A DNA stretch of 64,000 nucleotides from Gammaproteobacteria bacterium (GCA_965277405.1 OZ255726.1:352001-416000), one strand, 5' to 3'. Counted from the first letter of the stretch, positions 1-64,000 are shown. Notes: generated by a model from the letters alone, not told the origin. Translations and numbers: made by a program.

Positions 1-13
1 TTTAACCACGCGC

Positions 14-3000
14 TTACAAGCGCGCCGTCAAATTCAGTTTCAGCGTCCGCCCAGGTGCGGGCATCTTCGAACGGGTTAATGGATCGAGGTAGTATTGATC
101 TGTTAGGTTATCAGCAGCGAATTCAACTTGTAAGCGCTCATTCACGTTATACTTGGCGTAGCCATCAACGAGCAGGGTATTACCCCAGCCAAAAGATACC
201 CTTGACGGATTATGGCTAAATCTGCCGACTTGTTTATAATACTGGTCTAGGTCGGCGTTGGCGTCGCGGCTATAATACTTCACCCGGCTGCCTATCTCTA
301 AACGGCGGTCGAGCAGCCGGGCGCCGAGCGCCCAATTAGCCGATAATTTAGGGGTGGCGCGCCCTTGTTCAGAGCCAATTGTAAAGCCGAATGCAAAGCA
401 GGTCGGAGCGCGATATTCCAACTTCGAACGACGTGCGGCATAGCTTGCGTCGCAGATGTCGTTTTGCACCACGTAGTCGACAGCAATATTGCTAAACAAA
501 CGACCGCCATCGTAGCGCATGGTTAACTCTACCCCGCGCAGCTTTTTTTCGTCATAATTTGTAAAATATGAAAAAAGACTGGTATCAATAACCCCCTTGA
601 TCAGGTTATCGTAGTACGCGAGTTTGACGTCAGCGTATTCAGCGGTTGTTAGCCATTGGGTTAGGTCGTGGACATAGCTTATTTCCCAGTTATACGCGTG
701 CTCGGGGTCGAGTCCATACGGACCGATCGCGGCGGAGAACCCCATAGTGCTTTCGAACATGGACGGGTAGCGGATGAATTCGCTGTATTTAACGTAGCCG
801 CGGCTATACGGGGTAAATTGATAACTCGCGGTAAGATGCGGCACCCAGCCGTCGTCTTGCAGCTTTTCCGCCTTGGCATCGCTGGTATCTCTTTTGTTAC
901 TGATAGTACACTGAGTTATTTTCGCTGACTTATCATTACCTGTTTCCTTTGCTATTGCCGCTGCTACCTCACCATTAAAGCACGGGTGGGTAGCAAACGA
1001 ATACTTGCCAGCGGCATCCGTCTGCAAGGGGATTGGGTCATTTTGATGATCAGGATTGATAGGGATGCCAAAGTTTAGTTGTACTGCTTCTATCGCTTCA
1101 GCACTATCGCGGTTAGCTGTAATAAAGTCCATTTCTTTTGCGGTGTAGTATGGTGTCAAAATTTTAACCAGATTTTCCCGCGCACACTTCCTCAATAAGC
1201 GTGTTACCCCTTGTTTTCTCAAGTTTTCGCAAATATTTACCAATTGGTTATATCTATCTTGATTTTTTTTGTTAGCATCATTTAATGTTACAAGTTCCTT
1301 TCCTATTAACTGTCTGCGCTGCTTGGTTGGAATCTGCAGACCACCTGTAGTGTACCAGTAGGTAACGTTTTCATTTACAATATGCTCTAATTCTGGAACT
1401 TTGCCGCCTGCATCGATGATATATTTAAGGCGGTCGTCGAAACTCCAATACGCCGAATACGTCACCCCGCCGCTAAATTTTAAGGCCTCGTTCGGCTGCC
1501 AGGCGAGGCTGAGATTGCCGCCCCATTCCTGCCGCCGCCCAGCTCGTTCTATTATAGCTTTAGAGTATTTACCATCGGGGTTCGCTAGTTTTTGGTGCTG
1601 AAAATTGCCACCGATGGTTAGCGCCAGCGTGCTGGAAAGATCCATGGTATTGCTCAGGGTGATGCCATTGCGGGTATTGATAGAATCAACAAACCCAACG
1701 TTGACGACCAGACCGCTTTCTTTGTCAATTTGGTTGGGTTCACCTGCACTCGTATAGGTGTGTCCGCGGTTGTGCGTGCGCCAGAGGTTGGCGTGGAGGT
1801 CCAGCCAGCGGTTATCATTGGGGGTATTGCGGTAGTCGAGGTTATACGCCTGGGCAGTGACCGCGCTCAACGGCCACTGGGGATGACCGTACTTGAGATC
1901 ACTGCCAGTAATGAGCCGCGACGGCATGATCTCGCCGTTTAGCAAATTTGTATGGCGGTAGTTGAAGCCAAGTTTTTGTGCATTGTCAACCCGCCAGCTG
2001 CTTTTTAACAACAACGACGCCATCTCGCTCGAGGTATTGATGACTTCGTCGCCTTGTGGCCAGAAGGTGGTTAGGGCGCGCGTACTATCATAAATTCTTT
2101 TACCAGTTACTTTTGACCTGAAGTGACCATCCACATCCGTAGCAAAATAGCCAGGCTCATCATAATATCCGGCGTTGTTGCTACCCGCATAGTAATTACC
2201 GCGGCGACGGTAGGCGTATGCGGCGAGAAAATCAAAGCGCGCGGAGGTGTTGGCGACCGCCAGCCGGTAGGCAAAGTCGTCGCCGCCGAGCGGGGTTTCA
2301 TCACTACTTGATTTTGAGTTGAGTTGTATGCGCAGAGTTTTATCAACGTTGTAGAAACCTATAGATCGAGTATTCGAAAACCCTGCGGCGGCGGCTGATT
2401 CGCCAGTATGCAGCCGCGGTAGTTGCGGGGAGACCGCGTTGCCGCCGCTGGTTATTGTTAATTCTAGCCCAGAGTCGGCGCCTTCTGCAATAATATCGGC
2501 GGGGATCAGCGTGGTTACTTCCAGCGCCCCCCCGATGCCGCTATTGACATCGCGGGCGTTACTCGCACCTTTATGGATGCGCACCGAACTGATCAGGTTC
2601 GGGTCGATATAATTGCGGTTACTCACGCCGTTATAGCCGCGGTAGACGGTGATTGCCTGCTCGGTGCCGTCGATAATCACTGGCACCCGCCCGGGACCCT
2701 GCACCCCGCGAATATTGACATCGATCGACCCGCTATTGCGGGCATCGCCGCTAAATACCCCAGCAATCCCCTGCAATAAATCGGCAGGGTTGGTGCCGGC
2801 GTTGCGGCGGACTGCTGCCCTACCCATGTACACGGTGGAAGCGTTGTTATCGTAGACTGCGTCGTAGCCTTGTTCATCACGCAGGTAGCCTGATACCCCT
2901 GAGTCTTCAATGGTGAGGGTGGGGATGGCAAGCGTATTTGGCGTATTCGGCGTATTCGTTGTTGCCGAGTCAATAGCGGCAGCAATAATAACATAACGTG

Positions 3001-3379
3001 AGTTTGCGAGTTGCTGCGCTGCCAGCCCGCTGCCGCGCAAAATATACGCTAGCGCGGCGGTTAGCGCATACTCACCTTGGAGACCCTGGCTGTGCTTGCC
3101 GTCCGTGAGCGAGTGGTCAATATCAACGCCAATATCTGCCGCGCTAGCGAACGCCGCCAGCACTGTGGCGAGCGGACCTTGGCTGATGGCATAGTGCTGG
3201 GTGTCAGCATGCTGCGCTGCATGCGCTACGCTAGCAGCCAGCAATACCATGGCGGTCATTACCGCAGTGCTAAACACCACTGCATTCAATACCACTGCTC
3301 GCATTACCATGGTGCTGGCGTGTATGATTAGCCAACGCTGGCGGGTATTATTAGCGGACGATGGATTGTTTCTATGCAT
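14..3379 (-). CDS. TonB-dependent outer-membrane receptor with N-terminal signalling (STN) domain, heme/hemoglobin receptor-like
   Basis: Signal peptide, then an STN-like domain (YAISQGPLATVLAAFA...LQGEYALTAALAYILRGSGL). Plug motif VNIRGVQGPGRVPVIIDG and C-terminal NLTDQYYLDPL...APGRTLKLNLTARL. The true start may lie a few codons downstream. Confidence 0.9.
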   Translation of the reverse strand: MHRNNPSSANNTRQRWLIIHASTMVMRAVVLNAVVFSTAVMTAMVLLAASVAHAAQHADTQHYAISQGPLATVLAAFASAADIGVDIDHSLTDGKHSQGLQGEYALTAALAYILRGSGLAAQQLANSRYVIIAAAIDSATTNTPNTPNTLAIPTLTIEDSGVSGYLRDEQGYDAVYDNNASTVYMGRAAVRRNAGTNPADLLQGIAGVFSGDARNSGSIDVNIRGVQGPGRVPVIIDGTEQAITVYRGYNGVSNRNYIDPNLISSVRIHKGASNARDVNSGIGGALEVTTLIPADIIAEGADSGLELTITSGGNAVSPQLPRLHTGESAAAAGFSNTRSIGFYNVDKTLRIQLNSKSSSDETPLGGDDFAYRLAVANTSARFDFLAAYAYRRRGNYYAGSNNAGYYDEPGYFATDVDGHFRSKVTGKRIYDSTRALTTFWPQGDEVINTSSEMASLLLKSSWRVDNAQKLGFNYRHTNLLNGEIMPSRLITGSDLKYGHPQWPLSAVTAQAYNLDYRNTPNDNRWLDLHANLWRTHNRGHTYTSAGEPNQIDKESGLVVNVGFVDSINTRNGITLSNTMDLSSTLALTIGGNFQHQKLANPDGKYSKAIIERAGRRQEWGGNLSLAWQPNEALKFSGGVTYSAYWSFDDRLKYIIDAGGKVPELEHIVNENVTYWYTTGGLQIPTKQRRQLIGKELVTLNDANKKNQDRYNQLVNICENLRKQGVTRLLRKCARENLVKILTPYYTAKEMDFITANRDSAEAIEAVQLNFGIPINPDHQNDPIPLQTDAAGKYSFATHPCFNGEVAAAIAKETGNDKSAKITQCTISNKRDTSDAKAEKLQDDGWVPHLTASYQFTPYSRGYVKYSEFIRYPSMFESTMGFSAAIGPYGLDPEHAYNWEISYVHDLTQWLTTAEYADVKLAYYDNLIKGVIDTSLFSYFTNYDEKKLRGVELTMRYDGGRLFSNIAVDYVVQNDICDASYAARRSKLEYRAPTCFAFGFTIGSEQGRATPKLSANWALGARLLDRRLEIGSRVKYYSRDANADLDQYYKQVGRFSHNPSRVSFGWGNTLLVDGYAKYNVNERLQVEFAADNLTDQYYLDPLTRSKMPAPGRTLKLNLTARL

Positions 3380-3447
3380 GGTTTGCCTATCTATATTGCT
3401 AAAAAATACTACGCTACTGCGATCAAAAATTAAAGCAATAACTAAAC

Positions 3448-3466
3448 GCTAATAATTCTTATTAGC
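3448..3466. promoter_or_regulatory. Probable Fur box
   Basis: 19-bp palindrome GCTAATAATTCTTATTAGC resembling the GATAATGATAATCATTATC consensus, about 70 bp upstream of a TonB-dependent receptor. Confidence 0.65.
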
Positions 3467-3650
3467 GATTAACCGCCGCTATTGGTGCGGTATTGCTGGG
3501 TGCGGGTAGCGGGTAGCGGGTAGCCACAATACTGCTGCTTGGCTAAAGTGTTACCGCAGAGATTGGGCGAATGTTGTGGGGTAGTAATTTACCCGTTGCA
3601 GGCGCGATTGCAGCGCAGGCAAATAGCTGATGTTGTGGTATAGCGCCTAG

Positions 3651-3938
3651 GGAAGCTCTGATTAAGTCGCTGATGGGGCGAGTTAGCCTGCAATTGCTGA
3701 TGATTGCAAAGGCGCTAAGCGCATGACCTAGCTATACGCCAAGGGATGCAACACAGCAAGTACCGCTGCCGCAAACCATAAGTATATTCAACACAACGAC
3801 GGGAAAAAACGCTGCGCTAACGTCGTTGCAGCACTTGGCGACACCCACAAGACCACCAGTATTATCTGCGCACTGTGTCTAGTTATCATCAGCGTTTTTT
3901 CTCCGTCTCGCCCATCATGGACTTAATCAGAGCTTCCC
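3651..3938 (+). mobile_element. MITE family copy (full length)
   Basis: Terminal inverted repeats (TIRs) GGAAGCTCTGATTAAGTC...GACTTAATCAGAGCTTCC; flanks CTAG/CTAA. Confidence 0.9.
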
Positions 3939-3957
3939 TAACAATACTGCTGCCCTG

Positions 3958-4467
3958 CTAGCCTGCTTTGCCACCATCCAAATTATGTAAAAAAGCACTG
4001 TCGCTAATATCCAAGTCAGCAAATGCTTGCAGGCTGACGCCTGCATCTGCGAGCATAAGTTGTACCGCTGTATTGATATCCGCGTGTTGTGGCTTGTAGT
4101 GTAAATAAATAACATGGGTGATACCGACTTGGATGATGGCTTTGGCACAATTCGTGCAGGGGAATTGGGTAGCATACATGGCGGCGTTGTCAAGCTGTGA
4201 ATTGATACTGTTGTAAATAGCGTTTTGTTCTGCATGGACAACGTAGGTATGCTTTGAGCGCATTGGATCTGTGTCAATATCTTGCCAATACTGCGGGTTG
4301 TCATCGTCAAGCCCACGCGGTAAGCCGTTATAGCCAATGCCAATAATTTTATTTTTTGGACCAACGATACACGCGCCATTTTTGGTTTTAGGGTCTTTTG
4401 AGCGTAACGCGGATAATTTTGCTATTGCCATAAAATAGCATTGCCAAGAAAGCGGGCTATCATTCAT
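3958..4467 (-). CDS. dCMP deaminase (ComEB/DCTD family)
   Basis: RSKDP..GACIV..GYNG, HAEQNAI and PCxxC zinc motifs. Confidence 0.9.
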   Translation of the reverse strand: MNDSPLSWQCYFMAIAKLSALRSKDPKTKNGACIVGPKNKIIGIGYNGLPRGLDDDNPQYWQDIDTDPMRSKHTYVVHAEQNAIYNSINSQLDNAAMYATQFPCTNCAKAIIQVGITHVIYLHYKPQHADINTAVQLMLADAGVSLQAFADLDISDSAFLHNLDGGKAG

Positions 4468-4531
4468 GTGGTAGGCTACGATGTTTGGTGATAATCAGCG
4501 GCTCCTCAAGACGTGGTTGAAAAAGAACTAA

Positions 4532-4578
4532 GGAAGCTCTGATTAACTCGCTGATGGAGCGGGTTAATAAGAGCTCCC
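4532..4578. repeat. 47-bp mini-MITE hairpin
   Basis: GGAAGCTCTGATTAACTCGCT-GATGG-AGCGGGTTAATAAGAGCTCCC with CTAA on both sides. Confidence 0.8.
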
Positions 4579-4616
4579 CTAATATATTATTGATATTTAC
4601 TGTATAGGATATAACC

Positions 4617-5396
4617 ATGGTACATATTTTTATCCCGCTTGCTGTGTTCATACTCTGCTCATTATGGCAGGTCTATTTGCCATTTCGTGTTATTAACGGC
4701 GGCACTTCGCGCATCGCACGCAACTTGACTGTCGCGGCATTAGGTATTGTGCTCGGCCGGATATGCTTACCGATTGGGCTTGCGGGTGTAGCATTTATCA
4801 ATCAGCAATGGCAATTTGGCGCGCTCAACCAAATTGCGCTGCCGCTACAATGGCAGTGGGTGATTGGATTTCTGCTGCTTGATTTATCAATATATTGGCA
4901 GCATCGTTGTACCCATACATTGCCGATGCTCTGGAAGCTGCACCGGGTGCATCATATTGATGCGAGTGTCGATGCTTCTACTAGCCTGCGCTTCCACCCA
5001 ATCGAAGCGGGATTGTCCACACTGTATAAAGCCGCAGTCATCTTGATTGTTGGCATAGACGCCACGACAGTTATCACATTTGCCACGTGCTTGACATGCT
5101 TTGCGATGTTTGTCCACACCAATATTATATTGCCGCAGCGCGTAGAGAAAGTACTGCGGTGTGTTATTGTCACCCAACAATTGCATCGGATTCATCACAG
5201 CCAAGTGTTTGCAGAAACCAATAGCAATTACGGCACAATTTTTGTTTACTGGGATTGGTTATTTGGCAGTTATACCGCGCAGGCAACGCTACAACAACAG
5301 CAGCTACAGCTGGGCGTTGCGGGGTGGATGGGCAGTCGCAGTGATGTATGGGGAATATTGCAACACCCGTTTATAACAAGGAATGCAAAACCATGA
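4617..5396 (+). CDS. Sterol desaturase / fatty acid hydroxylase family membrane protein
   Basis: Histidine boxes YWQHRCTH, LHRVHH, HTN and LHRIHH; NSNYG...WDWLFGSY. Confidence 0.88.
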   Translation: MVHIFIPLAVFILCSLWQVYLPFRVINGGTSRIARNLTVAALGIVLGRICLPIGLAGVAFINQQWQFGALNQIALPLQWQWVIGFLLLDLSIYWQHRCTHTLPMLWKLHRVHHIDASVDASTSLRFHPIEAGLSTLYKAAVILIVGIDATTVITFATCLTCFAMFVHTNIILPQRVEKVLRCVIVTQQLHRIHHSQVFAETNSNYGTIFVYWDWLFGSYTAQATLQQQQLQLGVAGWMGSRSDVWGILQHPFITRNAKP

Positions 5397-5821
5397 TTGT
5401 TGCGATTGGTATTGATGTGTGCCGCAGCGATAGAATTGCCGCAGCGTATAAAAAATTTGGTGCGCGCTTTGCCAACAAAATACTCAGCGAGCATGAATTG
5501 CTGCGGTTTGCACAAATCGTACACCCAACGCGCAAAGTAGCGTTTTTGGCGAAGCGATTTGCAGCGAAAGAGGCGGTGAGTAAGGCGCTTGGCACTGGTA
5601 TGCGTCACGGGGTGCACTGGCGGCAAATTGCTACTACCAACACTCCAAGTGGTGAACCGCGTGTCGTCTTATCTGGTGCGGCATTCCACCGTGCTGCACA
5701 GTTGCACGTCAGCAAGATACATATTTCTTTAACCGATGAAGTCGACATGGCGTGCGTTGTCGCCATCTTGGAAACAGCAACGCCGCGTTGCGAGAGCCTA
5801 GATGCGGCTAACTTGGCTTGA
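5393..5821 (+). CDS. acpS: Holo-ACP synthase
   Basis: IGIDV..., FLAKRFAAKEAVSKALGTG, HISLTDE. ATGA overlap with the upstream gene. Confidence 0.93.
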   Translation: MIVAIGIDVCRSDRIAAAYKKFGARFANKILSEHELLRFAQIVHPTRKVAFLAKRFAAKEAVSKALGTGMRHGVHWRQIATTNTPSGEPRVVLSGAAFHRAAQLHVSKIHISLTDEVDMACVVAILETATPRCESLDAANLA

Positions 5822-7772
5822 CGTTGTGTTCACCCACTTTTTTTATCGCGGTGTTAACCTGCCGCATATCAGGGTGTTGCGGACTGAGATGTTTTTCAAA
5901 AATATCCTTTGCCCTTGTTAGCGCCTGGATTGCGGGTTGGTATTGCTCTTGTTGGGTAAATATTGCTGCTAAACTCGTGTATTCGCGGGCAACATACAAC
6001 GACTGTGGTTGTTGGCTAATTAGCGCTGTATACACCCTTTCAATAAAGAAGTTTGCCCGATCTGGCTGTTGTTGTAGTTGATATATTTCTCCCAATTGAA
6101 TCCTAGCCGCAAGCGTATAGATGCTTTTCTCCCCAAATGCAGCTGCGCGATTTTGGTATGAGCGCATCATCATTTGTTCAGCTGCTGCAAAGTTTTTGGT
6201 GCGGGCAAGAAAACGTGAGAGCAAGTCGTGGGCTGCTAATGTTGCAGAGTTGAGTGTGCCGAATACGTCGCTGTAGAGCTGATACGCCAGTGAGAGCATC
6301 ACGCGTGCTTCTGGATAAAAGCCTTCTATCTGCATCAATTCTGCTTGATGCAAATAGAGTTCTGCAAGTTGCGCGCGATACTGATCTTTGTGCTGGCGAT
6401 AAACAAACAATGCTTCTGTCAGATACAGTTTTGCTTGTGCTACATCATGGAGTCTGGTTGCAATTTTGCTGCGGTATGTGTAGATACGCGCGAGCATGCT
6501 AACTGCAAGCGTCGGTATCGATTCCGCCATGGCTTGAGCCGCGATAATATGTGTCTGCGCGAGTTGATACTTGCCTTGTTCGTACGCTGCCTCAGCCATT
6601 AAAAAAATGGTTGCAGCAGTGAACTGGTTGGCGTAGCGCAGCTGCTGTTGGCGGATTGTTGCGGCTTGTTCTGCCAATACATATGCTTGTCGATACCAGT
6701 TTTGACTGAGGTATGTTTTTGCAGTAATCATTTGTGCGAGGGTGTATTCAAGTGATTGTTTGCCATAGTAATGGTCGAAAATATCACCCGCCTGCGCGAC
6801 TGCGCTATCTGCTTGCCGATAGTGTTGTATGAGCGCATAATATTTTGCTTGCTCTAATAATAATCTAGCTCTTCTGCTACCGTCAATAACCGTGTCATCA
6901 GGGATTTTAGCAATTGCGGCAAGGTAGTTATTCATACCGACAGTTGTTTTGCCAACAGCAAAGGCAACATCACCATTATTGATAAGCGTGTCAATGAAAT
7001 ACAAGTTGTCTTGCAAAAAATACTGTTGCGACCAGCGGTGCGCACGGTTGCTCAATATTTGTGCTTGGTGTTTAAACCCCGCTTTGAGTGAGGTTGATGT
7101 CAATAGGTTGGCAACGTGCAAGTGTTGCGGATAGTCTGTTGTTGCCGTGAGCGTGGCGGCGTCTTGCAAGATAGAGATGGCGCTCGGATATTGTTGCAGC
7201 AGGATTAATTCATCAGCAGAGCGCAATAACAAGGTGCTGCAGAGCCGCGCCATTGTTTGTTTAAAATCAGGGTCTGCTGCATCACGTGCCATATGGAGTA
7301 ATGTGTTCCCTGCAACGTCATAGGCTACTGCGTCGAAATATGCTGTAAATTCATCGATCGCTGTGCTAGCAATAACATGCTGCCAGCGTCCACTTGCAAG
7401 GATGCTGAGCGATTTATATTTGAGTAATTCGTGTTGTGAAACCTGCAGGGCAAATGCTCTGCTGAGGTCGTTACGCGCAATAAACATCCGAGAAATCCTA
7501 TCGATGACATACATCACAACCGTTGGCGTTGTGCGTAGCCGTTGTGCCAAGTTCTCGACTAAGCCATCAAACGCATCATCGACACCATATGTGCTGCGGC
7601 GTTTGATTAAATGATCAACTTCAATATTGGAGACGAGTGCCCCGTAGGTTGCAGCAAAATCATCATAAAAATCACTGTTTTTTTGTATGCTTGTTGTGGT
7701 CTGCACAATGTAGCCGCAGCTGGCAATCATGAAACACCAACCAACAACGCCAACTCGAAATACGTGGTTCAT
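5808..7772 (-). CDS. Tetratricopeptide-repeat protein, possible lipoprotein
   Basis: Repeated kinesin-light-chain-like TPR units (LA..Y..QG.Y..A...; FG..H/S.T) and a possible lipobox IASC. Confidence 0.7.
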   Translation of the reverse strand: MNHVFRVGVVGWCFMIASCGYIVQTTTSIQKNSDFYDDFAATYGALVSNIEVDHLIKRRSTYGVDDAFDGLVENLAQRLRTTPTVVMYVIDRISRMFIARNDLSRAFALQVSQHELLKYKSLSILASGRWQHVIASTAIDEFTAYFDAVAYDVAGNTLLHMARDAADPDFKQTMARLCSTLLLRSADELILLQQYPSAISILQDAATLTATTDYPQHLHVANLLTSTSLKAGFKHQAQILSNRAHRWSQQYFLQDNLYFIDTLINNGDVAFAVGKTTVGMNNYLAAIAKIPDDTVIDGSRRARLLLEQAKYYALIQHYRQADSAVAQAGDIFDHYYGKQSLEYTLAQMITAKTYLSQNWYRQAYVLAEQAATIRQQQLRYANQFTAATIFLMAEAAYEQGKYQLAQTHIIAAQAMAESIPTLAVSMLARIYTYRSKIATRLHDVAQAKLYLTEALFVYRQHKDQYRAQLAELYLHQAELMQIEGFYPEARVMLSLAYQLYSDVFGTLNSATLAAHDLLSRFLARTKNFAAAEQMMMRSYQNRAAAFGEKSIYTLAARIQLGEIYQLQQQPDRANFFIERVYTALISQQPQSLYVAREYTSLAAIFTQQEQYQPAIQALTRAKDIFEKHLSPQHPDMRQVNTAIKKVGEHNVKPS

Positions 7773-7778
7773 GCTGAG

Positions 7779-8282
7779 TTAAAAAGAATGTCCCGCTACA
7801 CGTTTGCGCGCACTAAGCACCACAAAAGCTTGCATCCCCAACCCTTTGCCCATTGCGCTCATCCCTTCGCCACTTGTCGCAGTTATGCCAACTTGGTCGT
7901 TTTGGATATTGCATAACGCGCAAATTGAGGCAGTTATAATTGGTATTTTTGGGTCTATTTTGGGCTGCTGCGCTTCAATACAAACCGCTATATGATCAAT
8001 AATGTGGTTGTGCATGGCTTGGAGTGCATGCTCAAGATATACCGCGCTGTTGGTAATACCTTGTTGGCATAACAAATCTGCTGTTGCGCCGAGGATTGGC
8101 TTGCCAGTAAGAGAACCCATTGCCCGGCAAATAGCATGAAGAATAACATCAGCATCGGAGTTCCCTTCAAGCCCTATTTCGTCTGCAAATACTGCGCCAC
8201 CAAGTAGCAGCGGCTTGGCAGAGGCACTAAAACGATGGCTGTCTTGACCAATACCCGTCACGCTAAGCCATTGTGTATTCAT
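7779..8282 (-). CDS. ispF: 2-C-methyl-D-erythritol 2,4-cyclodiphosphate synthase
   Basis: GIGQDSHRF, NSDADVILHA, ATSGEGM. Confidence 0.9.
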   Translation of the reverse strand: MNTQWLSVTGIGQDSHRFSASAKPLLLGGAVFADEIGLEGNSDADVILHAICRAMGSLTGKPILGATADLLCQQGITNSAVYLEHALQAMHNHIIDHIAVCIEAQQPKIDPKIPIITASICALCNIQNDQVGITATSGEGMSAMGKGLGMQAFVVLSARKRVAGHSF

Positions 8283-8869
8283 GCGTCGATGCCATTGTTA
8301 AAAGAAGAGTCATGGATAATTTTGAGGGCAATCGCCGCCAAGTCTGTGTAAACGTTAACGTTATGTTGCCGTAAAAAAGCATGATTGTTATCATAGGTAG
8401 TATAACCATTCCCTGTTAATACTAAAACAGGCTGGCATCGAGCGGCAACTGCCGCTTGTAAATCGCTGAGCGAATCGCCTATAAACCAAGCTTGCTCTGG
8501 GGTGATGTTAAGCTCGTTGCATATGTCCAGTAACATTCCAGGCTTGGGTTTGCGGCAGCTACAATCATCACTATTCCCATGCGGACAGTAGCGGATGGTA
8601 TGAATGCTGCCACCAGCATCAGTTACACATGTAGTAAGCTTCTCATGGATTGTCGTCAGTGTTGCCGCGTGGAATAAGCCGCGAGATATACCGCTTTGAT
8701 TTGTAGCAATTGCAACTGGCAGTTGCTTACTTAACATTGCAATAGCAGAAATACTACCAAGAATAGGGTGCCATTCTTCGCATGATTTAATATATTGTGG
8801 CGAATCAATATTGATAACACCATCTCGATCAAGGATGATTGCCGCAGGTGTTAGGAATGTTGTGTTCAC
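8279..8869 (-). CDS. gmhB: D-glycero-D-manno-heptose 1,7-bisphosphate phosphatase
   Basis: LDRDGVIN, TNQSGI.RG, CPH...C.CRKPKPG, GDS.SD. Confidence 0.92.
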   Translation of the reverse strand: MNTTFLTPAAIILDRDGVINIDSPQYIKSCEEWHPILGSISAIAMLSKQLPVAIATNQSGISRGLFHAATLTTIHEKLTTCVTDAGGSIHTIRYCPHGNSDDCSCRKPKPGMLLDICNELNITPEQAWFIGDSLSDLQAAVAARCQPVLVLTGNGYTTYDNNHAFLRQHNVNVYTDLAAIALKIIHDSSFNNGIDA

Positions 8870-8882
8870 AAATGTCGTCTAA

Positions 8883-9167
8883 GGAAGCTCTGATTAAGTC
8901 GCTGATGGAGCGAGTTTGCTGCAATTGCTGATGATTGCAAGGCGCAAACCGCTAAGCGCATGCCGTAGCATATACGCCAAGGGATGCAACACAGCAAGTA
9001 CCGCTTGTAGGCAAACCATCATATATTCAATAGAAGGCCGGGAAAAAACGCTGTGCTAACGTCGTTGCAGCACTTGATAATACCACCAGTATTATCTGCG
9101 CACTGCGTCTAGTTATCATCAGCGTTTTTTCTCCGTCTCGCCCATCATGGACTTAATCAGATCTTCC
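8883..9167 (+). mobile_element. MITE family copy (full length)
   Basis: Same TIRs; CTAA on the left and (C)CTAA on the right. Confidence 0.9.
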
Positions 9168-9181
9168 CCTAAGTATTAAAT

Positions 9182-9868
9182 TTGGCTACCGTTATTCAAC
9201 AAAATACACTATTTCAGCAGGGGGTTCGCAGCTTTGTGCGGCGGCAAGGCAGGGTCACCAAAGCACAGCAGCGTGCTTTGGACACCTTACGCCAGCAGTT
9301 TGTGCTGGATAACTATCTGCCATTGGATGCAGCAGCAGTATTTGGCAATGACAAACCATTGTGGTTAGATATTGGTTTTGGCATGGGTGAAAGTACTCTA
9401 TACTACGCACTAGCAAATCCAGATATCAATCTGATAGCTGTAGATATCTATCGAGCAGGCATAGGGGCATTATTAATGAAATTAGCCGCGCATAACCTCG
9501 CAAATGTCCGTGTATATGATAACGATGTTGTTAACCTGATAGCGCAACGTCTATTCACTGAAACGACCTTTGCACAAATACTAGTGCTGCATCCAGATCC
9601 ATGGCCGAAGAACAAACACCATAAACGCCGTTTGTTACAAACAACATTCCTCCAGCAGCTAGCGCGACTATTGTCTGCTAGCGGCAAGATTGATTTGCGC
9701 ACCGATGATTGCAGTTATGCAGCGCACATAGACAAAGTTATCGAACAACTCGCAGCAACGCTGCGGATGCAATCTGTAAATCTTGTGCGTCCAAGTACAT
9801 CTTTTTTTAAAAAATCCCAACACAGGCAACACGCAATTTTTGATTATTGCCTCTGCCAGACAACATGA
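9182..9868 (+). CDS. trmB: tRNA (guanine-N7)-methyltransferase
   Basis: [31 protein letters not shown]. Confidence 0.93.
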
Positions 9869-9872
9869 TTAC

Positions 9873-12122
9873 ATGAACCAACCCGTTAGTACACAGCACT
9901 ATCAAATTGAACTTAGCACGTTTGTAGAAAAGGCGTATCTTGATTATTCAATGTATGTAATTTTAGACAGAGCATTACCGCATATTGGCGATGGGTTAAA
10001 ACCAGTTCAGCGCAGAATTGTGTATGCAATGTCTGAACTAGGATTGAAGCATTCAGCAAAATTTAAAAAATCAGCGCGGACAATTGGCGACGTGCTGGGT
10101 AAGTTTCACCCCCATGGTGACCAAGCATGTTACGAAGCCATGGTGTTGTTAGCGCAGGATTTTTCTACCAGGTATCCATTGGTAGAAGGTCAGGGAAACT
10201 GGGGATCTGCTGATAACCCGAAGTCATTTGCAGCGATGCGGTATACCGAAGCGCGGTTACACGCGTATGCAAAAACTTTGCTTGATGAACTCCATCTTGG
10301 CACGGTGCCATGGACTGGCAATTTTGATAATACCATGCAAGAGCCCACGCTACTCCCCGCACAATTACCAAATGTGTTGCTCAACGGCACGACTGGCATT
10401 GCAGTTGGTATGGCAACAGATATCCCCCCGCATAATTTGCAAGAAGTCATGCGCAGTTGCATGTTGTTGCTAAAAAATCCTACAGCAACACTCAGCGAAG
10501 TCATGCAATATATTAAAGGCCCAGACTTTGCCAGTGGTGGTGAGATTATTTCTCCACCATCGGCACTCAAAGAAATGTACACAACAGGGCGCGGGACAAT
10601 ACAACTGCGCGCGGCATATACAATTGAAAAAAGCGGAGATGTGGTCATCCACCAGCTGCCACATCAAACCTCTGGCAGCAAAATATTGGAGCAAATTGCT
10701 GCACAAATGCAATTAAAGAACCTGCCGATGTTGCAAGATATTCGTGACGAATCTGACCACGAACAGCCAATACGTTTGGTGTTAGTGTCACGCAATAAGC
10801 AGCTTGATAGTGCGGCGCTGATGGGTCATTTATTTGCCACAACAGATCTTGAACGCACCCAAAAATGCAACCTCAACATGATTGGGATAAACGGCAAACC
10901 GCAGGTCAAGCCGTTGCTAGCAGTGCTCCATGAGTGGCTAGAATTTCGCCAAAGAACAGTAGTAAACCGCTTACAGCAGCGCTTAGCAGCTGTGCTTAAC
11001 CGACTACATCTGCTCGATGGCTTGTTGATTGCCTATCTTAATATTGATGAAGTTATTGCGATTATTCGCAGCAACGACAAACCCAAGCCGGTGCTAATAG
11101 CACGTTTTACCTTAAGTAATCACCAAGCAGAAACTGTTTTAGAACTGCGCTTGCGCCAGCTAGCAAAGCTTGAAGAGCAAAAAATTCGTGGCGAAATTGC
11201 TGCGCTCAGCCAAGAACGCAAGGAATTAGAGACAACACTAGCGAGCAAGGATTTACAAAAAGAGCTGATGTATACAGAGTTTGAATCGCTAACACAGCGC
11301 CTTAGCGATAGCCGCCGCACACAGCTGGTGCAGCGTGCACCAGCGCAAGCACTGCGCCTTGAAGATACAATAAACAATGATCCTGTGACTATCGTATTGT
11401 CGCAACAAGCGTGGATTCGTGCAGCAAAAGGACATGATTTTAACCCAGAATCGCTGAGTTATAAGCAAGGCGATGGACTGTTAGCCCTCACAGAAGGACG
11501 CAATAATCAGTTCGTCACTTTGTTATCTGGACAAGGGCGAACGTATAGCGTGTTAGCCTCGAAACTGCCGTCAGCCCGCAGCCAAGGAGAACCGCTGTCA
11601 GGGCGATTTGATTTGCCGAATAAAACAGCAATACCCACGATGGTCTGTGCTGCTAACGAGGAATGGTTTTTGCTCGCATGCGACAATGGCTACGGCTATG
11701 TATGTCAGCACCAGGATATGATTGCTGCAAAAAAAGCAGGAAAACAGCAGTTAAGCGTGGCACAGCATAGCAAAGTACTGCCAGCATTAGCGATTGCAAA
11801 CATCCGTGAACAATCTGTCGTGTGTATTACCACGACTGGGCGTATGCTCATCATTGCATTAGCGGAACTACCGCAATTGGTGAAAGGAAAAGGTAATAAA
11901 ATTATACATATTCCAGTAAAACAGCTCAATAATCGCCAAGAATATGTGACCGCACAGTGCATTATCGCAGCAGATCAACACTTAAAACTCACAGCAGGAC
12001 GCCGCGCCTTCACTCTCAAACCTAGTGTCTGGCAATTATATTGCGGTGAACGTGCGCACCGCGGTCAATTGCTACCACAAGGACTGCGGCGAATTCAACA
12101 GGTAGAGGTCATTGCGCAATAG
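9873..12122 (+). CDS. parC: DNA topoisomerase IV subunit A
   Basis: [41 protein letters not shown]. Likely start ATG 9873. Confidence 0.96.
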
Positions 12123-12194
12123 CAATCCAAATCGAAATGTACTATCTTGCTGATCATTCAATTTCTCCATACTTCCTCATTTCACGACTCCATT

Positions 12195-12605
12195 ATGAAT
12201 ATCAAGTCTATAATATTAACGCCAATTATCTTGTGGGCTGTTGCCAACTACGCGGTTGCTGCAGTGGCGGTGACTGATGCTTGGGTGCGCAATAATCCAA
12301 GCGCTGTCCACGCTGGGTATATGACGATTACCAGCGACCGTGATACAGTTTTAATCTCCGCAGCATCAGCAGGTGTAGACTCAATTGAAATCCATGCAAT
12401 GTCGCTGCGAGCAGGCGTGATGCATATGCAACGCATTGCTAAGCTGGCTCTGCCAAAAAACACAGCGGTGCAATTCAAGCCAGGTGGCTATCATTTGATG
12501 ATTTTCGGTAACTTGCAGCAAGCAGACACCTTGCCTATAACCCTCAAATTTGGTAACGGTGAGCAAATCACAGTACAATATGCTATCCATAAACAACACA
12601 ACTAA
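12195..12605 (+). CDS. Periplasmic copper chaperone PCu(A)C
   Basis: DAWVR, EIH.M...GVM.M, KPGGYHLM. Confidence 0.88.
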   Translation: MNIKSIILTPIILWAVANYAVAAVAVTDAWVRNNPSAVHAGYMTITSDRDTVLISAASAGVDSIEIHAMSLRAGVMHMQRIAKLALPKNTAVQFKPGGYHLMIFGNLQQADTLPITLKFGNGEQITVQYAIHKQHN

Positions 12606-12606
12606 T

Positions 12607-13170
12607 ATGCAACACATAGCCGCTGTTCTGCTTGGAATTGTTTTCCTTACAAGTTGTGCAAAAAAGCCGTCACCATATGAAAATCTTGGCGGTGATTTCG
12701 TGCTATCGAGCATTCAAGGACCAGTTGCGCTTAGTGATTTCCATGGTGAGGTGGCGGTGCTTTTTTTTGGTTTTTTAAACTGCCCCGATGTTTGTCCCAG
12801 TACCCTGAGTACCTTATCGAAAGCGCTTGATCTTATTGCCAAGGAAGACCGGCAGAAAATCCAGCCGCTGATGATTGGGCTGGATCATAGCCGAGATACT
12901 CCAGCGGCTATGGCGACATACGTTCGCTATTTTATCCCAGATATGATTGGGTTAAGCGGCAGCAAGCCTGCCTTAAAAAATATCACCAAACGGTATGGGG
13001 CGTACTTCGCAGTTGTGGCTGCGCCAGATTCAAACATAGGGTATACCATTGCGCATACCTCAAAGATATACATTATTGATGGCAACGGTAACATCAGCAA
13101 TATGCTGGATTACACAACTGCACCTACACAGCTTGCTGCAGCAATAGCAGCGGTGATTGACAGCTTGTGA
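12607..13170 (+). CDS. SCO1/SenC family copper protein
   Basis: FGF.NCPDVCP motif, conserved His (YTIAHTS), lipobox LTSC. Confidence 0.9.
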   Translation: MQHIAAVLLGIVFLTSCAKKPSPYENLGGDFVLSSIQGPVALSDFHGEVAVLFFGFLNCPDVCPSTLSTLSKALDLIAKEDRQKIQPLMIGLDHSRDTPAAMATYVRYFIPDMIGLSGSKPALKNITKRYGAYFAVVAAPDSNIGYTIAHTSKIYIIDGNGNISNMLDYTTAPTQLAAAIAAVIDSL

Positions 13171-14240
13171 TTGCGTTGTTGCAGGACTATTTCCATTGGT
13201 GGGTGCAAGCCATTGCGGTGATTATTATTAGTGCTGCCGGCAGCTTTGTTGCCGGCTTCATATTGCGAAAAATCATTCGTCAATCACACAAAACAAAAAC
13301 TTTTTTAGATGAAGTGTTGTTGGAATCCGCACTCGCCCCAGTTAAATTATTCATCCAAGCCATCGGCGCTCATGTTGCTATTTACATTATAGAAAGTGAA
13401 AGACACACAACACTGCTAGCATTTGTGGCACTGCATTTTACATCGGTGTATTGGGTATTACTCGCCTGGTTTATTAGTCGGTTTATCAATAGAATTGAAA
13501 AAAAATACCTGACGTTATACCAGTCTGGCGCACAAATTAAAGGGGATATCACCACCGTTACGGCGATCACAAAAATATCCAGAATTGCCCTGCTATTGGT
13601 AGTTGTATTATACGTACTACAAGAATTTGGTTTTAATATAAATAGCTTACTCGCAGCTGGGGGTATTGGTGGCTTGGCGGTTGGGTTGGCAGCAAGAGAT
13701 CTACTCGCCAATATTTTTGGTGGGGTGATGCTATACTTTGAAAAACCGTTCAAAGTTGGTGACTGGGTGCGCTCACCAGATAGAGATATAGAAGGTACCG
13801 TTGAAGAAATAGGTTTGCGTAGCACGCGCATCCTCACTTTTAAAAGCCGACCGTTATACGTGCCAAATTCAATCTTTACCACGATGACGATTGAAAATGC
13901 ATCGCGCATGACAAATCGCAGAATATATGAAATCATTGGTCTACGCTATGACGATGCGCCGCATATCAAAAGTATAGTGGATGCAATCGAGCAGATGTTG
14001 CGCCAGCATGCAGCTATCGATCAACAACAAACACTCATGGTCAATTTTAACGAATTTGCGCAATCATCGCTCAACATGTTTGTGTATTGTTTTACGCTGA
14101 CAACACAGTGGGAGGAATTTCATAGCGTCAAGCAGGACGTGCTGTTTCAAATGCTGAGTATTATCGCAGCGCACGATGCACAGATTGCCTTCCCAACTTC
14201 AGTCATTCACGTTGATACACTATTGACTCAACAACAATAA
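13167..14240 (+). CDS. MscS-family mechanosensitive channel
   Basis: GGIGGLAVGLAARD, PFKVGDW, GTVEEIGLRST. Confidence 0.92.
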   Translation: MIALLQDYFHWWVQAIAVIIISAAGSFVAGFILRKIIRQSHKTKTFLDEVLLESALAPVKLFIQAIGAHVAIYIIESERHTTLLAFVALHFTSVYWVLLAWFISRFINRIEKKYLTLYQSGAQIKGDITTVTAITKISRIALLLVVVLYVLQEFGFNINSLLAAGGIGGLAVGLAARDLLANIFGGVMLYFEKPFKVGDWVRSPDRDIEGTVEEIGLRSTRILTFKSRPLYVPNSIFTTMTIENASRMTNRRIYEIIGLRYDDAPHIKSIVDAIEQMLRQHAAIDQQQTLMVNFNEFAQSSLNMFVYCFTLTTQWEEFHSVKQDVLFQMLSIIAAHDAQIAFPTSVIHVDTLLTQQQ

Positions 14241-14250
14241 GGTATTGCCG

Positions 14251-16989
14251 ATGAAGTGCTTGTTGCTATTAATAATTATGCTGTTAGTGGGTTGCGCGCA
14301 GCTAAATATACCATCAGCTAAACTCCAAACCCTAGCCGTAGACCGCGCCATTGATACCAATCAATATGCCTACACCACACTCGACAACGGCTTGCAAGTG
14401 TTGTTAATCCAAAGCAAACAATCAACTGCTGCGCTAAGCATAGACTTTAATGTGGGCAGTGAGCACAACCCGCCGCGCTTTCTTGGTCTGGCGCATTATT
14501 TAGAGCACATGTTGTTTTTAGGTAACCAACAATACCCTGAGCCAGATGAATATTTTTCTTTTATCAATCAGCACGGGGGCTTGACCAATGCCACCACCTC
14601 TGGCAACAACACCAATTATTATTTTACGATTGATACCAAGTTGTTAGCACCCGCTACCAAGCGTTTGGCAGCATTGTTTCAACAACCTACATTCGATCCG
14701 CAATATTCACGCGATGAAATAGGCATTATTGACGCGGAATTTCAACGCCATACGAGTTCAGACGGCCGGGTATACTATGCGGCTCGCAGACAACTGCTTA
14801 ATCCAATCCATCCAGCCAGCCGCTTTGCCACTGGTAATACCGCAACACTGACGCAGCACGGTATTCCCGCACTCAACGTTGCTCTACGTAAATTTTTTAT
14901 CGATAACTACGTAGCCAATCGTGCTGTAGTTGCCGTGGAATCAAGTTTGCCAATCGCAGCAATGCTGGCAATCGTCACAGATAATTTTGCAACGTTACCA
15001 CAAGATATTACCAGCAAGCCGACAATAGCCACCGCATCACGGTATGCATATGTTCCAAGCTCAATGTGTATTCAAGCTCGCAACCTCTCATGGAATGTTG
15101 ACTGGAAGTTTCGTATTCCACCGCAAAAACAATTTATCGACGAAAAGTATATCGGCTATATCAGCTATCTGCTAGACGATCAAGCAAGCGGCTCACTCGC
15201 GGCTGAGTTACTCAGCCGCAATTGGGTAACATATTTCTCTGCTGGTGGATTTGACAACCAATTCGTAGCAAGCTTCATCCACGTTTCAATGTCGCTTACC
15301 CCAGCAGGATATGCAAATATTAACCACATTGAAGGCATGCTGTATGGCTATATCCAAGCAATGTCTCGGCTCACTACGCACCAACAGTTATATCAACAAT
15401 ACGCAAAAATTATCCAGCTACACTGGCAATTCAGTCCAATGCTAGCACCGCTCACCCAGGTTCGTGATGCAGCACGGCTGCTCCATGAATATAGCTATGA
15501 TCAGCTGTATACAACGCCGCTACAATTTCCTCAATTAAATCAAGTTAAGCTGTTGCGACTATTAAATGCCCTTAGCGCCGCCAATACCGTGCGCACCACC
15601 ACTGTACCAGAGTGTAGCGCCACTCCAGCAACAATCCACACAGAGCCATTATTTGGCACCAACTACACCACCAACCAAGCGCCAGTATTTGCCAAAGCCA
15701 TCCCTTGGACGCAACAGCGCACGCTCAACCCGTTTATCCCGAAAAACACCAGTTTAATAGATGCAACGAATGACATTCACCTCGTGCAAAACTCCCCGTA
15801 TCTACATTGGCATGCAACGCAAACCATTCATCCGATTCCTAAAGCTGCAATATATATTAGTCTGCAAAATGCACGGTATACCGACCCAAAAACACAAGCA
15901 TTGCTTGAAATATATATCAATATCCTGCAAAAACAATTACAGCCAGATCTATATCAAGCCAAAGTAATTGGCAACCATGTGGTTGCAAGTAGCAACTTCA
16001 ATGGCGTGACAATCCGCGCCAACGGCTACAGTGATACTATTGTGAGCACGCTTGAACTTTTTATTGCCAAGTTGTTGGCAAAAGACATCAACCAAGCAGA
16101 ATTTAAAAATGCTCAACAACAACTCATGCGCGAGCTCCAAAATGCAAAAAATGCCAGAGTTAGCAATCGTTTAAGCGACCAACTCAACGCCCATCTACAA
16201 CCGCAATACACCTCGTATGCCAACCGTGAACGTAGCGTAGCAACGCTCAAATGGAGCGATTGGCTAGCTATTCGCGCTGGATTAGTGGCGAGCGACTCGA
16301 TTACAGTGCTCAGTATTGGCAATATTACGCCACAACAAGCCAAAGATGCTATTGAAAAAATGCAATTGCCATATGGACCACAACAAGATATCAGCCAGCC
16401 ACATATCAACATCATTGCTCAACAACAGCATATACACAGCACCCTCAACCCGAATGAAACCACGAATATTGCCTTTATTTACCTGCAAACCAAACAAGCC
16501 ACCCCACGTACCCGCTTACTCACAGCATTAGCCGCAGCCGCACAACGTGATATTTTTTTTAAACAACTGCGCACCGAAGAAAACATTGGCTATGCCGTTC
16601 GCGTTTCACCATACCCCGTGCTCAACCATCCTGCTCTGTCATGGAGTGTTGAATCAGCAACATTATCAGGCGATGCCATCCAACAACGTATTGCCACATT
16701 TATGGAATGGTCAAAAACCTATATAGCCCAACTTGATACGCCAACATTCAATAAAATTCAACAAGGGCTGTTAACCAAATTACGCAAACCAGAACGCTTT
16801 CTCACCCAAAGGACTGAACGCTTTTGGGATGAAATCCATCGGGATGACAGCGATTTTTTGCGCAACAACACGCAAATTGATATATTACAACAACTCACAC
16901 TTGCCGATCTACAAGCCTTTTACGCCGACTTGCTATCTGGTGAAATACCACAGCACAGCCGCATCATTACCGCAGCGACAGCAAAGTAA
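14251..16989 (+). CDS. M16 (insulinase/pitrilysin-like) zinc peptidase, lipoprotein
   Basis: GLAHYLEHMLFLG, QLRTEE.IGY, lipobox LLVGC. Confidence 0.88.
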   Translation: MKCLLLLIIMLLVGCAQLNIPSAKLQTLAVDRAIDTNQYAYTTLDNGLQVLLIQSKQSTAALSIDFNVGSEHNPPRFLGLAHYLEHMLFLGNQQYPEPDEYFSFINQHGGLTNATTSGNNTNYYFTIDTKLLAPATKRLAALFQQPTFDPQYSRDEIGIIDAEFQRHTSSDGRVYYAARRQLLNPIHPASRFATGNTATLTQHGIPALNVALRKFFIDNYVANRAVVAVESSLPIAAMLAIVTDNFATLPQDITSKPTIATASRYAYVPSSMCIQARNLSWNVDWKFRIPPQKQFIDEKYIGYISYLLDDQASGSLAAELLSRNWVTYFSAGGFDNQFVASFIHVSMSLTPAGYANINHIEGMLYGYIQAMSRLTTHQQLYQQYAKIIQLHWQFSPMLAPLTQVRDAARLLHEYSYDQLYTTPLQFPQLNQVKLLRLLNALSAANTVRTTTVPECSATPATIHTEPLFGTNYTTNQAPVFAKAIPWTQQRTLNPFIPKNTSLIDATNDIHLVQNSPYLHWHATQTIHPIPKAAIYISLQNARYTDPKTQALLEIYINILQKQLQPDLYQAKVIGNHVVASSNFNGVTIRANGYSDTIVSTLELFIAKLLAKDINQAEFKNAQQQLMRELQNAKNARVSNRLSDQLNAHLQPQYTSYANRERSVATLKWSDWLAIRAGLVASDSITVLSIGNITPQQAKDAIEKMQLPYGPQQDISQPHINIIAQQQHIHSTLNPNETTNIAFIYLQTKQATPRTRLLTALAAAAQRDIFFKQLRTEENIGYAVRVSPYPVLNHPALSWSVESATLSGDAIQQRIATFMEWSKTYIAQLDTPTFNKIQQGLLTKLRKPERFLTQRTERFWDEIHRDDSDFLRNNTQIDILQQLTLADLQAFYADLLSGEIPQHSRIITAATAK

Positions 16990-17025
16990 ATTCAGCCAAG
17001 TCAAACGCATGATACGCTATCTGTA

Positions 17026-17119
17026 GGAACCTCTGCTGCAGTTGCTAATGCAACGAGTTTGCCTGCAAGCGCAGATGATTGCAAGGCACAAGCGGCGCAT
17101 GCCGTAGCATATACGCCAA
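17026..17119 (+). repeat. Degenerate left part of MITE
   Basis: GGAACCTCTG...GAGTTTGCCTGCAA...GATGATTGCAAGGC...GCGCATGCCGTAGCATATACGCCAA. Confidence 0.75.
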
Positions 17120-17164
17120 CAGCTGCAGCACAGCCGCAAACCGTTGATATTAATAAATATATGA

Positions 17165-17248
17165 TGCCGAAGAACGGACTCGAACCGTCACGAGCTGTTG
17201 CCCACTACCCCCTCAAGATAGCGTGTCTACCAATTCCACCACTTCGGC
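17165..17248 (-). tRNA. tRNA-Leu (GAG)
   Basis: GCCGAAGTGGTGGAATTGGTAGACACGCTATCTTGAGGGGGTAG...GGTTCGAGTCC...TTCGGCA with a long variable arm. Usual position downstream of secG. Confidence 0.95.
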
Positions 17249-17257
17249 TAATCGTTG

Positions 17258-17920
17258 CTACTGTATTGCAAACTCAACTGCGTTGTGCTGCGTTTGCTTA
17301 ACTTGGCTAATACGTACAGCTAGCGCAGGTATATTATTATCACGCAAAGCAGCGTCTATCTTTGTTAACAGTGCTTGCGCGTTGTCTCCACTGGCGCGAA
17401 TGGCTACGACTTGCTGGGGGTATTGTCCCAACAGCGTTGCAAATTGTCGCAACATGTCTAATGCCGCGCTATCGAGTGACTGTGTTATGCCATCGATGGT
17501 AATTGCACTCACAAAACCAACACCTGTTGCGAGTTGCTCAACACCAAATTGTTGCAAAGTTTGGTCGAGTTGCTTCTGGCTCAATACAGTTGGAACTTCA
17601 GGTAAGGCATCAGGGTCGCTAATCTGAGCTGCTGCTTGTTCTTGCAGTCGATCAAGAGTAAGCGCATCAACGTCTATGGATTTGTTGTGTTTATTCCCTG
17701 CTAAGATAGCTAAGCCCAAACTGGTCACTACAAAGCCGATTGAAAGAAACGCTGTCAATTTAAAAAAGAATGAAGCAGGCCCTCTACTGCCAAAAACGGT
17801 GTTCGATGAACCGCCACCAAAAGACGCGCCCATTCCTGTGCCTTTTCCCTGCTGCAGCAACACCAATGCAACAATAGCAATTGCAATAACCGTGTGGACT
17901 ATGAGTGCGATATTATCCAT
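17258..17920 (-). CDS. secG: Preprotein translocase SecG with long C-terminal extension
   Basis: LVLLQQGKGTGMGASFGGG.S.TVFGS.G motif; lies between tpiA and tRNA-Leu. Likely start ATG 17920. Confidence 0.9.
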   Translation of the reverse strand: MDNIALIVHTVIAIAIVALVLLQQGKGTGMGASFGGGSSNTVFGSRGPASFFFKLTAFLSIGFVVTSLGLAILAGNKHNKSIDVDALTLDRLQEQAAAQISDPDALPEVPTVLSQKQLDQTLQQFGVEQLATGVGFVSAITIDGITQSLDSAALDMLRQFATLLGQYPQQVVAIRASGDNAQALLTKIDAALRDNNIPALAVRISQVKQTQHNAVEFAIQ

Positions 17921-18070
17921 GTATGTATACGTAAGAAATGGGGACGGCGAAAGATACCGTAACAATGAAAATATTCAAGCCAACACTGCGCAAATAGCGC
18001 GCAGCTTTGACACTAATAATATTAAACGAAAGAATAACTGTCGCAAAACCGATGGTAAAAATTGCAACCA

Positions 18071-18790
18071 TTAACTTGCTGCAAGCAAGTCATTCAAGCG
18101 TTGCCAGCTATTATATTCCAGCGAGGAACGACCGACAAGCGCGCCATCAATATCTGAGCAGCCAAACAATGCTGCGGCATTCTCAGGATTCACACTGCCG
18201 CCATATAACACGGCTATGTTCAGTGAATACTCTCCAAGCACAGCGCGAATATGTTGATGCATTGCATTCGCTTGCTCAGGACTAGCGGTTTTACCAGTCC
18301 CAATAGCCCAAATAGGTTCGTAGGCAATCATTGCATCGTCTCGCAAACAGGGTGCAATCGCATGCAACTGTGCGGCAACGAATGCGTTGTGGCTAGATTG
18401 TTGCCGTTGTTGCAACGATTCACCCACACACACAACTGTACAGAGTTGTTGTTGATTCGCCTGTTCAATTTTTTGTGATACAATTGCGTCTGTTTCTCCA
18501 AAGTCTTGTCTGCGTTCAGAGTGGCCGATAATACAGTGGCTCGCGCCTGCATCTTTTGCAATCGCTGCGCTTATCTCGCCAGTATGCGCTCCAGCTGCGT
18601 GCTGGTGAATATTCTGCACGCCAAGGTGCATAGCCAAACCCTGCCATTGCGTTATCGCATATCCCAGCAATGGCGCTGGAGGACAAATTATATTTTGATG
18701 GCTGGATGCCGCAGCATAATTGCAAAAATCATCGATAAGCGCACGGCTACCGTGCATTTTCCAGTTAGCAATCAGTGCTTTTGGACGCAT
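18071..18790 (-). CDS. tpiA: Triosephosphate isomerase
   Basis: ANWKMHG, GHSERR, AYEPIWAIGTG, YGGSV. Confidence 0.97.
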   Translation of the reverse strand: MRPKALIANWKMHGSRALIDDFCNYAAASSHQNIICPPAPLLGYAITQWQGLAMHLGVQNIHQHAAGAHTGEISAAIAKDAGASHCIIGHSERRQDFGETDAIVSQKIEQANQQQLCTVVCVGESLQQRQQSSHNAFVAAQLHAIAPCLRDDAMIAYEPIWAIGTGKTASPEQANAMHQHIRAVLGEYSLNIAVLYGGSVNPENAAALFGCSDIDGALVGRSSLEYNSWQRLNDLLAAS

Positions 18791-19392
18791 TAGGTGCGGC
18801 TGTCACTTTTTTGTACTACTTTCCATAACGCGGGCATCAGCACTGCTGCAATCGCTGTTTTTATGATGTCACCAAGCAAAAACGGAACCATTCCTAAAGC
18901 TAATATTGGTTTATCCCAACCAATCAAAGTCCCAAGCCATGCCAAACCGCACGCATAAATAATGATGTTTCCCACCAGCATTGCGGCTATTGTCAAGGGC
19001 AGTGTTTTGTCCCAACCACGCTGTGCCAGCAGCCCACAAGCAGCTGTTGCTATCACAAATCCAAACAGATAGCCACCTGTTGGTCCAAACATGTAGGCTA
19101 GTCCAATGCCTTGCGCAGGTGTGCCTGCAAACACACTCACGCCAACAGCACCAATAATTAAATAACTGATGACTGTCGATACCGCCAGCTTGTAGCCATA
19201 CGCCATTCCCAATAACAACACCACCAATGTCTGCAGGGTGAATGGTACTGGGTATGCTGGTATTTGTACTTTGGCACTAATAGTAAGCGCTGCAATACCT
19301 GCTGCAACAGCAACAATGTTTTTGTAAACACTGGCTGATTGTGCCGTAAAAATGTGTTGCAGTAAATGTGGTGATGTGGTTGCTGTATTCAT
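18790..19392 (-). CDS. bioY: Biotin transporter BioY
   Basis: PVPFTLQT, GPTGGYLFGF, PFL.GD..K. Confidence 0.92.
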   Translation of the reverse strand: MNTATTSPHLLQHIFTAQSASVYKNIVAVAAGIAALTISAKVQIPAYPVPFTLQTLVVLLLGMAYGYKLAVSTVISYLIIGAVGVSVFAGTPAQGIGLAYMFGPTGGYLFGFVIATAACGLLAQRGWDKTLPLTIAAMLVGNIIIYACGLAWLGTLIGWDKPILALGMVPFLLGDIIKTAIAAVLMPALWKVVQKSDSRT

Positions 19393-19404
19393 AATAATTC
19401 CTAG

Positions 19405-20001
19405 CTATTGTGGAGGGGCTGTTGTGACCATTGATGGTCGTTGATCGAATGACTCAAACCAAGCAGTCAGTCGTGGTGCAGCGGCGCGCCATGCAAATTC
19501 AGGGTATCTGATGTCTAAATAAGCTAAAGCCACGCCAGTCGTAATTGACCCTAAGTTGATTGAGTCTGTAATCAACTCGCAGCTTTGCTCAAGATAGCCT
19601 AGTGTCCGCTTAATTGCTGTTACAAAGCGTTCGGTCATTTTGGTTGATTGGGTATTCTGCTCGCGCATATTCAATTCAATGAACCGTTGCACTGTTGCGT
19701 CTAACAAGCCATCTGCAATAGCCTGAATATTCAGCAATCGAAAGCGTAAATCTGCGGGTAACATAGAAACCAAACCAAATGTACTAATCAAATATTCACA
19801 AATTAATTTAGAATCAACCAATAAGGTTTGATCGTCTGTAATCAATGCAGGCACTTTACCGATTGGGTTTATATCAGCAACACTGGCGTCAGACCATGGA
19901 TTCATTGTTTCAAGGTCAATTTGGCTGGCAATGCTACCTTCTTGTGCCAGCACTAGTACTTTACGAACAAACGGCGATGTTGGAGTATGGATGAGTCTCA
20001 T
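19405..20001 (-). CDS. Glutathione S-transferase family protein
   Basis: SPFVRKV, NPIGKVPAL, DSKLICEYL. Confidence 0.9.
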   Translation of the reverse strand: MRLIHTPTSPFVRKVLVLAQEGSIASQIDLETMNPWSDASVADINPIGKVPALITDDQTLLVDSKLICEYLISTFGLVSMLPADLRFRLLNIQAIADGLLDATVQRFIELNMREQNTQSTKMTERFVTAIKRTLGYLEQSCELITDSINLGSITTGVALAYLDIRYPEFAWRAAAPRLTAWFESFDQRPSMVTTAPPQ

Positions 20002-20028
20002 TGTTTTTCTCAATAAATTTGTATGTAC

Positions 20029-20715
20029 TTATTGGTTTTCACCACGGATATGCTGCCAAATTATAGCGACTTCTGTTTGCAAAGCGTCAATTTGTTGCTG
20101 CATATGTTCCATCTTCGCAGTACTACCATGTAAGCTCGTGGTAGTGGCATCATTCGCAGCCGTATTTTGTTCTGGTATCGGCTCGCTCAACAGCTGTCCA
20201 TAGCGAATTTCGCGCTGTCCAGATTGGCGTGGTGCGATATACACCAATGCTGGCTGTTGCGCGACTAACATATCTAACTGTTGTTGCAGGCTGTCTGCAT
20301 TGCGAAAAATCTGCGCTCTTTCAGTACGCGTCAGTAATTCACCGCGTGTATGTGGTCCACGCACAAACATTGCTTGAAAAATAGCATTGCTTTTCTCATC
20401 CCATTGCTGCTGCAAACTCAGTTGCTGGGCATAGCGTTCAGCCCTGCCAAAGCGTTCTTTGCGGACCAAGTCTCTGGATTGCAACCCAGCTAAAATACGC
20501 GCAACATCACTGATTTGGTAGTGACTCACGGGGATACGGTTGCTCTTTTGATTGCATGCATTCAGCAATGCATTCATCGTTAACGGATAGGTTTCTGGGG
20601 TGAATAATTGCTTTTCCATCAAGGCACCAAGCACACGCACTTCACCAGCACTTAGCAACGCTGCTGCAGATGATGGGGTTATTGCTGGTGTATTGTGTTG
20701 GATATCGTCGGTCAT
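20029..20715 (-). CDS. YceH / DUF480 family protein
   Basis: EVRVLGALMEKQ..TPE.YPL.MNAL..ACNQKSNR.PV, GELLTRTER. Confidence 0.9.
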   Translation of the reverse strand: MTDDIQHNTPAITPSSAAALLSAGEVRVLGALMEKQLFTPETYPLTMNALLNACNQKSNRIPVSHYQISDVARILAGLQSRDLVRKERFGRAERYAQQLSLQQQWDEKSNAIFQAMFVRGPHTRGELLTRTERAQIFRNADSLQQQLDMLVAQQPALVYIAPRQSGQREIRYGQLLSEPIPEQNTAANDATTTSLHGSTAKMEHMQQQIDALQTEVAIIWQHIRGENQ

Positions 20716-20833
20716 ATATTCCCAATATATCAAATGTGCCCTTTTGTGCCCGTAGCTACCCAGCAAGGGACGCGTCGCAGCATTTTTTTCACATTATCAT
20801 GTGCCGTATGCCATATACAACTAAGTTTGTATA

Positions 20834-20909
<76 letters not shown>

Positions 20910-20913
20910 TTAT

Positions 20914-21200
20914 GGAGACTCTGATTAAGTCGTTGCTGGAGCGAGTTTGCCTGCAATTGCTGATGATTGCAAGGCGCATTCCGCTGAGCGCATGACCTAG
21001 CTATACGCCTATGGATGCTACACAGCAAGCGCAGCAATTACCATCAAACTGTTGTATATTCAACAGAGGGACGGGAAAAAACGCTGCGATAACGTCGTTG
21101 CAGCACTTAATAATACCACCAGTATTATCTGCGCACTGCGTCTAGTTATCATCAGCGTTTTTTCTCCGTCTCGCCCATCATGGACTTAATCAGAGCTTCC
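20914..21200 (+). mobile_element. MITE family copy (full length)
   Basis: Slightly degenerate left TIR GGAGACTCTGATTAAGTC; intact right TIR followed by TTAG. Confidence 0.88.
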
Positions 21201-21304
21201 TTAGGTACGGTGATGGTAGTGAAATCCATTAGAACGTCAACAACATGGTTTTTGATAAACTAGTTTTTCTACACTCATACAGATTTTTTCCATACTATCA
21301 GTAC

Positions 21305-21934
21305 ATGCAAATTATGGTTTTACTATCGGGAGACGGCTCAAACCTGCAAGCATTGATCGATCAACAATGGCAGTACAAATCGTATTCGCTGGGTGTTGTT
21401 GCAGCAAACAACGCCAATGCCTACGGCTTGCAACGTGCCAAGTCTGCAAGCATTCCTCACTACTATATTGGTGATATTGCCGCCATGCGTGAGCAGCGTA
21501 TTATCGAGCTTTACCACAAATATCATCCGCAATTAATTGTGCTCGCTGGGTTTATGCGGATTTTGAGCCCGACACTCTGCCATACTTTGCCGGTTGCCAC
21601 CATCAATATTCATCCATCATTATTGCCATTACATCCTGGTCTGCATACGCATACTCGTGTGTTGGACGCAGGTGACAAGCAGCACGGTACGACTGTGCAT
21701 TTGGTTACGGCTAAGCTCGATGCTGGTCCGATTATCGGTCAAGCATCATTTGCTATATTGCCAGCCGATACTGCGGCAACACTGCAGCAGCGCATCCTCA
21801 CCACAGAACATCTATTATACCCGTTGCTGATAGATTGCATTGCCACAGGATCAATTGACGTACACAACCCTAGTCCGTTACATTATTCTCTTAATTCCCA
21901 ACAACGCTTACAACTAATACCACCTAGTATTTAG
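21305..21934 (+). CDS. purN: Phosphoribosylglycinamide formyltransferase
   Basis: SG.GSNLQAL, LAGFMRIL, NIHPSLLP, HGTTVH.V...LDAGP. Confidence 0.95.
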   Translation: MQIMVLLSGDGSNLQALIDQQWQYKSYSLGVVAANNANAYGLQRAKSASIPHYYIGDIAAMREQRIIELYHKYHPQLIVLAGFMRILSPTLCHTLPVATINIHPSLLPLHPGLHTHTRVLDAGDKQHGTTVHLVTAKLDAGPIIGQASFAILPADTAATLQQRILTTEHLLYPLLIDCIATGSIDVHNPSPLHYSLNSQQRLQLIPPSI

Positions 21935-22803
21935 TCAGTTTTTTTGAGCGGTCTAGGTATTATACCGATGACAAACGCCGCACCAAATAAAATACATACC
22001 ATTCCAAATAAAGCATGAATACTCAGGGTTTCGTCAGCAAAACCCCAACCTACCAAAACTCCAACAATCGGCATAATAAATACCAACGTTAAAGTATTGG
22101 TTGTGCCTACATCGTTGATTAACCCAAAATATAGAATGTATGCAAATCCTGTGCAAACAATGCCAATCACCAGCATCAGCATCATGACGCCAATTGATGG
22201 CATCTGTGTTGGCAAATACCACATACTGGGGATGGCATACAGGATTGCGGTAATAAGCAAACACCCTTGCGCCATTGCCAGCGGTGCTATTTTCAAGTGT
22301 TTGCTATACATCGCAGATAGCGCATACAGCAGTGTCGCTATTAACGCTAACACAATGCCACTGGCTGCTCCCCAAGGTTTATTAAAATCAAGATCAACAA
22401 GCAATGCAACACCAACTACCCCGCACAACAAACCGATGACTTGCGCAGTCTGAAGTTTTTGCCTCAACAAGACAAACGCTATGAGTGCTGCCCACAGTGG
22501 CACCGTTGAGTTGACCACGACCAGAATTGATGATGGCGTTGTCAGTGCGGCATAAGCGAAGCAAAAAAATGGAATAACTGAGTTCATCGAACCAACCAAA
22601 ACGTAGTTTTTCCAGTTCTTTACAAATAAAACAGGTTCTCCAAGCATTCTGCCAACAATCAATAAAAATACCGCACCGCTGGCAATTCGAAACCATACAA
22701 GAAACATTGGGTCAATTTCCACAACAATAACTTTCATCATCAAAAATGACACGCCCCAAATACATGCGAGGAGTAACAGCCGAAAAATATTGTATATGCT
22801 CAT
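21931..22803 (-). CDS. DMT/EamA family transporter
   Basis: About ten TM segments, IWG.SF at the start, TGFAYILYF. Confidence 0.88.
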   Translation of the reverse strand: MSIYNIFRLLLLACIWGVSFLMMKVIVVEIDPMFLVWFRIASGAVFLLIVGRMLGEPVLFVKNWKNYVLVGSMNSVIPFFCFAYAALTTPSSILVVVNSTVPLWAALIAFVLLRQKLQTAQVIGLLCGVVGVALLVDLDFNKPWGAASGIVLALIATLLYALSAMYSKHLKIAPLAMAQGCLLITAILYAIPSMWYLPTQMPSIGVMMLMLVIGIVCTGFAYILYFGLINDVGTTNTLTLVFIMPIVGVLVGWGFADETLSIHALFGMVCILFGAAFVIGIIPRPLKKTD

Positions 22804-22821
22804 ATTGATGAATCTCTATAG

Positions 22822-25800
22822 TTATTGCTGCAACTCAATCAAACTCTTTTCCATTGGCACATACAGTGCCATTGCCAGCTCATATTGCTGCCCAAGCGGA
22901 TGGTTTTTCAGCAATGCCGCATATTGTGCTAACTGTTCGCTATAGCGCGCGCGCATTGCATCTTGCCAAACAGATAATGCCGTATGTTGGGGCCTGCTGC
23001 TGGTTTTATAATCAATAATCCATAGCTTATCCTGCTGTTGCTGCGGGTGTGTGCCGACAAAACAGCGGTCTAATCGCAATGTTTTGATGCTACCGTCAAT
23101 TGCACCGCTCAATTCCCATTCATGATGATCTTGTGCTTGGCGCATCAATAACCATCTACCGCAAAAATCATCGATCATTGATTGCCAGTTGCGCTCCACC
23201 TCAATATACACAGCAGCATCAAAATACTCCCATGTATATAGTCGCTGCAACCGCGGCCAATAACTATCCCAAACTTCTGAGAATGGAGTGCCGCTGGACT
23301 GGGTGCAGACGTATTCCACAACACTGTGAAATACCACACCAACCTGTTGTTCAAGAGTTTGCCGTGGTTGACTGACATAGCGCTGAGGCGAGCTTGCATA
23401 CTTGGCATGCAAGCTCGCGTATAGCTGTGGTGCTAAATTGCGGGCAATTGCATTGCTTGGTGCAGCTATTGCAACTTGGGGGTCAATATCTGCGTCGCCA
23501 ATTTGACAAATTGGCTGTGCAGCACAATACACTTCTGCCAATAAGCTAAGAAAGCTATTCTTTGGTATTTTATCTATACCTGCATTGGCATAATTACCAA
23601 CAAGATATAACCGTTTTTTCGCACGTGTTAACGCAACGTACAACATGCGGATGTTCTCATCGTGTTGTGCATTGCGGTCACTCCAACGCAAGTAATCGTA
23701 TATAGAATTAACACCTAATCGTTGCTGTGCTGCTGCTAACAACCCAGCTTGAGTTTGTTGCCATAATAATATAGGATTATCTGAATTGCGTTGTATTTGG
23801 TCCATTCCTAATATAAATACCGCATCAAACTCAAGCCCTTTTGCCTTATGAATAGTCATGACTTCAATATCACCAGCTGCAGATGATTGACGAAATAATG
23901 CAATTTTTTTATCAAGCTCAATGTGGTCAATGCAGTTACTACGCATACATTCATAGCTCACGGCAATATACGTTTCAACATCAGCTTGTGCTGTACTGGG
24001 ATAATGCTGTTTAAATAACACATTCCATACGTCAATAAGAATACTTTGCCATGACACTCTGCTGCGCGCTGCGACAAACGGTGCGCATATTGCAACAAAT
24101 TGCTGTAATTGCAGCCATTCTTGTTCGTCAAAAAAACTGCGTACATCTGGGTTTTCTACAACTGTCTTGAAGCGAAAATAGCCTGTAGTAGCTGCGTCAG
24201 TATGTTCAAATACCAGCACCAAAGTTTGCGCTGCAACAGCAAAACTCGGGCTACGGACGATACCTGCCCAAGCAAGATCATCATCAAGATATTGCAGCGC
24301 TGCCAACGCATTGCGCAGCTCAATAATGTGAGGCAAATCAGCTAGAGATGTAAACTCAACCGCTGAAAATGCGATGTGCTGTTGCTGTAATACTTCAAGA
24401 AGCGGTGCTGCATGCTTGCGCGAACGCACTAGGACCGCAATACTCTGTAGCGTAGGATCATGTTGGCAGGTTTGCAGATGCTCAAGAATTTGCTTAGGAT
24501 ACGCTGGCGTCTGTTCATCTACCCATGTTACTTCGGCAGTTTTAGCACCTATCTGCTTAACAGCTGCTTGCGATGGGATATAGGTAATTGTCGAATCATC
24601 ATTTTTCTGTGCGGAAATTGCTTTGCTAAATGCCTGTGTGAACGCAGCATTAAACCATGTGACTAAGCGCGGCTGTGAACGAAAGTTGGCAGAAAGTTGC
24701 AGAGAAATAACCTCAATACCTGCAATACCTTGGCGTTGCACTTGGCGAAAAAGTTTTACTTCCGCTTGACGAAAACGGTAAATAGACTGCATAGGGTCGC
24801 CAACAAAAAACACAGTATTATTATTGGCTGGTGTATCTTGCCACAGAGAAACCAGTTGCTCAAGCAGCTTGAATTGACTGATAGATGTATCTTGAAACTC
24901 ATCAACTAAAATATGATTGATCGTGCTCCAGAGGCGATCTGCTAAGATTCCAGGTGCAGCGGCGGTCCCAATAAGCTGCTGGGCAAAATGCATCAGTTGC
25001 TGATAATCGCATTGCTGGTGTTGGTAAAACTGTAGTTGTAATTGCGCGGTAAGATGGATTGCTAGCGCAGCAATATGATGAATCGCTTGGCTTTCCTCCT
25101 CTGTTACTGGGGTGATTGGCGCATTGTTCCACTGTTCAATAATTGCAATTTCAATGTTTTCTGCAAAGAAATCAGCAACTGTTTTCGTATCCGCTTTGAG
25201 TTCTATATCTTGAGGATTAACGCCATAGTTACGATTTAATCCTCTGGCAACACGCCATGATCCAGTATTTGTTGACCATAATTGGATAACAGCATGCCAA
25301 AACAAACCTTGCTGTTGCGTTTGCAACTCGCCGACGTTGGCTAACAGCTGTTGGGTAAGCTGTTGGTATTGTAGATTGTATTTTTCGCCTGCAAGCTGCG
25401 CATCTTGCAGCGATCGTTGGATGCGGCGGGCAATGGAAACAAGCAAGGATTGAACATGCTCAGGTATTTGTAATCCTGCTTGTTGCACCATGGCGTGGAT
25501 CACTGTAAGTCGCGACTGCTCCAACAGCGTATATACTTCAGTGTCTTGGCTTGAATTAATGAAAACCAATAATTCAAGCCATTGCTCGCGTTTTTCAACC
25601 AGTCGCAGCATAGCCTGTTGGAATCTTGATAATTTGCCTTGATAACGGATAACGAGTTCGTGCAATACTGCATCAATCCTCGCGTCGCCAGTGGCGCATG
25701 TTTGTGCAAATGCCTGTTCGAATAATGGCTGTATATTGGTTACAGGTTGTAATGCAAACGCCTGTGTGAGCAATGGTGCTTCGTGGGTAAGCCGCGCGCA

Positions 25801-26139
25801 AAAGGCATCTATGGTCATAATGCGCAAGCGATGCTTGCTTGAGCTGAGTTGCCATTGTTTTTCTCGCGCTCGTATTACCTCAATCGGTGCAATTAAATCG
25901 TGTAAATACTCTGGGATATCGTGGCTTTCCAACAACTCCACCACCCGTTGGCGCATTTCTGCAGCAGCTTTACGCGTAAAAGTTAATGCAAGAATCTCTT
26001 CTGGTTCTGCAACATTGGCGAGCAAACAGATATAGCGACTGACCAATAGCTGGGTTTTACCAGAACCTGCAGGCGCTTGAACAATATAGCTCCGTGTAGT
26101 GTCTAGTACGCGCAGACGAGAATCAGCATCTGCAATCAC
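22822..26139 (-). CDS. AddA/RecB-like UvrD helicase-nuclease
   Basis: APAGSGKT, LTFTRKAA.EM, VDEFQDTS, TIHKAKGLEFD, YVALTRA, and a C-terminal nuclease motif LDR...IIDYKT. Confidence 0.9.
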   Translation of the reverse strand: MIADADSRLRVLDTTRSYIVQAPAGSGKTQLLVSRYICLLANVAEPEEILALTFTRKAAAEMRQRVVELLESHDIPEYLHDLIAPIEVIRAREKQWQLSSSKHRLRIMTIDAFCARLTHEAPLLTQAFALQPVTNIQPLFEQAFAQTCATGDARIDAVLHELVIRYQGKLSRFQQAMLRLVEKREQWLELLVFINSSQDTEVYTLLEQSRLTVIHAMVQQAGLQIPEHVQSLLVSIARRIQRSLQDAQLAGEKYNLQYQQLTQQLLANVGELQTQQQGLFWHAVIQLWSTNTGSWRVARGLNRNYGVNPQDIELKADTKTVADFFAENIEIAIIEQWNNAPITPVTEEESQAIHHIAALAIHLTAQLQLQFYQHQQCDYQQLMHFAQQLIGTAAAPGILADRLWSTINHILVDEFQDTSISQFKLLEQLVSLWQDTPANNNTVFFVGDPMQSIYRFRQAEVKLFRQVQRQGIAGIEVISLQLSANFRSQPRLVTWFNAAFTQAFSKAISAQKNDDSTITYIPSQAAVKQIGAKTAEVTWVDEQTPAYPKQILEHLQTCQHDPTLQSIAVLVRSRKHAAPLLEVLQQQHIAFSAVEFTSLADLPHIIELRNALAALQYLDDDLAWAGIVRSPSFAVAAQTLVLVFEHTDAATTGYFRFKTVVENPDVRSFFDEQEWLQLQQFVAICAPFVAARSRVSWQSILIDVWNVLFKQHYPSTAQADVETYIAVSYECMRSNCIDHIELDKKIALFRQSSAAGDIEVMTIHKAKGLEFDAVFILGMDQIQRNSDNPILLWQQTQAGLLAAAQQRLGVNSIYDYLRWSDRNAQHDENIRMLYVALTRAKKRLYLVGNYANAGIDKIPKNSFLSLLAEVYCAAQPICQIGDADIDPQVAIAAPSNAIARNLAPQLYASLHAKYASSPQRYVSQPRQTLEQQVGVVFHSVVEYVCTQSSGTPFSEVWDSYWPRLQRLYTWEYFDAAVYIEVERNWQSMIDDFCGRWLLMRQAQDHHEWELSGAIDGSIKTLRLDRCFVGTHPQQQQDKLWIIDYKTSSRPQHTALSVWQDAMRARYSEQLAQYAALLKNHPLGQQYELAMALYVPMEKSLIELQQ

Positions 26140-26178
26140 ACAACAGCCGCAAAAAATTTATTTAAAAACAGCAAGATA

Positions 26179-27921
26179 TTACTCAAAACTAGCAGTACCA
26201 AATAAGAGGCGCATGTACAAGTCAGCACCAAAATAGACTGTTGACATATCTGCATACTGTGAACTAGTTTCACTCAAACCAAGGTAAAATCTACCACCTA
26301 TATACACAAGTACTCGCGGAGAAATTCTCATCTCATTCAACAACACCAATTCATAAGTGCTGCCGCCAACATTCGTTTGTAGTTCAGGGCTGGTGGTCAA
26401 TGATTTAAAAGACCCTTCAATGCCAACTCGTTGCTGCTTGATTAAATCACTAAAGAACATTTTATAGCCAACAAATAAATAGTCATGAGAACTGCTGGCA
26501 ATATGATATTTTAACAGGTCATCTTGCTGTAGATAACCTTTGTCAACATTCCCATATCCTGCAAATATCCAATGATTCGTTTGCGTTTGGTATTGTAAGC
26601 GCAGATACAAATCCCCAACATCGGTACCAGAGGCAATCAACCTGCGGTCTTGACCGCTACCTGCTAAGGTGTTAAAACCAAAATTTGCATAGCCAAAACC
26701 AATGCTATATCTATCAACACTAAAGCTATAATACAGTCGATATCCTGTGTCTAATTCTGCACTTTGATTAAATCCGCCTTGGGCTTTAGATACATCATTC
26801 CATGTGTAACTATTGCGTTGTTTAATAAGTCCGTAGCTATAGTAGAGTTCGTGAACAACTTGTTGTTCAGTAAACACAATGTATTCTGCTGCTTTGTCTG
26901 CTGGTTGTTGTAGGTCAGCAGTGGTATCAAGAAGCTGCACATCGACGTCGATTGGCGGTTCTGCGTGAATAGCTGAATATTGAAAATCATTACGAACATG
27001 AGCGCTTCGAGGCAGGATCAAGACTGTGGCAGCTGGAATTAACTCCCAGTTGGTAATATCTCTATTTAGCAACTTCACTGTATTATAAAAGTCAGTTGTA
27101 CTCGCTCCGTTCAGTAAGACGACATACTGTAATATATTTGGTAATGTCGCATTATCTGGCAATAATATAATCCGATCTTGTGGCCAAAATGCTTGGATGT
27201 CTGAGTCAGTCACAATCCGTGAAAAATCAATTGCAATGTGGTCGGTAGCAACTAACGCTCCTTGCAATACCAGCTTGCTATTTGCGCTAACTAGATTATT
27301 GCTCTGTTGTTGTAGTTCAGCCAATTGTAGCGCCGACAATCCAAAGATATGTTGCACATATCGTGCTACATCATCTGCGTCAATCTCTGATAACTTGAGC
27401 GTATTTACTGCTTCATCACTATCGACAACAGTTGTGATGGCACGGTCGACATCACTCAAATACATATAATTCTGGAGGATAAATAATGGATTAGCTGCAT
27501 GGGCAAAATCAATAATATGTTGTCGCTTACGCAGTAGTATATAGTTGATATACCTATCGAGGGTATCAGTATCTGGTCGGTACATATCAGTATCACTTGG
27601 GATATATACCGCAGCATGCTTTGCCAGCACTGCTGTTTGTTCTGGATTATACGCATGGATAAAGTCGCTGATAACCTGCGGACTAAACAGACTTTGCTGT
27701 GCATGTTCTTTAGCCAACATATACATGGTGGTTGGCTGTGCAATAATTGTTACAGAACCAGCTACACTGTGTTTACCAACAATACAAAAAAAAACTGCCA
27801 ACAGCGATATGACAATATATGGTTGCGATTTCACACGTAAACTATTAGACATAAGTATTTTGAGTGCTGTCGCGTGACAATGATATATCGGTATTAACAA
27901 CAGCATAGCAACCGCATACAT
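26179..27921 (-). CDS. Hypothetical exported protein, possibly LysM-like repeats plus a C-terminal beta-barrel
   Basis: 580-aa ORF with a hydrophobic leader, LLNRDITNWELIPAATVLILP (LysM-like) and an aromatic alternating C-terminal half. Confidence 0.5.
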   Translation of the reverse strand: MYAVAMLLLIPIYHCHATALKILMSNSLRVKSQPYIVISLLAVFFCIVGKHSVAGSVTIIAQPTTMYMLAKEHAQQSLFSPQVISDFIHAYNPEQTAVLAKHAAVYIPSDTDMYRPDTDTLDRYINYILLRKRQHIIDFAHAANPLFILQNYMYLSDVDRAITTVVDSDEAVNTLKLSEIDADDVARYVQHIFGLSALQLAELQQQSNNLVSANSKLVLQGALVATDHIAIDFSRIVTDSDIQAFWPQDRIILLPDNATLPNILQYVVLLNGASTTDFYNTVKLLNRDITNWELIPAATVLILPRSAHVRNDFQYSAIHAEPPIDVDVQLLDTTADLQQPADKAAEYIVFTEQQVVHELYYSYGLIKQRNSYTWNDVSKAQGGFNQSAELDTGYRLYYSFSVDRYSIGFGYANFGFNTLAGSGQDRRLIASGTDVGDLYLRLQYQTQTNHWIFAGYGNVDKGYLQQDDLLKYHIASSSHDYLFVGYKMFFSDLIKQQRVGIEGSFKSLTTSPELQTNVGGSTYELVLLNEMRISPRVLVYIGGRFYLGLSETSSQYADMSTVYFGADLYMRLLFGTASFE

Positions 27922-28021
27922 CTATGTTCCAATAAATGCCGTTGCTTGCCGTGTTGAGATGACATATTGCAGTTCCAATAACGTTTGATGGAGCAGTGTT
28001 GTTGTCACAGTAGCGTAATTC

Positions 28022-28297
28022 TTGTATTTAAATGTATATGTCCGCATGAGAGCTATCAAGCATTATCTCCATATTTATTCGCTATGTTTTATTATTTTCA
28101 CCTACAACTTACCCACAGCGCATGCGCTTACAAGTGCTGAAATAATTAACGGCATTGATGAAAAAAACCAAGTCTTCCCTGATGTGCGCATTCGTTACCA
28201 AGTCAGGGTGTTTGACGGTCCTGTTGAAATGTCTAACTTCAGCCTAATTCAATGGATGACATTAAAGTCTTTGAGGATTTATCAAGCGGTGAGATAA
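28022..28297 (+). pseudogene. Probable truncated exported protein (possibly outer-membrane lipoprotein-sorting/LolA-like)
   Basis: Signal peptide ...TAHA then LTSAEIINGIDEK; the ORF ends 25 bp before a solo MITE end. Confidence 0.4.
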
Positions 28298-28321
28298 CGC
28301 TGGAGACTATCAAAGCCCTAA

Positions 28322-28333
28322 GGAAGCTCTGAT
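28322..28333 (+). repeat. Solo MITE terminus
   Basis: CTAA-GGAAGCTCTGAT. Confidence 0.6.
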
Positions 28334-28353
28334 AGGGTCTTAAACAAAGAGTG

Positions 28354-28716
28354 CTAATCAATAACTCCTCTAAACTGTAAAAATGCACTATCTGCTGGCA
28401 GAAAACATTGCGCATTAATATAAAACCAAACGTTCATGCCATTGAAGTGATTGACCAACCGCTCTGTTTTCACATGTGTGCCAACCGGCAGCCATAACCG
28501 CACTTGACTTGACTTAGAAGGCGTATACCGACAAGGGATGTGCGAGGTATTAGTGCCGCCAGCAGTCACCCGATAATACCCGCCAACCAATAATGATTCA
28601 CCATATGTGAGTGACGACGCCGTTATAATAAAAAAAACCAAGCATGTAATTACAAATTTAATTCTAACAAAATGTATCATATTTATTTGATTATTTTGGG
28701 ACAGTGCATGTGGCAA
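28354..28716 (-). CDS. Hypothetical protein
   Basis: 120-aa ORF abutting tmk, with a hydrophobic N-terminal segment. Confidence 0.4.
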   Translation of the reverse strand: MPHALSQNNQINMIHFVRIKFVITCLVFFIITASSLTYGESLLVGGYYRVTAGGTNTSHIPCRYTPSKSSQVRLWLPVGTHVKTERLVNHFNGMNVWFYINAQCFLPADSAFLQFRGVID

Positions 28717-29355
28717 CTACTGTGTTCGCCAGCGTTGAATAAAATTTTGCAGCTGACCAGCAACTTGAATATTCACGTTTTTTCTAGTCTGATGTGCATC
28801 AATACGCCGTACCACAGTATCCATTGTATCAAACCGATTGCGATACGCAGTTATTATATTTTCAAAAAACATATGACCTTCCTTATCAATACGATTGAAC
28901 AAATCACGCGCTGACCTTCTGCGCCTAGCTGCAGTGGCATCTATATCAAAAAAAAATATTAAATCAGGTTGGCAATCGCCGCACACCCATTCATCAAGCT
29001 TAGCAATCCACGCCGCATCAATACCACGCCCTCCTCCTTGATAAGCATAACTAGAGTCGACAAAACGGTCGCTAATCACCCATATTCCTTGTGCAAGTAA
29101 CGGCAGTATTGTCGTTTGGATATGCTCATTACGCCCAGCAAAAATTAACAGTAACTCAGTCATAGCTGTCACGGCTCGTCCATTGTTACTCAGCACCAGA
29201 TCCCGTACGCTATCGGCTAAATCGCAGCCTCCAGGCTCTTTAGTGATGTGGTATGAAATATTATTAGTCTGTAAAATTTTTTCCAACCCAGCAATTGCTG
29301 TGGTCTTTCCTGAACCATCAACCCCTTCCAAAACAATAAAAACACCTTTACTCAT
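28717..29355 (-). CDS. tmk: Thymidylate kinase
   Basis: EGVDGSGKTT, KEPGG, DRFVDSSYAYQG.GRG. Confidence 0.96.
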   Translation of the reverse strand: MSKGVFIVLEGVDGSGKTTAIAGLEKILQTNNISYHITKEPGGCDLADSVRDLVLSNNGRAVTAMTELLLIFAGRNEHIQTTILPLLAQGIWVISDRFVDSSYAYQGGGRGIDAAWIAKLDEWVCGDCQPDLIFFFDIDATAARRRRSARDLFNRIDKEGHMFFENIITAYRNRFDTMDTVVRRIDAHQTRKNVNIQVAGQLQNFIQRWRTQ

Positions 29356-30407
29356 TGTGGCCAGGATGTATAGTTTTTGACCTTACGTTTTTGATATTGA
29401 TTAACTGCTCGCTGGTGTTCAGTATAGCTGCTCGAAAAATAATGACTGCCATCACCTTTTGCGACAAAGAACAACGCATCGTCAGTTAAATCAGGGTGCA
29501 AAGCAGCATAAATAGCAGCTTCGCCAACGATTGAGATTGGACTTGGCGGCAGCCCAAAATGTACATATGTGTTGTATGGACTGCGCATTTGTAAATGTTT
29601 ACGGCGTAAATTCCCAGTGAAGGCATCGCCTAATCCATAAATGACAGTTGGATCAGTCTGCAGCTTCATTTTTTTACGCAGCCTGCGCACAAATACCCCA
29701 CTTATTGTTGCACGTTCACTCGGCAAACCTGTTTCTTTTTCAATAATCGAAGCCATCGTTAACACTTCATACTTATTCGCAAACGGTAGTTTGACATCAC
29801 GCACACGCCAGTGCTTGGTAAGATACTGTTGTAACGCTGCATTCGCTTGTTTGAGAACAGTACTTGCCTTGGTTTGCTTGGCAAACAAAAAGGTTTCCGC
29901 CAGCACCAAGCCCTCAGCCACGCTAACCGAAAATTCCTTACCCAGTAACCGAGTAAGGTGTGCATTCTGGTCTGTTACTTGCTGGGGTAAATCAAAATCA
30001 ATATTGGGATGATTACGCAGCAATGTAAGCACATCATCCATTTTGCTGCCAGCAATAAATGTAATTGGATACAGCCGCGTTCTACCTGCCACCAGCACCT
30101 GCAACACATCTAATACGCTTGATTCAGCGGGTACAATATATTCACCAACTTTTATGTTAGTGCTGATGCCAAGCAGATTCAGATAAACCTTAAAGAAAAA
30201 AGGATAGTCAACCCAACCAACTTGTTGAAAACGTGTGCCGATAGATGTAAGCGACTCGCCGCTGTGTACCGTAAATGTCGTATCCGCTACCAGTGTTGGT
30301 ATTGGTAATGTATATCTTTGATGAAATTGAAAAAAAACACCCGCAACACTTGCGACAACTATGCCAATAATAACGACTGCAGCGATGCCTTGCTGTTTTC
30401 CTATCAC
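29352..30407 (-). CDS. mltG: Endolytic transglycosylase MltG
   Basis: ASIIEKET, LQTDPTVIYG, SPYNTY..GLPP.PI. Confidence 0.95.
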   Translation of the reverse strand: MIGKQQGIAAVVIIGIVVASVAGVFFQFHQRYTLPIPTLVADTTFTVHSGESLTSIGTRFQQVGWVDYPFFFKVYLNLLGISTNIKVGEYIVPAESSVLDVLQVLVAGRTRLYPITFIAGSKMDDVLTLLRNHPNIDFDLPQQVTDQNAHLTRLLGKEFSVSVAEGLVLAETFLFAKQTKASTVLKQANAALQQYLTKHWRVRDVKLPFANKYEVLTMASIIEKETGLPSERATISGVFVRRLRKKMKLQTDPTVIYGLGDAFTGNLRRKHLQMRSPYNTYVHFGLPPSPISIVGEAAIYAALHPDLTDDALFFVAKGDGSHYFSSSYTEHQRAVNQYQKRKVKNYTSWPQ

Positions 30408-30409
30408 AA

Positions 30410-31651
30410 TTACCGTGCAAAGATAAGCGTACCGTTTGTACCACCAAACCCAAATGAATTTGAAATAGCATAACGGCAGTTAACCACGTCTCGAGCAGTA
30501 TGTGGAATATAATCTAACGGGCACTGAGCATCTTGATTGTAGAGATTGATCGTCGGCGGCAATACTTGATCCTGCAAAGCGAGTACCGTAAAGACACCTT
30601 CAACAGCACCTGCAGCACCGAGTAAATGACCAATCATGGATTTATTGGAACTCATCGGAGTAGCCGCTGCATGATTTCCAAAAATTGACTGCACGGCAAT
30701 GGTTTCTGCAATATCACCAGCTTGTGTAGCAGTTCCATGCGCATTAATATAGCCAATATCCCTAGGATTTAATTCAGCGTCTTTTAAAGCATTGCGCATA
30801 CTCAAAGCAGCGCCTTCACCATTGCTGCACGGCTGTGTTATATGGTGTCCATCAGCACTCATGCCAAAACCAACGACACGACCATACACTGTCGCCCCAC
30901 GTTTTTTTGCATGGGCTTCACTCTCAAGCACCAAAACACCTGCCCCTTCACCAAGCACAAAACCATCTCGATCAGCGTCCCACGGCCGGCTCGCCTGCTC
31001 AGGATTATCGTTGCGAGTTGACAATGCCCGAACTGCGTTAAAAGCGCCAATTCCAAACGAATTAACAGGCGCCTCTGCGCCACCTGCCAGCATAACATCA
31101 GCATCACCATGTTGGATCATACGCATCGCTAAACCAATCATATGGGTGCCTGTTGTACAAGCCGTAGCTGCAGAAATATTTGGTCCAAATAATTGATGGC
31201 GAATTGAAACATTGCCAGCAACCATATTAATAATGCTACCTGGAACAAAAAATGGGCTGATTCTTCTTGGTCCTTTTCCATGCAATAATTCAGCATTATT
31301 CTGGATAAACTCTAATCCGCCAATTCCAGACCCAATAGCAACACCAACACGTTCTCGATCCGTTTCATCTAAATCTAAGCCACTATGCTCAAGCGCCTCA
31401 TCAGCTGCTTGAATACCTAATGCTATAAAGCGGTCAAATTTCTTGATGTTTTTTTCTCCAACAACAGTGGTAACGTCAAAGCCTGTTACGGTTGCTGCAA
31501 AATTTGTTGTGTGCTCGGCAGCATCAAACGCAGAAATTGTTTGGGCGCCGCTTACTCCAGAACACAAATTATTCCATGCAACTGCAACGCTATTGCCAAT
31601 AGGAGTAATAGCCCCAAGACCAGTAACGACGACTGAATGTTTGCTTGTCAT
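30410..31651 (-). CDS. fabF: 3-oxoacyl-ACP synthase II
   Basis: TACTTG, NAHGT, GHLLGAAG, NSFGFGGTN. Confidence 0.96.
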   Translation of the reverse strand: MTSKHSVVVTGLGAITPIGNSVAVAWNNLCSGVSGAQTISAFDAAEHTTNFAATVTGFDVTTVVGEKNIKKFDRFIALGIQAADEALEHSGLDLDETDRERVGVAIGSGIGGLEFIQNNAELLHGKGPRRISPFFVPGSIINMVAGNVSIRHQLFGPNISAATACTTGTHMIGLAMRMIQHGDADVMLAGGAEAPVNSFGIGAFNAVRALSTRNDNPEQASRPWDADRDGFVLGEGAGVLVLESEAHAKKRGATVYGRVVGFGMSADGHHITQPCSNGEGAALSMRNALKDAELNPRDIGYINAHGTATQAGDIAETIAVQSIFGNHAAATPMSSNKSMIGHLLGAAGAVEGVFTVLALQDQVLPPTINLYNQDAQCPLDYIPHTARDVVNCRYAISNSFGFGGTNGTLIFAR

Positions 31652-31741
31652 TTCATTACAGTTATATGTTTACACACAAACTTCGTGCTGCAAATGATTG
31701 CTTGCAGAATGACCAATACCATGGCTCAGCTGCTGCTAAAT

Positions 31742-31990
31742 TTACTTAGAGTTTTCGTTGATATAGTCGATGGCTTCTTGGACTGTTGTGATTTTTTCAG
31801 CATCTTTGTCTGGGATTTCTGTTTCAAACTCATCTTCCAATGCCATAACTAATTCTACAGTATCAAGAGAATCAGCACCAAGGTCGTCTACAAATGACGA
31901 GTCATTGGTCACTTCTTCGGGCTTAACACTCAATTGTTCAGCAACAATTCTCTTTACTATTTCTTCAATCATTCCTGGTTCGACTGACAT
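31742..31990 (-). CDS. acpP: Acyl carrier protein
   Basis: [17 protein letters not shown]. Confidence 0.97.
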
Positions 31991-32402
31991 TCTGGTCTCC
32001 TAATAATTTAGTATATGCACAATATTGGCAAAACTTGATGATTTGTTTTGCCACAATATGCGGACTGTAATTGCAAACACAATTATATGTACACGCTTAT
32101 ACAAAAAAAACTAGATATATAAATATGCGTTTGATGACTCGACCGCAAGACTACAACATTTTTCGTAGCTGGGCATAATGTTTTTTTGCGCCTATTTTGT
32201 AAAATTGATTGACATATTTTTTGTGAATGCTGTATCGCAACCAGCGTGTTAGACACAGATTCATTCATCATTGTGAGTTTTTTATGTGGTATGAAACGCA
32301 TGCTGCTAGTATACACCGAATCGCCGTTTGTGTTTCATCGCGCTGCGATTTGTTGCAACATTCATGCGTACTGACGAATCATGCTGCTACAACTATGTTT
32401 AG

Positions 32403-32558
32403 GAAAGCTCTGATTAAGTCGATGATGGAGCGAGTTTGATGGCAATTGCAAGGCGCAAACCGCGCGCATTCTGCTGGCGCATGACCTAGCTATACGCCAA
32501 GGAATGCAACACAGCAAGTGCCGCAAACCATCATATATTCAACAGATGGACGGGAAAA
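32403..32558 (+). mobile_element. Truncated MITE (left half)
   Basis: TTAG-GAAAGCTCTGATTAAGTC...; homology stops after GACGGGAAAA. Confidence 0.8.
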
Positions 32559-32620
32559 CAAGCTCAGTTTATCAGCGACATACTGATAACTTACGCTGAT
32601 TTTCAGTATATCTTAGCGCC

Positions 32621-33994
32621 ATGAAATCTAGCAAAGTAAAAACTGTCTTCGTCTGCGCAGACTGTGGAGAGGAATACAGTCAATGGCAAGGGAAGTGTAC
32701 CGCATGCCAACAATGGAATACTATCGCTAAATTGCACCTTGCCCCTGCAACACCAGCAAGCAATACCAGTGGTTACGTTGCCAATGTACTGCCAGAGCTG
32801 CAAACACTTCATCAACTTGAAATCAGCGAATCCAGTAGAACAGCGACATTTGCCAAAGAATTTGACCGCGTGCTTGGCGGCGGTCTTGTAGCTGGCTCAA
32901 CGGTACTACTCGCCGGTAATCCTGGTATTGGAAAAAGTACATTGTTGTTACAAACGTTGGCTCATCTATCTACTACGCATAACTGCATCTATGCAACAGG
33001 TGAAGAGTCACTCAATCAAATCGCGATGCGCGCCCAACGGCTAAACTTGCACAGCGCTCGCTTGCAACTGCTGAATGAAACAAATATTTTTTCAATTATT
33101 GAACTTGCAACAAGCTCGAAAGCTGATGTGGTGGTGGTTGATTCAATCCAAGTCATGTATTCGCCTGAATTTCCCTCTTCACCAGGGAGCGTGACCCAGA
33201 TTCGTGAAGGTGCCACTGCTTTAACCAGGTTTGCTAAACACAGCAACACCACTATTATTCTGGTTGGTCATGTAACCAAAGACGGCAGTATTGCTGGACC
33301 TAAGACGCTCGAGCACAGCGTTGATTGTTCTATTAACTTTGAAAGCTCAAATGATTCACGGTTTCGCACCTTGCGCGCCTCAAAAAATAGATTTGGCGCA
33401 ATCAATGAGCTAGGTGTTTTTGCAATGACGGATACAGGACTAAAAGAAGTCAGCAACCCCTCTGCAATATTTCTCAATAGATCTGGGCAAAACCATCCAG
33501 GAACTATTACGACAGTACTTTGGGAAGGCACACGCACACTACTATTAGAAATCCAAGCGCTGGTTGATACAACACACGGGCATACACCACGCCGCGTGAG
33601 TATTGGAGTTGACTCCAACAAAATAAACATGCTTATTGCCATCTTACACCGCCACGTCGGTATCCTCGTTGCCGATCAAGACGTCTTCATCAATATTGTC
33701 GGCGGTGTCCGCATCACAGAGACTGGTGGCGATTTAGCTTTATTGTTATCGATTGTATCGTCACTGCGCAACACACCACTGCCAACATCAATGTGCGCAT
33801 TTGGAGAAGTTGGACTCACTGGGGAAATTCGCCCAGTTCCATCGGGTCAAGAACGTTTGCAAGAAGCCATTAAACATGGCTTTGTAACGGCAATTATTCC
33901 GCAAGGCAATATGCCCAAAAAAGTTGCAACAAATTGTACTGTACACGCTGTTGCCACACTCCAGCAGGCCATCGATGCAGCGTTTGCAACCTAA
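32621..33994 (+). CDS. radA: DNA repair protein RadA/Sms
   Basis: C4 zinc finger, GNPGIGKST, KNRFG, Lon-like C-terminus. Confidence 0.96.
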   Translation: MKSSKVKTVFVCADCGEEYSQWQGKCTACQQWNTIAKLHLAPATPASNTSGYVANVLPELQTLHQLEISESSRTATFAKEFDRVLGGGLVAGSTVLLAGNPGIGKSTLLLQTLAHLSTTHNCIYATGEESLNQIAMRAQRLNLHSARLQLLNETNIFSIIELATSSKADVVVVDSIQVMYSPEFPSSPGSVTQIREGATALTRFAKHSNTTIILVGHVTKDGSIAGPKTLEHSVDCSINFESSNDSRFRTLRASKNRFGAINELGVFAMTDTGLKEVSNPSAIFLNRSGQNHPGTITTVLWEGTRTLLLEIQALVDTTHGHTPRRVSIGVDSNKINMLIAILHRHVGILVADQDVFINIVGGVRITETGGDLALLLSIVSSLRNTPLPTSMCAFGEVGLTGEIRPVPSGQERLQEAIKHGFVTAIIPQGNMPKKVATNCTVHAVATLQQAIDAAFAT

Positions 33995-34171
33995 GGAGTG
34001 TGAGCCACAGTCAAAAATCAGCGCCGCATGATGTATAGGATACAAATGCACAGTAAGCGGATGCGGTGCATGTCAACGTCTATTATACATCTTTTTGTAG
34101 ACACGATAAATACGCCAATTCAGCAGTTTTCCCGCAAAACATTGCCCTACAATTACTAAAAAATAGCTAGC

Positions 34172-34927
34172 TTAGCCATCAAGCCAATAATGTTCAGTAG
34201 TGATTTGCCCAGGCGCCTTGCTTCTGTGTTTTTTGAGACCGCGTTGTATCAACTGCCTAGTAACTGACTGCAGCATTGCAGGGTTACCACATACAAAAAA
34301 CTGATCATTCGCAGTAATTGTTTCTCCAACTTGTTTTTCTAAACCATTGTTGGCTAATAGTGCATCGATGCGTCCGTATAGCAACGGCTTCGCCACTTCT
34401 TCCCTGCTGACCACAGCAACGTAGCTGACCTGTTGTTGCTGCAATTCTTGCCGATACGCTAATTCGGCAACACCACGCACACCATGTACCACGACAACAC
34501 GTTTTGCATGCTGGCTAAGCGAACAGCTGCGGGCTATTGATACAAAAGGACCAATGCCAGTGCCTGTGGCAATCAGCCACAATGTGTCAGCCTGCGGCAC
34601 GTCATAAAGCGTCATACAGCCGTTTGCAGTTGGTGAAATAAACACTTCATCATTTGGTTTAAGTGCTGCAAGCGTTGGAGTAAGCGCTCCACCGGCAATC
34701 ACCACATATAATATTTCTATAGTCTCCGCATTCTCTGCTGACACTACCGAATACGGGCGTAACACCCCGACGCCGTCGATCACAACGCCGAGACCGAAAT
34801 ATTGTCCAGCAACAAAGGTAAATCCCGCTGGTCTTGCAACATGCATACTGATAAGCGTTTTGGTCCACCGCTTTTGCTTGACTACTGTCGTGCTGATAAC
34901 ACTCCTATTGAATAGTTTTTCTAACAT
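34172..34927 (-). CDS. fpr: Ferredoxin-NADP+ reductase
   Basis: RPYS, ATGTGIGPF, CGNP.M, EHYW. Confidence 0.9.
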   Translation of the reverse strand: MLEKLFNRSVISTTVVKQKRWTKTLISMHVARPAGFTFVAGQYFGLGVVIDGVGVLRPYSVVSAENAETIEILYVVIAGGALTPTLAALKPNDEVFISPTANGCMTLYDVPQADTLWLIATGTGIGPFVSIARSCSLSQHAKRVVVVHGVRGVAELAYRQELQQQQVSYVAVVSREEVAKPLLYGRIDALLANNGLEKQVGETITANDQFFVCGNPAMLQSVTRQLIQRGLKKHRSKAPGQITTEHYWLDG

Positions 34928-34936
34928 ATATATGGT

Positions 34937-35776
34937 TTATTGAATCAAGGTGCCCACACCTTGATTGGTGAATAATTCCAGCAAAATTGAATGCTCATTG
35001 CGACCGTCTAGAATATGTACTTGCTCCACGCCATGGCTAATCGCTGCTCTGGCACAATGTATTTTTGGTATCATGCCACCATGAATGACGCCATCAGCAA
35101 TCATCGCATCAATATCACCACACGCTATCTTGCTAATCCGTTGACCAGTAGCGTCAAGCACCCCTGCAACATTTGTTAAAAATATCAATTTCTTGGCTTG
35201 CATATGCGTTGCAATGCCACTGGCAACAAGATCCGCATTGATATTTAACGTGTTTCCAGCGGCATCATTGGCAATTGGCGCAATAATGGGGATATACGCG
35301 CTATTAGATATTTGTTGCAGTACTGCAACGTTTACATCGGCAACTTCCCCAACCCAACCAATATCTGGCGCAGTAATTTTTTTTGCCAGAATCAGCTTAC
35401 CGTCTTTGCCAGTTAAACCAACCGCCTGCCCAGCAACATGGTGTATCGCATCTACAATTTGTTTATTGACTAAACCGCCTAACACCATTTGCACAATGTC
35501 CATCGTTGCGGAGTCAGTATAACGTAGTCCATTGACATACCGAGCAACAATACCACACTGCTTCAACACCTTATCAATTTGTGGTCCACCACCATGCACA
35601 ACAATCGGACGAATCCCAACCAACTTAAGCAGCACCAGATCACGTGAGAACGCGTGCAGCAACGCCGCATCAACCATTGCATTGCCGCCAAGTTTGATCA
35701 CAATATCTTGCTTGTGGAATTTTTGAATATACGGTAGTGCTTCTATAATGACATGCGCTCTTGAAATATCGTGCAT
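34937..35776 (-). CDS. argB: Acetylglutamate kinase
   Basis: EALPYI, VIKLGGNAM, VHGGGPQI, NINAD, GGMIPK. Confidence 0.95.
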   Translation of the reverse strand: MHDISRAHVIIEALPYIQKFHKQDIVIKLGGNAMVDAALLHAFSRDLVLLKLVGIRPIVVHGGGPQIDKVLKQCGIVARYVNGLRYTDSATMDIVQMVLGGLVNKQIVDAIHHVAGQAVGLTGKDGKLILAKKITAPDIGWVGEVADVNVAVLQQISNSAYIPIIAPIANDAAGNTLNINADLVASGIATHMQAKKLIFLTNVAGVLDATGQRISKIACGDIDAMIADGVIHGGMIPKIHCARAAISHGVEQVHILDGRNEHSILLELFTNQGVGTLIQ

Positions 35777-35877
35777 ATATATTGCTGGTATGAAGCTGGT
35801 AAAACAGCGGATAATATAGCCCATCGCTGGATAGCTGTTAAGATATTACCCATCTATTTTATATTGGGGACATTCTC

Positions 35878-36294
35878 ATGAGATATTTACACACCATGGT
35901 TCGTGTGCAGGATTTAGAGGCATCAATTACGTTTTGGCAGCGGATTGGTCTTATTGAAACGCGGCGCAAAGAACATCAACAAGGTAGGTTTACCTTGGTA
36001 TTTCTTGCCACTGCGCCCAGCGAACCAGAAATAGAATTGACATGGAATTGGGATAATACCGATCGTTATGCTGACGGTAACAACTTTGGTCATGTCGCCT
36101 ATGAAGTCGAAGATATTTACCAGACATGCCAAACATTACAAGATGCTGGCGTAACAATTTTACGCCCACCGCGAGATGGGCACATGGCATTTGTGCGCTC
36201 ACCAGATAATATATCTGTCGAACTGCTGCAAACAGGAGATGCAAAAGCTACAGCCGAACCGTGGGCGTCAATGGCAAACACTGGAACTTGGTAA
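35878..36294 (+). CDS. gloA: Lactoylglutathione lyase (glyoxalase I)
   Basis: YLHTMVRV, ELTWNWD, FGH.A, RPPRDG.MAFVRSPD. Confidence 0.9.
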   Translation: MRYLHTMVRVQDLEASITFWQRIGLIETRRKEHQQGRFTLVFLATAPSEPEIELTWNWDNTDRYADGNNFGHVAYEVEDIYQTCQTLQDAGVTILRPPRDGHMAFVRSPDNISVELLQTGDAKATAEPWASMANTGTW

Positions 36295-36805
36295 AGTAGC
36301 AAACTACGACTCCAATCCATCAAAGGTCTTGATGTTATCCGCATGTTAATAGCTGCTAGTACAGCCACGGACGCATGTATCCGCATACCTCTGCTAGCGC
36401 CAGTATTGTCATCCGCGTCAGTTGAGGCAACAACAATATCCACCCCGTCAAGTCACACGCTGTGCGAATGCGTTATCCACCTCACAGCCATCTTATTCTC
36501 ACCTACTACTGCAAACAATATACAATCGCGGTTTGCAACCGCTAGCGCGAAACAGTTTTGCAAGAATGTTGGTAAGTGCGCAGAGTTAGCTGCAAGCATA
36601 CGGCTCGTGACCCTACTGTACACCACTAATGAATGTGTTGCTGTTCGTTGATTGGTGTACTTGATTACGCAAAAATTGTGCTTACATCAATCAACATCAA
36701 CCGTAAGCAGGAATTGTATTGGCTGGTATGATGGATGGAAACCACTGGCTAAAATCGCATTTTAAGTAATCGACTACATACTGTTCTGGTAAAATTCAAC
36801 ATGCT

Positions 36806-36824
36806 GACTTAATCAGAGGTTGCC
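36806..36824. repeat. Solo MITE terminus
   Basis: GACTTAATCAGAGGTTGCC. Confidence 0.55.
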
Positions 36825-36910
36825 TTCGGCAAAACTAACTTAACAGCTAGCCGTTGGCAATGAGGGTGGCTGTGATAGTCATGTCATATAACCACCACAG
36901 CCGGTGAAAT

Positions 36911-37042
36911 TTATTTGCCTTTTTTTTGGTTTGGATTTAGCTGTTTCCCTCTATTTCCTTGTCCTTTGTCGTATGGTTTGTTGGTTCCTGAAGAACCTTT
37001 GTTTGGATTTTGTTGGTCTGAACCGTTATCTGAACTTGTCAT
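36911..37042 (-). CDS. 43-aa hydrophilic small protein (absent from the ORF track)
   Basis: MTSSDNGSDQQNPNKGSSGTNKPYDKGQGNRGKQLNPNQKKGK, with a GGAGA Shine-Dalgarno just upstream. Confidence 0.7.
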   Translation of the reverse strand: MTSSDNGSDQQNPNKGSSGTNKPYDKGQGNRGKQLNPNQKKGK

Positions 37043-37170
37043 AATTTCTCCGTTTGTAATATATAATGAATAATTTATTGTAGAGTCTTTAGTTAGAAAT
37101 ACACCAAAAAGTCATAACAGGAATATAAGCATAAATACGACATTGTCAACTCTACGACTATATATATTTA

Positions 37171-37536
37171 ATGAATAATCTACAGCCTGAGACAACAGTT
37201 CAATCTGTGATTGGTCAAGTGATTGTGAAAATACGTAAAGAGATGAACTTCGAGCAACATCAATTGGCAAAAGCTGCTGGGGTTAACCAATCGACATGGT
37301 CTAAAATTGAAAGAGGAGAAAGCGCGTTATCAATAGAAAAACTCATGCAGGTAGCAGGGTTTATGCAAATTAAACCGAGTATAATTATAATTCAAGCTGA
37401 ATCAGTCATTAGCCAATTGAAGTCACAGGGTGTAATTGTAAAAAACCGTGCACCATCAAATGGCACTAGCAGAGGAGCAGCCATAATTGGAGCTGCTGCG
37501 CTTGGCGGATTAGTAGCGCTAATACTCAAAAGTTAA
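37171..37536 (+). CDS. XRE-family HTH regulator with C-terminal hydrophobic tail
   Basis: QHQLAKAAGVNQSTWSKIERGE; tail GAAIIGAAALGGLVALIL. Confidence 0.85.
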   Translation: MNNLQPETTVQSVIGQVIVKIRKEMNFEQHQLAKAAGVNQSTWSKIERGESALSIEKLMQVAGFMQIKPSIIIIQAESVISQLKSQGVIVKNRAPSNGTSRGAAIIGAAALGGLVALILKS

Positions 37537-37550
37537 TACGATACAAAAAA

Positions 37551-37673
37551 ATGGCAAAACAGCAAAAATTGTATGTGGTATGGCAGGGTCGCGTGACTGG
37601 AGTGTTGCCAACGTGGAAGCGATGCCAAGCGGCGGTGCATGGCTATGCTTCCCTAACTGTTTCCATGGAATAA
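37551..37673 (+). pseudogene. Truncated duplicate of the RNase H 5' end
   Basis: MAKQQKLYVVWQGRVTGVLPTWKRCQAAVHGYA, about 85% nucleotide identity to the start of the gene at 41687. Confidence 0.85.
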
Positions 37674-37908
37674 CAGCTTCGATCTTCTCAAGAAAATGCT
37701 CACTATAGTTTTTGCTGCTTATGTGCGTATTTTGACTGTGCAGACTTTATTTGCTGCATAATAACTCTCAAAACGCTAGTCTGAGCTACTACAGCTAAGC
37801 TAAGGCTGCAAAACCTGCTGGAAATTATTCTATGTTTTCCGTAACTTTCTGCTTTGCAGCAAGGTTTGATACGTTACAATAGTTTTAATTATTTTTATTG
37901 GATGCGCA

Positions 37909-38892
37909 ATGACAAACAAACATAGTTGTATTAAATCTATCGCAATATCAGCTGTACTGGCTGCCTCCTTCCTGACAACGTCAGTTTCTTTCGCCGCCGA
38001 TAAGTCTTTGGCAGTTACAGCTATAGTGGAGCATCCATCTTTGGATGCGGTGCACAAAGGTCTGGTTGATGAACTGGAAAAGCTTGGATATGTTGAAGGA
38101 AAAAATCTCACCATTCAGCATCAATCAGCACAGGGTGATATCCCAACAACAGTCCAGATTGCCAATAAATTTGTTGGCGCTCAACCAGATGTGATAGTCG
38201 GTATTTCCACACCCTCTGCTCAGGCAATTGTTGCCAAAGCTCCCAAAGACCAGGCTGTGGTTTTTACCGTTGTCACTGATCCGCTGGGGGCAAAACTCGT
38301 CGATAATTTGCTCAAACCTAGCGGGAATGTAACTGGGGTTTCCGATATGTCGCCCATCAAGAAGCATCTTGAGCTTATCAAGCAGATGATTCCAACTGCC
38401 AAAAAAGTCGGTGTCCTCTATAATCCAGGTGAATCCAATTCAATATCTCTGGTTAATATGCTGGAAAAAGAAGCCCCGGGACTTGGTCTGAAAATTGTCA
38501 AAGCTGGTGCCAATAGCACCAGCGCTGTGCTGTCATCCGCCCGTAGTCTGGTCGGTAAGGTGGACGCTATCTATGTTCCAACTGACAATACAGTTGTGTC
38601 GGCTTTTGAAGCCGTTGTCAAGGTGGGCATTGACGGGCAGATTCCAGTTTTTGCAGGAGACACAGCCAGCGTGCCACGTGGTGCCGTAGCTGCATTGGGG
38701 TTTAACTATTATGACGTTGGTCGCCAGACTGGCAAGATGATCGCTAAAATATTTGAAGGTACAAACCCTGGTGATCTTGCAGTTGAATTTCCAACCATTC
38801 TAGAACTGCTCGTCAATCCTGGGTCTGCTGAAAAAATGGGGCTGACCATTCCCAAAACAATAATTTCTGCTGCGACAAAAGTGATTGAGTAA
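37909..38892 (+). CDS. ABC transporter substrate-binding protein (aromatic amino acid-binding type)
   Basis: IVEHPSLD, SAQGD, TPSAQ, VTDP, GNVTGVSD, PTDNTV. Confidence 0.88.
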   Translation: MTNKHSCIKSIAISAVLAASFLTTSVSFAADKSLAVTAIVEHPSLDAVHKGLVDELEKLGYVEGKNLTIQHQSAQGDIPTTVQIANKFVGAQPDVIVGISTPSAQAIVAKAPKDQAVVFTVVTDPLGAKLVDNLLKPSGNVTGVSDMSPIKKHLELIKQMIPTAKKVGVLYNPGESNSISLVNMLEKEAPGLGLKIVKAGANSTSAVLSSARSLVGKVDAIYVPTDNTVVSAFEAVVKVGIDGQIPVFAGDTASVPRGAVAALGFNYYDVGRQTGKMIAKIFEGTNPGDLAVEFPTILELLVNPGSAEKMGLTIPKTIISAATKVIE

Positions 38893-38905
38893 TTTAAAAC
38901 GTTAG

Positions 38906-39494
38906 GGAATCTCTGATAAATTACCATATGGGTAAGACGGAGCAAAACCGCTGATGATACTTAAGCGCAGTGTGCAAATAACACTGATGGGTCTTGTGGG
39001 TATTGCCCCAAGTGCTGCAACGACGCAGCGCAGCGTTTGTTTTCATCCCTTAGGGAAGCTCTGATTAAGTCCATGATGGGCGAGACGGAGAAAAAACGCT
39101 GATGATAACTAGACGCAGTGCGCAGATAATACTGGTGGTATTATCAAGTGCTGCAACGACGTTAGCGCAGAGTTTTTTCCCGACCTTCTATTGAATATAT
39201 GATGGTTTGCCTACAAGCGGTACTTGCTGTGTTGCATCCCTTGGCGTATATGCTACGGCATGCGCTTATCGGTTTGCGCCTTGCAATCATCAGCAATTGC
39301 AGGCAACCTCGCTCCATCAGCGACTTAATCAGAGGTTCCTTAGTTGAATATACTCTTGGTTTGTAGCAGTTGTGGTATTGGCAGTGGCGCATCCCGTGGC
39401 GGCTATGCTACGGCATGCGCCCTGCAAAATGCGCCTTGCAATCATCAGCAATTGCTGGAAAACTCGCTCCATCAGCGCGTTAATCATAACTTCC
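38906..39494 (-). mobile_element. Old degenerate MITE interrupted by a younger copy
   Basis: TTAG-GGAATCTCTGATAA...TTAATCATAACTTCC-TTAG; the two halves are collinear across the inner insertion. Confidence 0.85.
39054..39339 (-). mobile_element. MITE family copy nested inside another MITE
   Basis: Intact TIRs with a TTAG duplication at 39050-39053 and 39340-39343. Confidence 0.92.
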
Positions 39495-39507
39495 TTAGGG
39501 TAAAATA

Positions 39508-40425
39508 TTGAGCATTATCGCCTTTCTTGGGGCGATTGAGTTGGGGTTTATCTACGGCTTGGTCGCCCTTGGTATTTTTATATCTTTTCGAATTCTTAAT
39601 TTTCCCGATCTAACCGTAGACGGATCTTTTCCGCTGGGAGCGGCTGTTTCAGCCGCGCTGATTGTTGCCGGCTATAATCCTTTTCTCGCAACGCTGATTG
39701 CCGTCGCCGCTGGATGCCTTGCTGGATTTATTACGGCCTGGCTAAACGTACAGCTAAAAATCCTCCACCTGTTAGCAAGCATCCTGACCATGATTGCACT
39801 GTATTCCATCAATCTACGTATCATGGGCCGTCCTAACATAGCACTAATTACCGAAGAAACTATCCTCACGCCTTTTGCAAACCTCGCAAGTACGCTTGGA
39901 ATCAGTAGCTATATGGTTATGCCAGTCGTCTTTCTGGTTTTTGCAGGCGTTATAAAGATGGCGCTCGACTGGTTTTTAGGCTCGCAGCTAGGTCTTGCCA
40001 TGCGCGCGACTGGGGCAAACGCGAAAATGGCGCGGGCAAACGGTATCTATGATGGCAGAATGATCCTGCTCGGTATGGCGATGGCCAACGGTCTTGTCGC
40101 TTTTGCTGGTTCTGTTTTCGCGCAAAGTCAAGGCTCTGCGGACGTTACCATGGGCGTTGGAGTTATTGTTATTGGTCTAGCTGCAGTGATTGGTGGTGAA
40201 TCCTTACTGACGCCAAAAGGGATTGCCCGAGCAACGCTTGCCAGCATTCTTGGCTCCATTACCTACTGGCTTGCGGTCAGTTTGGCCCTCAATACTGATT
40301 ACATTGGTCTGGAGGCACAGGATCTTAAACTTGTCACCGCCGTGCTGGTTGCGCTAGCGCTGGTATTGCCTGGTAGCCGCGTCACGCGCTTGTTCAAAAA
40401 GCGGAAGCAAAATGATCAAATGTGA
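39508..40425 (+). CDS. ABC transporter permease
   Basis: FPDLTVDGSF.LG, LYSINLRIMG, GLAMRATG.N. Confidence 0.9.
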   Translation: MSIIAFLGAIELGFIYGLVALGIFISFRILNFPDLTVDGSFPLGAAVSAALIVAGYNPFLATLIAVAAGCLAGFITAWLNVQLKILHLLASILTMIALYSINLRIMGRPNIALITEETILTPFANLASTLGISSYMVMPVVFLVFAGVIKMALDWFLGSQLGLAMRATGANAKMARANGIYDGRMILLGMAMANGLVAFAGSVFAQSQGSADVTMGVGVIVIGLAAVIGGESLLTPKGIARATLASILGSITYWLAVSLALNTDYIGLEAQDLKLVTAVLVALALVLPGSRVTRLFKKRKQNDQM

Positions 40426-41206
40426 AGATCTGCATATCACCTTCAACAAAGGAACCGTAATGGAGACGCGGGCACTTTCAGGTCTTAGTCTTGAAGTGCC
40501 TAAAGGGCAATTTGTCTGTGTAATAGGCTCAAACGGTTCTGGAAAATCAACCCTGCAAAATGCTATTTCTGGTGAAACGTGTATTGATCAGGGTAGGATT
40601 ATTATTGATGATAAAGACATTACCAATTGGCCAGCCCCAAAACGGACAGGTATGATAGCCCGAGTTTTCCAGGACCCACTCGCCGGCTCCTGTGCCAACC
40701 TGACCATCGAAGAGAATATGTCACTAGTCCGATCACGGGGCAAACGACGTGGCCTCGGTAAAGCTGTCACCAGTGCAGCGCAGCTTGATTTTCGCTCCAA
40801 ACTCGAAAGGCTGGGACTAGGTCTTGAAAACCGACTTTGTGACATGATGGGACTCCTGTCTGGTGGGCAACGCCAATCGGTCAGCCTGCTTATGGCCACC
40901 CTCCAGCCCTCCAGCATCCTCATGCTTGATGAGCATACGGCAGCGCTTGACCCTCGCATTGCCTCTTTTGTCATGGATTTGACCAAGGATATCATAACAG
41001 AAAATCAGCTCACAGCTCTTATGGTCACCCATTCTATGCGGCAGGCCCTGGAGTACGGAGATCGGACCATTATGTTGCATGAAGGCAAGGTAGTTCTTGA
41101 TGTTGCTGGAAAAGAGCGCGCCGGTCTTGATGTTCTGGACCTAATCCAGATGTTTAAGAAAACCCATGGTGAAGAGCTCATAGACGACTGCCTGTGGCTG
41201 GGCTGA
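40412..41206 (+). CDS. ABC transporter ATP-binding protein
   Basis: GSNGSGKST, LSGGQRQ, LDEHTAALDP. Confidence 0.93.
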   Translation: MIKCEDLHITFNKGTVMETRALSGLSLEVPKGQFVCVIGSNGSGKSTLQNAISGETCIDQGRIIIDDKDITNWPAPKRTGMIARVFQDPLAGSCANLTIEENMSLVRSRGKRRGLGKAVTSAAQLDFRSKLERLGLGLENRLCDMMGLLSGGQRQSVSLLMATLQPSSILMLDEHTAALDPRIASFVMDLTKDIITENQLTALMVTHSMRQALEYGDRTIMLHEGKVVLDVAGKERAGLDVLDLIQMFKKTHGEELIDDCLWLG

Positions 41207-41248
41207 AAATCGAGGTATCAGAGAAGACCTATTCCGCCGCTATTTTAG

Positions 41249-41531
41249 GGAAGCTCTGATTAAGTCCATGATGGGCGAGACGGAGAAAAAACGCTGATGA
41301 AACTTAAGCGCAGTGCGCAGATAATACTGGTGGTATTATCAAGTGCTGCAACGACGTTAGAGCAGCGTTTTTTCCCGTCCTTCTGTTGAATATATAACGG
41401 TTTGCTGCAGCGGTACTTGCTGCGTTGCATCCCTTGGCGTATATGCTACGGCATGCGCCTGCGGAATGCGCCTTGCAATCATCAGCAATTGCAGGCAAAC
41501 TCGCTCCATCAGCGACTTATTCAGAGCTTCC
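41249..41531 (-). mobile_element. MITE family copy (full length)
   Basis: TIRs intact; TTAG duplication. Confidence 0.92.
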
Positions 41532-41686
41532 TTAGCAAATATCCCTCTCGCTACCTTCGTCTGTGTTTGCTGGTTTGACCAGATCACGAAGATTTAGCAG
41601 TGCCAGTATAGGAGCAGCCATAATCCAGCGGCGGCGCTGGGTGGATTAGTCGCTATAATATGCAAAAGTTAACACAATACAAAAAA

Positions 41687-42292
41687 ATGGCAAAAACCCA
41701 AAAATACTATGTGGTATGGCAAGGTCGCGAAACTGGCATAATGCCAACGTGGGCGAGATGCCAGGCGGCGGTGCATGGCTATGCAGGGGCACGCTACCAA
41801 GCGTTTCGCACTAGGGAGCAAGCAGAGGCGGCATTTTGTGGTGAAGGTAATCACCTAGGCACCGATACAGCCTGCGTCCCCGCCGCAATTCCCCCAGCGC
41901 TATGTGTCGACGCCGCGGCAAACATGGTGACGTTTGTGATGGAATATCGTGGGGTGTTATACCCGCAACATACCGAGGTGTTTCGCGTCGGTCCAATCAA
42001 AGGCGCGACAAATAACATTGGCGAGTTTCTGGCGATTATCGATGGATTGCAATTTTTGCAGCAACGAGCCAGTTGTCTACCGTTGTATACCGACAGCACG
42101 ACCGCAATGGCGTGGGTGCGCAACAAACAAGCTAATTCTGCTTTTGCCAAAGCAGGGAAGGCGAGCGCTGATGCCAACGCACGGATTGCGGCTGCAACTG
42201 AATACCTTAAAGCAACAACAATCACTACAGATATACGTAAATGGCCGACCGCTGTACTCGGGGATATTCCAGCGGACTTTGGTAGAAAATAG
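41687..42292 (+). CDS. Ribonuclease H with N-terminal hybrid-binding (viroplasmin) domain
   Basis: KYYVVW.GR..G...W..C...V.GY.GA; VDAA, EYRGV, TNNIGEFLAI, YTDS, IPADFGRK. Confidence 0.92.
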   Translation: MAKTQKYYVVWQGRETGIMPTWARCQAAVHGYAGARYQAFRTREQAEAAFCGEGNHLGTDTACVPAAIPPALCVDAAANMVTFVMEYRGVLYPQHTEVFRVGPIKGATNNIGEFLAIIDGLQFLQQRASCLPLYTDSTTAMAWVRNKQANSAFAKAGKASADANARIAAATEYLKATTITTDIRKWPTAVLGDIPADFGRK

Positions 42293-42355
42293 CCAAGTGA
42301 TTACTTGCGCTTATTTGCGCTTTATTCAAATCCGAGTCGCTGGGGTTTAATAAAT

Positions 42356-42410
42356 TTGTTGATTATTTATTGATTATTTGTTGATTATTTGTTGATTATT
42401 TGTTGATTAT
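42356..42410. repeat. 5 x 11-bp tandem repeat TTGTTGATTAT
   Basis: Read directly; one unit is TTATTGATTAT. Confidence 0.9.
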
Positions 42411-42572
42411 AGTGGCTCAATCCGTGTTCCGCGCTATTGCGTGTGTGCTTTCCTCACGATGGTAGGGGTATATTGCCAATCGTCTGGATTAAACACCCAG
42501 CCTTCATTATGCAATGATACATATCGTGTTGTTAGTGTTGTCCTGGCGCGGACATATTGGTCTGGGGAGTAG

Positions 42573-45113
42573 CTATTTTTCGTTCGAGACCCATTTGCTT
42601 TTTTTATAGAAGCAGCGCCATTTTGTTTGTTTGCCATCTTTTTGGCTGCTGAGGTATTGTTCGCCAATTTTGCGGCTGAAGCGAATCTCAGTCGGGTTGC
42701 CAGCTGGGTCAAATTTTGGCGCGGTGAAGAAGTATTGGTATTTTTCTTCAATTTTTACTTTATGGGGGATTAACTCCATCACTTGCACTGGGCGGGTCTC
42801 GCGATTTTTGGGAAATTTGCTTGCTGCAAGAAATAATCCTGCAGCACCATCACGCAGTAAATAAAAATCATCAACTTTTTTACACCGCAGTCCTTCCATA
42901 GGAATTGGTGTCATTTTCGGCGGCGCTGGCTGTCCATTGGCCAGCACTTTGCGTGTATTGCTACATGTTTCACTGGTGCAAGAAAAATACTTACCAAAAC
43001 GCCCGCTTTTCAGCTCCATTTCATTGGCGCATTTATCGCATTCAATAATGGATGCATCGCTACCTTTCACCACGAAATTGCCTGTCTCTTGCGTGACTCC
43101 ACTACAGTCTGGGTTGTTGGTGCAAATATGCAGCTGGGTTTTTGAGTCCACCAAAAAAGGAGCCATTGCTGTATTGCAAACTGGGCAGCGTTTGCGGTTA
43201 CGCTGTTCTTCGGCTTGCTGGGCTTCGTCAGCTATATCGACCATGTCACTGGCATCTGCAAGATTCATGGTGTTACTGCATTTATCGTCACCTTTTTCGC
43301 TATATCCAGAGCAGCTTAAAAACATCCCAGTAGCAGCAATGCGGATATTCATTACCCGTCCGCATTTTGCGCAGTTAATGGGAGTTGGCGTTGGTGCTTT
43401 TTCGCGCATCGCTGTTGTGCTTATACCGTCGGCATGTTCGAGTTGTTTGCCGAAATCAAGATAAAATTCGTCAAGGACCTTTATCCAGTCGATTGCACCT
43501 GTAGCAATAGCATCAAGTTTTTCTTCCATCGATGCGGTGAAGTTATAATTCATCAATTCGCTAAAGCTTTCACTGAGGCGGTCGACGACAACTTCACCAA
43601 TTTTTTCTGCACAAAAACTTTTGTTTTCTAGGCGAGCATAGCCCCTGTCTTGGATAGTTGAGATGATGGACGCATACGTAGAGGGTCGACCAATACCGCG
43701 CTTTTCTAACTCGCGCACCAAACCCGACTCACTAAAGCGTTGTGGTGGTTTGGTAAAGTGCTGTGATGGGTTGACTGTTTGCAGTTGCAATGTCGAGCCT
43801 TCTGTGAGCAATGGCAATGATTGTTGCTCGTCTTTCACTGGCCAGACTTTGGTAAAACCGTCAAACTCAAGCACACGTCCACGTGCTGTTAGACCAAATT
43901 TTGCTGCTGATACGTCTAACTTTGTGACTAAATGGCGTGCTGGTGTCATTTGTGATGAAACAAAGCGGCAGCGGATTAACTCATATAACTTTGCGGCTTG
44001 TTGGGTGACAGCATCCGGCGCTGTATTCGTTGCGTCAGTTGGGCGGATGGCTTCGTGTGCTTCTTGAGCATTGCCTTTAGATTTGTAATAGTTTGCTGAT
44101 TCAGGAAGATACGCCTTGCCATATTTGTCGTCGATAAAACCACGAACATCTGCAAGTGCTTGTTGGCTGACTGAGGTTGAGTCTGTACGCATATAGGTGA
44201 TGTGTCCAGCCTCGTACAGCCGTTGCGCCAGCATCATGGTTTGCTTAACCCCATACCCTAGCCGTGTGCTCGCGGCTTGCTGCAACGTGGAAGTAATGAA
44301 TGGTGGTGATGGTCGTGATTGTTTCGCGGTGCTCACGGCAGACTGCACAACATATTGCGCTTGTCGCAATGTCGCTACCACGGCAGCGCTTGCAGTTTGG
44401 TTGTTACACTTAAATTTTTTGCCGTCGGCGCTCGTCACATCAAATATGATTGGTGTGGTTTCTGCTTGCAAGGTTGCCTTAATCAACCAATATTCTTCAG
44501 CAACAAACGCTTGAATCTCGCGCTCGCGATCAACAATTAAACGCAATGCAACAGATTGGACTCGACCTGCAGACAGACCTCTGGCAACTTTCTTCCACAG
44601 CAATGGTGAGAGCTCAAAACCAACTATGCGGTCGAGAAATCGGCGGGTTTGTTGCGCGTCGACGCGTTTTTGGTCAACAATACCAAGGTTTTCAAACGCT
44701 TTGGTAATGGCAGGTTTAGTTATTTCATGGAAGGCAACACGAAAAAATGGCGCTTTGGTTGCACCTTCGATCACTTGTTGCAGATGCCATGCGATTGCCT
44801 CACCTTCTCTGTCTGGGTCAGTTGCAAGAATGATTTTTTCAGACTTTTTTGCTAGGATTTTGAGATCATTGACGACTTTTTCTTTACCTGGAATTATTGC
44901 ATAGTGGGCCTTCCAATTGTTATTCGGCTCAATCCCCATGCGGGTAAACTTTGTAGCTTTCTGCCCTTTTTTCAGCTTTTGTTGCCCAGCTTTGGGTAAA
45001 TCTCTAACGTGACCAATGCTAGAGCGCACCACAAAATTACGCCCAAGATATTTATTGATCGTTTTGGCTTTAGCTGGGGACTCAACTATGACTAGGGTGG
45101 ATGCTTGACTCAC
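42573..45113 (-). CDS. topA: DNA topoisomerase I
   Basis: LVIVESPAKAKTI, DPDREGEAI, SAGRVQS, ITYMRTDS, C-terminal zinc ribbons. Confidence 0.97.
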   Translation of the reverse strand: MSQASTLVIVESPAKAKTINKYLGRNFVVRSSIGHVRDLPKAGQQKLKKGQKATKFTRMGIEPNNNWKAHYAIIPGKEKVVNDLKILAKKSEKIILATDPDREGEAIAWHLQQVIEGATKAPFFRVAFHEITKPAITKAFENLGIVDQKRVDAQQTRRFLDRIVGFELSPLLWKKVARGLSAGRVQSVALRLIVDREREIQAFVAEEYWLIKATLQAETTPIIFDVTSADGKKFKCNNQTASAAVVATLRQAQYVVQSAVSTAKQSRPSPPFITSTLQQAASTRLGYGVKQTMMLAQRLYEAGHITYMRTDSTSVSQQALADVRGFIDDKYGKAYLPESANYYKSKGNAQEAHEAIRPTDATNTAPDAVTQQAAKLYELIRCRFVSSQMTPARHLVTKLDVSAAKFGLTARGRVLEFDGFTKVWPVKDEQQSLPLLTEGSTLQLQTVNPSQHFTKPPQRFSESGLVRELEKRGIGRPSTYASIISTIQDRGYARLENKSFCAEKIGEVVVDRLSESFSELMNYNFTASMEEKLDAIATGAIDWIKVLDEFYLDFGKQLEHADGISTTAMREKAPTPTPINCAKCGRVMNIRIAATGMFLSCSGYSEKGDDKCSNTMNLADASDMVDIADEAQQAEEQRNRKRCPVCNTAMAPFLVDSKTQLHICTNNPDCSGVTQETGNFVVKGSDASIIECDKCANEMELKSGRFGKYFSCTSETCSNTRKVLANGQPAPPKMTPIPMEGLRCKKVDDFYLLRDGAAGLFLAASKFPKNRETRPVQVMELIPHKVKIEEKYQYFFTAPKFDPAGNPTEIRFSRKIGEQYLSSQKDGKQTKWRCFYKKSKWVSNEK

Positions 45114-45346
45114 GCGAATACCGAGTTAAATAAAAAATAATTGTGCAGAATTTCCTTAGATTTTGTACATTATTGATTGGTGGCTGTCAACGAGGAGATG
45201 CATTTATTCAATTATCGATTGAACAAATAAGTGGCAACAGTACCATGCAAGCAGTTGATTTTTGTAGCCTATTAGCTTGCGGTGAATAGGTGTTTTGTCA
45301 ACGATGGCATAGCTCTTAATAGCGTATTTATTTCTTCTGAGGATAT

Positions 45347-46819
45347 ATGGACATTGTATTGATAGCACTTGTTGCTGGCTGCATAACCTTAGTAATATTG
45401 TTGGCAGTAGTATATACAACAGCAACAAACGCGGCTGCACAACATCACCGTCAAGCAGGCGAAACCCAGCAACAATTACAAGATTCCACGGATAAATTGC
45501 AGCTATTTCAAGCTGCTGAAACAACATTGCGCATACAGCTTTCACAATTGCAGCGCGACGTCGAACACGCATTGCGCCAACGCGACGAATACCGTGCCAA
45601 TATCGCAGCGCTACAAGAGAAATACGACAAAGTTTCGCAACACAATGCCGAATTGCAAAGTGATATCCAAAGCAATAATGTTTATCTGACGGCTGAACGC
45701 GACAAATTAACGGCTTTGCAGCAGCAATTTGAACAGCAAAAGCAACAGCTCAAAACAGAATTTAAGGTTATTTCTGAACAAATTTTATCTGAACGCCAAC
45801 GCGCCTTGCATGCGGATAACCAGCAAGGTGTTGGAGCGTTGCTCAAACCATTACAACAGCAAATCACTGGTTTTCAAGAACGGATAAATTCGATCCACAG
45901 CACCACTGTGCGTGAGAATAGCGAGCTGAAAAGTGAAATTAAAAAAGTAATGGATGTCGGCTTAAAAATGAGCGGAGATGCAACTAATTTAACCAAAGTA
46001 CTCAAAGGTGATTCGCAACAACGCGGTGCATGGGGTGAGGCACAACTCGAGCGCACCTTAGAGATGAGTGGTTTGGAAGTGGACGCACATTTTTCTAAAC
46101 ACACTGTGTTTCGCGACGCCGACAATCAGCGCAAAGTCACTGATTATTTAATCAAACTGCCAGGGAATAAACATATAATCATCGATAGCAAAGTATCGTT
46201 GCTTGCGTATGACAGAGCAATTGCAGCAACAACTGATGAGGCACGGTTTGCCGCAATGAATACACACGTCGCTGCAATAAAAAAGCACATTAACGATTTA
46301 GCCTCAAAGGAATATACAGACATTGCTGGCATCAACAGTCCCGACTACGTGTTGATGTTTTTACCGATTGAACCTGCGTACATCGAAGCGCTCAAGCATG
46401 ATAAACACTTGTTTAACTATGGCTATGAAAAAAACATTGTGTTGGTGTCGCACACCACATTGATCCCGATTCTGCGGACCATTGCCAACTTATGGGTGAT
46501 GGAAAAAAGCAGCGCAAAAGCTCATGAAATTAGCGACAGAGCTGGAGATATTTATAATGCAGTGGCTCGTGTTGTCGACCGCCTTGCCCTTCTCGGGAAT
46601 ACCTTGAATACAGTGAATAAGCACTACAGCGACACGGTAACATCACTCGCAGGACAGCAAGGGTTGATTGGTAAAGTAAAAAGTTTTCCGCAGTTTTCCA
46701 AACGAGCAACAAAAGAAATCAAAAAAATGCCAGCAATAGCCGCGGGTGATATTGTGGATAAGGTGCACCGACTCGAAGCTATTGCATTACCAGATGCCAG
46801 CGAGCCGCAACAGCAATAG
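45347..46819 (+). CDS. rmuC: DNA recombination protein RmuC
   Basis: N-terminal TM plus coiled coil, RGAWGE..LE..LE.SGL, IIDSKVSL, MFLPIEPA. Confidence 0.93.
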   Translation: MDIVLIALVAGCITLVILLAVVYTTATNAAAQHHRQAGETQQQLQDSTDKLQLFQAAETTLRIQLSQLQRDVEHALRQRDEYRANIAALQEKYDKVSQHNAELQSDIQSNNVYLTAERDKLTALQQQFEQQKQQLKTEFKVISEQILSERQRALHADNQQGVGALLKPLQQQITGFQERINSIHSTTVRENSELKSEIKKVMDVGLKMSGDATNLTKVLKGDSQQRGAWGEAQLERTLEMSGLEVDAHFSKHTVFRDADNQRKVTDYLIKLPGNKHIIIDSKVSLLAYDRAIAATTDEARFAAMNTHVAAIKKHINDLASKEYTDIAGINSPDYVLMFLPIEPAYIEALKHDKHLFNYGYEKNIVLVSHTTLIPILRTIANLWVMEKSSAKAHEISDRAGDIYNAVARVVDRLALLGNTLNTVNKHYSDTVTSLAGQQGLIGKVKSFPQFSKRATKEIKKMPAIAAGDIVDKVHRLEAIALPDASEPQQQ

Positions 46820-46850
46820 TCGCGCCGCTGGGGGTGATTTTTGTAATTAG

Positions 46851-47136
46851 GGAAGCTCTGATTAAGTCCATGACGGGCGAGACGGAGAAAAAACGCTGAT
46901 GATACTTAAGCGCAGTGCGCAGATAATACTGGTGGTATTATCAAGTGCTGCAACGACGTTAGCGCAGCGTTTTTTTCCGTCCTTCTGTTGAATATATGAT
47001 GGTTTGCTGCAATTACTGCGCTTGCTGTGTTGCATCCCTTGGCGTATATGCTACGGCATGCGCCTGCGGAATGCGCCTTGCAATCATCAGCAATTGCAGG
47101 CAAACTCGCTCCATCAGCGACTTAATCAGAGCTTCC
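46851..47136 (-). mobile_element. MITE family copy (full length)
   Basis: TIRs intact; TTAG duplication. Confidence 0.92.
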
Positions 47137-47255
47137 TTAGGTATTGCCGCAATTTTTTAAGACGATAGCCATACACAATAACGGCTGTATTGATATATGA
47201 TTCCATGAAAATTTAGCGAAACTCTGATCAACACTGTAATCACCTTGGACATACT

Positions 47256-47933
47256 ATGAATGCTGCATTGCCACGCCGCGCCACTGGCGTATTGTTTGAC
47301 ATGGATGGTATATTGCTCGATACAGAGGTAATCTATACCAAGGTCACGCAGGCGATTGTTAGTGATTTTGGCAAGACATTCGATTGGTCAATCAAAGCTG
47401 GGATGATCGGCAGACCACAGCGTGAATCAGCACAATATTTGATTGATACACTCAATTTGCCGATAACCGTAGCCGCATATTTATCAAAACGAAATAGTAA
47501 TATCATTGCATTATTTAAAGATACCGCTGCGCTGCCAGGGGCACAGCGCTTGGTTGAACACCTGCATCAAGCTGGTATCCCAATGGCAGTAGCGACGAGT
47601 TCTACTGAATACACATACTCCATCAAAACACAGCAGCATGCATGGTTTTCGCTGTTTGACGCAATAATCACAGGAGATAATCCCGCAATTGGCAAAGGCA
47701 AACCTGCACCAGATATATTTCTACTCGCGGCAAAAAATATTAACGTGGCCCCTGCTGATTGCTTGGTATTTGAAGATGCACCCTCTGGCCTGCAAGCTGG
47801 TATAAGTGCAGGGTGTCAAGTGGTTAGCATTCCAGATACCCATATGGATACAACTTTGTATACAAACTCAACAGAAATCCTGACCAGTATGACTGAGTTT
47901 TCACCACAGAAGTATGGATTGCCAGCGTATTGA
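47256..47933 (+). CDS. HAD-IA hydrolase (pseudouridine-5'-phosphatase/HDHD1-like)
   Basis: FDMDG.LLDTE, VATSS, GKPAPDIF, FEDAP.G, P..YGLP.Y. Confidence 0.85.
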   Translation: MNAALPRRATGVLFDMDGILLDTEVIYTKVTQAIVSDFGKTFDWSIKAGMIGRPQRESAQYLIDTLNLPITVAAYLSKRNSNIIALFKDTAALPGAQRLVEHLHQAGIPMAVATSSTEYTYSIKTQQHAWFSLFDAIITGDNPAIGKGKPAPDIFLLAAKNINVAPADCLVFEDAPSGLQAGISAGCQVVSIPDTHMDTTLYTNSTEILTSMTEFSPQKYGLPAY

Positions 47934-47941
47934 TGTGCATT

Positions 47942-48089
47942 ACAGCAAGACGGGAAATAACGCTGCGCTAACTTCGTTGCAGCACTTGGCAATACCCACA
48001 AGTCCCACCAGTATTAGCTGCGCACTGCGCTTAAGTTTCAGCAGCGTTTTTTCTCCGTCTCGCCCATCATGGATTTAATCAGAGCTTCC
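47942..48089 (+). mobile_element. Truncated MITE (right half)
   Basis: GACGGGAAATAACGCTG...GGATTTAATCAGAGCTTCC-TTAA. Confidence 0.82.
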
Positions 48090-48112
48090 TTAATCTCAAT
48101 AGTTTACATATA

Positions 48113-49053
48113 TTAGCGAATAAAATATTCGTAGCCAAAACTAAAAGAGACTTCAGTAATATTACCTGAATACAAGTTGTTTACTTCAACGCTGGTATTG
48201 TATGCAAACTGCAATATTACATTGCCTTGATAGATTTGGTATGTGGGAGAAATTGCCAAGCCAAACCCAGTCCCACCACTACTATTAACATTAATGTTAT
48301 TCCCTAACGTCCTAAATATACGTAATCGCACAGAAAGACTAACGGCTTTAGCTTGTAAAAAAATTAGGGTAGTGTGCAGCCCTACAAACGGTTGTTGGTC
48401 ATCAAAAAACTAAATTTTTTTGTGATTCAGAAGTATTGTTGATGATGACAACTGTAGAACCAAAACCGACTGAAACACCGACCTTAACTGAGCTATACCA
48501 GTTAAAATCTAAATGACCATATATGCGTGAGAAACGTATTTTACTATTTACCAGCACCGAATGAGTGTGTTGCGAATTAGTATACGTAATATTGCCAAAC
48601 TCATAGCCAATGGTTGTCAGCAGAGTATTGCTTAGTGGCTGGCGGAATTAAAGTTGCAATAATGGTGGAAACTCAGATGTAACTGTTGCCATATTATCTG
48701 TACTGGTTGTATCTTTTGCTTGTAAATCAAGTTGCGTTGGTTGTATCAGTATAGAAAATGAGTTAATAAAGCTGCTGTCATCAATGATGGTAGGTGTCGG
48801 AATTCCTTGTTTGTCAGTAAAAATTCTTTTGTCGAGTTCTGCAATATCAATCTCAGCAATGTAGTTAAACAACAATCGCGCGCTGGAAGGTCCTAACAAT
48901 GATCTGGTCTGAATCGCAGCGCTACCATCTGCAGCTTGTGTAACTATTCCTGAAGTTGTTCTTCCTGCAATCACTGACGTGTCTTTACCTATTGCATTTA
49001 GTGAAACAGCTGTATTTTGTTGACTAATAAACGGCTGTAGACTGCCAGTGTTC
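48113..49053 (-). pseudogene. Decayed outer-membrane beta-barrel-like gene, 5' end cut by a MITE
   Basis: The frame reads on past the TAA at 48648 (FRQPLSNTLLTTIGYEFGNITY...). A second frame ends ...SFSFGYEYFIR. AT-rich. Confidence 0.5.
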
Positions 49054-49057
49054 TTAG

Positions 49058-49348
49058 GGAAGCTCTGATTAAGACGCTGATGGAGCGAGTTTGATGGCAA
49101 TTGCTGATGATTGCAAGGCGCATTCCGCAGGCGCATGCCGTAGCATATACGCCCAGGGATGCAACACAGCAAGTACCGCTGCAGCAAACCGTTATATATT
49201 CAAAAGAAGGCTGGGAAAAAACGCTGCGCGCCGTCGTTGCAGCACTTGGCAACACCCACAAGATCACCAGTATTATCTGCGCACCGCGTCTAGTTATCAT
49301 CAGCGGTTTTTCACCGTCTCGCCCATCATGGACTTAATCAGAGCTTCC
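49058..49348 (+). mobile_element. MITE family copy (full length)
   Basis: TIRs intact; TTAG on the left and CTTAA on the right. Confidence 0.9.
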
Positions 49349-49388
49349 CTTAATAAAGTTTGCCTGCAATAATTCTCATTGATACAGA

Positions 49389-49415
49389 AAGGGGCGCTGC
49401 AGATGAGCACCCCTT
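49389..49415 (-). terminator. Probable terminator hairpin after the BCCT gene
   Basis: AAGGGGTGCT-CATCTGC-AGCGCCCCTT followed by TCTG on the minus strand. Confidence 0.5.
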
Positions 49416-49450
49416 GCCGATAAACTTGATAATTGATTCTCGAAAATATA

Positions 49451-51058
49451 TTATCCGTTTTGCTTACTTTCTTGATAGAGGCCAATAAAGACTGCCACCA
49501 TCATCCCCAGCAAGACGAATGTGAATGGTACTCCCGTCGCGACTGACGCTGCCTGCAAGGTTGCAAGTCCGCCTCCAAGAAGCAGCGCAATGGCAATCAG
49601 TCCTTCAAGTATGGCCCAAAAGACACGCTGAATAACGGGAGCATCGATTTTGCCACCTGCAGTGATGCCGTCAATAACCAGTGAACCAGAGTCGGATGAT
49701 GTGACAAAGAACACGATGACCAGAACGATGCCAATGAAGGACAGAATCTGCGTCATGGGATAAGCCTTTAGCATTTCGAACATTTTGACTTCCAGACCAG
49801 CATTGGTAATAGCCTCGTTGCCAGCATTGATGACCTGATCAATGGCGGCACCACCGAATGTTGACATCCACAGCACACTGACAATTGTAGGAATGATCAG
49901 GACGTAAACGACGAACTCTCGAACTGTCCGACCGCGTGAAACGCGCGCAATGAACATACCAACAAAAGGCGCCCAGGAAATCCACCAAGCCCAGTAAAAT
50001 ACAGTCCATCCCTGCATGAAGTTCTGATCCTCGCGACCAAACGGATTGGAGAGCGGCACAATTTCACGCATATAAGCGACGAGGTTCTCGGCAAATTCGG
50101 ACATTATGAAGACAGTGGGACCAAGCACGAAAATTGCAAACAGCAGCACAAAAGCCAGAATCATGTTGATTTGCGACAGTCGCTTAATACCAGCTTCCAG
50201 ACCAGCGACCACGGAAATAAGCGCAATCGCGGTGATCCCCAGGATCAACAAGACCTTCGCCGTCCCTGTAACTTCAATCCCAAACAAGAAGTTTAGACCA
50301 CCAAGAGCCTGTTCCGCCCCAAGACCAAGGGAGGTTGCCAACCCAAACAAAGTTGCAAAGACACCCAGTGTATCAATAATATGCCCTGGCCATCCCCAGA
50401 CACGTTCACCCAACAGAGGATAAAACGCAGACCTCAATGTCAATGGCAGACCACGGTTATAGCTGAAAAAGGCTAGAGCCAGTGCCACAACAGCATACAT
50501 TGCCCAAGGATGAAGACCCCAATGGAAGATACTCGCCGCCATGGCTAACTTGCGAGCTTCATCTTCATTGCCCACAGCGCCACCCAGCGGAGCCCAGTCC
50601 GTGCGCACCCCATTTTCAAAAGATATGCCGCCGAAAGAACTATTATAATGTGACAGAGGCTCGGACACTCCATAAAACATCAGTCCAATCCCCATACCAG
50701 CCGCAAACAGCATGGCAAACCAGGCAGCATAGGAGTAATCTGGGGCGGCATCCTTGCCTCCCAAGCGGACAGATCCCAACGGCGTTATCACCAACAGTAG
50801 TGAGAACAGGACGAACAGATTCGCCGCTGACAACAATACCCAGTCAAAAGAGTTCGTCATGGCGGGACGAAGCGAGCCAAAGAAAGCGCCTGTACTTTCT
50901 TTGAATACAAGCGTAACAATAACAAATGCTACGATAACGACTGCGGAGATGACAAAAATCGGATTGTGAATATCCAAGCCCATGAACTGGACGTTATCTT
51001 GTCCAACCTCATAGCCACCATCTGATTTATGAACCGCCGATCCTTTTTTTGCACTCAT
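49451..51058 (-). CDS. BCCT family (betaine/choline/carnitine) transporter
   Basis: WFAMLFAAGMGIGL.FYGV.EP, FHWG.H.WA.Y, WTVFYWAWW.SW.PFVG.FIAR.S.GRT, TSSDSG. Confidence 0.95.
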   Translation of the reverse strand: MSAKKGSAVHKSDGGYEVGQDNVQFMGLDIHNPIFVISAVVIVAFVIVTLVFKESTGAFFGSLRPAMTNSFDWVLLSAANLFVLFSLLLVITPLGSVRLGGKDAAPDYSYAAWFAMLFAAGMGIGLMFYGVSEPLSHYNSSFGGISFENGVRTDWAPLGGAVGNEDEARKLAMAASIFHWGLHPWAMYAVVALALAFFSYNRGLPLTLRSAFYPLLGERVWGWPGHIIDTLGVFATLFGLATSLGLGAEQALGGLNFLFGIEVTGTAKVLLILGITAIALISVVAGLEAGIKRLSQINMILAFVLLFAIFVLGPTVFIMSEFAENLVAYMREIVPLSNPFGREDQNFMQGWTVFYWAWWISWAPFVGMFIARVSRGRTVREFVVYVLIIPTIVSVLWMSTFGGAAIDQVINAGNEAITNAGLEVKMFEMLKAYPMTQILSFIGIVLVIVFFVTSSDSGSLVIDGITAGGKIDAPVIQRVFWAILEGLIAIALLLGGGLATLQAASVATGVPFTFVLLGMMVAVFIGLYQESKQNG

Positions 51059-51152
51059 CGTTTCCTCCAGAATGATTGATTGTCTAATTTGTTAAGCCGC
51101 TGACACGTTCTCACAGCAAAAGCTTCACCGTAGTCTGCTTGCGATACAGTTA

Positions 51153-51195
51153 ACTTTCGTTGCTCCACTTTCGTTGCTCCACTTTTCGTTGCTCC
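51153..51195. repeat. 3 x ~14-bp tandem repeat ACTTTCGTTGCTCC
   Basis: Read directly; lies upstream of the BCCT gene. Confidence 0.85.
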
Positions 51196-51341
51196 ACAAA
51201 TGCTTTTGTATTGACATAATTTTGGCATTATACACATCAGTTGCAAAAATCAACATAATTTGCGCCAAACAATACGACACAACAGTTCATTTGCGCCATA
51301 TTGCAGCCTGCCACTATTAAATATATTGTAGGGTCAGATAG

Positions 51342-51630
51342 GGAAGCTCTGATTAAGTCGCTGATAGAGCGAGTTTGCCTGCAATTGCTGATGATTGCAA
51401 GGCACTAAGCGCATGCCGTAGCATATACGCCAAGGGACGCAACACAGCGAGTACCGCTGCCGCAAACCCAAAGTATATTCAACAGATGAACGGGAAAAAA
51501 CGCTGCGCGCCGTCGTGGCAGCATTTGCCAACACCCACAAGAAGACCACCAGTATTATCTGCGCACTGAGTCTAGTTTTCAGCAGTGTTTGTTCTCCGTC
51601 TCGCCCATCATGGCCTTAATCAGAGTTTAC
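51342..51630 (+). mobile_element. MITE family copy overlapping the alr 3' end
   Basis: Left TIR intact; right TIR degenerate (GCCTTAATCAGAGTTTAC). Confidence 0.87.
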
Positions 51631-52696
51631 ATTGCTGTGGATCATGGATATACACGTATTCAACGCGTGTTCCCAAGCAGGCAAATAGCGTATTCACTAA
51701 GGTATTGGCCTGTATGGCAACTTGGGTAACAGCAATAGTATTTCCCCATAGCTCAACGCTATCTCCTATCGCTATTCTGTCGATATTGCTACAGTCAATG
51801 CTCAGCGTATCCATTGAAACCAGACCAATAATTGCAGCTATACCTTTGGCATGGGCGACAGATGCCCCAGTGATTTCTCTTGGATAGCCGTCACCGTAGC
51901 CACAGCCAACTGTGGCTACGACTGTGCGCCGCTGTGCTGTCCATGTTGCCCCATAGCCAACGCTCTCTCCTGCGTCGATTGTACGGATTGCAATTATTTT
52001 TGCATGGAGTGACATCACAGGCCGCAAATCAACACCCGCGTCATTCAGACAATGCGAGACCCCGTACAACATAATCCCTGGGCGGGTTGGCGCATTGCTA
52101 TCTGGCAACATTGCAGTCAAAATTGCTGCTGAGTTTGCTGTGCTGATGGGTAGGCCATATGCTTGCAATGATTCAATATGACGCAGTTGCATTGCATGGA
52201 ATGGATGCTCTGGTTTTTCAGAACAGGCAAAATGGGTAAATAGTCCGCTGACTTGAATATTATTATTGCTACATGTTTGCAATGCTGCTGGCACTGCTTC
52301 CAGTGAATAGCCGAGCCGATTCATTCCAGTTGATATTTTGAGCCAGATGGGTAAAAGCCCGCTGTTAGCATTGAGCAACGCCAATTGGAAATCGCTATTG
52401 ATTACCAGGGTAATAGCATGTTGATATGCTAGCTTTATTTCTTGTAGCGAAAATCCACCTTCTAAGGCTATCAGTGGTTGGCTAATACCTGCCGTGCGCA
52501 GCTCTACGGCTTCTGCAACTGTTGCAAGTGCAAAACCATCGGCAATATCTGCGATTGCTCGCGCACATTGGATTGCTCCATGTCCGTAGGCATTTGCTTT
52601 GAGTACCGCCCAAGCAGCAGTGCTTTGTTGTTGTTTAGCGACTAAATAATTATGCCGAATTGCTTGTATATTGATGTATGCATGTACTGTGCGCAT
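51620..52696 (-). CDS. alr: Alanine racemase
   Basis: AVLKANAYGHG, TGMNRLG, THFA, RPGIMLYG, GYGDGYPR, SMD. Confidence 0.95.
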   Translation of the reverse strand: MRTVHAYINIQAIRHNYLVAKQQQSTAAWAVLKANAYGHGAIQCARAIADIADGFALATVAEAVELRTAGISQPLIALEGGFSLQEIKLAYQHAITLVINSDFQLALLNANSGLLPIWLKISTGMNRLGYSLEAVPAALQTCSNNNIQVSGLFTHFACSEKPEHPFHAMQLRHIESLQAYGLPISTANSAAILTAMLPDSNAPTRPGIMLYGVSHCLNDAGVDLRPVMSLHAKIIAIRTIDAGESVGYGATWTAQRRTVVATVGCGYGDGYPREITGASVAHAKGIAAIIGLVSMDTLSIDCSNIDRIAIGDSVELWGNTIAVTQVAIQANTLVNTLFACLGTRVEYVYIHDPQQCKL

Positions 52697-52707
52697 AATG
52701 CGATGTG

Positions 52708-54240
52708 TTACCCTCTGTACACACCAATGTTGCTATTATCTTCTGACTGTAGTTTTTTTGTAAATGTTCCTACGGAATAGGATCCATCGTCATCAAAATC
52801 ATCAGCCATATGCTCCATGTCCATTTGATCTGGAAGTGGATCAGAAAACTTAGACCTAGTGTTTACGTAATTAAGATATACCGAACCAACGGGACCATTG
52901 CGTTGCTTGCCGATAACAATTTGTGCTTTTCCTTTTAACTTAGGCACATTCTTTTCATACACTTCCGCACGATAAATAAACATAATTAGATCAGCGTCTT
53001 GTTCGATTGATCCTGAATCACGAAGGTCAGACATTTGCGGAGTTTTATCACCGCGTTTCTCAAGTTCTCGATTTAATTGTGACAGCACCACCACTGGAAC
53101 ATTAAACTCGCGAGCAATCATTTTAAGCATGCGGGTATCATGAGAAACCTGAGTTGTCCTGTTGGCTTGCGAAAGTTCTGGAGCCGATTGCATCAATTGT
53201 AAATAGTCAATCATCACCAAACCAAGCTCCACACCTTTACATAGCATCCGTTTTACCTTACGGATCCGCGAGCGGATTTGAGTTGTTGATAATGCGTTTG
53301 AATCGTCAATAAGAATGTTATAGCTATCCAATGCCGCCATGCTATCGATCAAACTACTTGTATCTTTATCGTTAATTTCTCCCGTGCGCAGTTTATCGTG
53401 ATCGACATTGGCAAGCGAAGACAACATGCGCATAATCAGTTGGTCGCCAGGCATCTCTAAACTGAAAAGTATCGATGCTGGCACTGGTTGATTGATTTGC
53501 TGGTAACGGGCACACATATTTTCGATAATGTTAAGCGCAAATGTTGTTTTACCCATACTTGGTCTAGCAGCAATGACGACCAGCTCGCCTGGGTGCAAGC
53601 CGGTTGTCATGGCATCTAGTCGTTTAAAACCCATTGGTAGGCCAGTAATCCCATTCGGGTTATCTTTGAGCGCTGCCAGCTTTTCCCACGCGATTTTACT
53701 AAATTCATTTATTTTGCGCGGACCATCAGCTCCATCTGCTGCGGTTGCAATACTAAATATTTTACTATCCGCAATATCCAAAATATCTTCAGTGCTGCGG
53801 CTGCTACCCCCACTGTTTACAGGTTTATCAATCAAGTTTACTATTGCAGCACAGGCGTCGAGCAAAGCACGCAGTTTTGCTTTGTCTGCAATGATTTTTG
53901 CATAACTTAAGGTATTTTCAGAACCAGGGGTGTAAAAGCATAAATCAGTTAATAGCTCAAGGGTAATGCTATGGCCTGATGGCGCGTTAGTTTGTGCTAG
54001 GGCATTGACCGTAATCGGGTCAGCGGCTTGCCCACTATTCTTTAATGCTTGAATAAGCTTGAAAATTTCTTCATGGTTTGGGCTAACAAAACTATTTGCT
54101 TGCACTAAACCATAGATATCGTCAAATAAATCGTTGTTATTTAACAGGCTACCAAGGACCGCTTTTTCAGCATCAGCTGATGCTGGCGTCTTTGGTGCTG
54201 GTTGTTTCTGCGGTTGTGTATCTTTAGGAGTATCTGACAT
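52708..54240 (-). CDS. dnaB: Replicative DNA helicase
   Basis: AARPSMGKT, FSLEM, DYLQLM, LSQLNR, SDLRDSGSIEQDAD, KQRNGP. Confidence 0.97.
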   Translation of the reverse strand: MSDTPKDTQPQKQPAPKTPASADAEKAVLGSLLNNNDLFDDIYGLVQANSFVSPNHEEIFKLIQALKNSGQAADPITVNALAQTNAPSGHSITLELLTDLCFYTPGSENTLSYAKIIADKAKLRALLDACAAIVNLIDKPVNSGGSSRSTEDILDIADSKIFSIATAADGADGPRKINEFSKIAWEKLAALKDNPNGITGLPMGFKRLDAMTTGLHPGELVVIAARPSMGKTTFALNIIENMCARYQQINQPVPASILFSLEMPGDQLIMRMLSSLANVDHDKLRTGEINDKDTSSLIDSMAALDSYNILIDDSNALSTTQIRSRIRKVKRMLCKGVELGLVMIDYLQLMQSAPELSQANRTTQVSHDTRMLKMIAREFNVPVVVLSQLNRELEKRGDKTPQMSDLRDSGSIEQDADLIMFIYRAEVYEKNVPKLKGKAQIVIGKQRNGPVGSVYLNYVNTRSKFSDPLPDQMDMEHMADDFDDDGSYSVGTFTKKLQSEDNSNIGVYRG

Positions 54241-54268
54241 GGGTCTCCAAAATATAGGGTAAACGAAC

Positions 54269-54345
54269 TGGTGCGCCCGGAGGGATTCGAACCCCCGACC
54301 TACTGGTTCGAAGCCAGTTGCTCTATCCGGCTGAGCTACAGGCGC
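54269..54345 (-). tRNA. tRNA-Arg (TCG)
   Basis: GCGCCTGTAGCTCAGCCGGATAGAGCA-ACTGG-CT TCG AA-CCAGT-AGGTCGGGGGTTCGAATCCCTCCGGGCGCACCA. Confidence 0.93.
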
Positions 54346-54354
54346 TCGTGTCGC

Positions 54355-55242
54355 TTATTGGGCATAACCATATTTTTTGATTTGTTTCATGAAGGAAAAA
54401 AACTCACTATCTGGTGCTACTACAAAAATATCACTCTTATCTTTAAATGTTGCTTCGTAGGCTTTTAACGAACGATATAATTCAAAGAAATCTGAATTTT
54501 GGCTATATGCATCAGCATATGTTTGTGCTGCCAACGCATCACCTTTACCACGCAATATTTCAGATTGACGGTATGCATCAGACTCGATGATAAGTTTCTG
54601 TTTATCCGCTTTAGCTCGAATAGCTTCAGATTTTTCACGACCTTCAGATCGCAGTTCTCGCGCTAACCGCTCGCGTTCAGAAATCATCCGCTCATATACT
54701 GAGCGACTCACTGTTTCTGGCAGGTTTAATTTGCGAACACGGACATCAATAATGCGGACACCAAGTTCACGGCGGATTGTTGTATCTAGTGCAGTTGTGA
54801 GCTCGCTCATCGCCAAATCGCGATCGCCTGATATTACTTCATTAACTGTCCGTTCACCATATTGGTTACGCAGACCAGTATTTACACGGGCGGCAATCAA
54901 CCGCTCCGCATTGCTGACATTGCCATTTGTCGCTGTATAAAATACTGGTACTTTATCAATTTTCCATTTAACATACGTATCCACAACTAAAGCTTTCTTC
55001 TCTTTAGTCAGATATTCTTCAGGTCGTGCATCAAGGGTTTGTACTCGGCTATCAAATTTGATCACTTGGTCAGCAAAAGGCACTTTTATGTGCAAGCCAG
55101 GCAGCACATTGTCGTGAGTAACTTCTCCGAAACGCAGCACAACAGCACGCTGTCGTTCGTCGACAACAAATAACACTTGTGAGGCGATGAGTGCTGCGAG
55201 AGCCAAAATAACGAGTAAAAAAACTGGAAATGAGCGAGACAT
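54355..55242 (-). CDS. hflC: FtsH modulator HflC
   Basis: SPFH domain, LVVD.YVKW.I, VYERM..ER, F...YRSL.AY. Confidence 0.95.
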   Translation of the reverse strand: MSRSFPVFLLVILALAALIASQVLFVVDERQRAVVLRFGEVTHDNVLPGLHIKVPFADQVIKFDSRVQTLDARPEEYLTKEKKALVVDTYVKWKIDKVPVFYTATNGNVSNAERLIAARVNTGLRNQYGERTVNEVISGDRDLAMSELTTALDTTIRRELGVRIIDVRVRKLNLPETVSRSVYERMISERERLARELRSEGREKSEAIRAKADKQKLIIESDAYRQSEILRGKGDALAAQTYADAYSQNSDFFELYRSLKAYEATFKDKSDIFVVAPDSEFFSFMKQIKKYGYAQ

Positions 55243-56483
55243 TAGCGTTGCTGTGATTGAGGGGAAATCGTAGGGTTGGCGCTGCGTTGGCGCGAACGTA
55301 GTTCATCAACAATACGATCAGTAAGGAACTCTACTTCAGAGTTTGAGAGAGAACCTGCGGATACGGGAGAATTGCTGCTTGAGCCACTGCTAATAGACCT
55401 ACCGCCTTGGCGCATTATTTGATCAAGCGGTATATATAGCATGTTGTTACTCCCGTTCTTGGTATCGATAACAATCTTACTCGTGCTACTAAACACTTGT
55501 TGCATTGTATCTAAATACAGTCGTCGCGTCATGATGACAGGTGCTTTTTCATATTCACTTAAAATCTGCACAAAGCGATTGGCTTCACCTTTGGCACGCG
55601 CAATGACACTTTCTTTATACCCGCGCGCATCTTCAATGATACGTTGCGCTTGTCCACGTGCTTCTGGAACAATACCGTTGGCGTATGCAGTTGCTTCGTT
55701 CACCACCCGCACCTTATCTTCACGCGCTTTTATAACATCATCAAACGCTGGTTTTACTGGGTCTGGCGGCTTGGCTTCAAGGATGTTCACCCCACGAATT
55801 TCTAAGCCAGTACCATACGTATCAAGATACTGCTGGACACGTTCACGGATACTGCTGGCAATGCGAGCACGGCCGCTGGTAATAACATCGTCAAGTGTGG
55901 AGCTGCCAACAACATGACGCAGCGCACTATCTGTTGCAACACCTAGGCTCTGCTCAGGATTACGGACATTAAGTACAAAATCTTTGCCGCTGCCAATTTT
56001 GTATTGTACCTGTAAGGTGATTTGCACGATGTTTTCATCTTCTGTCAGCATATCACCACGAAAATTTTGATCACGAACCCGTGTTTGATTGATCCGTGTT
56101 ACATCGTCAATGAGTGGCGGCTGCCAACGTAGCCCTGGAAATAACTCGCTATGATATTTGCCAAAGCGCAATACCACCCCACGTTCCTGCTCGTTAATGA
56201 TGTAAAAGCCACTCATTACCCAAATAATACCAATCAGAGCAATCGCTGCCAATACTAATGCAGTTGTTGGCAAGGTAAACCCACCCGAACCAGAATTATT
56301 TTTTGGCGGCTGACCGCCGTTGCTATTACCTGACCCAGATTGTTTGCGATTATTTGGTTTATTAAACAATCCGCCAACGCCTGAACGCCATTTATCAAGC
56401 AGTTCTTCTAAATCAGGTGGTCCTTGATTCCCTGAATTTTTATCCTTGTCACCCCAAGGGTTTTGATCTTGATTTGAGTTCAT
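55242..56483 (-). CDS. hflK: FtsH modulator HflK
   Basis: PWG...GPPDLEE, MLTEDENIV, AFDDVIKARED, RLYLDTM. Confidence 0.95.
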   Translation of the reverse strand: MNSNQDQNPWGDKDKNSGNQGPPDLEELLDKWRSGVGGLFNKPNNRKQSGSGNSNGGQPPKNNSGSGGFTLPTTALVLAAIALIGIIWVMSGFYIINEQERGVVLRFGKYHSELFPGLRWQPPLIDDVTRINQTRVRDQNFRGDMLTEDENIVQITLQVQYKIGSGKDFVLNVRNPEQSLGVATDSALRHVVGSSTLDDVITSGRARIASSIRERVQQYLDTYGTGLEIRGVNILEAKPPDPVKPAFDDVIKAREDKVRVVNEATAYANGIVPEARGQAQRIIEDARGYKESVIARAKGEANRFVQILSEYEKAPVIMTRRLYLDTMQQVFSSTSKIVIDTKNGSNNMLYIPLDQIMRQGGRSISSGSSSNSPVSAGSLSNSEVEFLTDRIVDELRSRQRSANPTISPQSQQR

Positions 56484-56495
56484 ACGAGTCGTGCG

Positions 56496-56741
56496 TTATG
56501 GTGTGTTTATTTCTTCAAGCGGCAGAGAGCTCAAATCAACATTTTGAGCTGGGACAACAGTTGAAATTGAATGTTTATATACAAGTTGGGTAATGGTGTT
56601 TTTGAGCAACAAGCAATATGCGTCGAAAGCTTCAATCTTTCCTTGTAGTTTAATGCCGTTGGCAAGAAAAATATTCACGTCTGTTTGGTCTATTCGTAAG
56701 GCGTTGAGATACGGTTCTTGCAACGTTACTTGCTTGGTCAT
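56496..56741 (-). CDS. hfq: RNA chaperone Hfq
   Basis: [30 protein letters not shown]. Confidence 0.96.
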
Positions 56742-56779
56742 GTGAGTTCCATTTGTTGTATTTATAATCTAAAAAGCTT

Positions 56780-57748
56780 CTATTCTAATTGTGAAGCCCG
56801 CTGAATTGTATCAAGGGCTTTTGATAAAGCAAAAGCATCGTGTAATTTTACAGTATCAATCCAGTTGATGTTGTCCATTGCCCGCAGCCAAGTGTATTGG
56901 CGTTTGGCAAACTGACGCGTTGCAAACAATGTTTGCTCGAACATACATTGTGTTGACAATGAGGTTTTCAAGCCTGCAAATATCTGTCGATAGCCTATTG
57001 CACGACGAACTGGTTGACAAATACCCATAGGGAACTGTTGCTGTAATTGGATGACTTCAGCAACAAAGCCAGCAGAGAACATTTGCTTAAGCCGCTGTTC
57101 GATTCGTAAATGCAATTGCACTCGCGGCGTATCTAAAGCAAAGCATTGAATATTAAATGGAGCTGGCCTCTTTGGATGCGCTAATAAATACAGTGACATT
57201 GGCGTCTGTGTGGTATGGATAACTTGCAGCGCGCGGCAAATGCGTTGGCTATCATTTGGTTGTAATTGCTTTGCATATACAGGGTCTGCTGCTTGTAATG
57301 CCGCAAACAGTAACGGTAATTCGCCATTGTCTATCTGCTGTGTAAGTTGTTGTGCATACTGAGGGTCACTTGCTGGCAAAGCTGACAATCCTCGTATCAG
57401 CGCATTGAGATATAGCATACTACCACCAACAAATACGGGGACTCGTTGCTGCGCAAACACATGCTGACAAATCGATATGGCATCTGCATAAAATTGACCA
57501 ACATTATAGGCGGTAGTGACGTCTCGAATGTTGACAAGCTGGAGTGCAGCTGCCGCGATTTCCTTGTCACTGGGTTTTGCAGTTCCAATGTTTGTTTGTT
57601 TGTAGACCAGCATAGAGTCTGCGTTGATGAGCTGAAAGCGTTTATTAGCGGCAAGAGCAAACGACAAGCTACTCTTGCCTGTTGCGGTGGCACCAACGAT
57701 GGCGATTGCTGTAGAGCGGTTATTTGTTTTTTTCATCATCATCATCAT
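56780..57748 (-). CDS. miaA: tRNA dimethylallyltransferase
   Basis: GATATGKS, DSM.VY...IGTAKP, VGGSMLY, AKRQ.TW. Start lies somewhere in the run of five ATG codons. Confidence 0.93.
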   Translation of the reverse strand: MMMMMKKTNNRSTAIAIVGATATGKSSLSFALAANKRFQLINADSMLVYKQTNIGTAKPSDKEIAAAALQLVNIRDVTTAYNVGQFYADAISICQHVFAQQRVPVFVGGSMLYLNALIRGLSALPASDPQYAQQLTQQIDNGELPLLFAALQAADPVYAKQLQPNDSQRICRALQVIHTTQTPMSLYLLAHPKRPAPFNIQCFALDTPRVQLHLRIEQRLKQMFSAGFVAEVIQLQQQFPMGICQPVRRAIGYRQIFAGLKTSLSTQCMFEQTLFATRQFAKRQYTWLRAMDNINWIDTVKLHDAFALSKALDTIQRASQLE

Positions 57749-57761
57749 ATAGAGGCGGCTC

Positions 57762-58919
57762 ATGACCATATCTGTTTTTCATTATCCAACGCACATTGTA
57801 TTTGGTAATGGTGCCGTGCAACAGCTCCCCCAACTATTTCGCAACTCACCCATAACATTGCCGCTATTAGTAACTGATGTCAACTTGCAACACAGCCAAG
57901 GGTTTGCATTTGTACAACGTACATTTCAAGGTGCAGCTATATTTATATTAGCAGCGCCAGACCCTACGCTTGAGCATCTTAACGCTGGGATTGAAACGTT
58001 TTTAGCCAACAAATGCGACGGTGTTATTGCGTATGGAGGTGGATCGAGTCTTGATATTGGCAAGATGATAGGGTTTATGCAGCAACAAACGCTATCAGTT
58101 TGGAAATTTGAAGATTTTGGTGACAATTGGCAGCAGGCCGACTCACGGGTTATTGCGCCGACGATTGCCATCCCAACAACGTCTGGCACAGGTTCAGAAG
58201 TAGGACGCGCTGCCGTCCTAACAAATGTAGACGAACAAATTAAAAAAATTTTATTCCACCCAAAAATGATGCCAATCGTCACTATCGCAGACCCAGAATT
58301 AACCCAAACAATGCCGAGGCGCGTAACTCTAGGTACTGGGATGGATGCGTTTGCGCATAACTTTGAGGCGTATTGCGCGCGTGGTTATAATCCGCTCGCT
58401 GACGCATTAGCGCTAGAAGGGATGCGCTATATTCGACACGCGCTTGAGCGTGTATTGCAAGACCCCAACGATTTACCAGCGCGGGGAAAAATGATGATGG
58501 GGTCGATTTTTGGTGGCGCGGCATTCCAAAAGGGGCAAGGCGCCATCCATGCATTGTCGCATCCAATCGGCGCCTTATTTCACTGTCATCACGGCATGAC
58601 CAATGGCACATTATTGCCATATGTAATGGCGTATAACAAGCAAGTAATAACTGGGAAAATAGACAGAGTTGCTCACGCGTTAGCGTTAGAGAATAGCGAG
58701 TTTACCACAGTGCTTGATTGGTTGAATAAATGGCGGATTCAACTTGGTGTTGCGCATACTTTGGGTGAACTTGGAGCGCCAGCTGGGCATGATGCCAAGA
58801 TAGCTATACGTTCGTTGAGCGACCCGTCAGCACGCAGCAATCCAAGGGAATTAACAAGACAAGGTGCTAGCAATATATTGGCAGCCGCACGCGCCGGCGA
58901 CGTCGGCTATGTTATATAA
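57762..58919 (+). CDS. Iron-containing alcohol dehydrogenase
   Basis: GGGSSLD, PTTSGTGSE, GMDAFAH..E, HALSH, HHG. Confidence 0.92.
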   Translation: MTISVFHYPTHIVFGNGAVQQLPQLFRNSPITLPLLVTDVNLQHSQGFAFVQRTFQGAAIFILAAPDPTLEHLNAGIETFLANKCDGVIAYGGGSSLDIGKMIGFMQQQTLSVWKFEDFGDNWQQADSRVIAPTIAIPTTSGTGSEVGRAAVLTNVDEQIKKILFHPKMMPIVTIADPELTQTMPRRVTLGTGMDAFAHNFEAYCARGYNPLADALALEGMRYIRHALERVLQDPNDLPARGKMMMGSIFGGAAFQKGQGAIHALSHPIGALFHCHHGMTNGTLLPYVMAYNKQVITGKIDRVAHALALENSEFTTVLDWLNKWRIQLGVAHTLGELGAPAGHDAKIAIRSLSDPSARSNPRELTRQGASNILAAARAGDVGYVI

Positions 58920-58965
58920 CGTTGCGATACTCATCACCAACAGCAAACCATAAATCCTGCTTTAA

Positions 58966-59012
58966 GGAACATTTGATTAAGTCGCTGATGGAGCGAGTTA
59001 AGCAGAGCTTCC
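58966..59012. repeat. 47-bp mini-MITE hairpin
   Basis: GGAACATTTGATTAAGTCGCTGATGGAGCGAGTTAAGCAGAGCTTCC between convergent genes. Confidence 0.78.
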
Positions 59013-59044
59013 TAAGAAATGCTCTCGACAATTATCGTAATTTG

Positions 59045-59923
59045 TCATTCGGCACGTTGCACTAACGACTTAACCTGAATTTCGTCAGCAAGCGCAAGCA
59101 AGGGCGGCAGCGGACGGGCATACGTTGGATCACTATACAATTCAGCTAATAATGACTTCAAGGCGACCAGCCCTCCATGGTCGTTAACAATTTTAACGCG
59201 TTTCACTATGAGTTCTTCGAGTTTGGATGCAACCTGTCCTCCATATAGGGTCACACAATCAGCAGGGAATACATTCACCAAACCAGCAATCATTCCTGCG
59301 CCACCTGTCATAACCAAGCGACTCAAGATACGCGCATCGCCGGTAAAAATCGATAAATCTGGAAACAAAGAAATAAGTTTTAGCCCATTTGCTAGATCAC
59401 CTGTGGAGTCTTTAATCCCAACAACACGTGTCCCCAAACGCAGGCAAACATTTTGAATAAGTTGTGGCGTAAAAGTCACACCACTAAAAACAGGAAAATT
59501 GTATAGCACGATGTCAAGATCAGGAGCGCCAGCGGCTTTGACTACAGCATCAAAGAAATCTACTACGCCATTGTCAGATGCTTCATAATAAAATGGTGGA
59601 ATAATAAGCGCAGCTCGGCATCCTATACCTGCTGCCTTGCGGTATAAACACGCCGCATCATCTACAGACGAGGCAATAATCCCAACAATTTGCCGCTGCA
59701 TATCAAACCCTGCAGTCACCATGATGTCCAGAGCGTCAGTTTTTTGTTGTGCCGATAAAGAAGCACCTTCTCCCGTCGTTCCGAACACCGAGGTAAAAGC
59801 GCATCCTTCATCCAACATTTTGCGGCAATGCACAGCAAGACGAGCGGCATCAATTGCAAAGTTGACATCAACTGGTGTGACTGCAGCCCCGATGACGCCC
59901 TTTAAATCCGTGTTTTTTCGCAT
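59045..59923 (-). CDS. Dihydrodipicolinate synthase/aldolase family protein
   Basis: GTTGEG, PPFYY, LYNFP, GIKDS.G. Confidence 0.9.
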   Translation of the reverse strand: MRKNTDLKGVIGAAVTPVDVNFAIDAARLAVHCRKMLDEGCAFTSVFGTTGEGASLSAQQKTDALDIMVTAGFDMQRQIVGIIASSVDDAACLYRKAAGIGCRAALIIPPFYYEASDNGVVDFFDAVVKAAGAPDLDIVLYNFPVFSGVTFTPQLIQNVCLRLGTRVVGIKDSTGDLANGLKLISLFPDLSIFTGDARILSRLVMTGGAGMIAGLVNVFPADCVTLYGGQVASKLEELIVKRVKIVNDHGGLVALKSLLAELYSDPTYARPLPPLLALADEIQVKSLVQRAE

Positions 59924-60013
59924 GCACTTTCCCCAAAATTCTTAATTTTAACACTATAGCTAAACTGATATGAAGTAATACAATTACCACTCCAAATAAT
60001 AAGGGGCCTCTAA

Positions 60014-60296
60014 GGAAGCTCTGATTAAGTCCATGACGGGCGAGACGGAAAAAAACGCTGATGATAACTAGACGCAGTGCGCAGATAATACTGGTGGTAT
60101 TATCAAGTGCTGCAACGACGTTAGCGCAGCGTTTTTTCCCGGCCTTCTATTAATATATGATGGTTTGCCTACAAGCGGTACTTGCTGTGTTGCATCCCTT
60201 GGCGTATATGCTACGGCATGCTCCTGCGGAATGCGCCTTGCAATCATCAGCAATTGCAGGCAAACTCGCTCCATCAGCGACTTAATCAGAGCTTCC
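60014..60296 (-). mobile_element. MITE family copy (full length)
   Basis: TIRs intact; flanks CTAA/CCAA. Confidence 0.9.
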
Positions 60297-60407
60297 CCAA
60301 TTAACTTACTGATGGTGCGATGATTGCATCGCGTATACTTTAGAATACACTTAAGGTATGCGATACACGCGAAATTTACCCTCAACCCCATACAGGACTG
60401 GTAAAAA

Positions 60408-60430
60408 CATCATGGAATTAATCAGAACTT
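60408..60430. repeat. Solo degenerate MITE terminus
   Basis: CATCATGGAATTAATCAGAACTT. Confidence 0.55.
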
Positions 60431-60462
60431 AACGGAAGTAATTAAAGAGCAAGGAGAAACAC

Positions 60463-61455
60463 ATGAAAATTAACAAAATAATTGCCGCTGCAATATGTTG
60501 CTCGGCATTCACTGCACCTGCATTTACTGCAGACATGATTGAAATAAAATATACCACAGTCTCAGTCCCGACTGATTTTCATACTAAAGCCATGCAGGTG
60601 TTTAAAAAATCACTTACCAAGGCGGTGCCAAACAGATTTAATATCCAACTGTATGATTCAGGGTCGCTATTTAAATCAGGTCCTGATCTTGATGCTTTGC
60701 AACGGGATAATGCGGAAATGGCATACTTATCATTTCAACTCATTGCTGACGAAATACCTAAATACAGCGTTCTTACTGCCGGTTATCTGTTTAAAAGCCC
60801 TGAACATTACCGTACTTTTCTTGCATCTGATATTGGTAAAATATTCATACAAGACGTAGCAGACATTATGGATGTGCAAATCCTTGATGCATGTTACTTG
60901 GGCACGCGAGAACTTAATCTAAGAAAAGTGCGTGATGTGCAAACTCCTGCTGATTTGGCTGGAGTAAAGCTGCGCATGCCAGGCTCAGATTCATGGTTGT
61001 TTTTAGGTGATGCCTTAGGTGCCGCAGCGACTCCTATGCCATTTGGTGAAGTATATCTTGGACTACAAACTGGAACTATTGATGCGCAGGATAATCCGCT
61101 TCCTACAATCGAAGCCGCTAAATTCTACGAAGTGACAAAACAAATAGTTATGACCAATCACTTAGTTGATGCAATCAATATCATTGTTAACAACACAACT
61201 TGGAGCAAATTAACAAAAATTGAACAGCAGGCCATGCGCCAAGCAGCGGTTGATTCATGCAACTGGAATAACGCACATCGCCAAGCAGAAGAAGCTCGAT
61301 TAATCGATGTATTTATCAGCAAAGGGCTTACGGTCACAACCCCAAATGTTGCAGCGTTCCGCAAACATGTACAAGCGTATTATGTGAATTCGGATAGATC
61401 GCAAGATTGGCCAACAGGTTGGATAGAAAAAGTCAATGCAATGGCTAAGGACTAG
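60463..61455 (+). CDS. dctP: TRAP transporter substrate-binding protein
   Basis: DLAGVKLRMP, PMPFGEVYLGLQTG.IDAQDNP, KFYEV. Confidence 0.92.
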   Translation: MKINKIIAAAICCSAFTAPAFTADMIEIKYTTVSVPTDFHTKAMQVFKKSLTKAVPNRFNIQLYDSGSLFKSGPDLDALQRDNAEMAYLSFQLIADEIPKYSVLTAGYLFKSPEHYRTFLASDIGKIFIQDVADIMDVQILDACYLGTRELNLRKVRDVQTPADLAGVKLRMPGSDSWLFLGDALGAAATPMPFGEVYLGLQTGTIDAQDNPLPTIEAAKFYEVTKQIVMTNHLVDAINIIVNNTTWSKLTKIEQQAMRQAAVDSCNWNNAHRQAEEARLIDVFISKGLTVTTPNVAAFRKHVQAYYVNSDRSQDWPTGWIEKVNAMAKD

Positions 61456-61457
61456 CG

Positions 61458-61964
61458 ATGGCAATTCCTATTCGTAGGAGAGTAATTACAGTTAGTAAGA
61501 AATTTTCCCAGTTTGCGAATGCTATCGGTGTGCTCTGCTTCCTTGTGGTATTTATTGGATTCATCATTCAAATTTTCTATCGTTACGTACTCAACGACCC
61601 GATACGCTGGACAGAAGAGATGATCATGATCGGATTTATTTGGTCAGTCTTCTGGGCTAATGCATTCATGGTGCCGATCAATCAGCATGTCTCATTAGAT
61701 GTTGTGTACGACATAGCATCAGCCAAAGTAAAGCGTGTCCTAGCAATTATATCGATGGCAGCGGTCATCATTGCCTTTATAACTTTATTTCCAGCTACAA
61801 TCGACTACCTTGATTTTCTTACTCGTAAAAAAAGCCCAGTGTTACGACTCCCAATGCATTGGATTTACGCCTGCTATTTATTATTTATTGTTGGCTTTAC
61901 TGTGCAAGCTGGAAAGCGGCTGTTGCGCCTCACAAGTTCTAACTGGCGTAAAAATCTTTCATAG
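61458..61964 (+). CDS. dctQ: TRAP transporter small permease
   Basis: RYVLN.P..WTEE, HVSLD; four TM segments. Confidence 0.9.
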   Translation: MAIPIRRRVITVSKKFSQFANAIGVLCFLVVFIGFIIQIFYRYVLNDPIRWTEEMIMIGFIWSVFWANAFMVPINQHVSLDVVYDIASAKVKRVLAIISMAAVIIAFITLFPATIDYLDFLTRKKSPVLRLPMHWIYACYLLFIVGFTVQAGKRLLRLTSSNWRKNLS

Positions 61965-61975
61965 AAACACTGCCG

Positions 61976-63280
61976 ATGGGATTCATCGAAGATAACGCTC
62001 TCCTGCTTATGGTTTGTATCTTGATTGTCACAACAATTTCAGGGCTGCCTTTAGGAATTGCCATGATCGCTTCCAGCGTATTCTACTTACTAATGTCTGG
62101 CAGCGATGTAGGACTTGCTGCAGAACATGTGCTGAACGGAACGTTTGGTAATTTTATAGCTTTAGCAGTCCCTTTATTTATTTTTGCTGCAAATATTATG
62201 AATGCGGGGAAAATAACCGATAGGTTGCTGACGTTTGCTCTGACTCTGATAGGCGGAGTTCCTGGCGGTCTTGCACAAGTAAATATTCTCACGTCTTTAA
62301 TATTTTCTGGAATGTCGGGTTCTGCAATTTCAGATGCGGCTGGCGTCGGTAAAATTATCACTAATATGATGACTAAAGACGGACGTTATCCCCGCGGTTT
62401 TGCAGGAGCATTAACTGCAACAACAGCGGTCGTGGGTCCTATCTTCCCACCTTCCATCCCGATGGTTTTCTATGCGCTGATCTCATCGACATCAGTTGGT
62501 GCGTTGTTCATTGCAGGTATTGTGCCTGCATTTATGGTATGTCTTGCGCTTGGTGTCGCCGTATACATAATGTCCAAAATACGCGGGTTTCCAATTGAAA
62601 CAGGCGGTACACTCCGTGCGCTGCCATTCGCCTTTATCAAAGCATTTCCTGCATTGTTGATGCCAGTCATTCTGCTTGGAGGCATCTATTCAGGTGTTTT
62701 TACACCGACAGAAGCAGCTGCAGCCGCATCTTTGTATGCACTATTACTTGCGGTTTTTGCCTACAGAGTTTTGGGAATAATAGGATTTTGGAACATCACG
62801 GTCGACACTGTACGCACTACGGCAGTCGTGACACTCGTGCTTGGTGGCGCGTTTATATTTAACTATGTAATTACTGTAGAACAACTGCCACAAAACATCT
62901 TCGCAATCTTTGACTCATGGGATTTATCCAGAATACAATTTTTACTATTGCTGAATCTACTCTTTTTAATCCTCGGATGTTTCCTTGACGTATCAACAAT
63001 TATGCTGGTTGTTACGCCTTTATTTATCCCAAGTGCGGTGAAGTTAGGCATTGATTTGCACTTCTTGGGGGTGGTATTAGTGTTTAACATGATGATTGGG
63101 CTTATCACACCTCCATACGGGATATTACTCTACATTATTAAAGCACTGAACGGGATACCAATTAGGGAAATGGTTCGAGAAGTGTGGATATTTATAGCCA
63201 TTCTGATTGCACTTTTACTTTTTTTTACTGTATCTCCTGATTTTATTCTCTGGTTACCGCGCTTGGTTGGAGCTCTATAA
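61976..63280 (+). CDS. dctM: TRAP transporter large permease
   Basis: GGLAQVN, SGMSGSA..D, PPSIP, FTPTEA, GLITPPYG. Confidence 0.93.
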   Translation: MGFIEDNALLLMVCILIVTTISGLPLGIAMIASSVFYLLMSGSDVGLAAEHVLNGTFGNFIALAVPLFIFAANIMNAGKITDRLLTFALTLIGGVPGGLAQVNILTSLIFSGMSGSAISDAAGVGKIITNMMTKDGRYPRGFAGALTATTAVVGPIFPPSIPMVFYALISSTSVGALFIAGIVPAFMVCLALGVAVYIMSKIRGFPIETGGTLRALPFAFIKAFPALLMPVILLGGIYSGVFTPTEAAAAASLYALLLAVFAYRVLGIIGFWNITVDTVRTTAVVTLVLGGAFIFNYVITVEQLPQNIFAIFDSWDLSRIQFLLLLNLLFLILGCFLDVSTIMLVVTPLFIPSAVKLGIDLHFLGVVLVFNMMIGLITPPYGILLYIIKALNGIPIREMVREVWIFIAILIALLLFFTVSPDFILWLPRLVGAL

Positions 63281-63474
63281 AACAAGCGAATACACGTTAT
63301 TATCCCATGTGTAAATATTAACCCCGATCGTTAATGATAGTTCCCACTAGCAAACGGCAGTAACAAAAGAACAATTTCAACACATCAATTTGCGCATACT
63401 CCTAAAACCTTCGCAATTAGCGCTATAGCAAGCACTGTGGATTAATAACTGAGGTTATCAGCTGATAACGCTAA

Positions 63475-63754
63475 GAAACCGCTGATTAAGTCGCTGATGG
63501 AGCGAGTTTGCCGGCAATTGCTGATGATTGCAAGGCGCATGCCGTAGCATATACACCAGGGGATGCAACACAGCAAGTACCGCTGCCGCAAACCCAAAGT
63601 ATATTCAACAGCAGGACGGGAAAAAAGCGGTACTAACGTCGTTGCTGCACTTGGCAATACCCGCAAGACCCACCAGTTTTATCCGCGCACTGTGCTTAAG
63701 TATCATCAGCGTTTTTTCTCCGTCTCGCCCATCATGGACTTAATCAGAGCTTCC
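63475..63754 (+). mobile_element. MITE family copy (full length)
   Basis: CTAA duplication; left TIR slightly degenerate. Confidence 0.9.
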
Positions 63755-64000
63755 CTAAGCCACAAGGCGTTGATTGGTGGCGAAATAACCAGCGATGATC
63801 TAGGAGATTTGCATTACGCAGATTGTCTAATTTGCGGTCGCATTTTCAGCAAATAAATAAAGCACACAAAATATATACCAATCACGATTGCACCTACCCA
63901 TTGAATCTCTAAGAAGTCAAGGTTGTAGAGCAATGTCAGTATTGTGAGCAACACAATATTACCTACAACGTATTTTACCTTCCCAAGCCGTTTAACTGTG

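Follow-up and report, generated by a model that had tools for sequence, protein, structure and literature searches.

The window, i.e., the whole 64-kb stretch of DNA analyzed here, is most likely a dense patch of non-autonomous, IS5-type MITEs that inserted independently of one another, and the bracketing of genes by these repeats is a by-product rather than gene capture. The MITEs are ordinary genome parasites, which landed singly after the genes were in place. Each copy would insert alone at a YTAR site, duplicating those four bases, and would persist only where insertion does little harm, presumably where transcription units are farther apart, and seldom in tight operons. Copies fill about a quarter of the long gaps genome-wide and half of those in the window, and it is because of such density that short transcription units, e.g., single accessory genes, have a MITE on each side. 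As a secondary effect, near-identical copies supply homology for recombination, which has led to occasional segmental duplications ending in MITE sequence, including a second dCMP-deaminase unit.

The family found in the window is ≈290 nt long; its ends resemble those of IS5, and it duplicates a 4-bp YTAR target. An nhmmer profile built from 10 window copies detects 17 loci in the window (10 full-length, 5 partial and 2 short forms of ≈52 nt; Table 1) and 314 in the genome, 162 of them full-length, together making up 3.0% of its 2.17 Mb. The repeats reported by the preliminary description are therefore real, and 12 of its 14 boundary coordinates are element ends. The bracket that it drew around a peptide-XRE unit (36806/37647) is not confirmed: there is a 17-nt scrap at one end and 8 nt (TTCCCTAA) at the other, neither being an nhmmer match at E ≤ 1e-3. 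The partial copy of 41627-41784 at 37491-37648 comprises the tail of an XRE-like gene and ≈30 opening codons of an RNase H gene.

Table 1. MITE copies and associated features in the window.
Feature	Position	Strand	Details
Full-length MITE	3648-3941	+	Flanks CTAG/CTAA; between TonB-dependent receptor and dCMP-deaminase genes; nhmmer model 1-290, E 2e-94
640-nt dCMP-deaminase unit	3926-4565		Last 16 nt of left MITE, gene, first 37 nt of short MITE
dCMP-deaminase gene	3958-4467	-	Pfam PF00383
Short MITE form, ≈52 nt	4529-4581	+	Left 33 nt and right end; flanks CTAA/CTAA
Full-length MITE	8880-9177	+	Between HAD/ispF genes and trmB; nhmmer E 8e-103
Partial MITE	17025-17154	+	Model 3-135; between M16 peptidase gene and secG; nhmmer
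Full-length MITE	20911-21206	+	Adjoins tRNA gene (20837-20909); upstream of purN
Partial MITE	32400-32564	+	Model 1-172; between acpP and radA; nhmmer
MITE/IS end scrap, 17 nt	36806-36823		From sequence; no nhmmer match
Partial copy of 41627-41784	37491-37648	+	83% identical; breaks off at TTCCCTAA
ABC-transporter operon	37909-41206	+	Binding protein 37909-38892, permease 39508-40425, ATPase 40412-41206; Pfam
Outer MITE of nested pair, split	38903-39049 and 39343-39497	-	Model 155-290 and 1-151; flanks TTAG/TTAG
Inner full MITE of nested pair	39051-39342	-	Model 1-290; flanks TTAG/TTAG
Full-length MITE	41246-41534	-	40 nt past ATPase stop codon; flanks TTAG/TTAG
Full-length MITE	46848-47139	-	Between rmuC and HAD hydrolase gene; flanks TTAG/TTAG
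Partial MITE	47902-48092	+	Model 108-290; covers last 32 nt of HAD hydrolase reading frame
Broken gene	48113-49199	-	In-frame stop 48648-48650; frame change near 48402-48409; no Pfam match
Full-length MITE	49055-49351	+	Downstream of BCCT gene; nhmmer
BCCT (betaine/choline-type) transporter gene	49451-51058	-	64-67% protein identity to Sneathiella-type genomes
Full-length MITE, degenerate right end	51339-51632	+	Upstream of BCCT gene; adjoins alr 3′ end
Short MITE form, ≈52 nt	58963-59015	+	Between Fe-ADH gene and DHDPS-family gene
Full-length MITE	60011-60299	-	Divergent region between DHDPS-family gene and dctP; nhmmer
Full-length MITE	63472-63758	+	Past dctM; flanks CTAA/CTAA

The features that define a MITE are all present. 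The terminal inverted repeats share the core GGAAGCTCTGATTAAG, which occurs 325 times in forward and 314 times in reverse orientation across the genome (≤3 mismatches allowed) and forms 151 end pairs spaced 250-340 nt. The element is numerous, too small at ≈290 nt to hold a transposase gene, strongly base-paired in its interior and flanked by a target-site duplication. Inverted ends starting with GGAAG, a 4-bp direct duplication of YTAR, small size, high copy number and intergenic placement are what it shares with the IS5 group and its derived MITEs; the ends of the E. coli IS5 are GGAAGGTGCGAATAAG and its target is also YTAR. Compared with other IS5-derived MITEs, this one is very dense for a genome of 2.2 Mb (314 loci, 3%). 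The Correia elements of Neisseria are likewise dense intergenic repeats, of another transposase family and target. Relative to the copy at 8880-9177, full copies show 94-98% identity, a likeness that is explained by their youth. A profile search of 30 class-level relatives gave no match to the MITE.

An autonomous partner whose ends match those of the MITE is present in the same genome, namely an IS5-family element of 1.2 kb in ≈40 copies: about 40 end pairs 1.2 kb apart hold PF01609 (DDE_Tnp_1) frames (107.9 bits), and a 315-aa frame scores 330 bits (cut-off 140) with the NCBIfam model NF033581 “IS5 family transposase”, i.e., a DDE transposase of IS5 type. We infer that this transposase moves the MITE in trans. 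Sequence common to both is limited to ≈21-27 nt per end; unlike a simple IS deletion derivative, the MITE has an interior unrelated to the IS. Almost every one of the 74 IS flanks reads YTAR, and left and right flanks are identical in 14 of 37 copies, near a rough chance estimate of ≈12 of 37 obtained without shuffles. Several IS copies lie in tandem with a spacing of exactly 4 nt.

Independent insertion shows in the flanks. The two 4-bp flanks are identical in direct orientation in 62 of the 151 full copies, as opposed to 23.7 ± 3.9 expected from 5000 shuffles, while 7 copies have reverse-complement flanks (22.7 expected). In 69 full copies the left and right flanks are both canonical YTAR, and in 50 of these the two are identical. 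An exact match is missing in 89 of the 151, and in four bases mutation, imprecise end calls and recombination are indistinguishable. Twelve window elements retain both ends: five keep exact duplications of their own, as does the outer copy of the nested pair, and seven have non-matching flanks, five of which differ at a single position. For the elements at 8883 and 49058 the flanks are offset by one base, and after the shift they match or differ at one position. The non-matching flanks noted in the preliminary description thus exist, but mutation and recombination would both account for them.

The placement of the copies follows the space available to them. Genome-wide, MITEs occupy 3-8% of gaps of ≤25 nt and 17-32% of longer ones, and 26% of convergent, 23% of divergent and 12% of tandem gaps. 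In the window, 13 of the 25 gaps longer than 40 nt hold a MITE, compared with 3 of the 29 that are shorter (≤40 nt) and with 221 of 924 long gaps in the genome, a twofold occupancy in the window. The three long core blocks are free of MITEs, as had been stated; their gaps do not exceed 38 nt, with two exceptions that measure 90 nt and 114 nt, the latter with a tRNA gene. According to the preliminary description, its idea would fall if the bracketed genes were vertically inherited and syntenic in MITE-free relatives and intergenic space alone explained where the repeats lie; the second half of this, on placement, is the case.

Nor are the brackets special. Using a gene set from a custom-made ORF caller, rather than a curated annotation, we counted 47 single-gene brackets genome-wide, where 42.5-46.7 are expected by chance (P 0.23-0.52). 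With a stricter gene set (IS genes and ORFs <100 aa removed) there are 57 as opposed to 46-52 expected (46.4 and P 0.04 when unstratified), and P becomes 0.07, 0.14 and 0.21 when the test is stratified by gap size, gap type and regional density. A small true excess of single-gene brackets may exist. Two-gene segments between MITEs number 49 against 36 expected (P ≈ 0.01, uncorrected and one of six statistics). The 40 brackets scanned, of the 46 non-IS single-gene brackets, include gyrA, rpsT, clpP, gltA, argG, rnhB, lpxH, miaB, mnmC, psd and surA; stretches between two MITEs also hold parC, topA, dnaB and hfq, any such stretch being trivially “bracketed”. The codon-usage check for imported genes, which had been suggested earlier, came out ordinary: bracketed genes equal the remaining genes in codon score and GC3. 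Bracketing is a by-product of MITE density and gene packing and not a capture device.

The ABC-transporter genes offer the clearest view of the order of events. The preliminary description treated them as separate cassettes (37647/38906/41249); they are a single operon into which MITEs were inserted later. The nested MITE pair occupies the 21-nt spacer separating the genes for the binding protein and the permease, and the three genes are consecutive in foreign loci wherever the locus extends far enough and the match passed the filter (45 shown of the 80 retrieved). In one of these loci (L109) the DNA aligns unbroken across the MITE site, and both it and a second MITE-free locus (L102) read a single TTAG where the window reads TTAG-MITEs-TTAG, a base-exact empty site. 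The closest relatives of the operon are in Sneathiella-type genomes (73-91% protein identity), to which topA shows 46-48%, far below the operon and the BCCT gene. Judging from these sequence comparisons, both were probably acquired horizontally, independently of the MITEs: searched with the MITE profile (E ≤ 1), neither the 80 foreign ABC loci nor the 3 foreign BCCT loci gave a match. The idea of bracketed accessory genes therefore holds insofar as these two look foreign, but the MITEs did not bring them.

Could the transposase nevertheless move whole MITE-gene-MITE units, so that accessory genes are imported as cassettes between composite-transposon ends? Every copy has both ends, the IS5-family transposase is present in ≈40 copies, foreign-looking genes exist in the window and MITE-bounded composite units are known elsewhere. 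Passages of two papers describe TIME-COMPs, in which two non-autonomous copies of Tn3-derived TIMEs flank cargo (PMC4133298, PMC13367494), and part of a third describes Acinetobacter integrons flanked by a 439-bp MITE pair (PMC3934969). As portrayed there, these, like “integron mobilization units”, have cargo between two element copies, as the preliminary description proposed for the window. What identifies TIME-COMP-type units is a target duplication bordering the whole pair, together with their recurrence in other sequence contexts. Here, the outer flanks agree for 11 of 67 close MITE pairs, as often as chance predicts (14%), while the members of those pairs have matching flanks of their own in 28 and 34 cases; in only 3 of the 67 do the outer flanks agree when those of each single member do not. 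No MITE accompanies the cargo in the 80 foreign ABC and 3 foreign BCCT loci, the supposed ABC “cassettes” form a single operon whose homologues show an exact empty site, core genes are bracketed as well and bracketed genes lack a compositional signal. Among the low-copy self-blast matches listed, only one of the eight listed brackets, that of dCMP deaminase, has a second copy, with MITE sequence at its ends, and it bears signs of recombination, as discussed below. We regard this explanation as highly improbable, and for this window it is largely refuted. The likeness to an integron, also invoked before as one without intI/attC, is a matter of outward look, i.e., single genes parted by a recurring repeat. 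In contrast to integrons, the arrangement shows no apparent logic of site-specific recombination, its repeats being transposons that have target duplications of their own. The “cassettes” vary in order and orientation, and one of their supposed boundaries falls within the ABC operon; the tests run here all went against an integron-like import device.

The duplicated dCMP-deaminase unit is better explained by recombination than by transposition. Its second copy (genome 347224-347863) is 99.8% identical and lies 8.7 kb from the first; three of the four ends of the two copies fall within MITE sequence. In the second copy the left MITE is not whole, being cut to ≈14-16 nt, and the right MITE has unlike flanks, CTAA/TTAG, as from a crossover, whereas the short MITE in the window keeps CTAA/CTAA. 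Elsewhere in the genome, three potD-like genes form a tandem array with MITEs as spacers, and a 7.2-kb duplication has MITE fragments at its bounds. The other seven brackets have no second copy among the low-copy self-blast matches listed (megablast at 80% identity; HSPs ≥400 nt long and under half MITE). The notion of the repeats as portable homology accordingly survives for one of the eight listed brackets and two cases elsewhere.

It is a further step to hold that MITE-MITE recombination was the main route of arrival, with incoming DNA or excised circles integrating at resident copies, as a translocatable unit does. The crossover-like flanks and the MITE-bounded potD-like array and 7.2-kb cassette agree with such a route, but all three known cases are duplications inside the genome and not imports. 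Incoming DNA would seldom bear the MITE, since it was found neither in the 30 class-level relatives nor in the 80 foreign ABC loci. The own duplications kept by window elements and the identical flanks of most copies with canonical YTAR on both sides also speak against it. Of 120 ends of low-copy duplications, 44 (37%) have a repeat no more than 30 nt away, as opposed to 10% of random genome positions and 30% of random intergenic positions, so they are barely nearer to repeats than the latter. We give this route hardly any credence and favor single insertions, with recombination as their occasional consequence.

The copies might also have been recruited as boundary modules, in which a hairpin and U-run would end transcription on either strand, an inner promoter-like site would restart it and selection would keep the copies. 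The folding energy of the MITE is far lower than that of shuffles (z −7.6 and −8.6 for the two strands), and each strand is predicted to form a hairpin of ≈90 nt followed by U6; a simple terminator scan did not flag this hairpin. Full copies in same-strand gaps lie opposite to the genes in 56 cases and along them in 29 (P 0.0045), a bias which holds for genes on the leading and on the lagging strand alike; relative to replication, MITE orientation is unbiased. The nested pair in the ABC operon has the favored orientation, a promoter-like ATGATA-17-GATAAT site recurs within the copies and terminator-like roles of MITEs are raised in sections of a review (PMC10969869). However, the 2:1 bias fits selection against a harmful orientation equally well, and conservation of the copies is accounted for by their youth. 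On these sequence features we consider recruitment unlikely. It addresses the effect of the copies rather than their arrival and does not compete with independent insertion.

A broader proposal, which we find quite unlikely, is that the MITE swarm acts as a scaffold for cassette turnover without a dedicated recombinase, in a deep-branching, IS-laden lineage: crossovers would copy and move gene units, and the hairpin and promoter-like site would keep them expressed. If it were true, the dCMP-deaminase unit, the potD-like array and the 7.2-kb envelope cassette would be such units, and the favored orientation, the two-way terminator hairpin and the inner promoter-like site would sustain expression of moved or split units. 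Portions of the same review present the dense intergenic repeats RUP, BOX and SPRITE of pneumococcus and the QMITEs of Coxiella as recombination hot spots with possible effects on transcription (PMC10969869). Like those repeats as outlined there, the family described here consists of hundreds of short, structured intergenic copies with nested insertions; unlike it, they belong to other transposase families and use other targets.

Dense, independent insertion of an IS5-type MITE into tolerant intergenic space explains the arrangement of elements around genes in the window. The preliminary description had read this arrangement as gene capture, with element pairs importing single accessory genes like an integron lacking intI/attC; such a mechanism, which if true would add a novel route to the build-up of accessory genes in bacteria, is not supported. 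Instead, the results show a familiar transposon burst, shaped by insertion tolerance. We searched the whole genome (a single contig of 2,174,577 bases, 44.8% G+C) by nhmmer with a profile made from ten full copies, and the 489 strand-wise hits merged into 314 loci, with 162 spanning the whole model, 137 carrying one end only and 15 neither end. Together they cover 66,178 bases, 3.0% of the total sequence. Seventeen lie in the window, of which 10 are full-length, 5 are partial and 2 are short forms of ~52 nt; this is ~1.8 times the mean density of the genome. A repeat search of the window found direct and inverted repeat families at the coordinates first proposed as bracket boundaries, and 12 of those 14 boundaries are element ends, but 36806 and 37647 are mere scraps of 17 nt and 8 nt; the elements themselves are real, and only these two boundaries fail. 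The MITE was not found in any of the 30 class-level relatives searched. Class is also the rank of the nearest relatives in the collections searched, with none of strain, genus, family or order rank.

The MITE is bounded by inverted repeats sharing the core GGAAGCTCTGATTAAG, and the four bases flanking them are mostly YTAR. Left and right flanks agree exactly in 62 of 151 full copies versus 23.7 ± 3.9 in shuffles, and reverse-complement flank pairs are depleted (7 versus 22.7); insertion therefore creates a direct duplication of 4 bp. Ends of the same type are paired 1.2 kb apart in ~40 cases, enclosing PF01609 transposase frames (70 PF01609 matches in the genome), and one 315-aa frame matches NCBIfam NF033581, “IS5 family transposase”, with 330 bits (cut-off 140). 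MITE and IS share sequence only over ~21–27 nt at each end. They make a well-defined IS5-type pair in a lineage without a relative closer than class in the collections searched. Folding of the MITE on either strand is far stronger than that of shuffled sequences (z −7.6 and −8.6); the right half of a full copy forms a ~90-nt hairpin and then a U-run on either strand, a predicted structure resembling a two-way terminator. A promoter-like ATGATA-17-GATAAT site is recurrent within MITE copies. In the short form, found 11 times genome-wide, the left 33 nt are joined to the right end at a constant internal junction. The CTAA duplication of one copy is perfect, so these short forms may be a distinct, mobile sub-family. 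IS copies also form head-to-tail tandems with exactly 4 nt between neighbours, as would result if a new copy used the duplicated YTAR next to a resident end as its target.

Positions of the features discussed (window coordinates, or contig coordinates where prefixed G000:C1)
Feature	Position	Remark
Full MITE, example of hairpin and U-run	8883-9173
Short MITE forms in the window	4529-4581; 58963-59015
Older nested MITE in the ABC operon	38903-39049 + 39343-39497	split by the younger copy
Younger nested MITE	39051-39342	full copy
ABC protein genes	37909-41206
Window segments aligned by L109 DNA	37806-38907; 39495-41194
Partial second copy beside the ABC operon	37491-37648	83% identical to 41627-41784
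BCCT gene	49451-51058
Broken gene	48113-49199, minus	in-frame stop 48648-48650; frame change near 48402-48409
HAD hydrolase frame within truncated MITE	47902-47933	final 32 nt
Full MITEs in same-strand gaps, examples	41246-41534; 46848-47139
dCMP-deaminase unit	3926-4565	99.8% identical to genome 347224-347863
potD-like tandem array	G000:C1:128032-132689	three genes, 96–99% identical
Five-gene cassette, 7.2 kb	G000:C1:533775-540920; 1681265-1688449	95% identity
Mosaic of recent internal duplications	G000:C1:346400-357000	window left edge and 5.6 kb before it
Type II Cas9 gene	G000:C1:1404093-1407362	TIGR01865, 648 bits
Head-to-tail IS copies	G000:C1:1419945-1423607; 1248329-1250769; 2029324-2031773

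Placement follows the available space. With genes from a simple codon-usage ORF caller (1922 ORFs, 1851 once MITE-internal ORFs were removed), MITE occupancy by native gap length is 3% for overlapping gene pairs, 8% for gaps of 1–25 nt and 17–32% for longer ones; by gap type it is 26% for convergent, 23% for divergent and 12% for tandem gaps. In the window, 13 of 25 gaps longer than 40 nt are occupied, compared with 3 of the 29 others. The three core blocks noted as free of MITEs do lack copies, but they are merely tightly packed runs of genes. Target duplications overlap a called stop codon in 23 of 176 elements versus 7.9% of free YTAR sites, a small effect. Bracketing beyond what intergenic space predicts was not borne out by permutation: with the first gene set, there are 47 single-gene brackets, where three nulls predict 42.5, 43.9 and 46.7 (P 0.23, 0.32 and 0.52), and 49 two-gene segments, where 36 are expected (P ~0.01, uncorrected). 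Without IS genes and ORFs shorter than 100 aa there are 57 single-gene brackets versus 46.4 (P 0.04), and controlling for gap type, gap size and regional density raises P to 0.07, 0.14 and 0.21. The excess is small at most. At one repeat per three genes, single-gene “bracketing” arises by itself, which calls for caution.

Core and accessory genes alike are so enclosed. We scanned 40 of the 46 non-IS single-gene brackets, omitting two small ORFs and four window genes scanned earlier, and found core genes (gyrA, rpsT, clpP, gltA, argG, rnhB, lpxH, miaB, mnmC, psd and surA) as well as accessory ones (cas9, dctP, two potD-like genes, betA and gabT). The cas9 gene has a MITE in the gap on each side. 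Inter-MITE stretches of the window also hold parC, topA, rmuC, secG-tpiA, acpP-fabF and dnaB-hfq. Codon usage gave no sign that bracketed genes are foreign: neither the median codon score (0.168 versus 0.162 for the rest) nor median GC3 (0.418 versus 0.41) differs significantly. The gene once called a barrel pseudogene is indeed broken, but “barrel” was not confirmed, as it has no Pfam match. The HAD hydrolase reading frame ends inside a truncated MITE, and its C-terminal residues may be MITE-derived.

A unit moved via its outer ends should bear a fresh target duplication at those ends. If MITE pairs acted as composite-transposon ends, outer flanks would match; they do so in 11 of the 67 neighbouring pairs 200–5000 nt apart, with a chance rate of 14%; for the two members taken singly, left and right flanks agree in 28 and 34 of the 67. 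Among the 12 window elements with both ends, own duplications are exact in five, differ at one position in five and are offset by one base in two.

The ABC operon (binding-protein, permease and ATPase genes) had been listed as two bracketed cassettes. Species genomes scanned with the binding protein gave 80 loci, none of which matched the MITE profile; in the 45 inspected, the three genes are consecutive wherever the locus reaches and the match passed the length filter. The best locus, L109 from a Sneathiella sp. record, aligns at DNA level to both sides of the window's MITE site and is itself unbroken there. L109 and L102, a second foreign locus, have a single TTAG exactly where the window has TTAG, 593 nt of MITE and TTAG. 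Because of the conserved order and this empty site, the two “cassettes” are one operon into which MITEs were inserted later. The apparent triple of elements here is a nested pair, an older copy split by a younger one, each flanked by TTAG on both sides; the pair shows the same apparent habit as the tandem IS copies, insertion beside an existing end. This spacer is a clean, base-exact example of a MITE landing within an operon. Beside the operon lies a partial second copy, cut off at TTCCCTAA, of a stretch on the operon's other side where the tail of an XRE-like gene meets an RNase H gene.

Some bracketed genes are probably foreign. The ABC proteins are 73–91% identical to Sneathiella-type alphaproteobacterial records, and the BCCT (a betaine/choline-type transporter) is 64–67% identical to the same five genomes, versus 46–48% for core TopA and 34–39% for DctM, the sole TRAP protein compared, which has no close homologue there. 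Only one of the 30 class-level relatives, G023, has a match to the ABC binding protein (29% identical), with no permease beside it within the locus. These comparisons suggest that the ABC operon and BCCT were acquired horizontally. At DNA level, the similarity of BCCT to Sneathiella-type loci does not extend beyond the coding region and thus does not delimit any transferred piece. Nothing ties the arrival of either to MITEs.

Recombination between MITE copies did duplicate one of the eight listed units, that of dCMP deaminase. Self-comparison of the genome placed a second copy of this unit (left MITE end, gene and short MITE start) 8.7 kb upstream, beside tRNA-Arg(CCT). The MITE to its right has unlike flanks (CTAA/TTAG), as would a crossover product, whereas the window's short MITE has CTAA/CTAA. 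The idea of repeats as portable homology thus holds for one duplicated unit of eight, and that of accessory genes for the two probably foreign ones, but not as a capture mechanism. Every spacer of the potD-like array contains a MITE, and the array's left edge has a MITE fragment. All four ends of the duplicated cassette coincide with MITE fragments or lie no more than 80 nt from one, and the fragments differ between loci. Low-copy duplication ends lie within 30 nt of a repeat in 44 of 120 cases, compared with 10% of random genome and 30% of random intergenic positions; the blocks are not independent, which limits the weight of this comparison. Repeat-bounded duplication is real in single cases and weak overall, in line with the known behaviour of dispersed repeats (PMC10969869). 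The mosaic at the window's left edge includes both copies of the dCMP-deaminase unit, a 2.85-kb piece with 98.9% identity to IS-adjacent DNA at 1369228-1372075, and TonB-receptor paralogues 86–93% identical to three other loci.

In a metagenome scan, alr matched 42 loci; identity peaked at 45% over a short fragment and did not exceed 39% over most of the protein, and these loci are too distant to show synteny beyond dnaB-alr. The window is covered by three public runs of one study, as short-read contigs breaking at each MITE, and no RNA run was listed for it; the listed contig joints connect MITE to MITE and are repeat artefacts, from which no empty alleles or circles could be read. In the low-depth run X3, window-identical contigs turn to unlike sequence inside genes at 44296, 45742, 54421 and 56644, which could reflect a rearranged relative or assembly noise.

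Full MITEs in same-strand gaps lie opposite to the genes in 56 cases versus 29 along them, genome-wide (P 0.0045). This bias is present for leading- and lagging-strand genes alike, and orientation relative to replication showed none. Together with the few repeat-bounded duplications, it is a useful remainder of this work and may bear on transcription. The cumulative GC skew is lowest at 463,690 and highest at 2,164,044; the very unequal arms may reflect large rearrangements in this repeat-rich genome.
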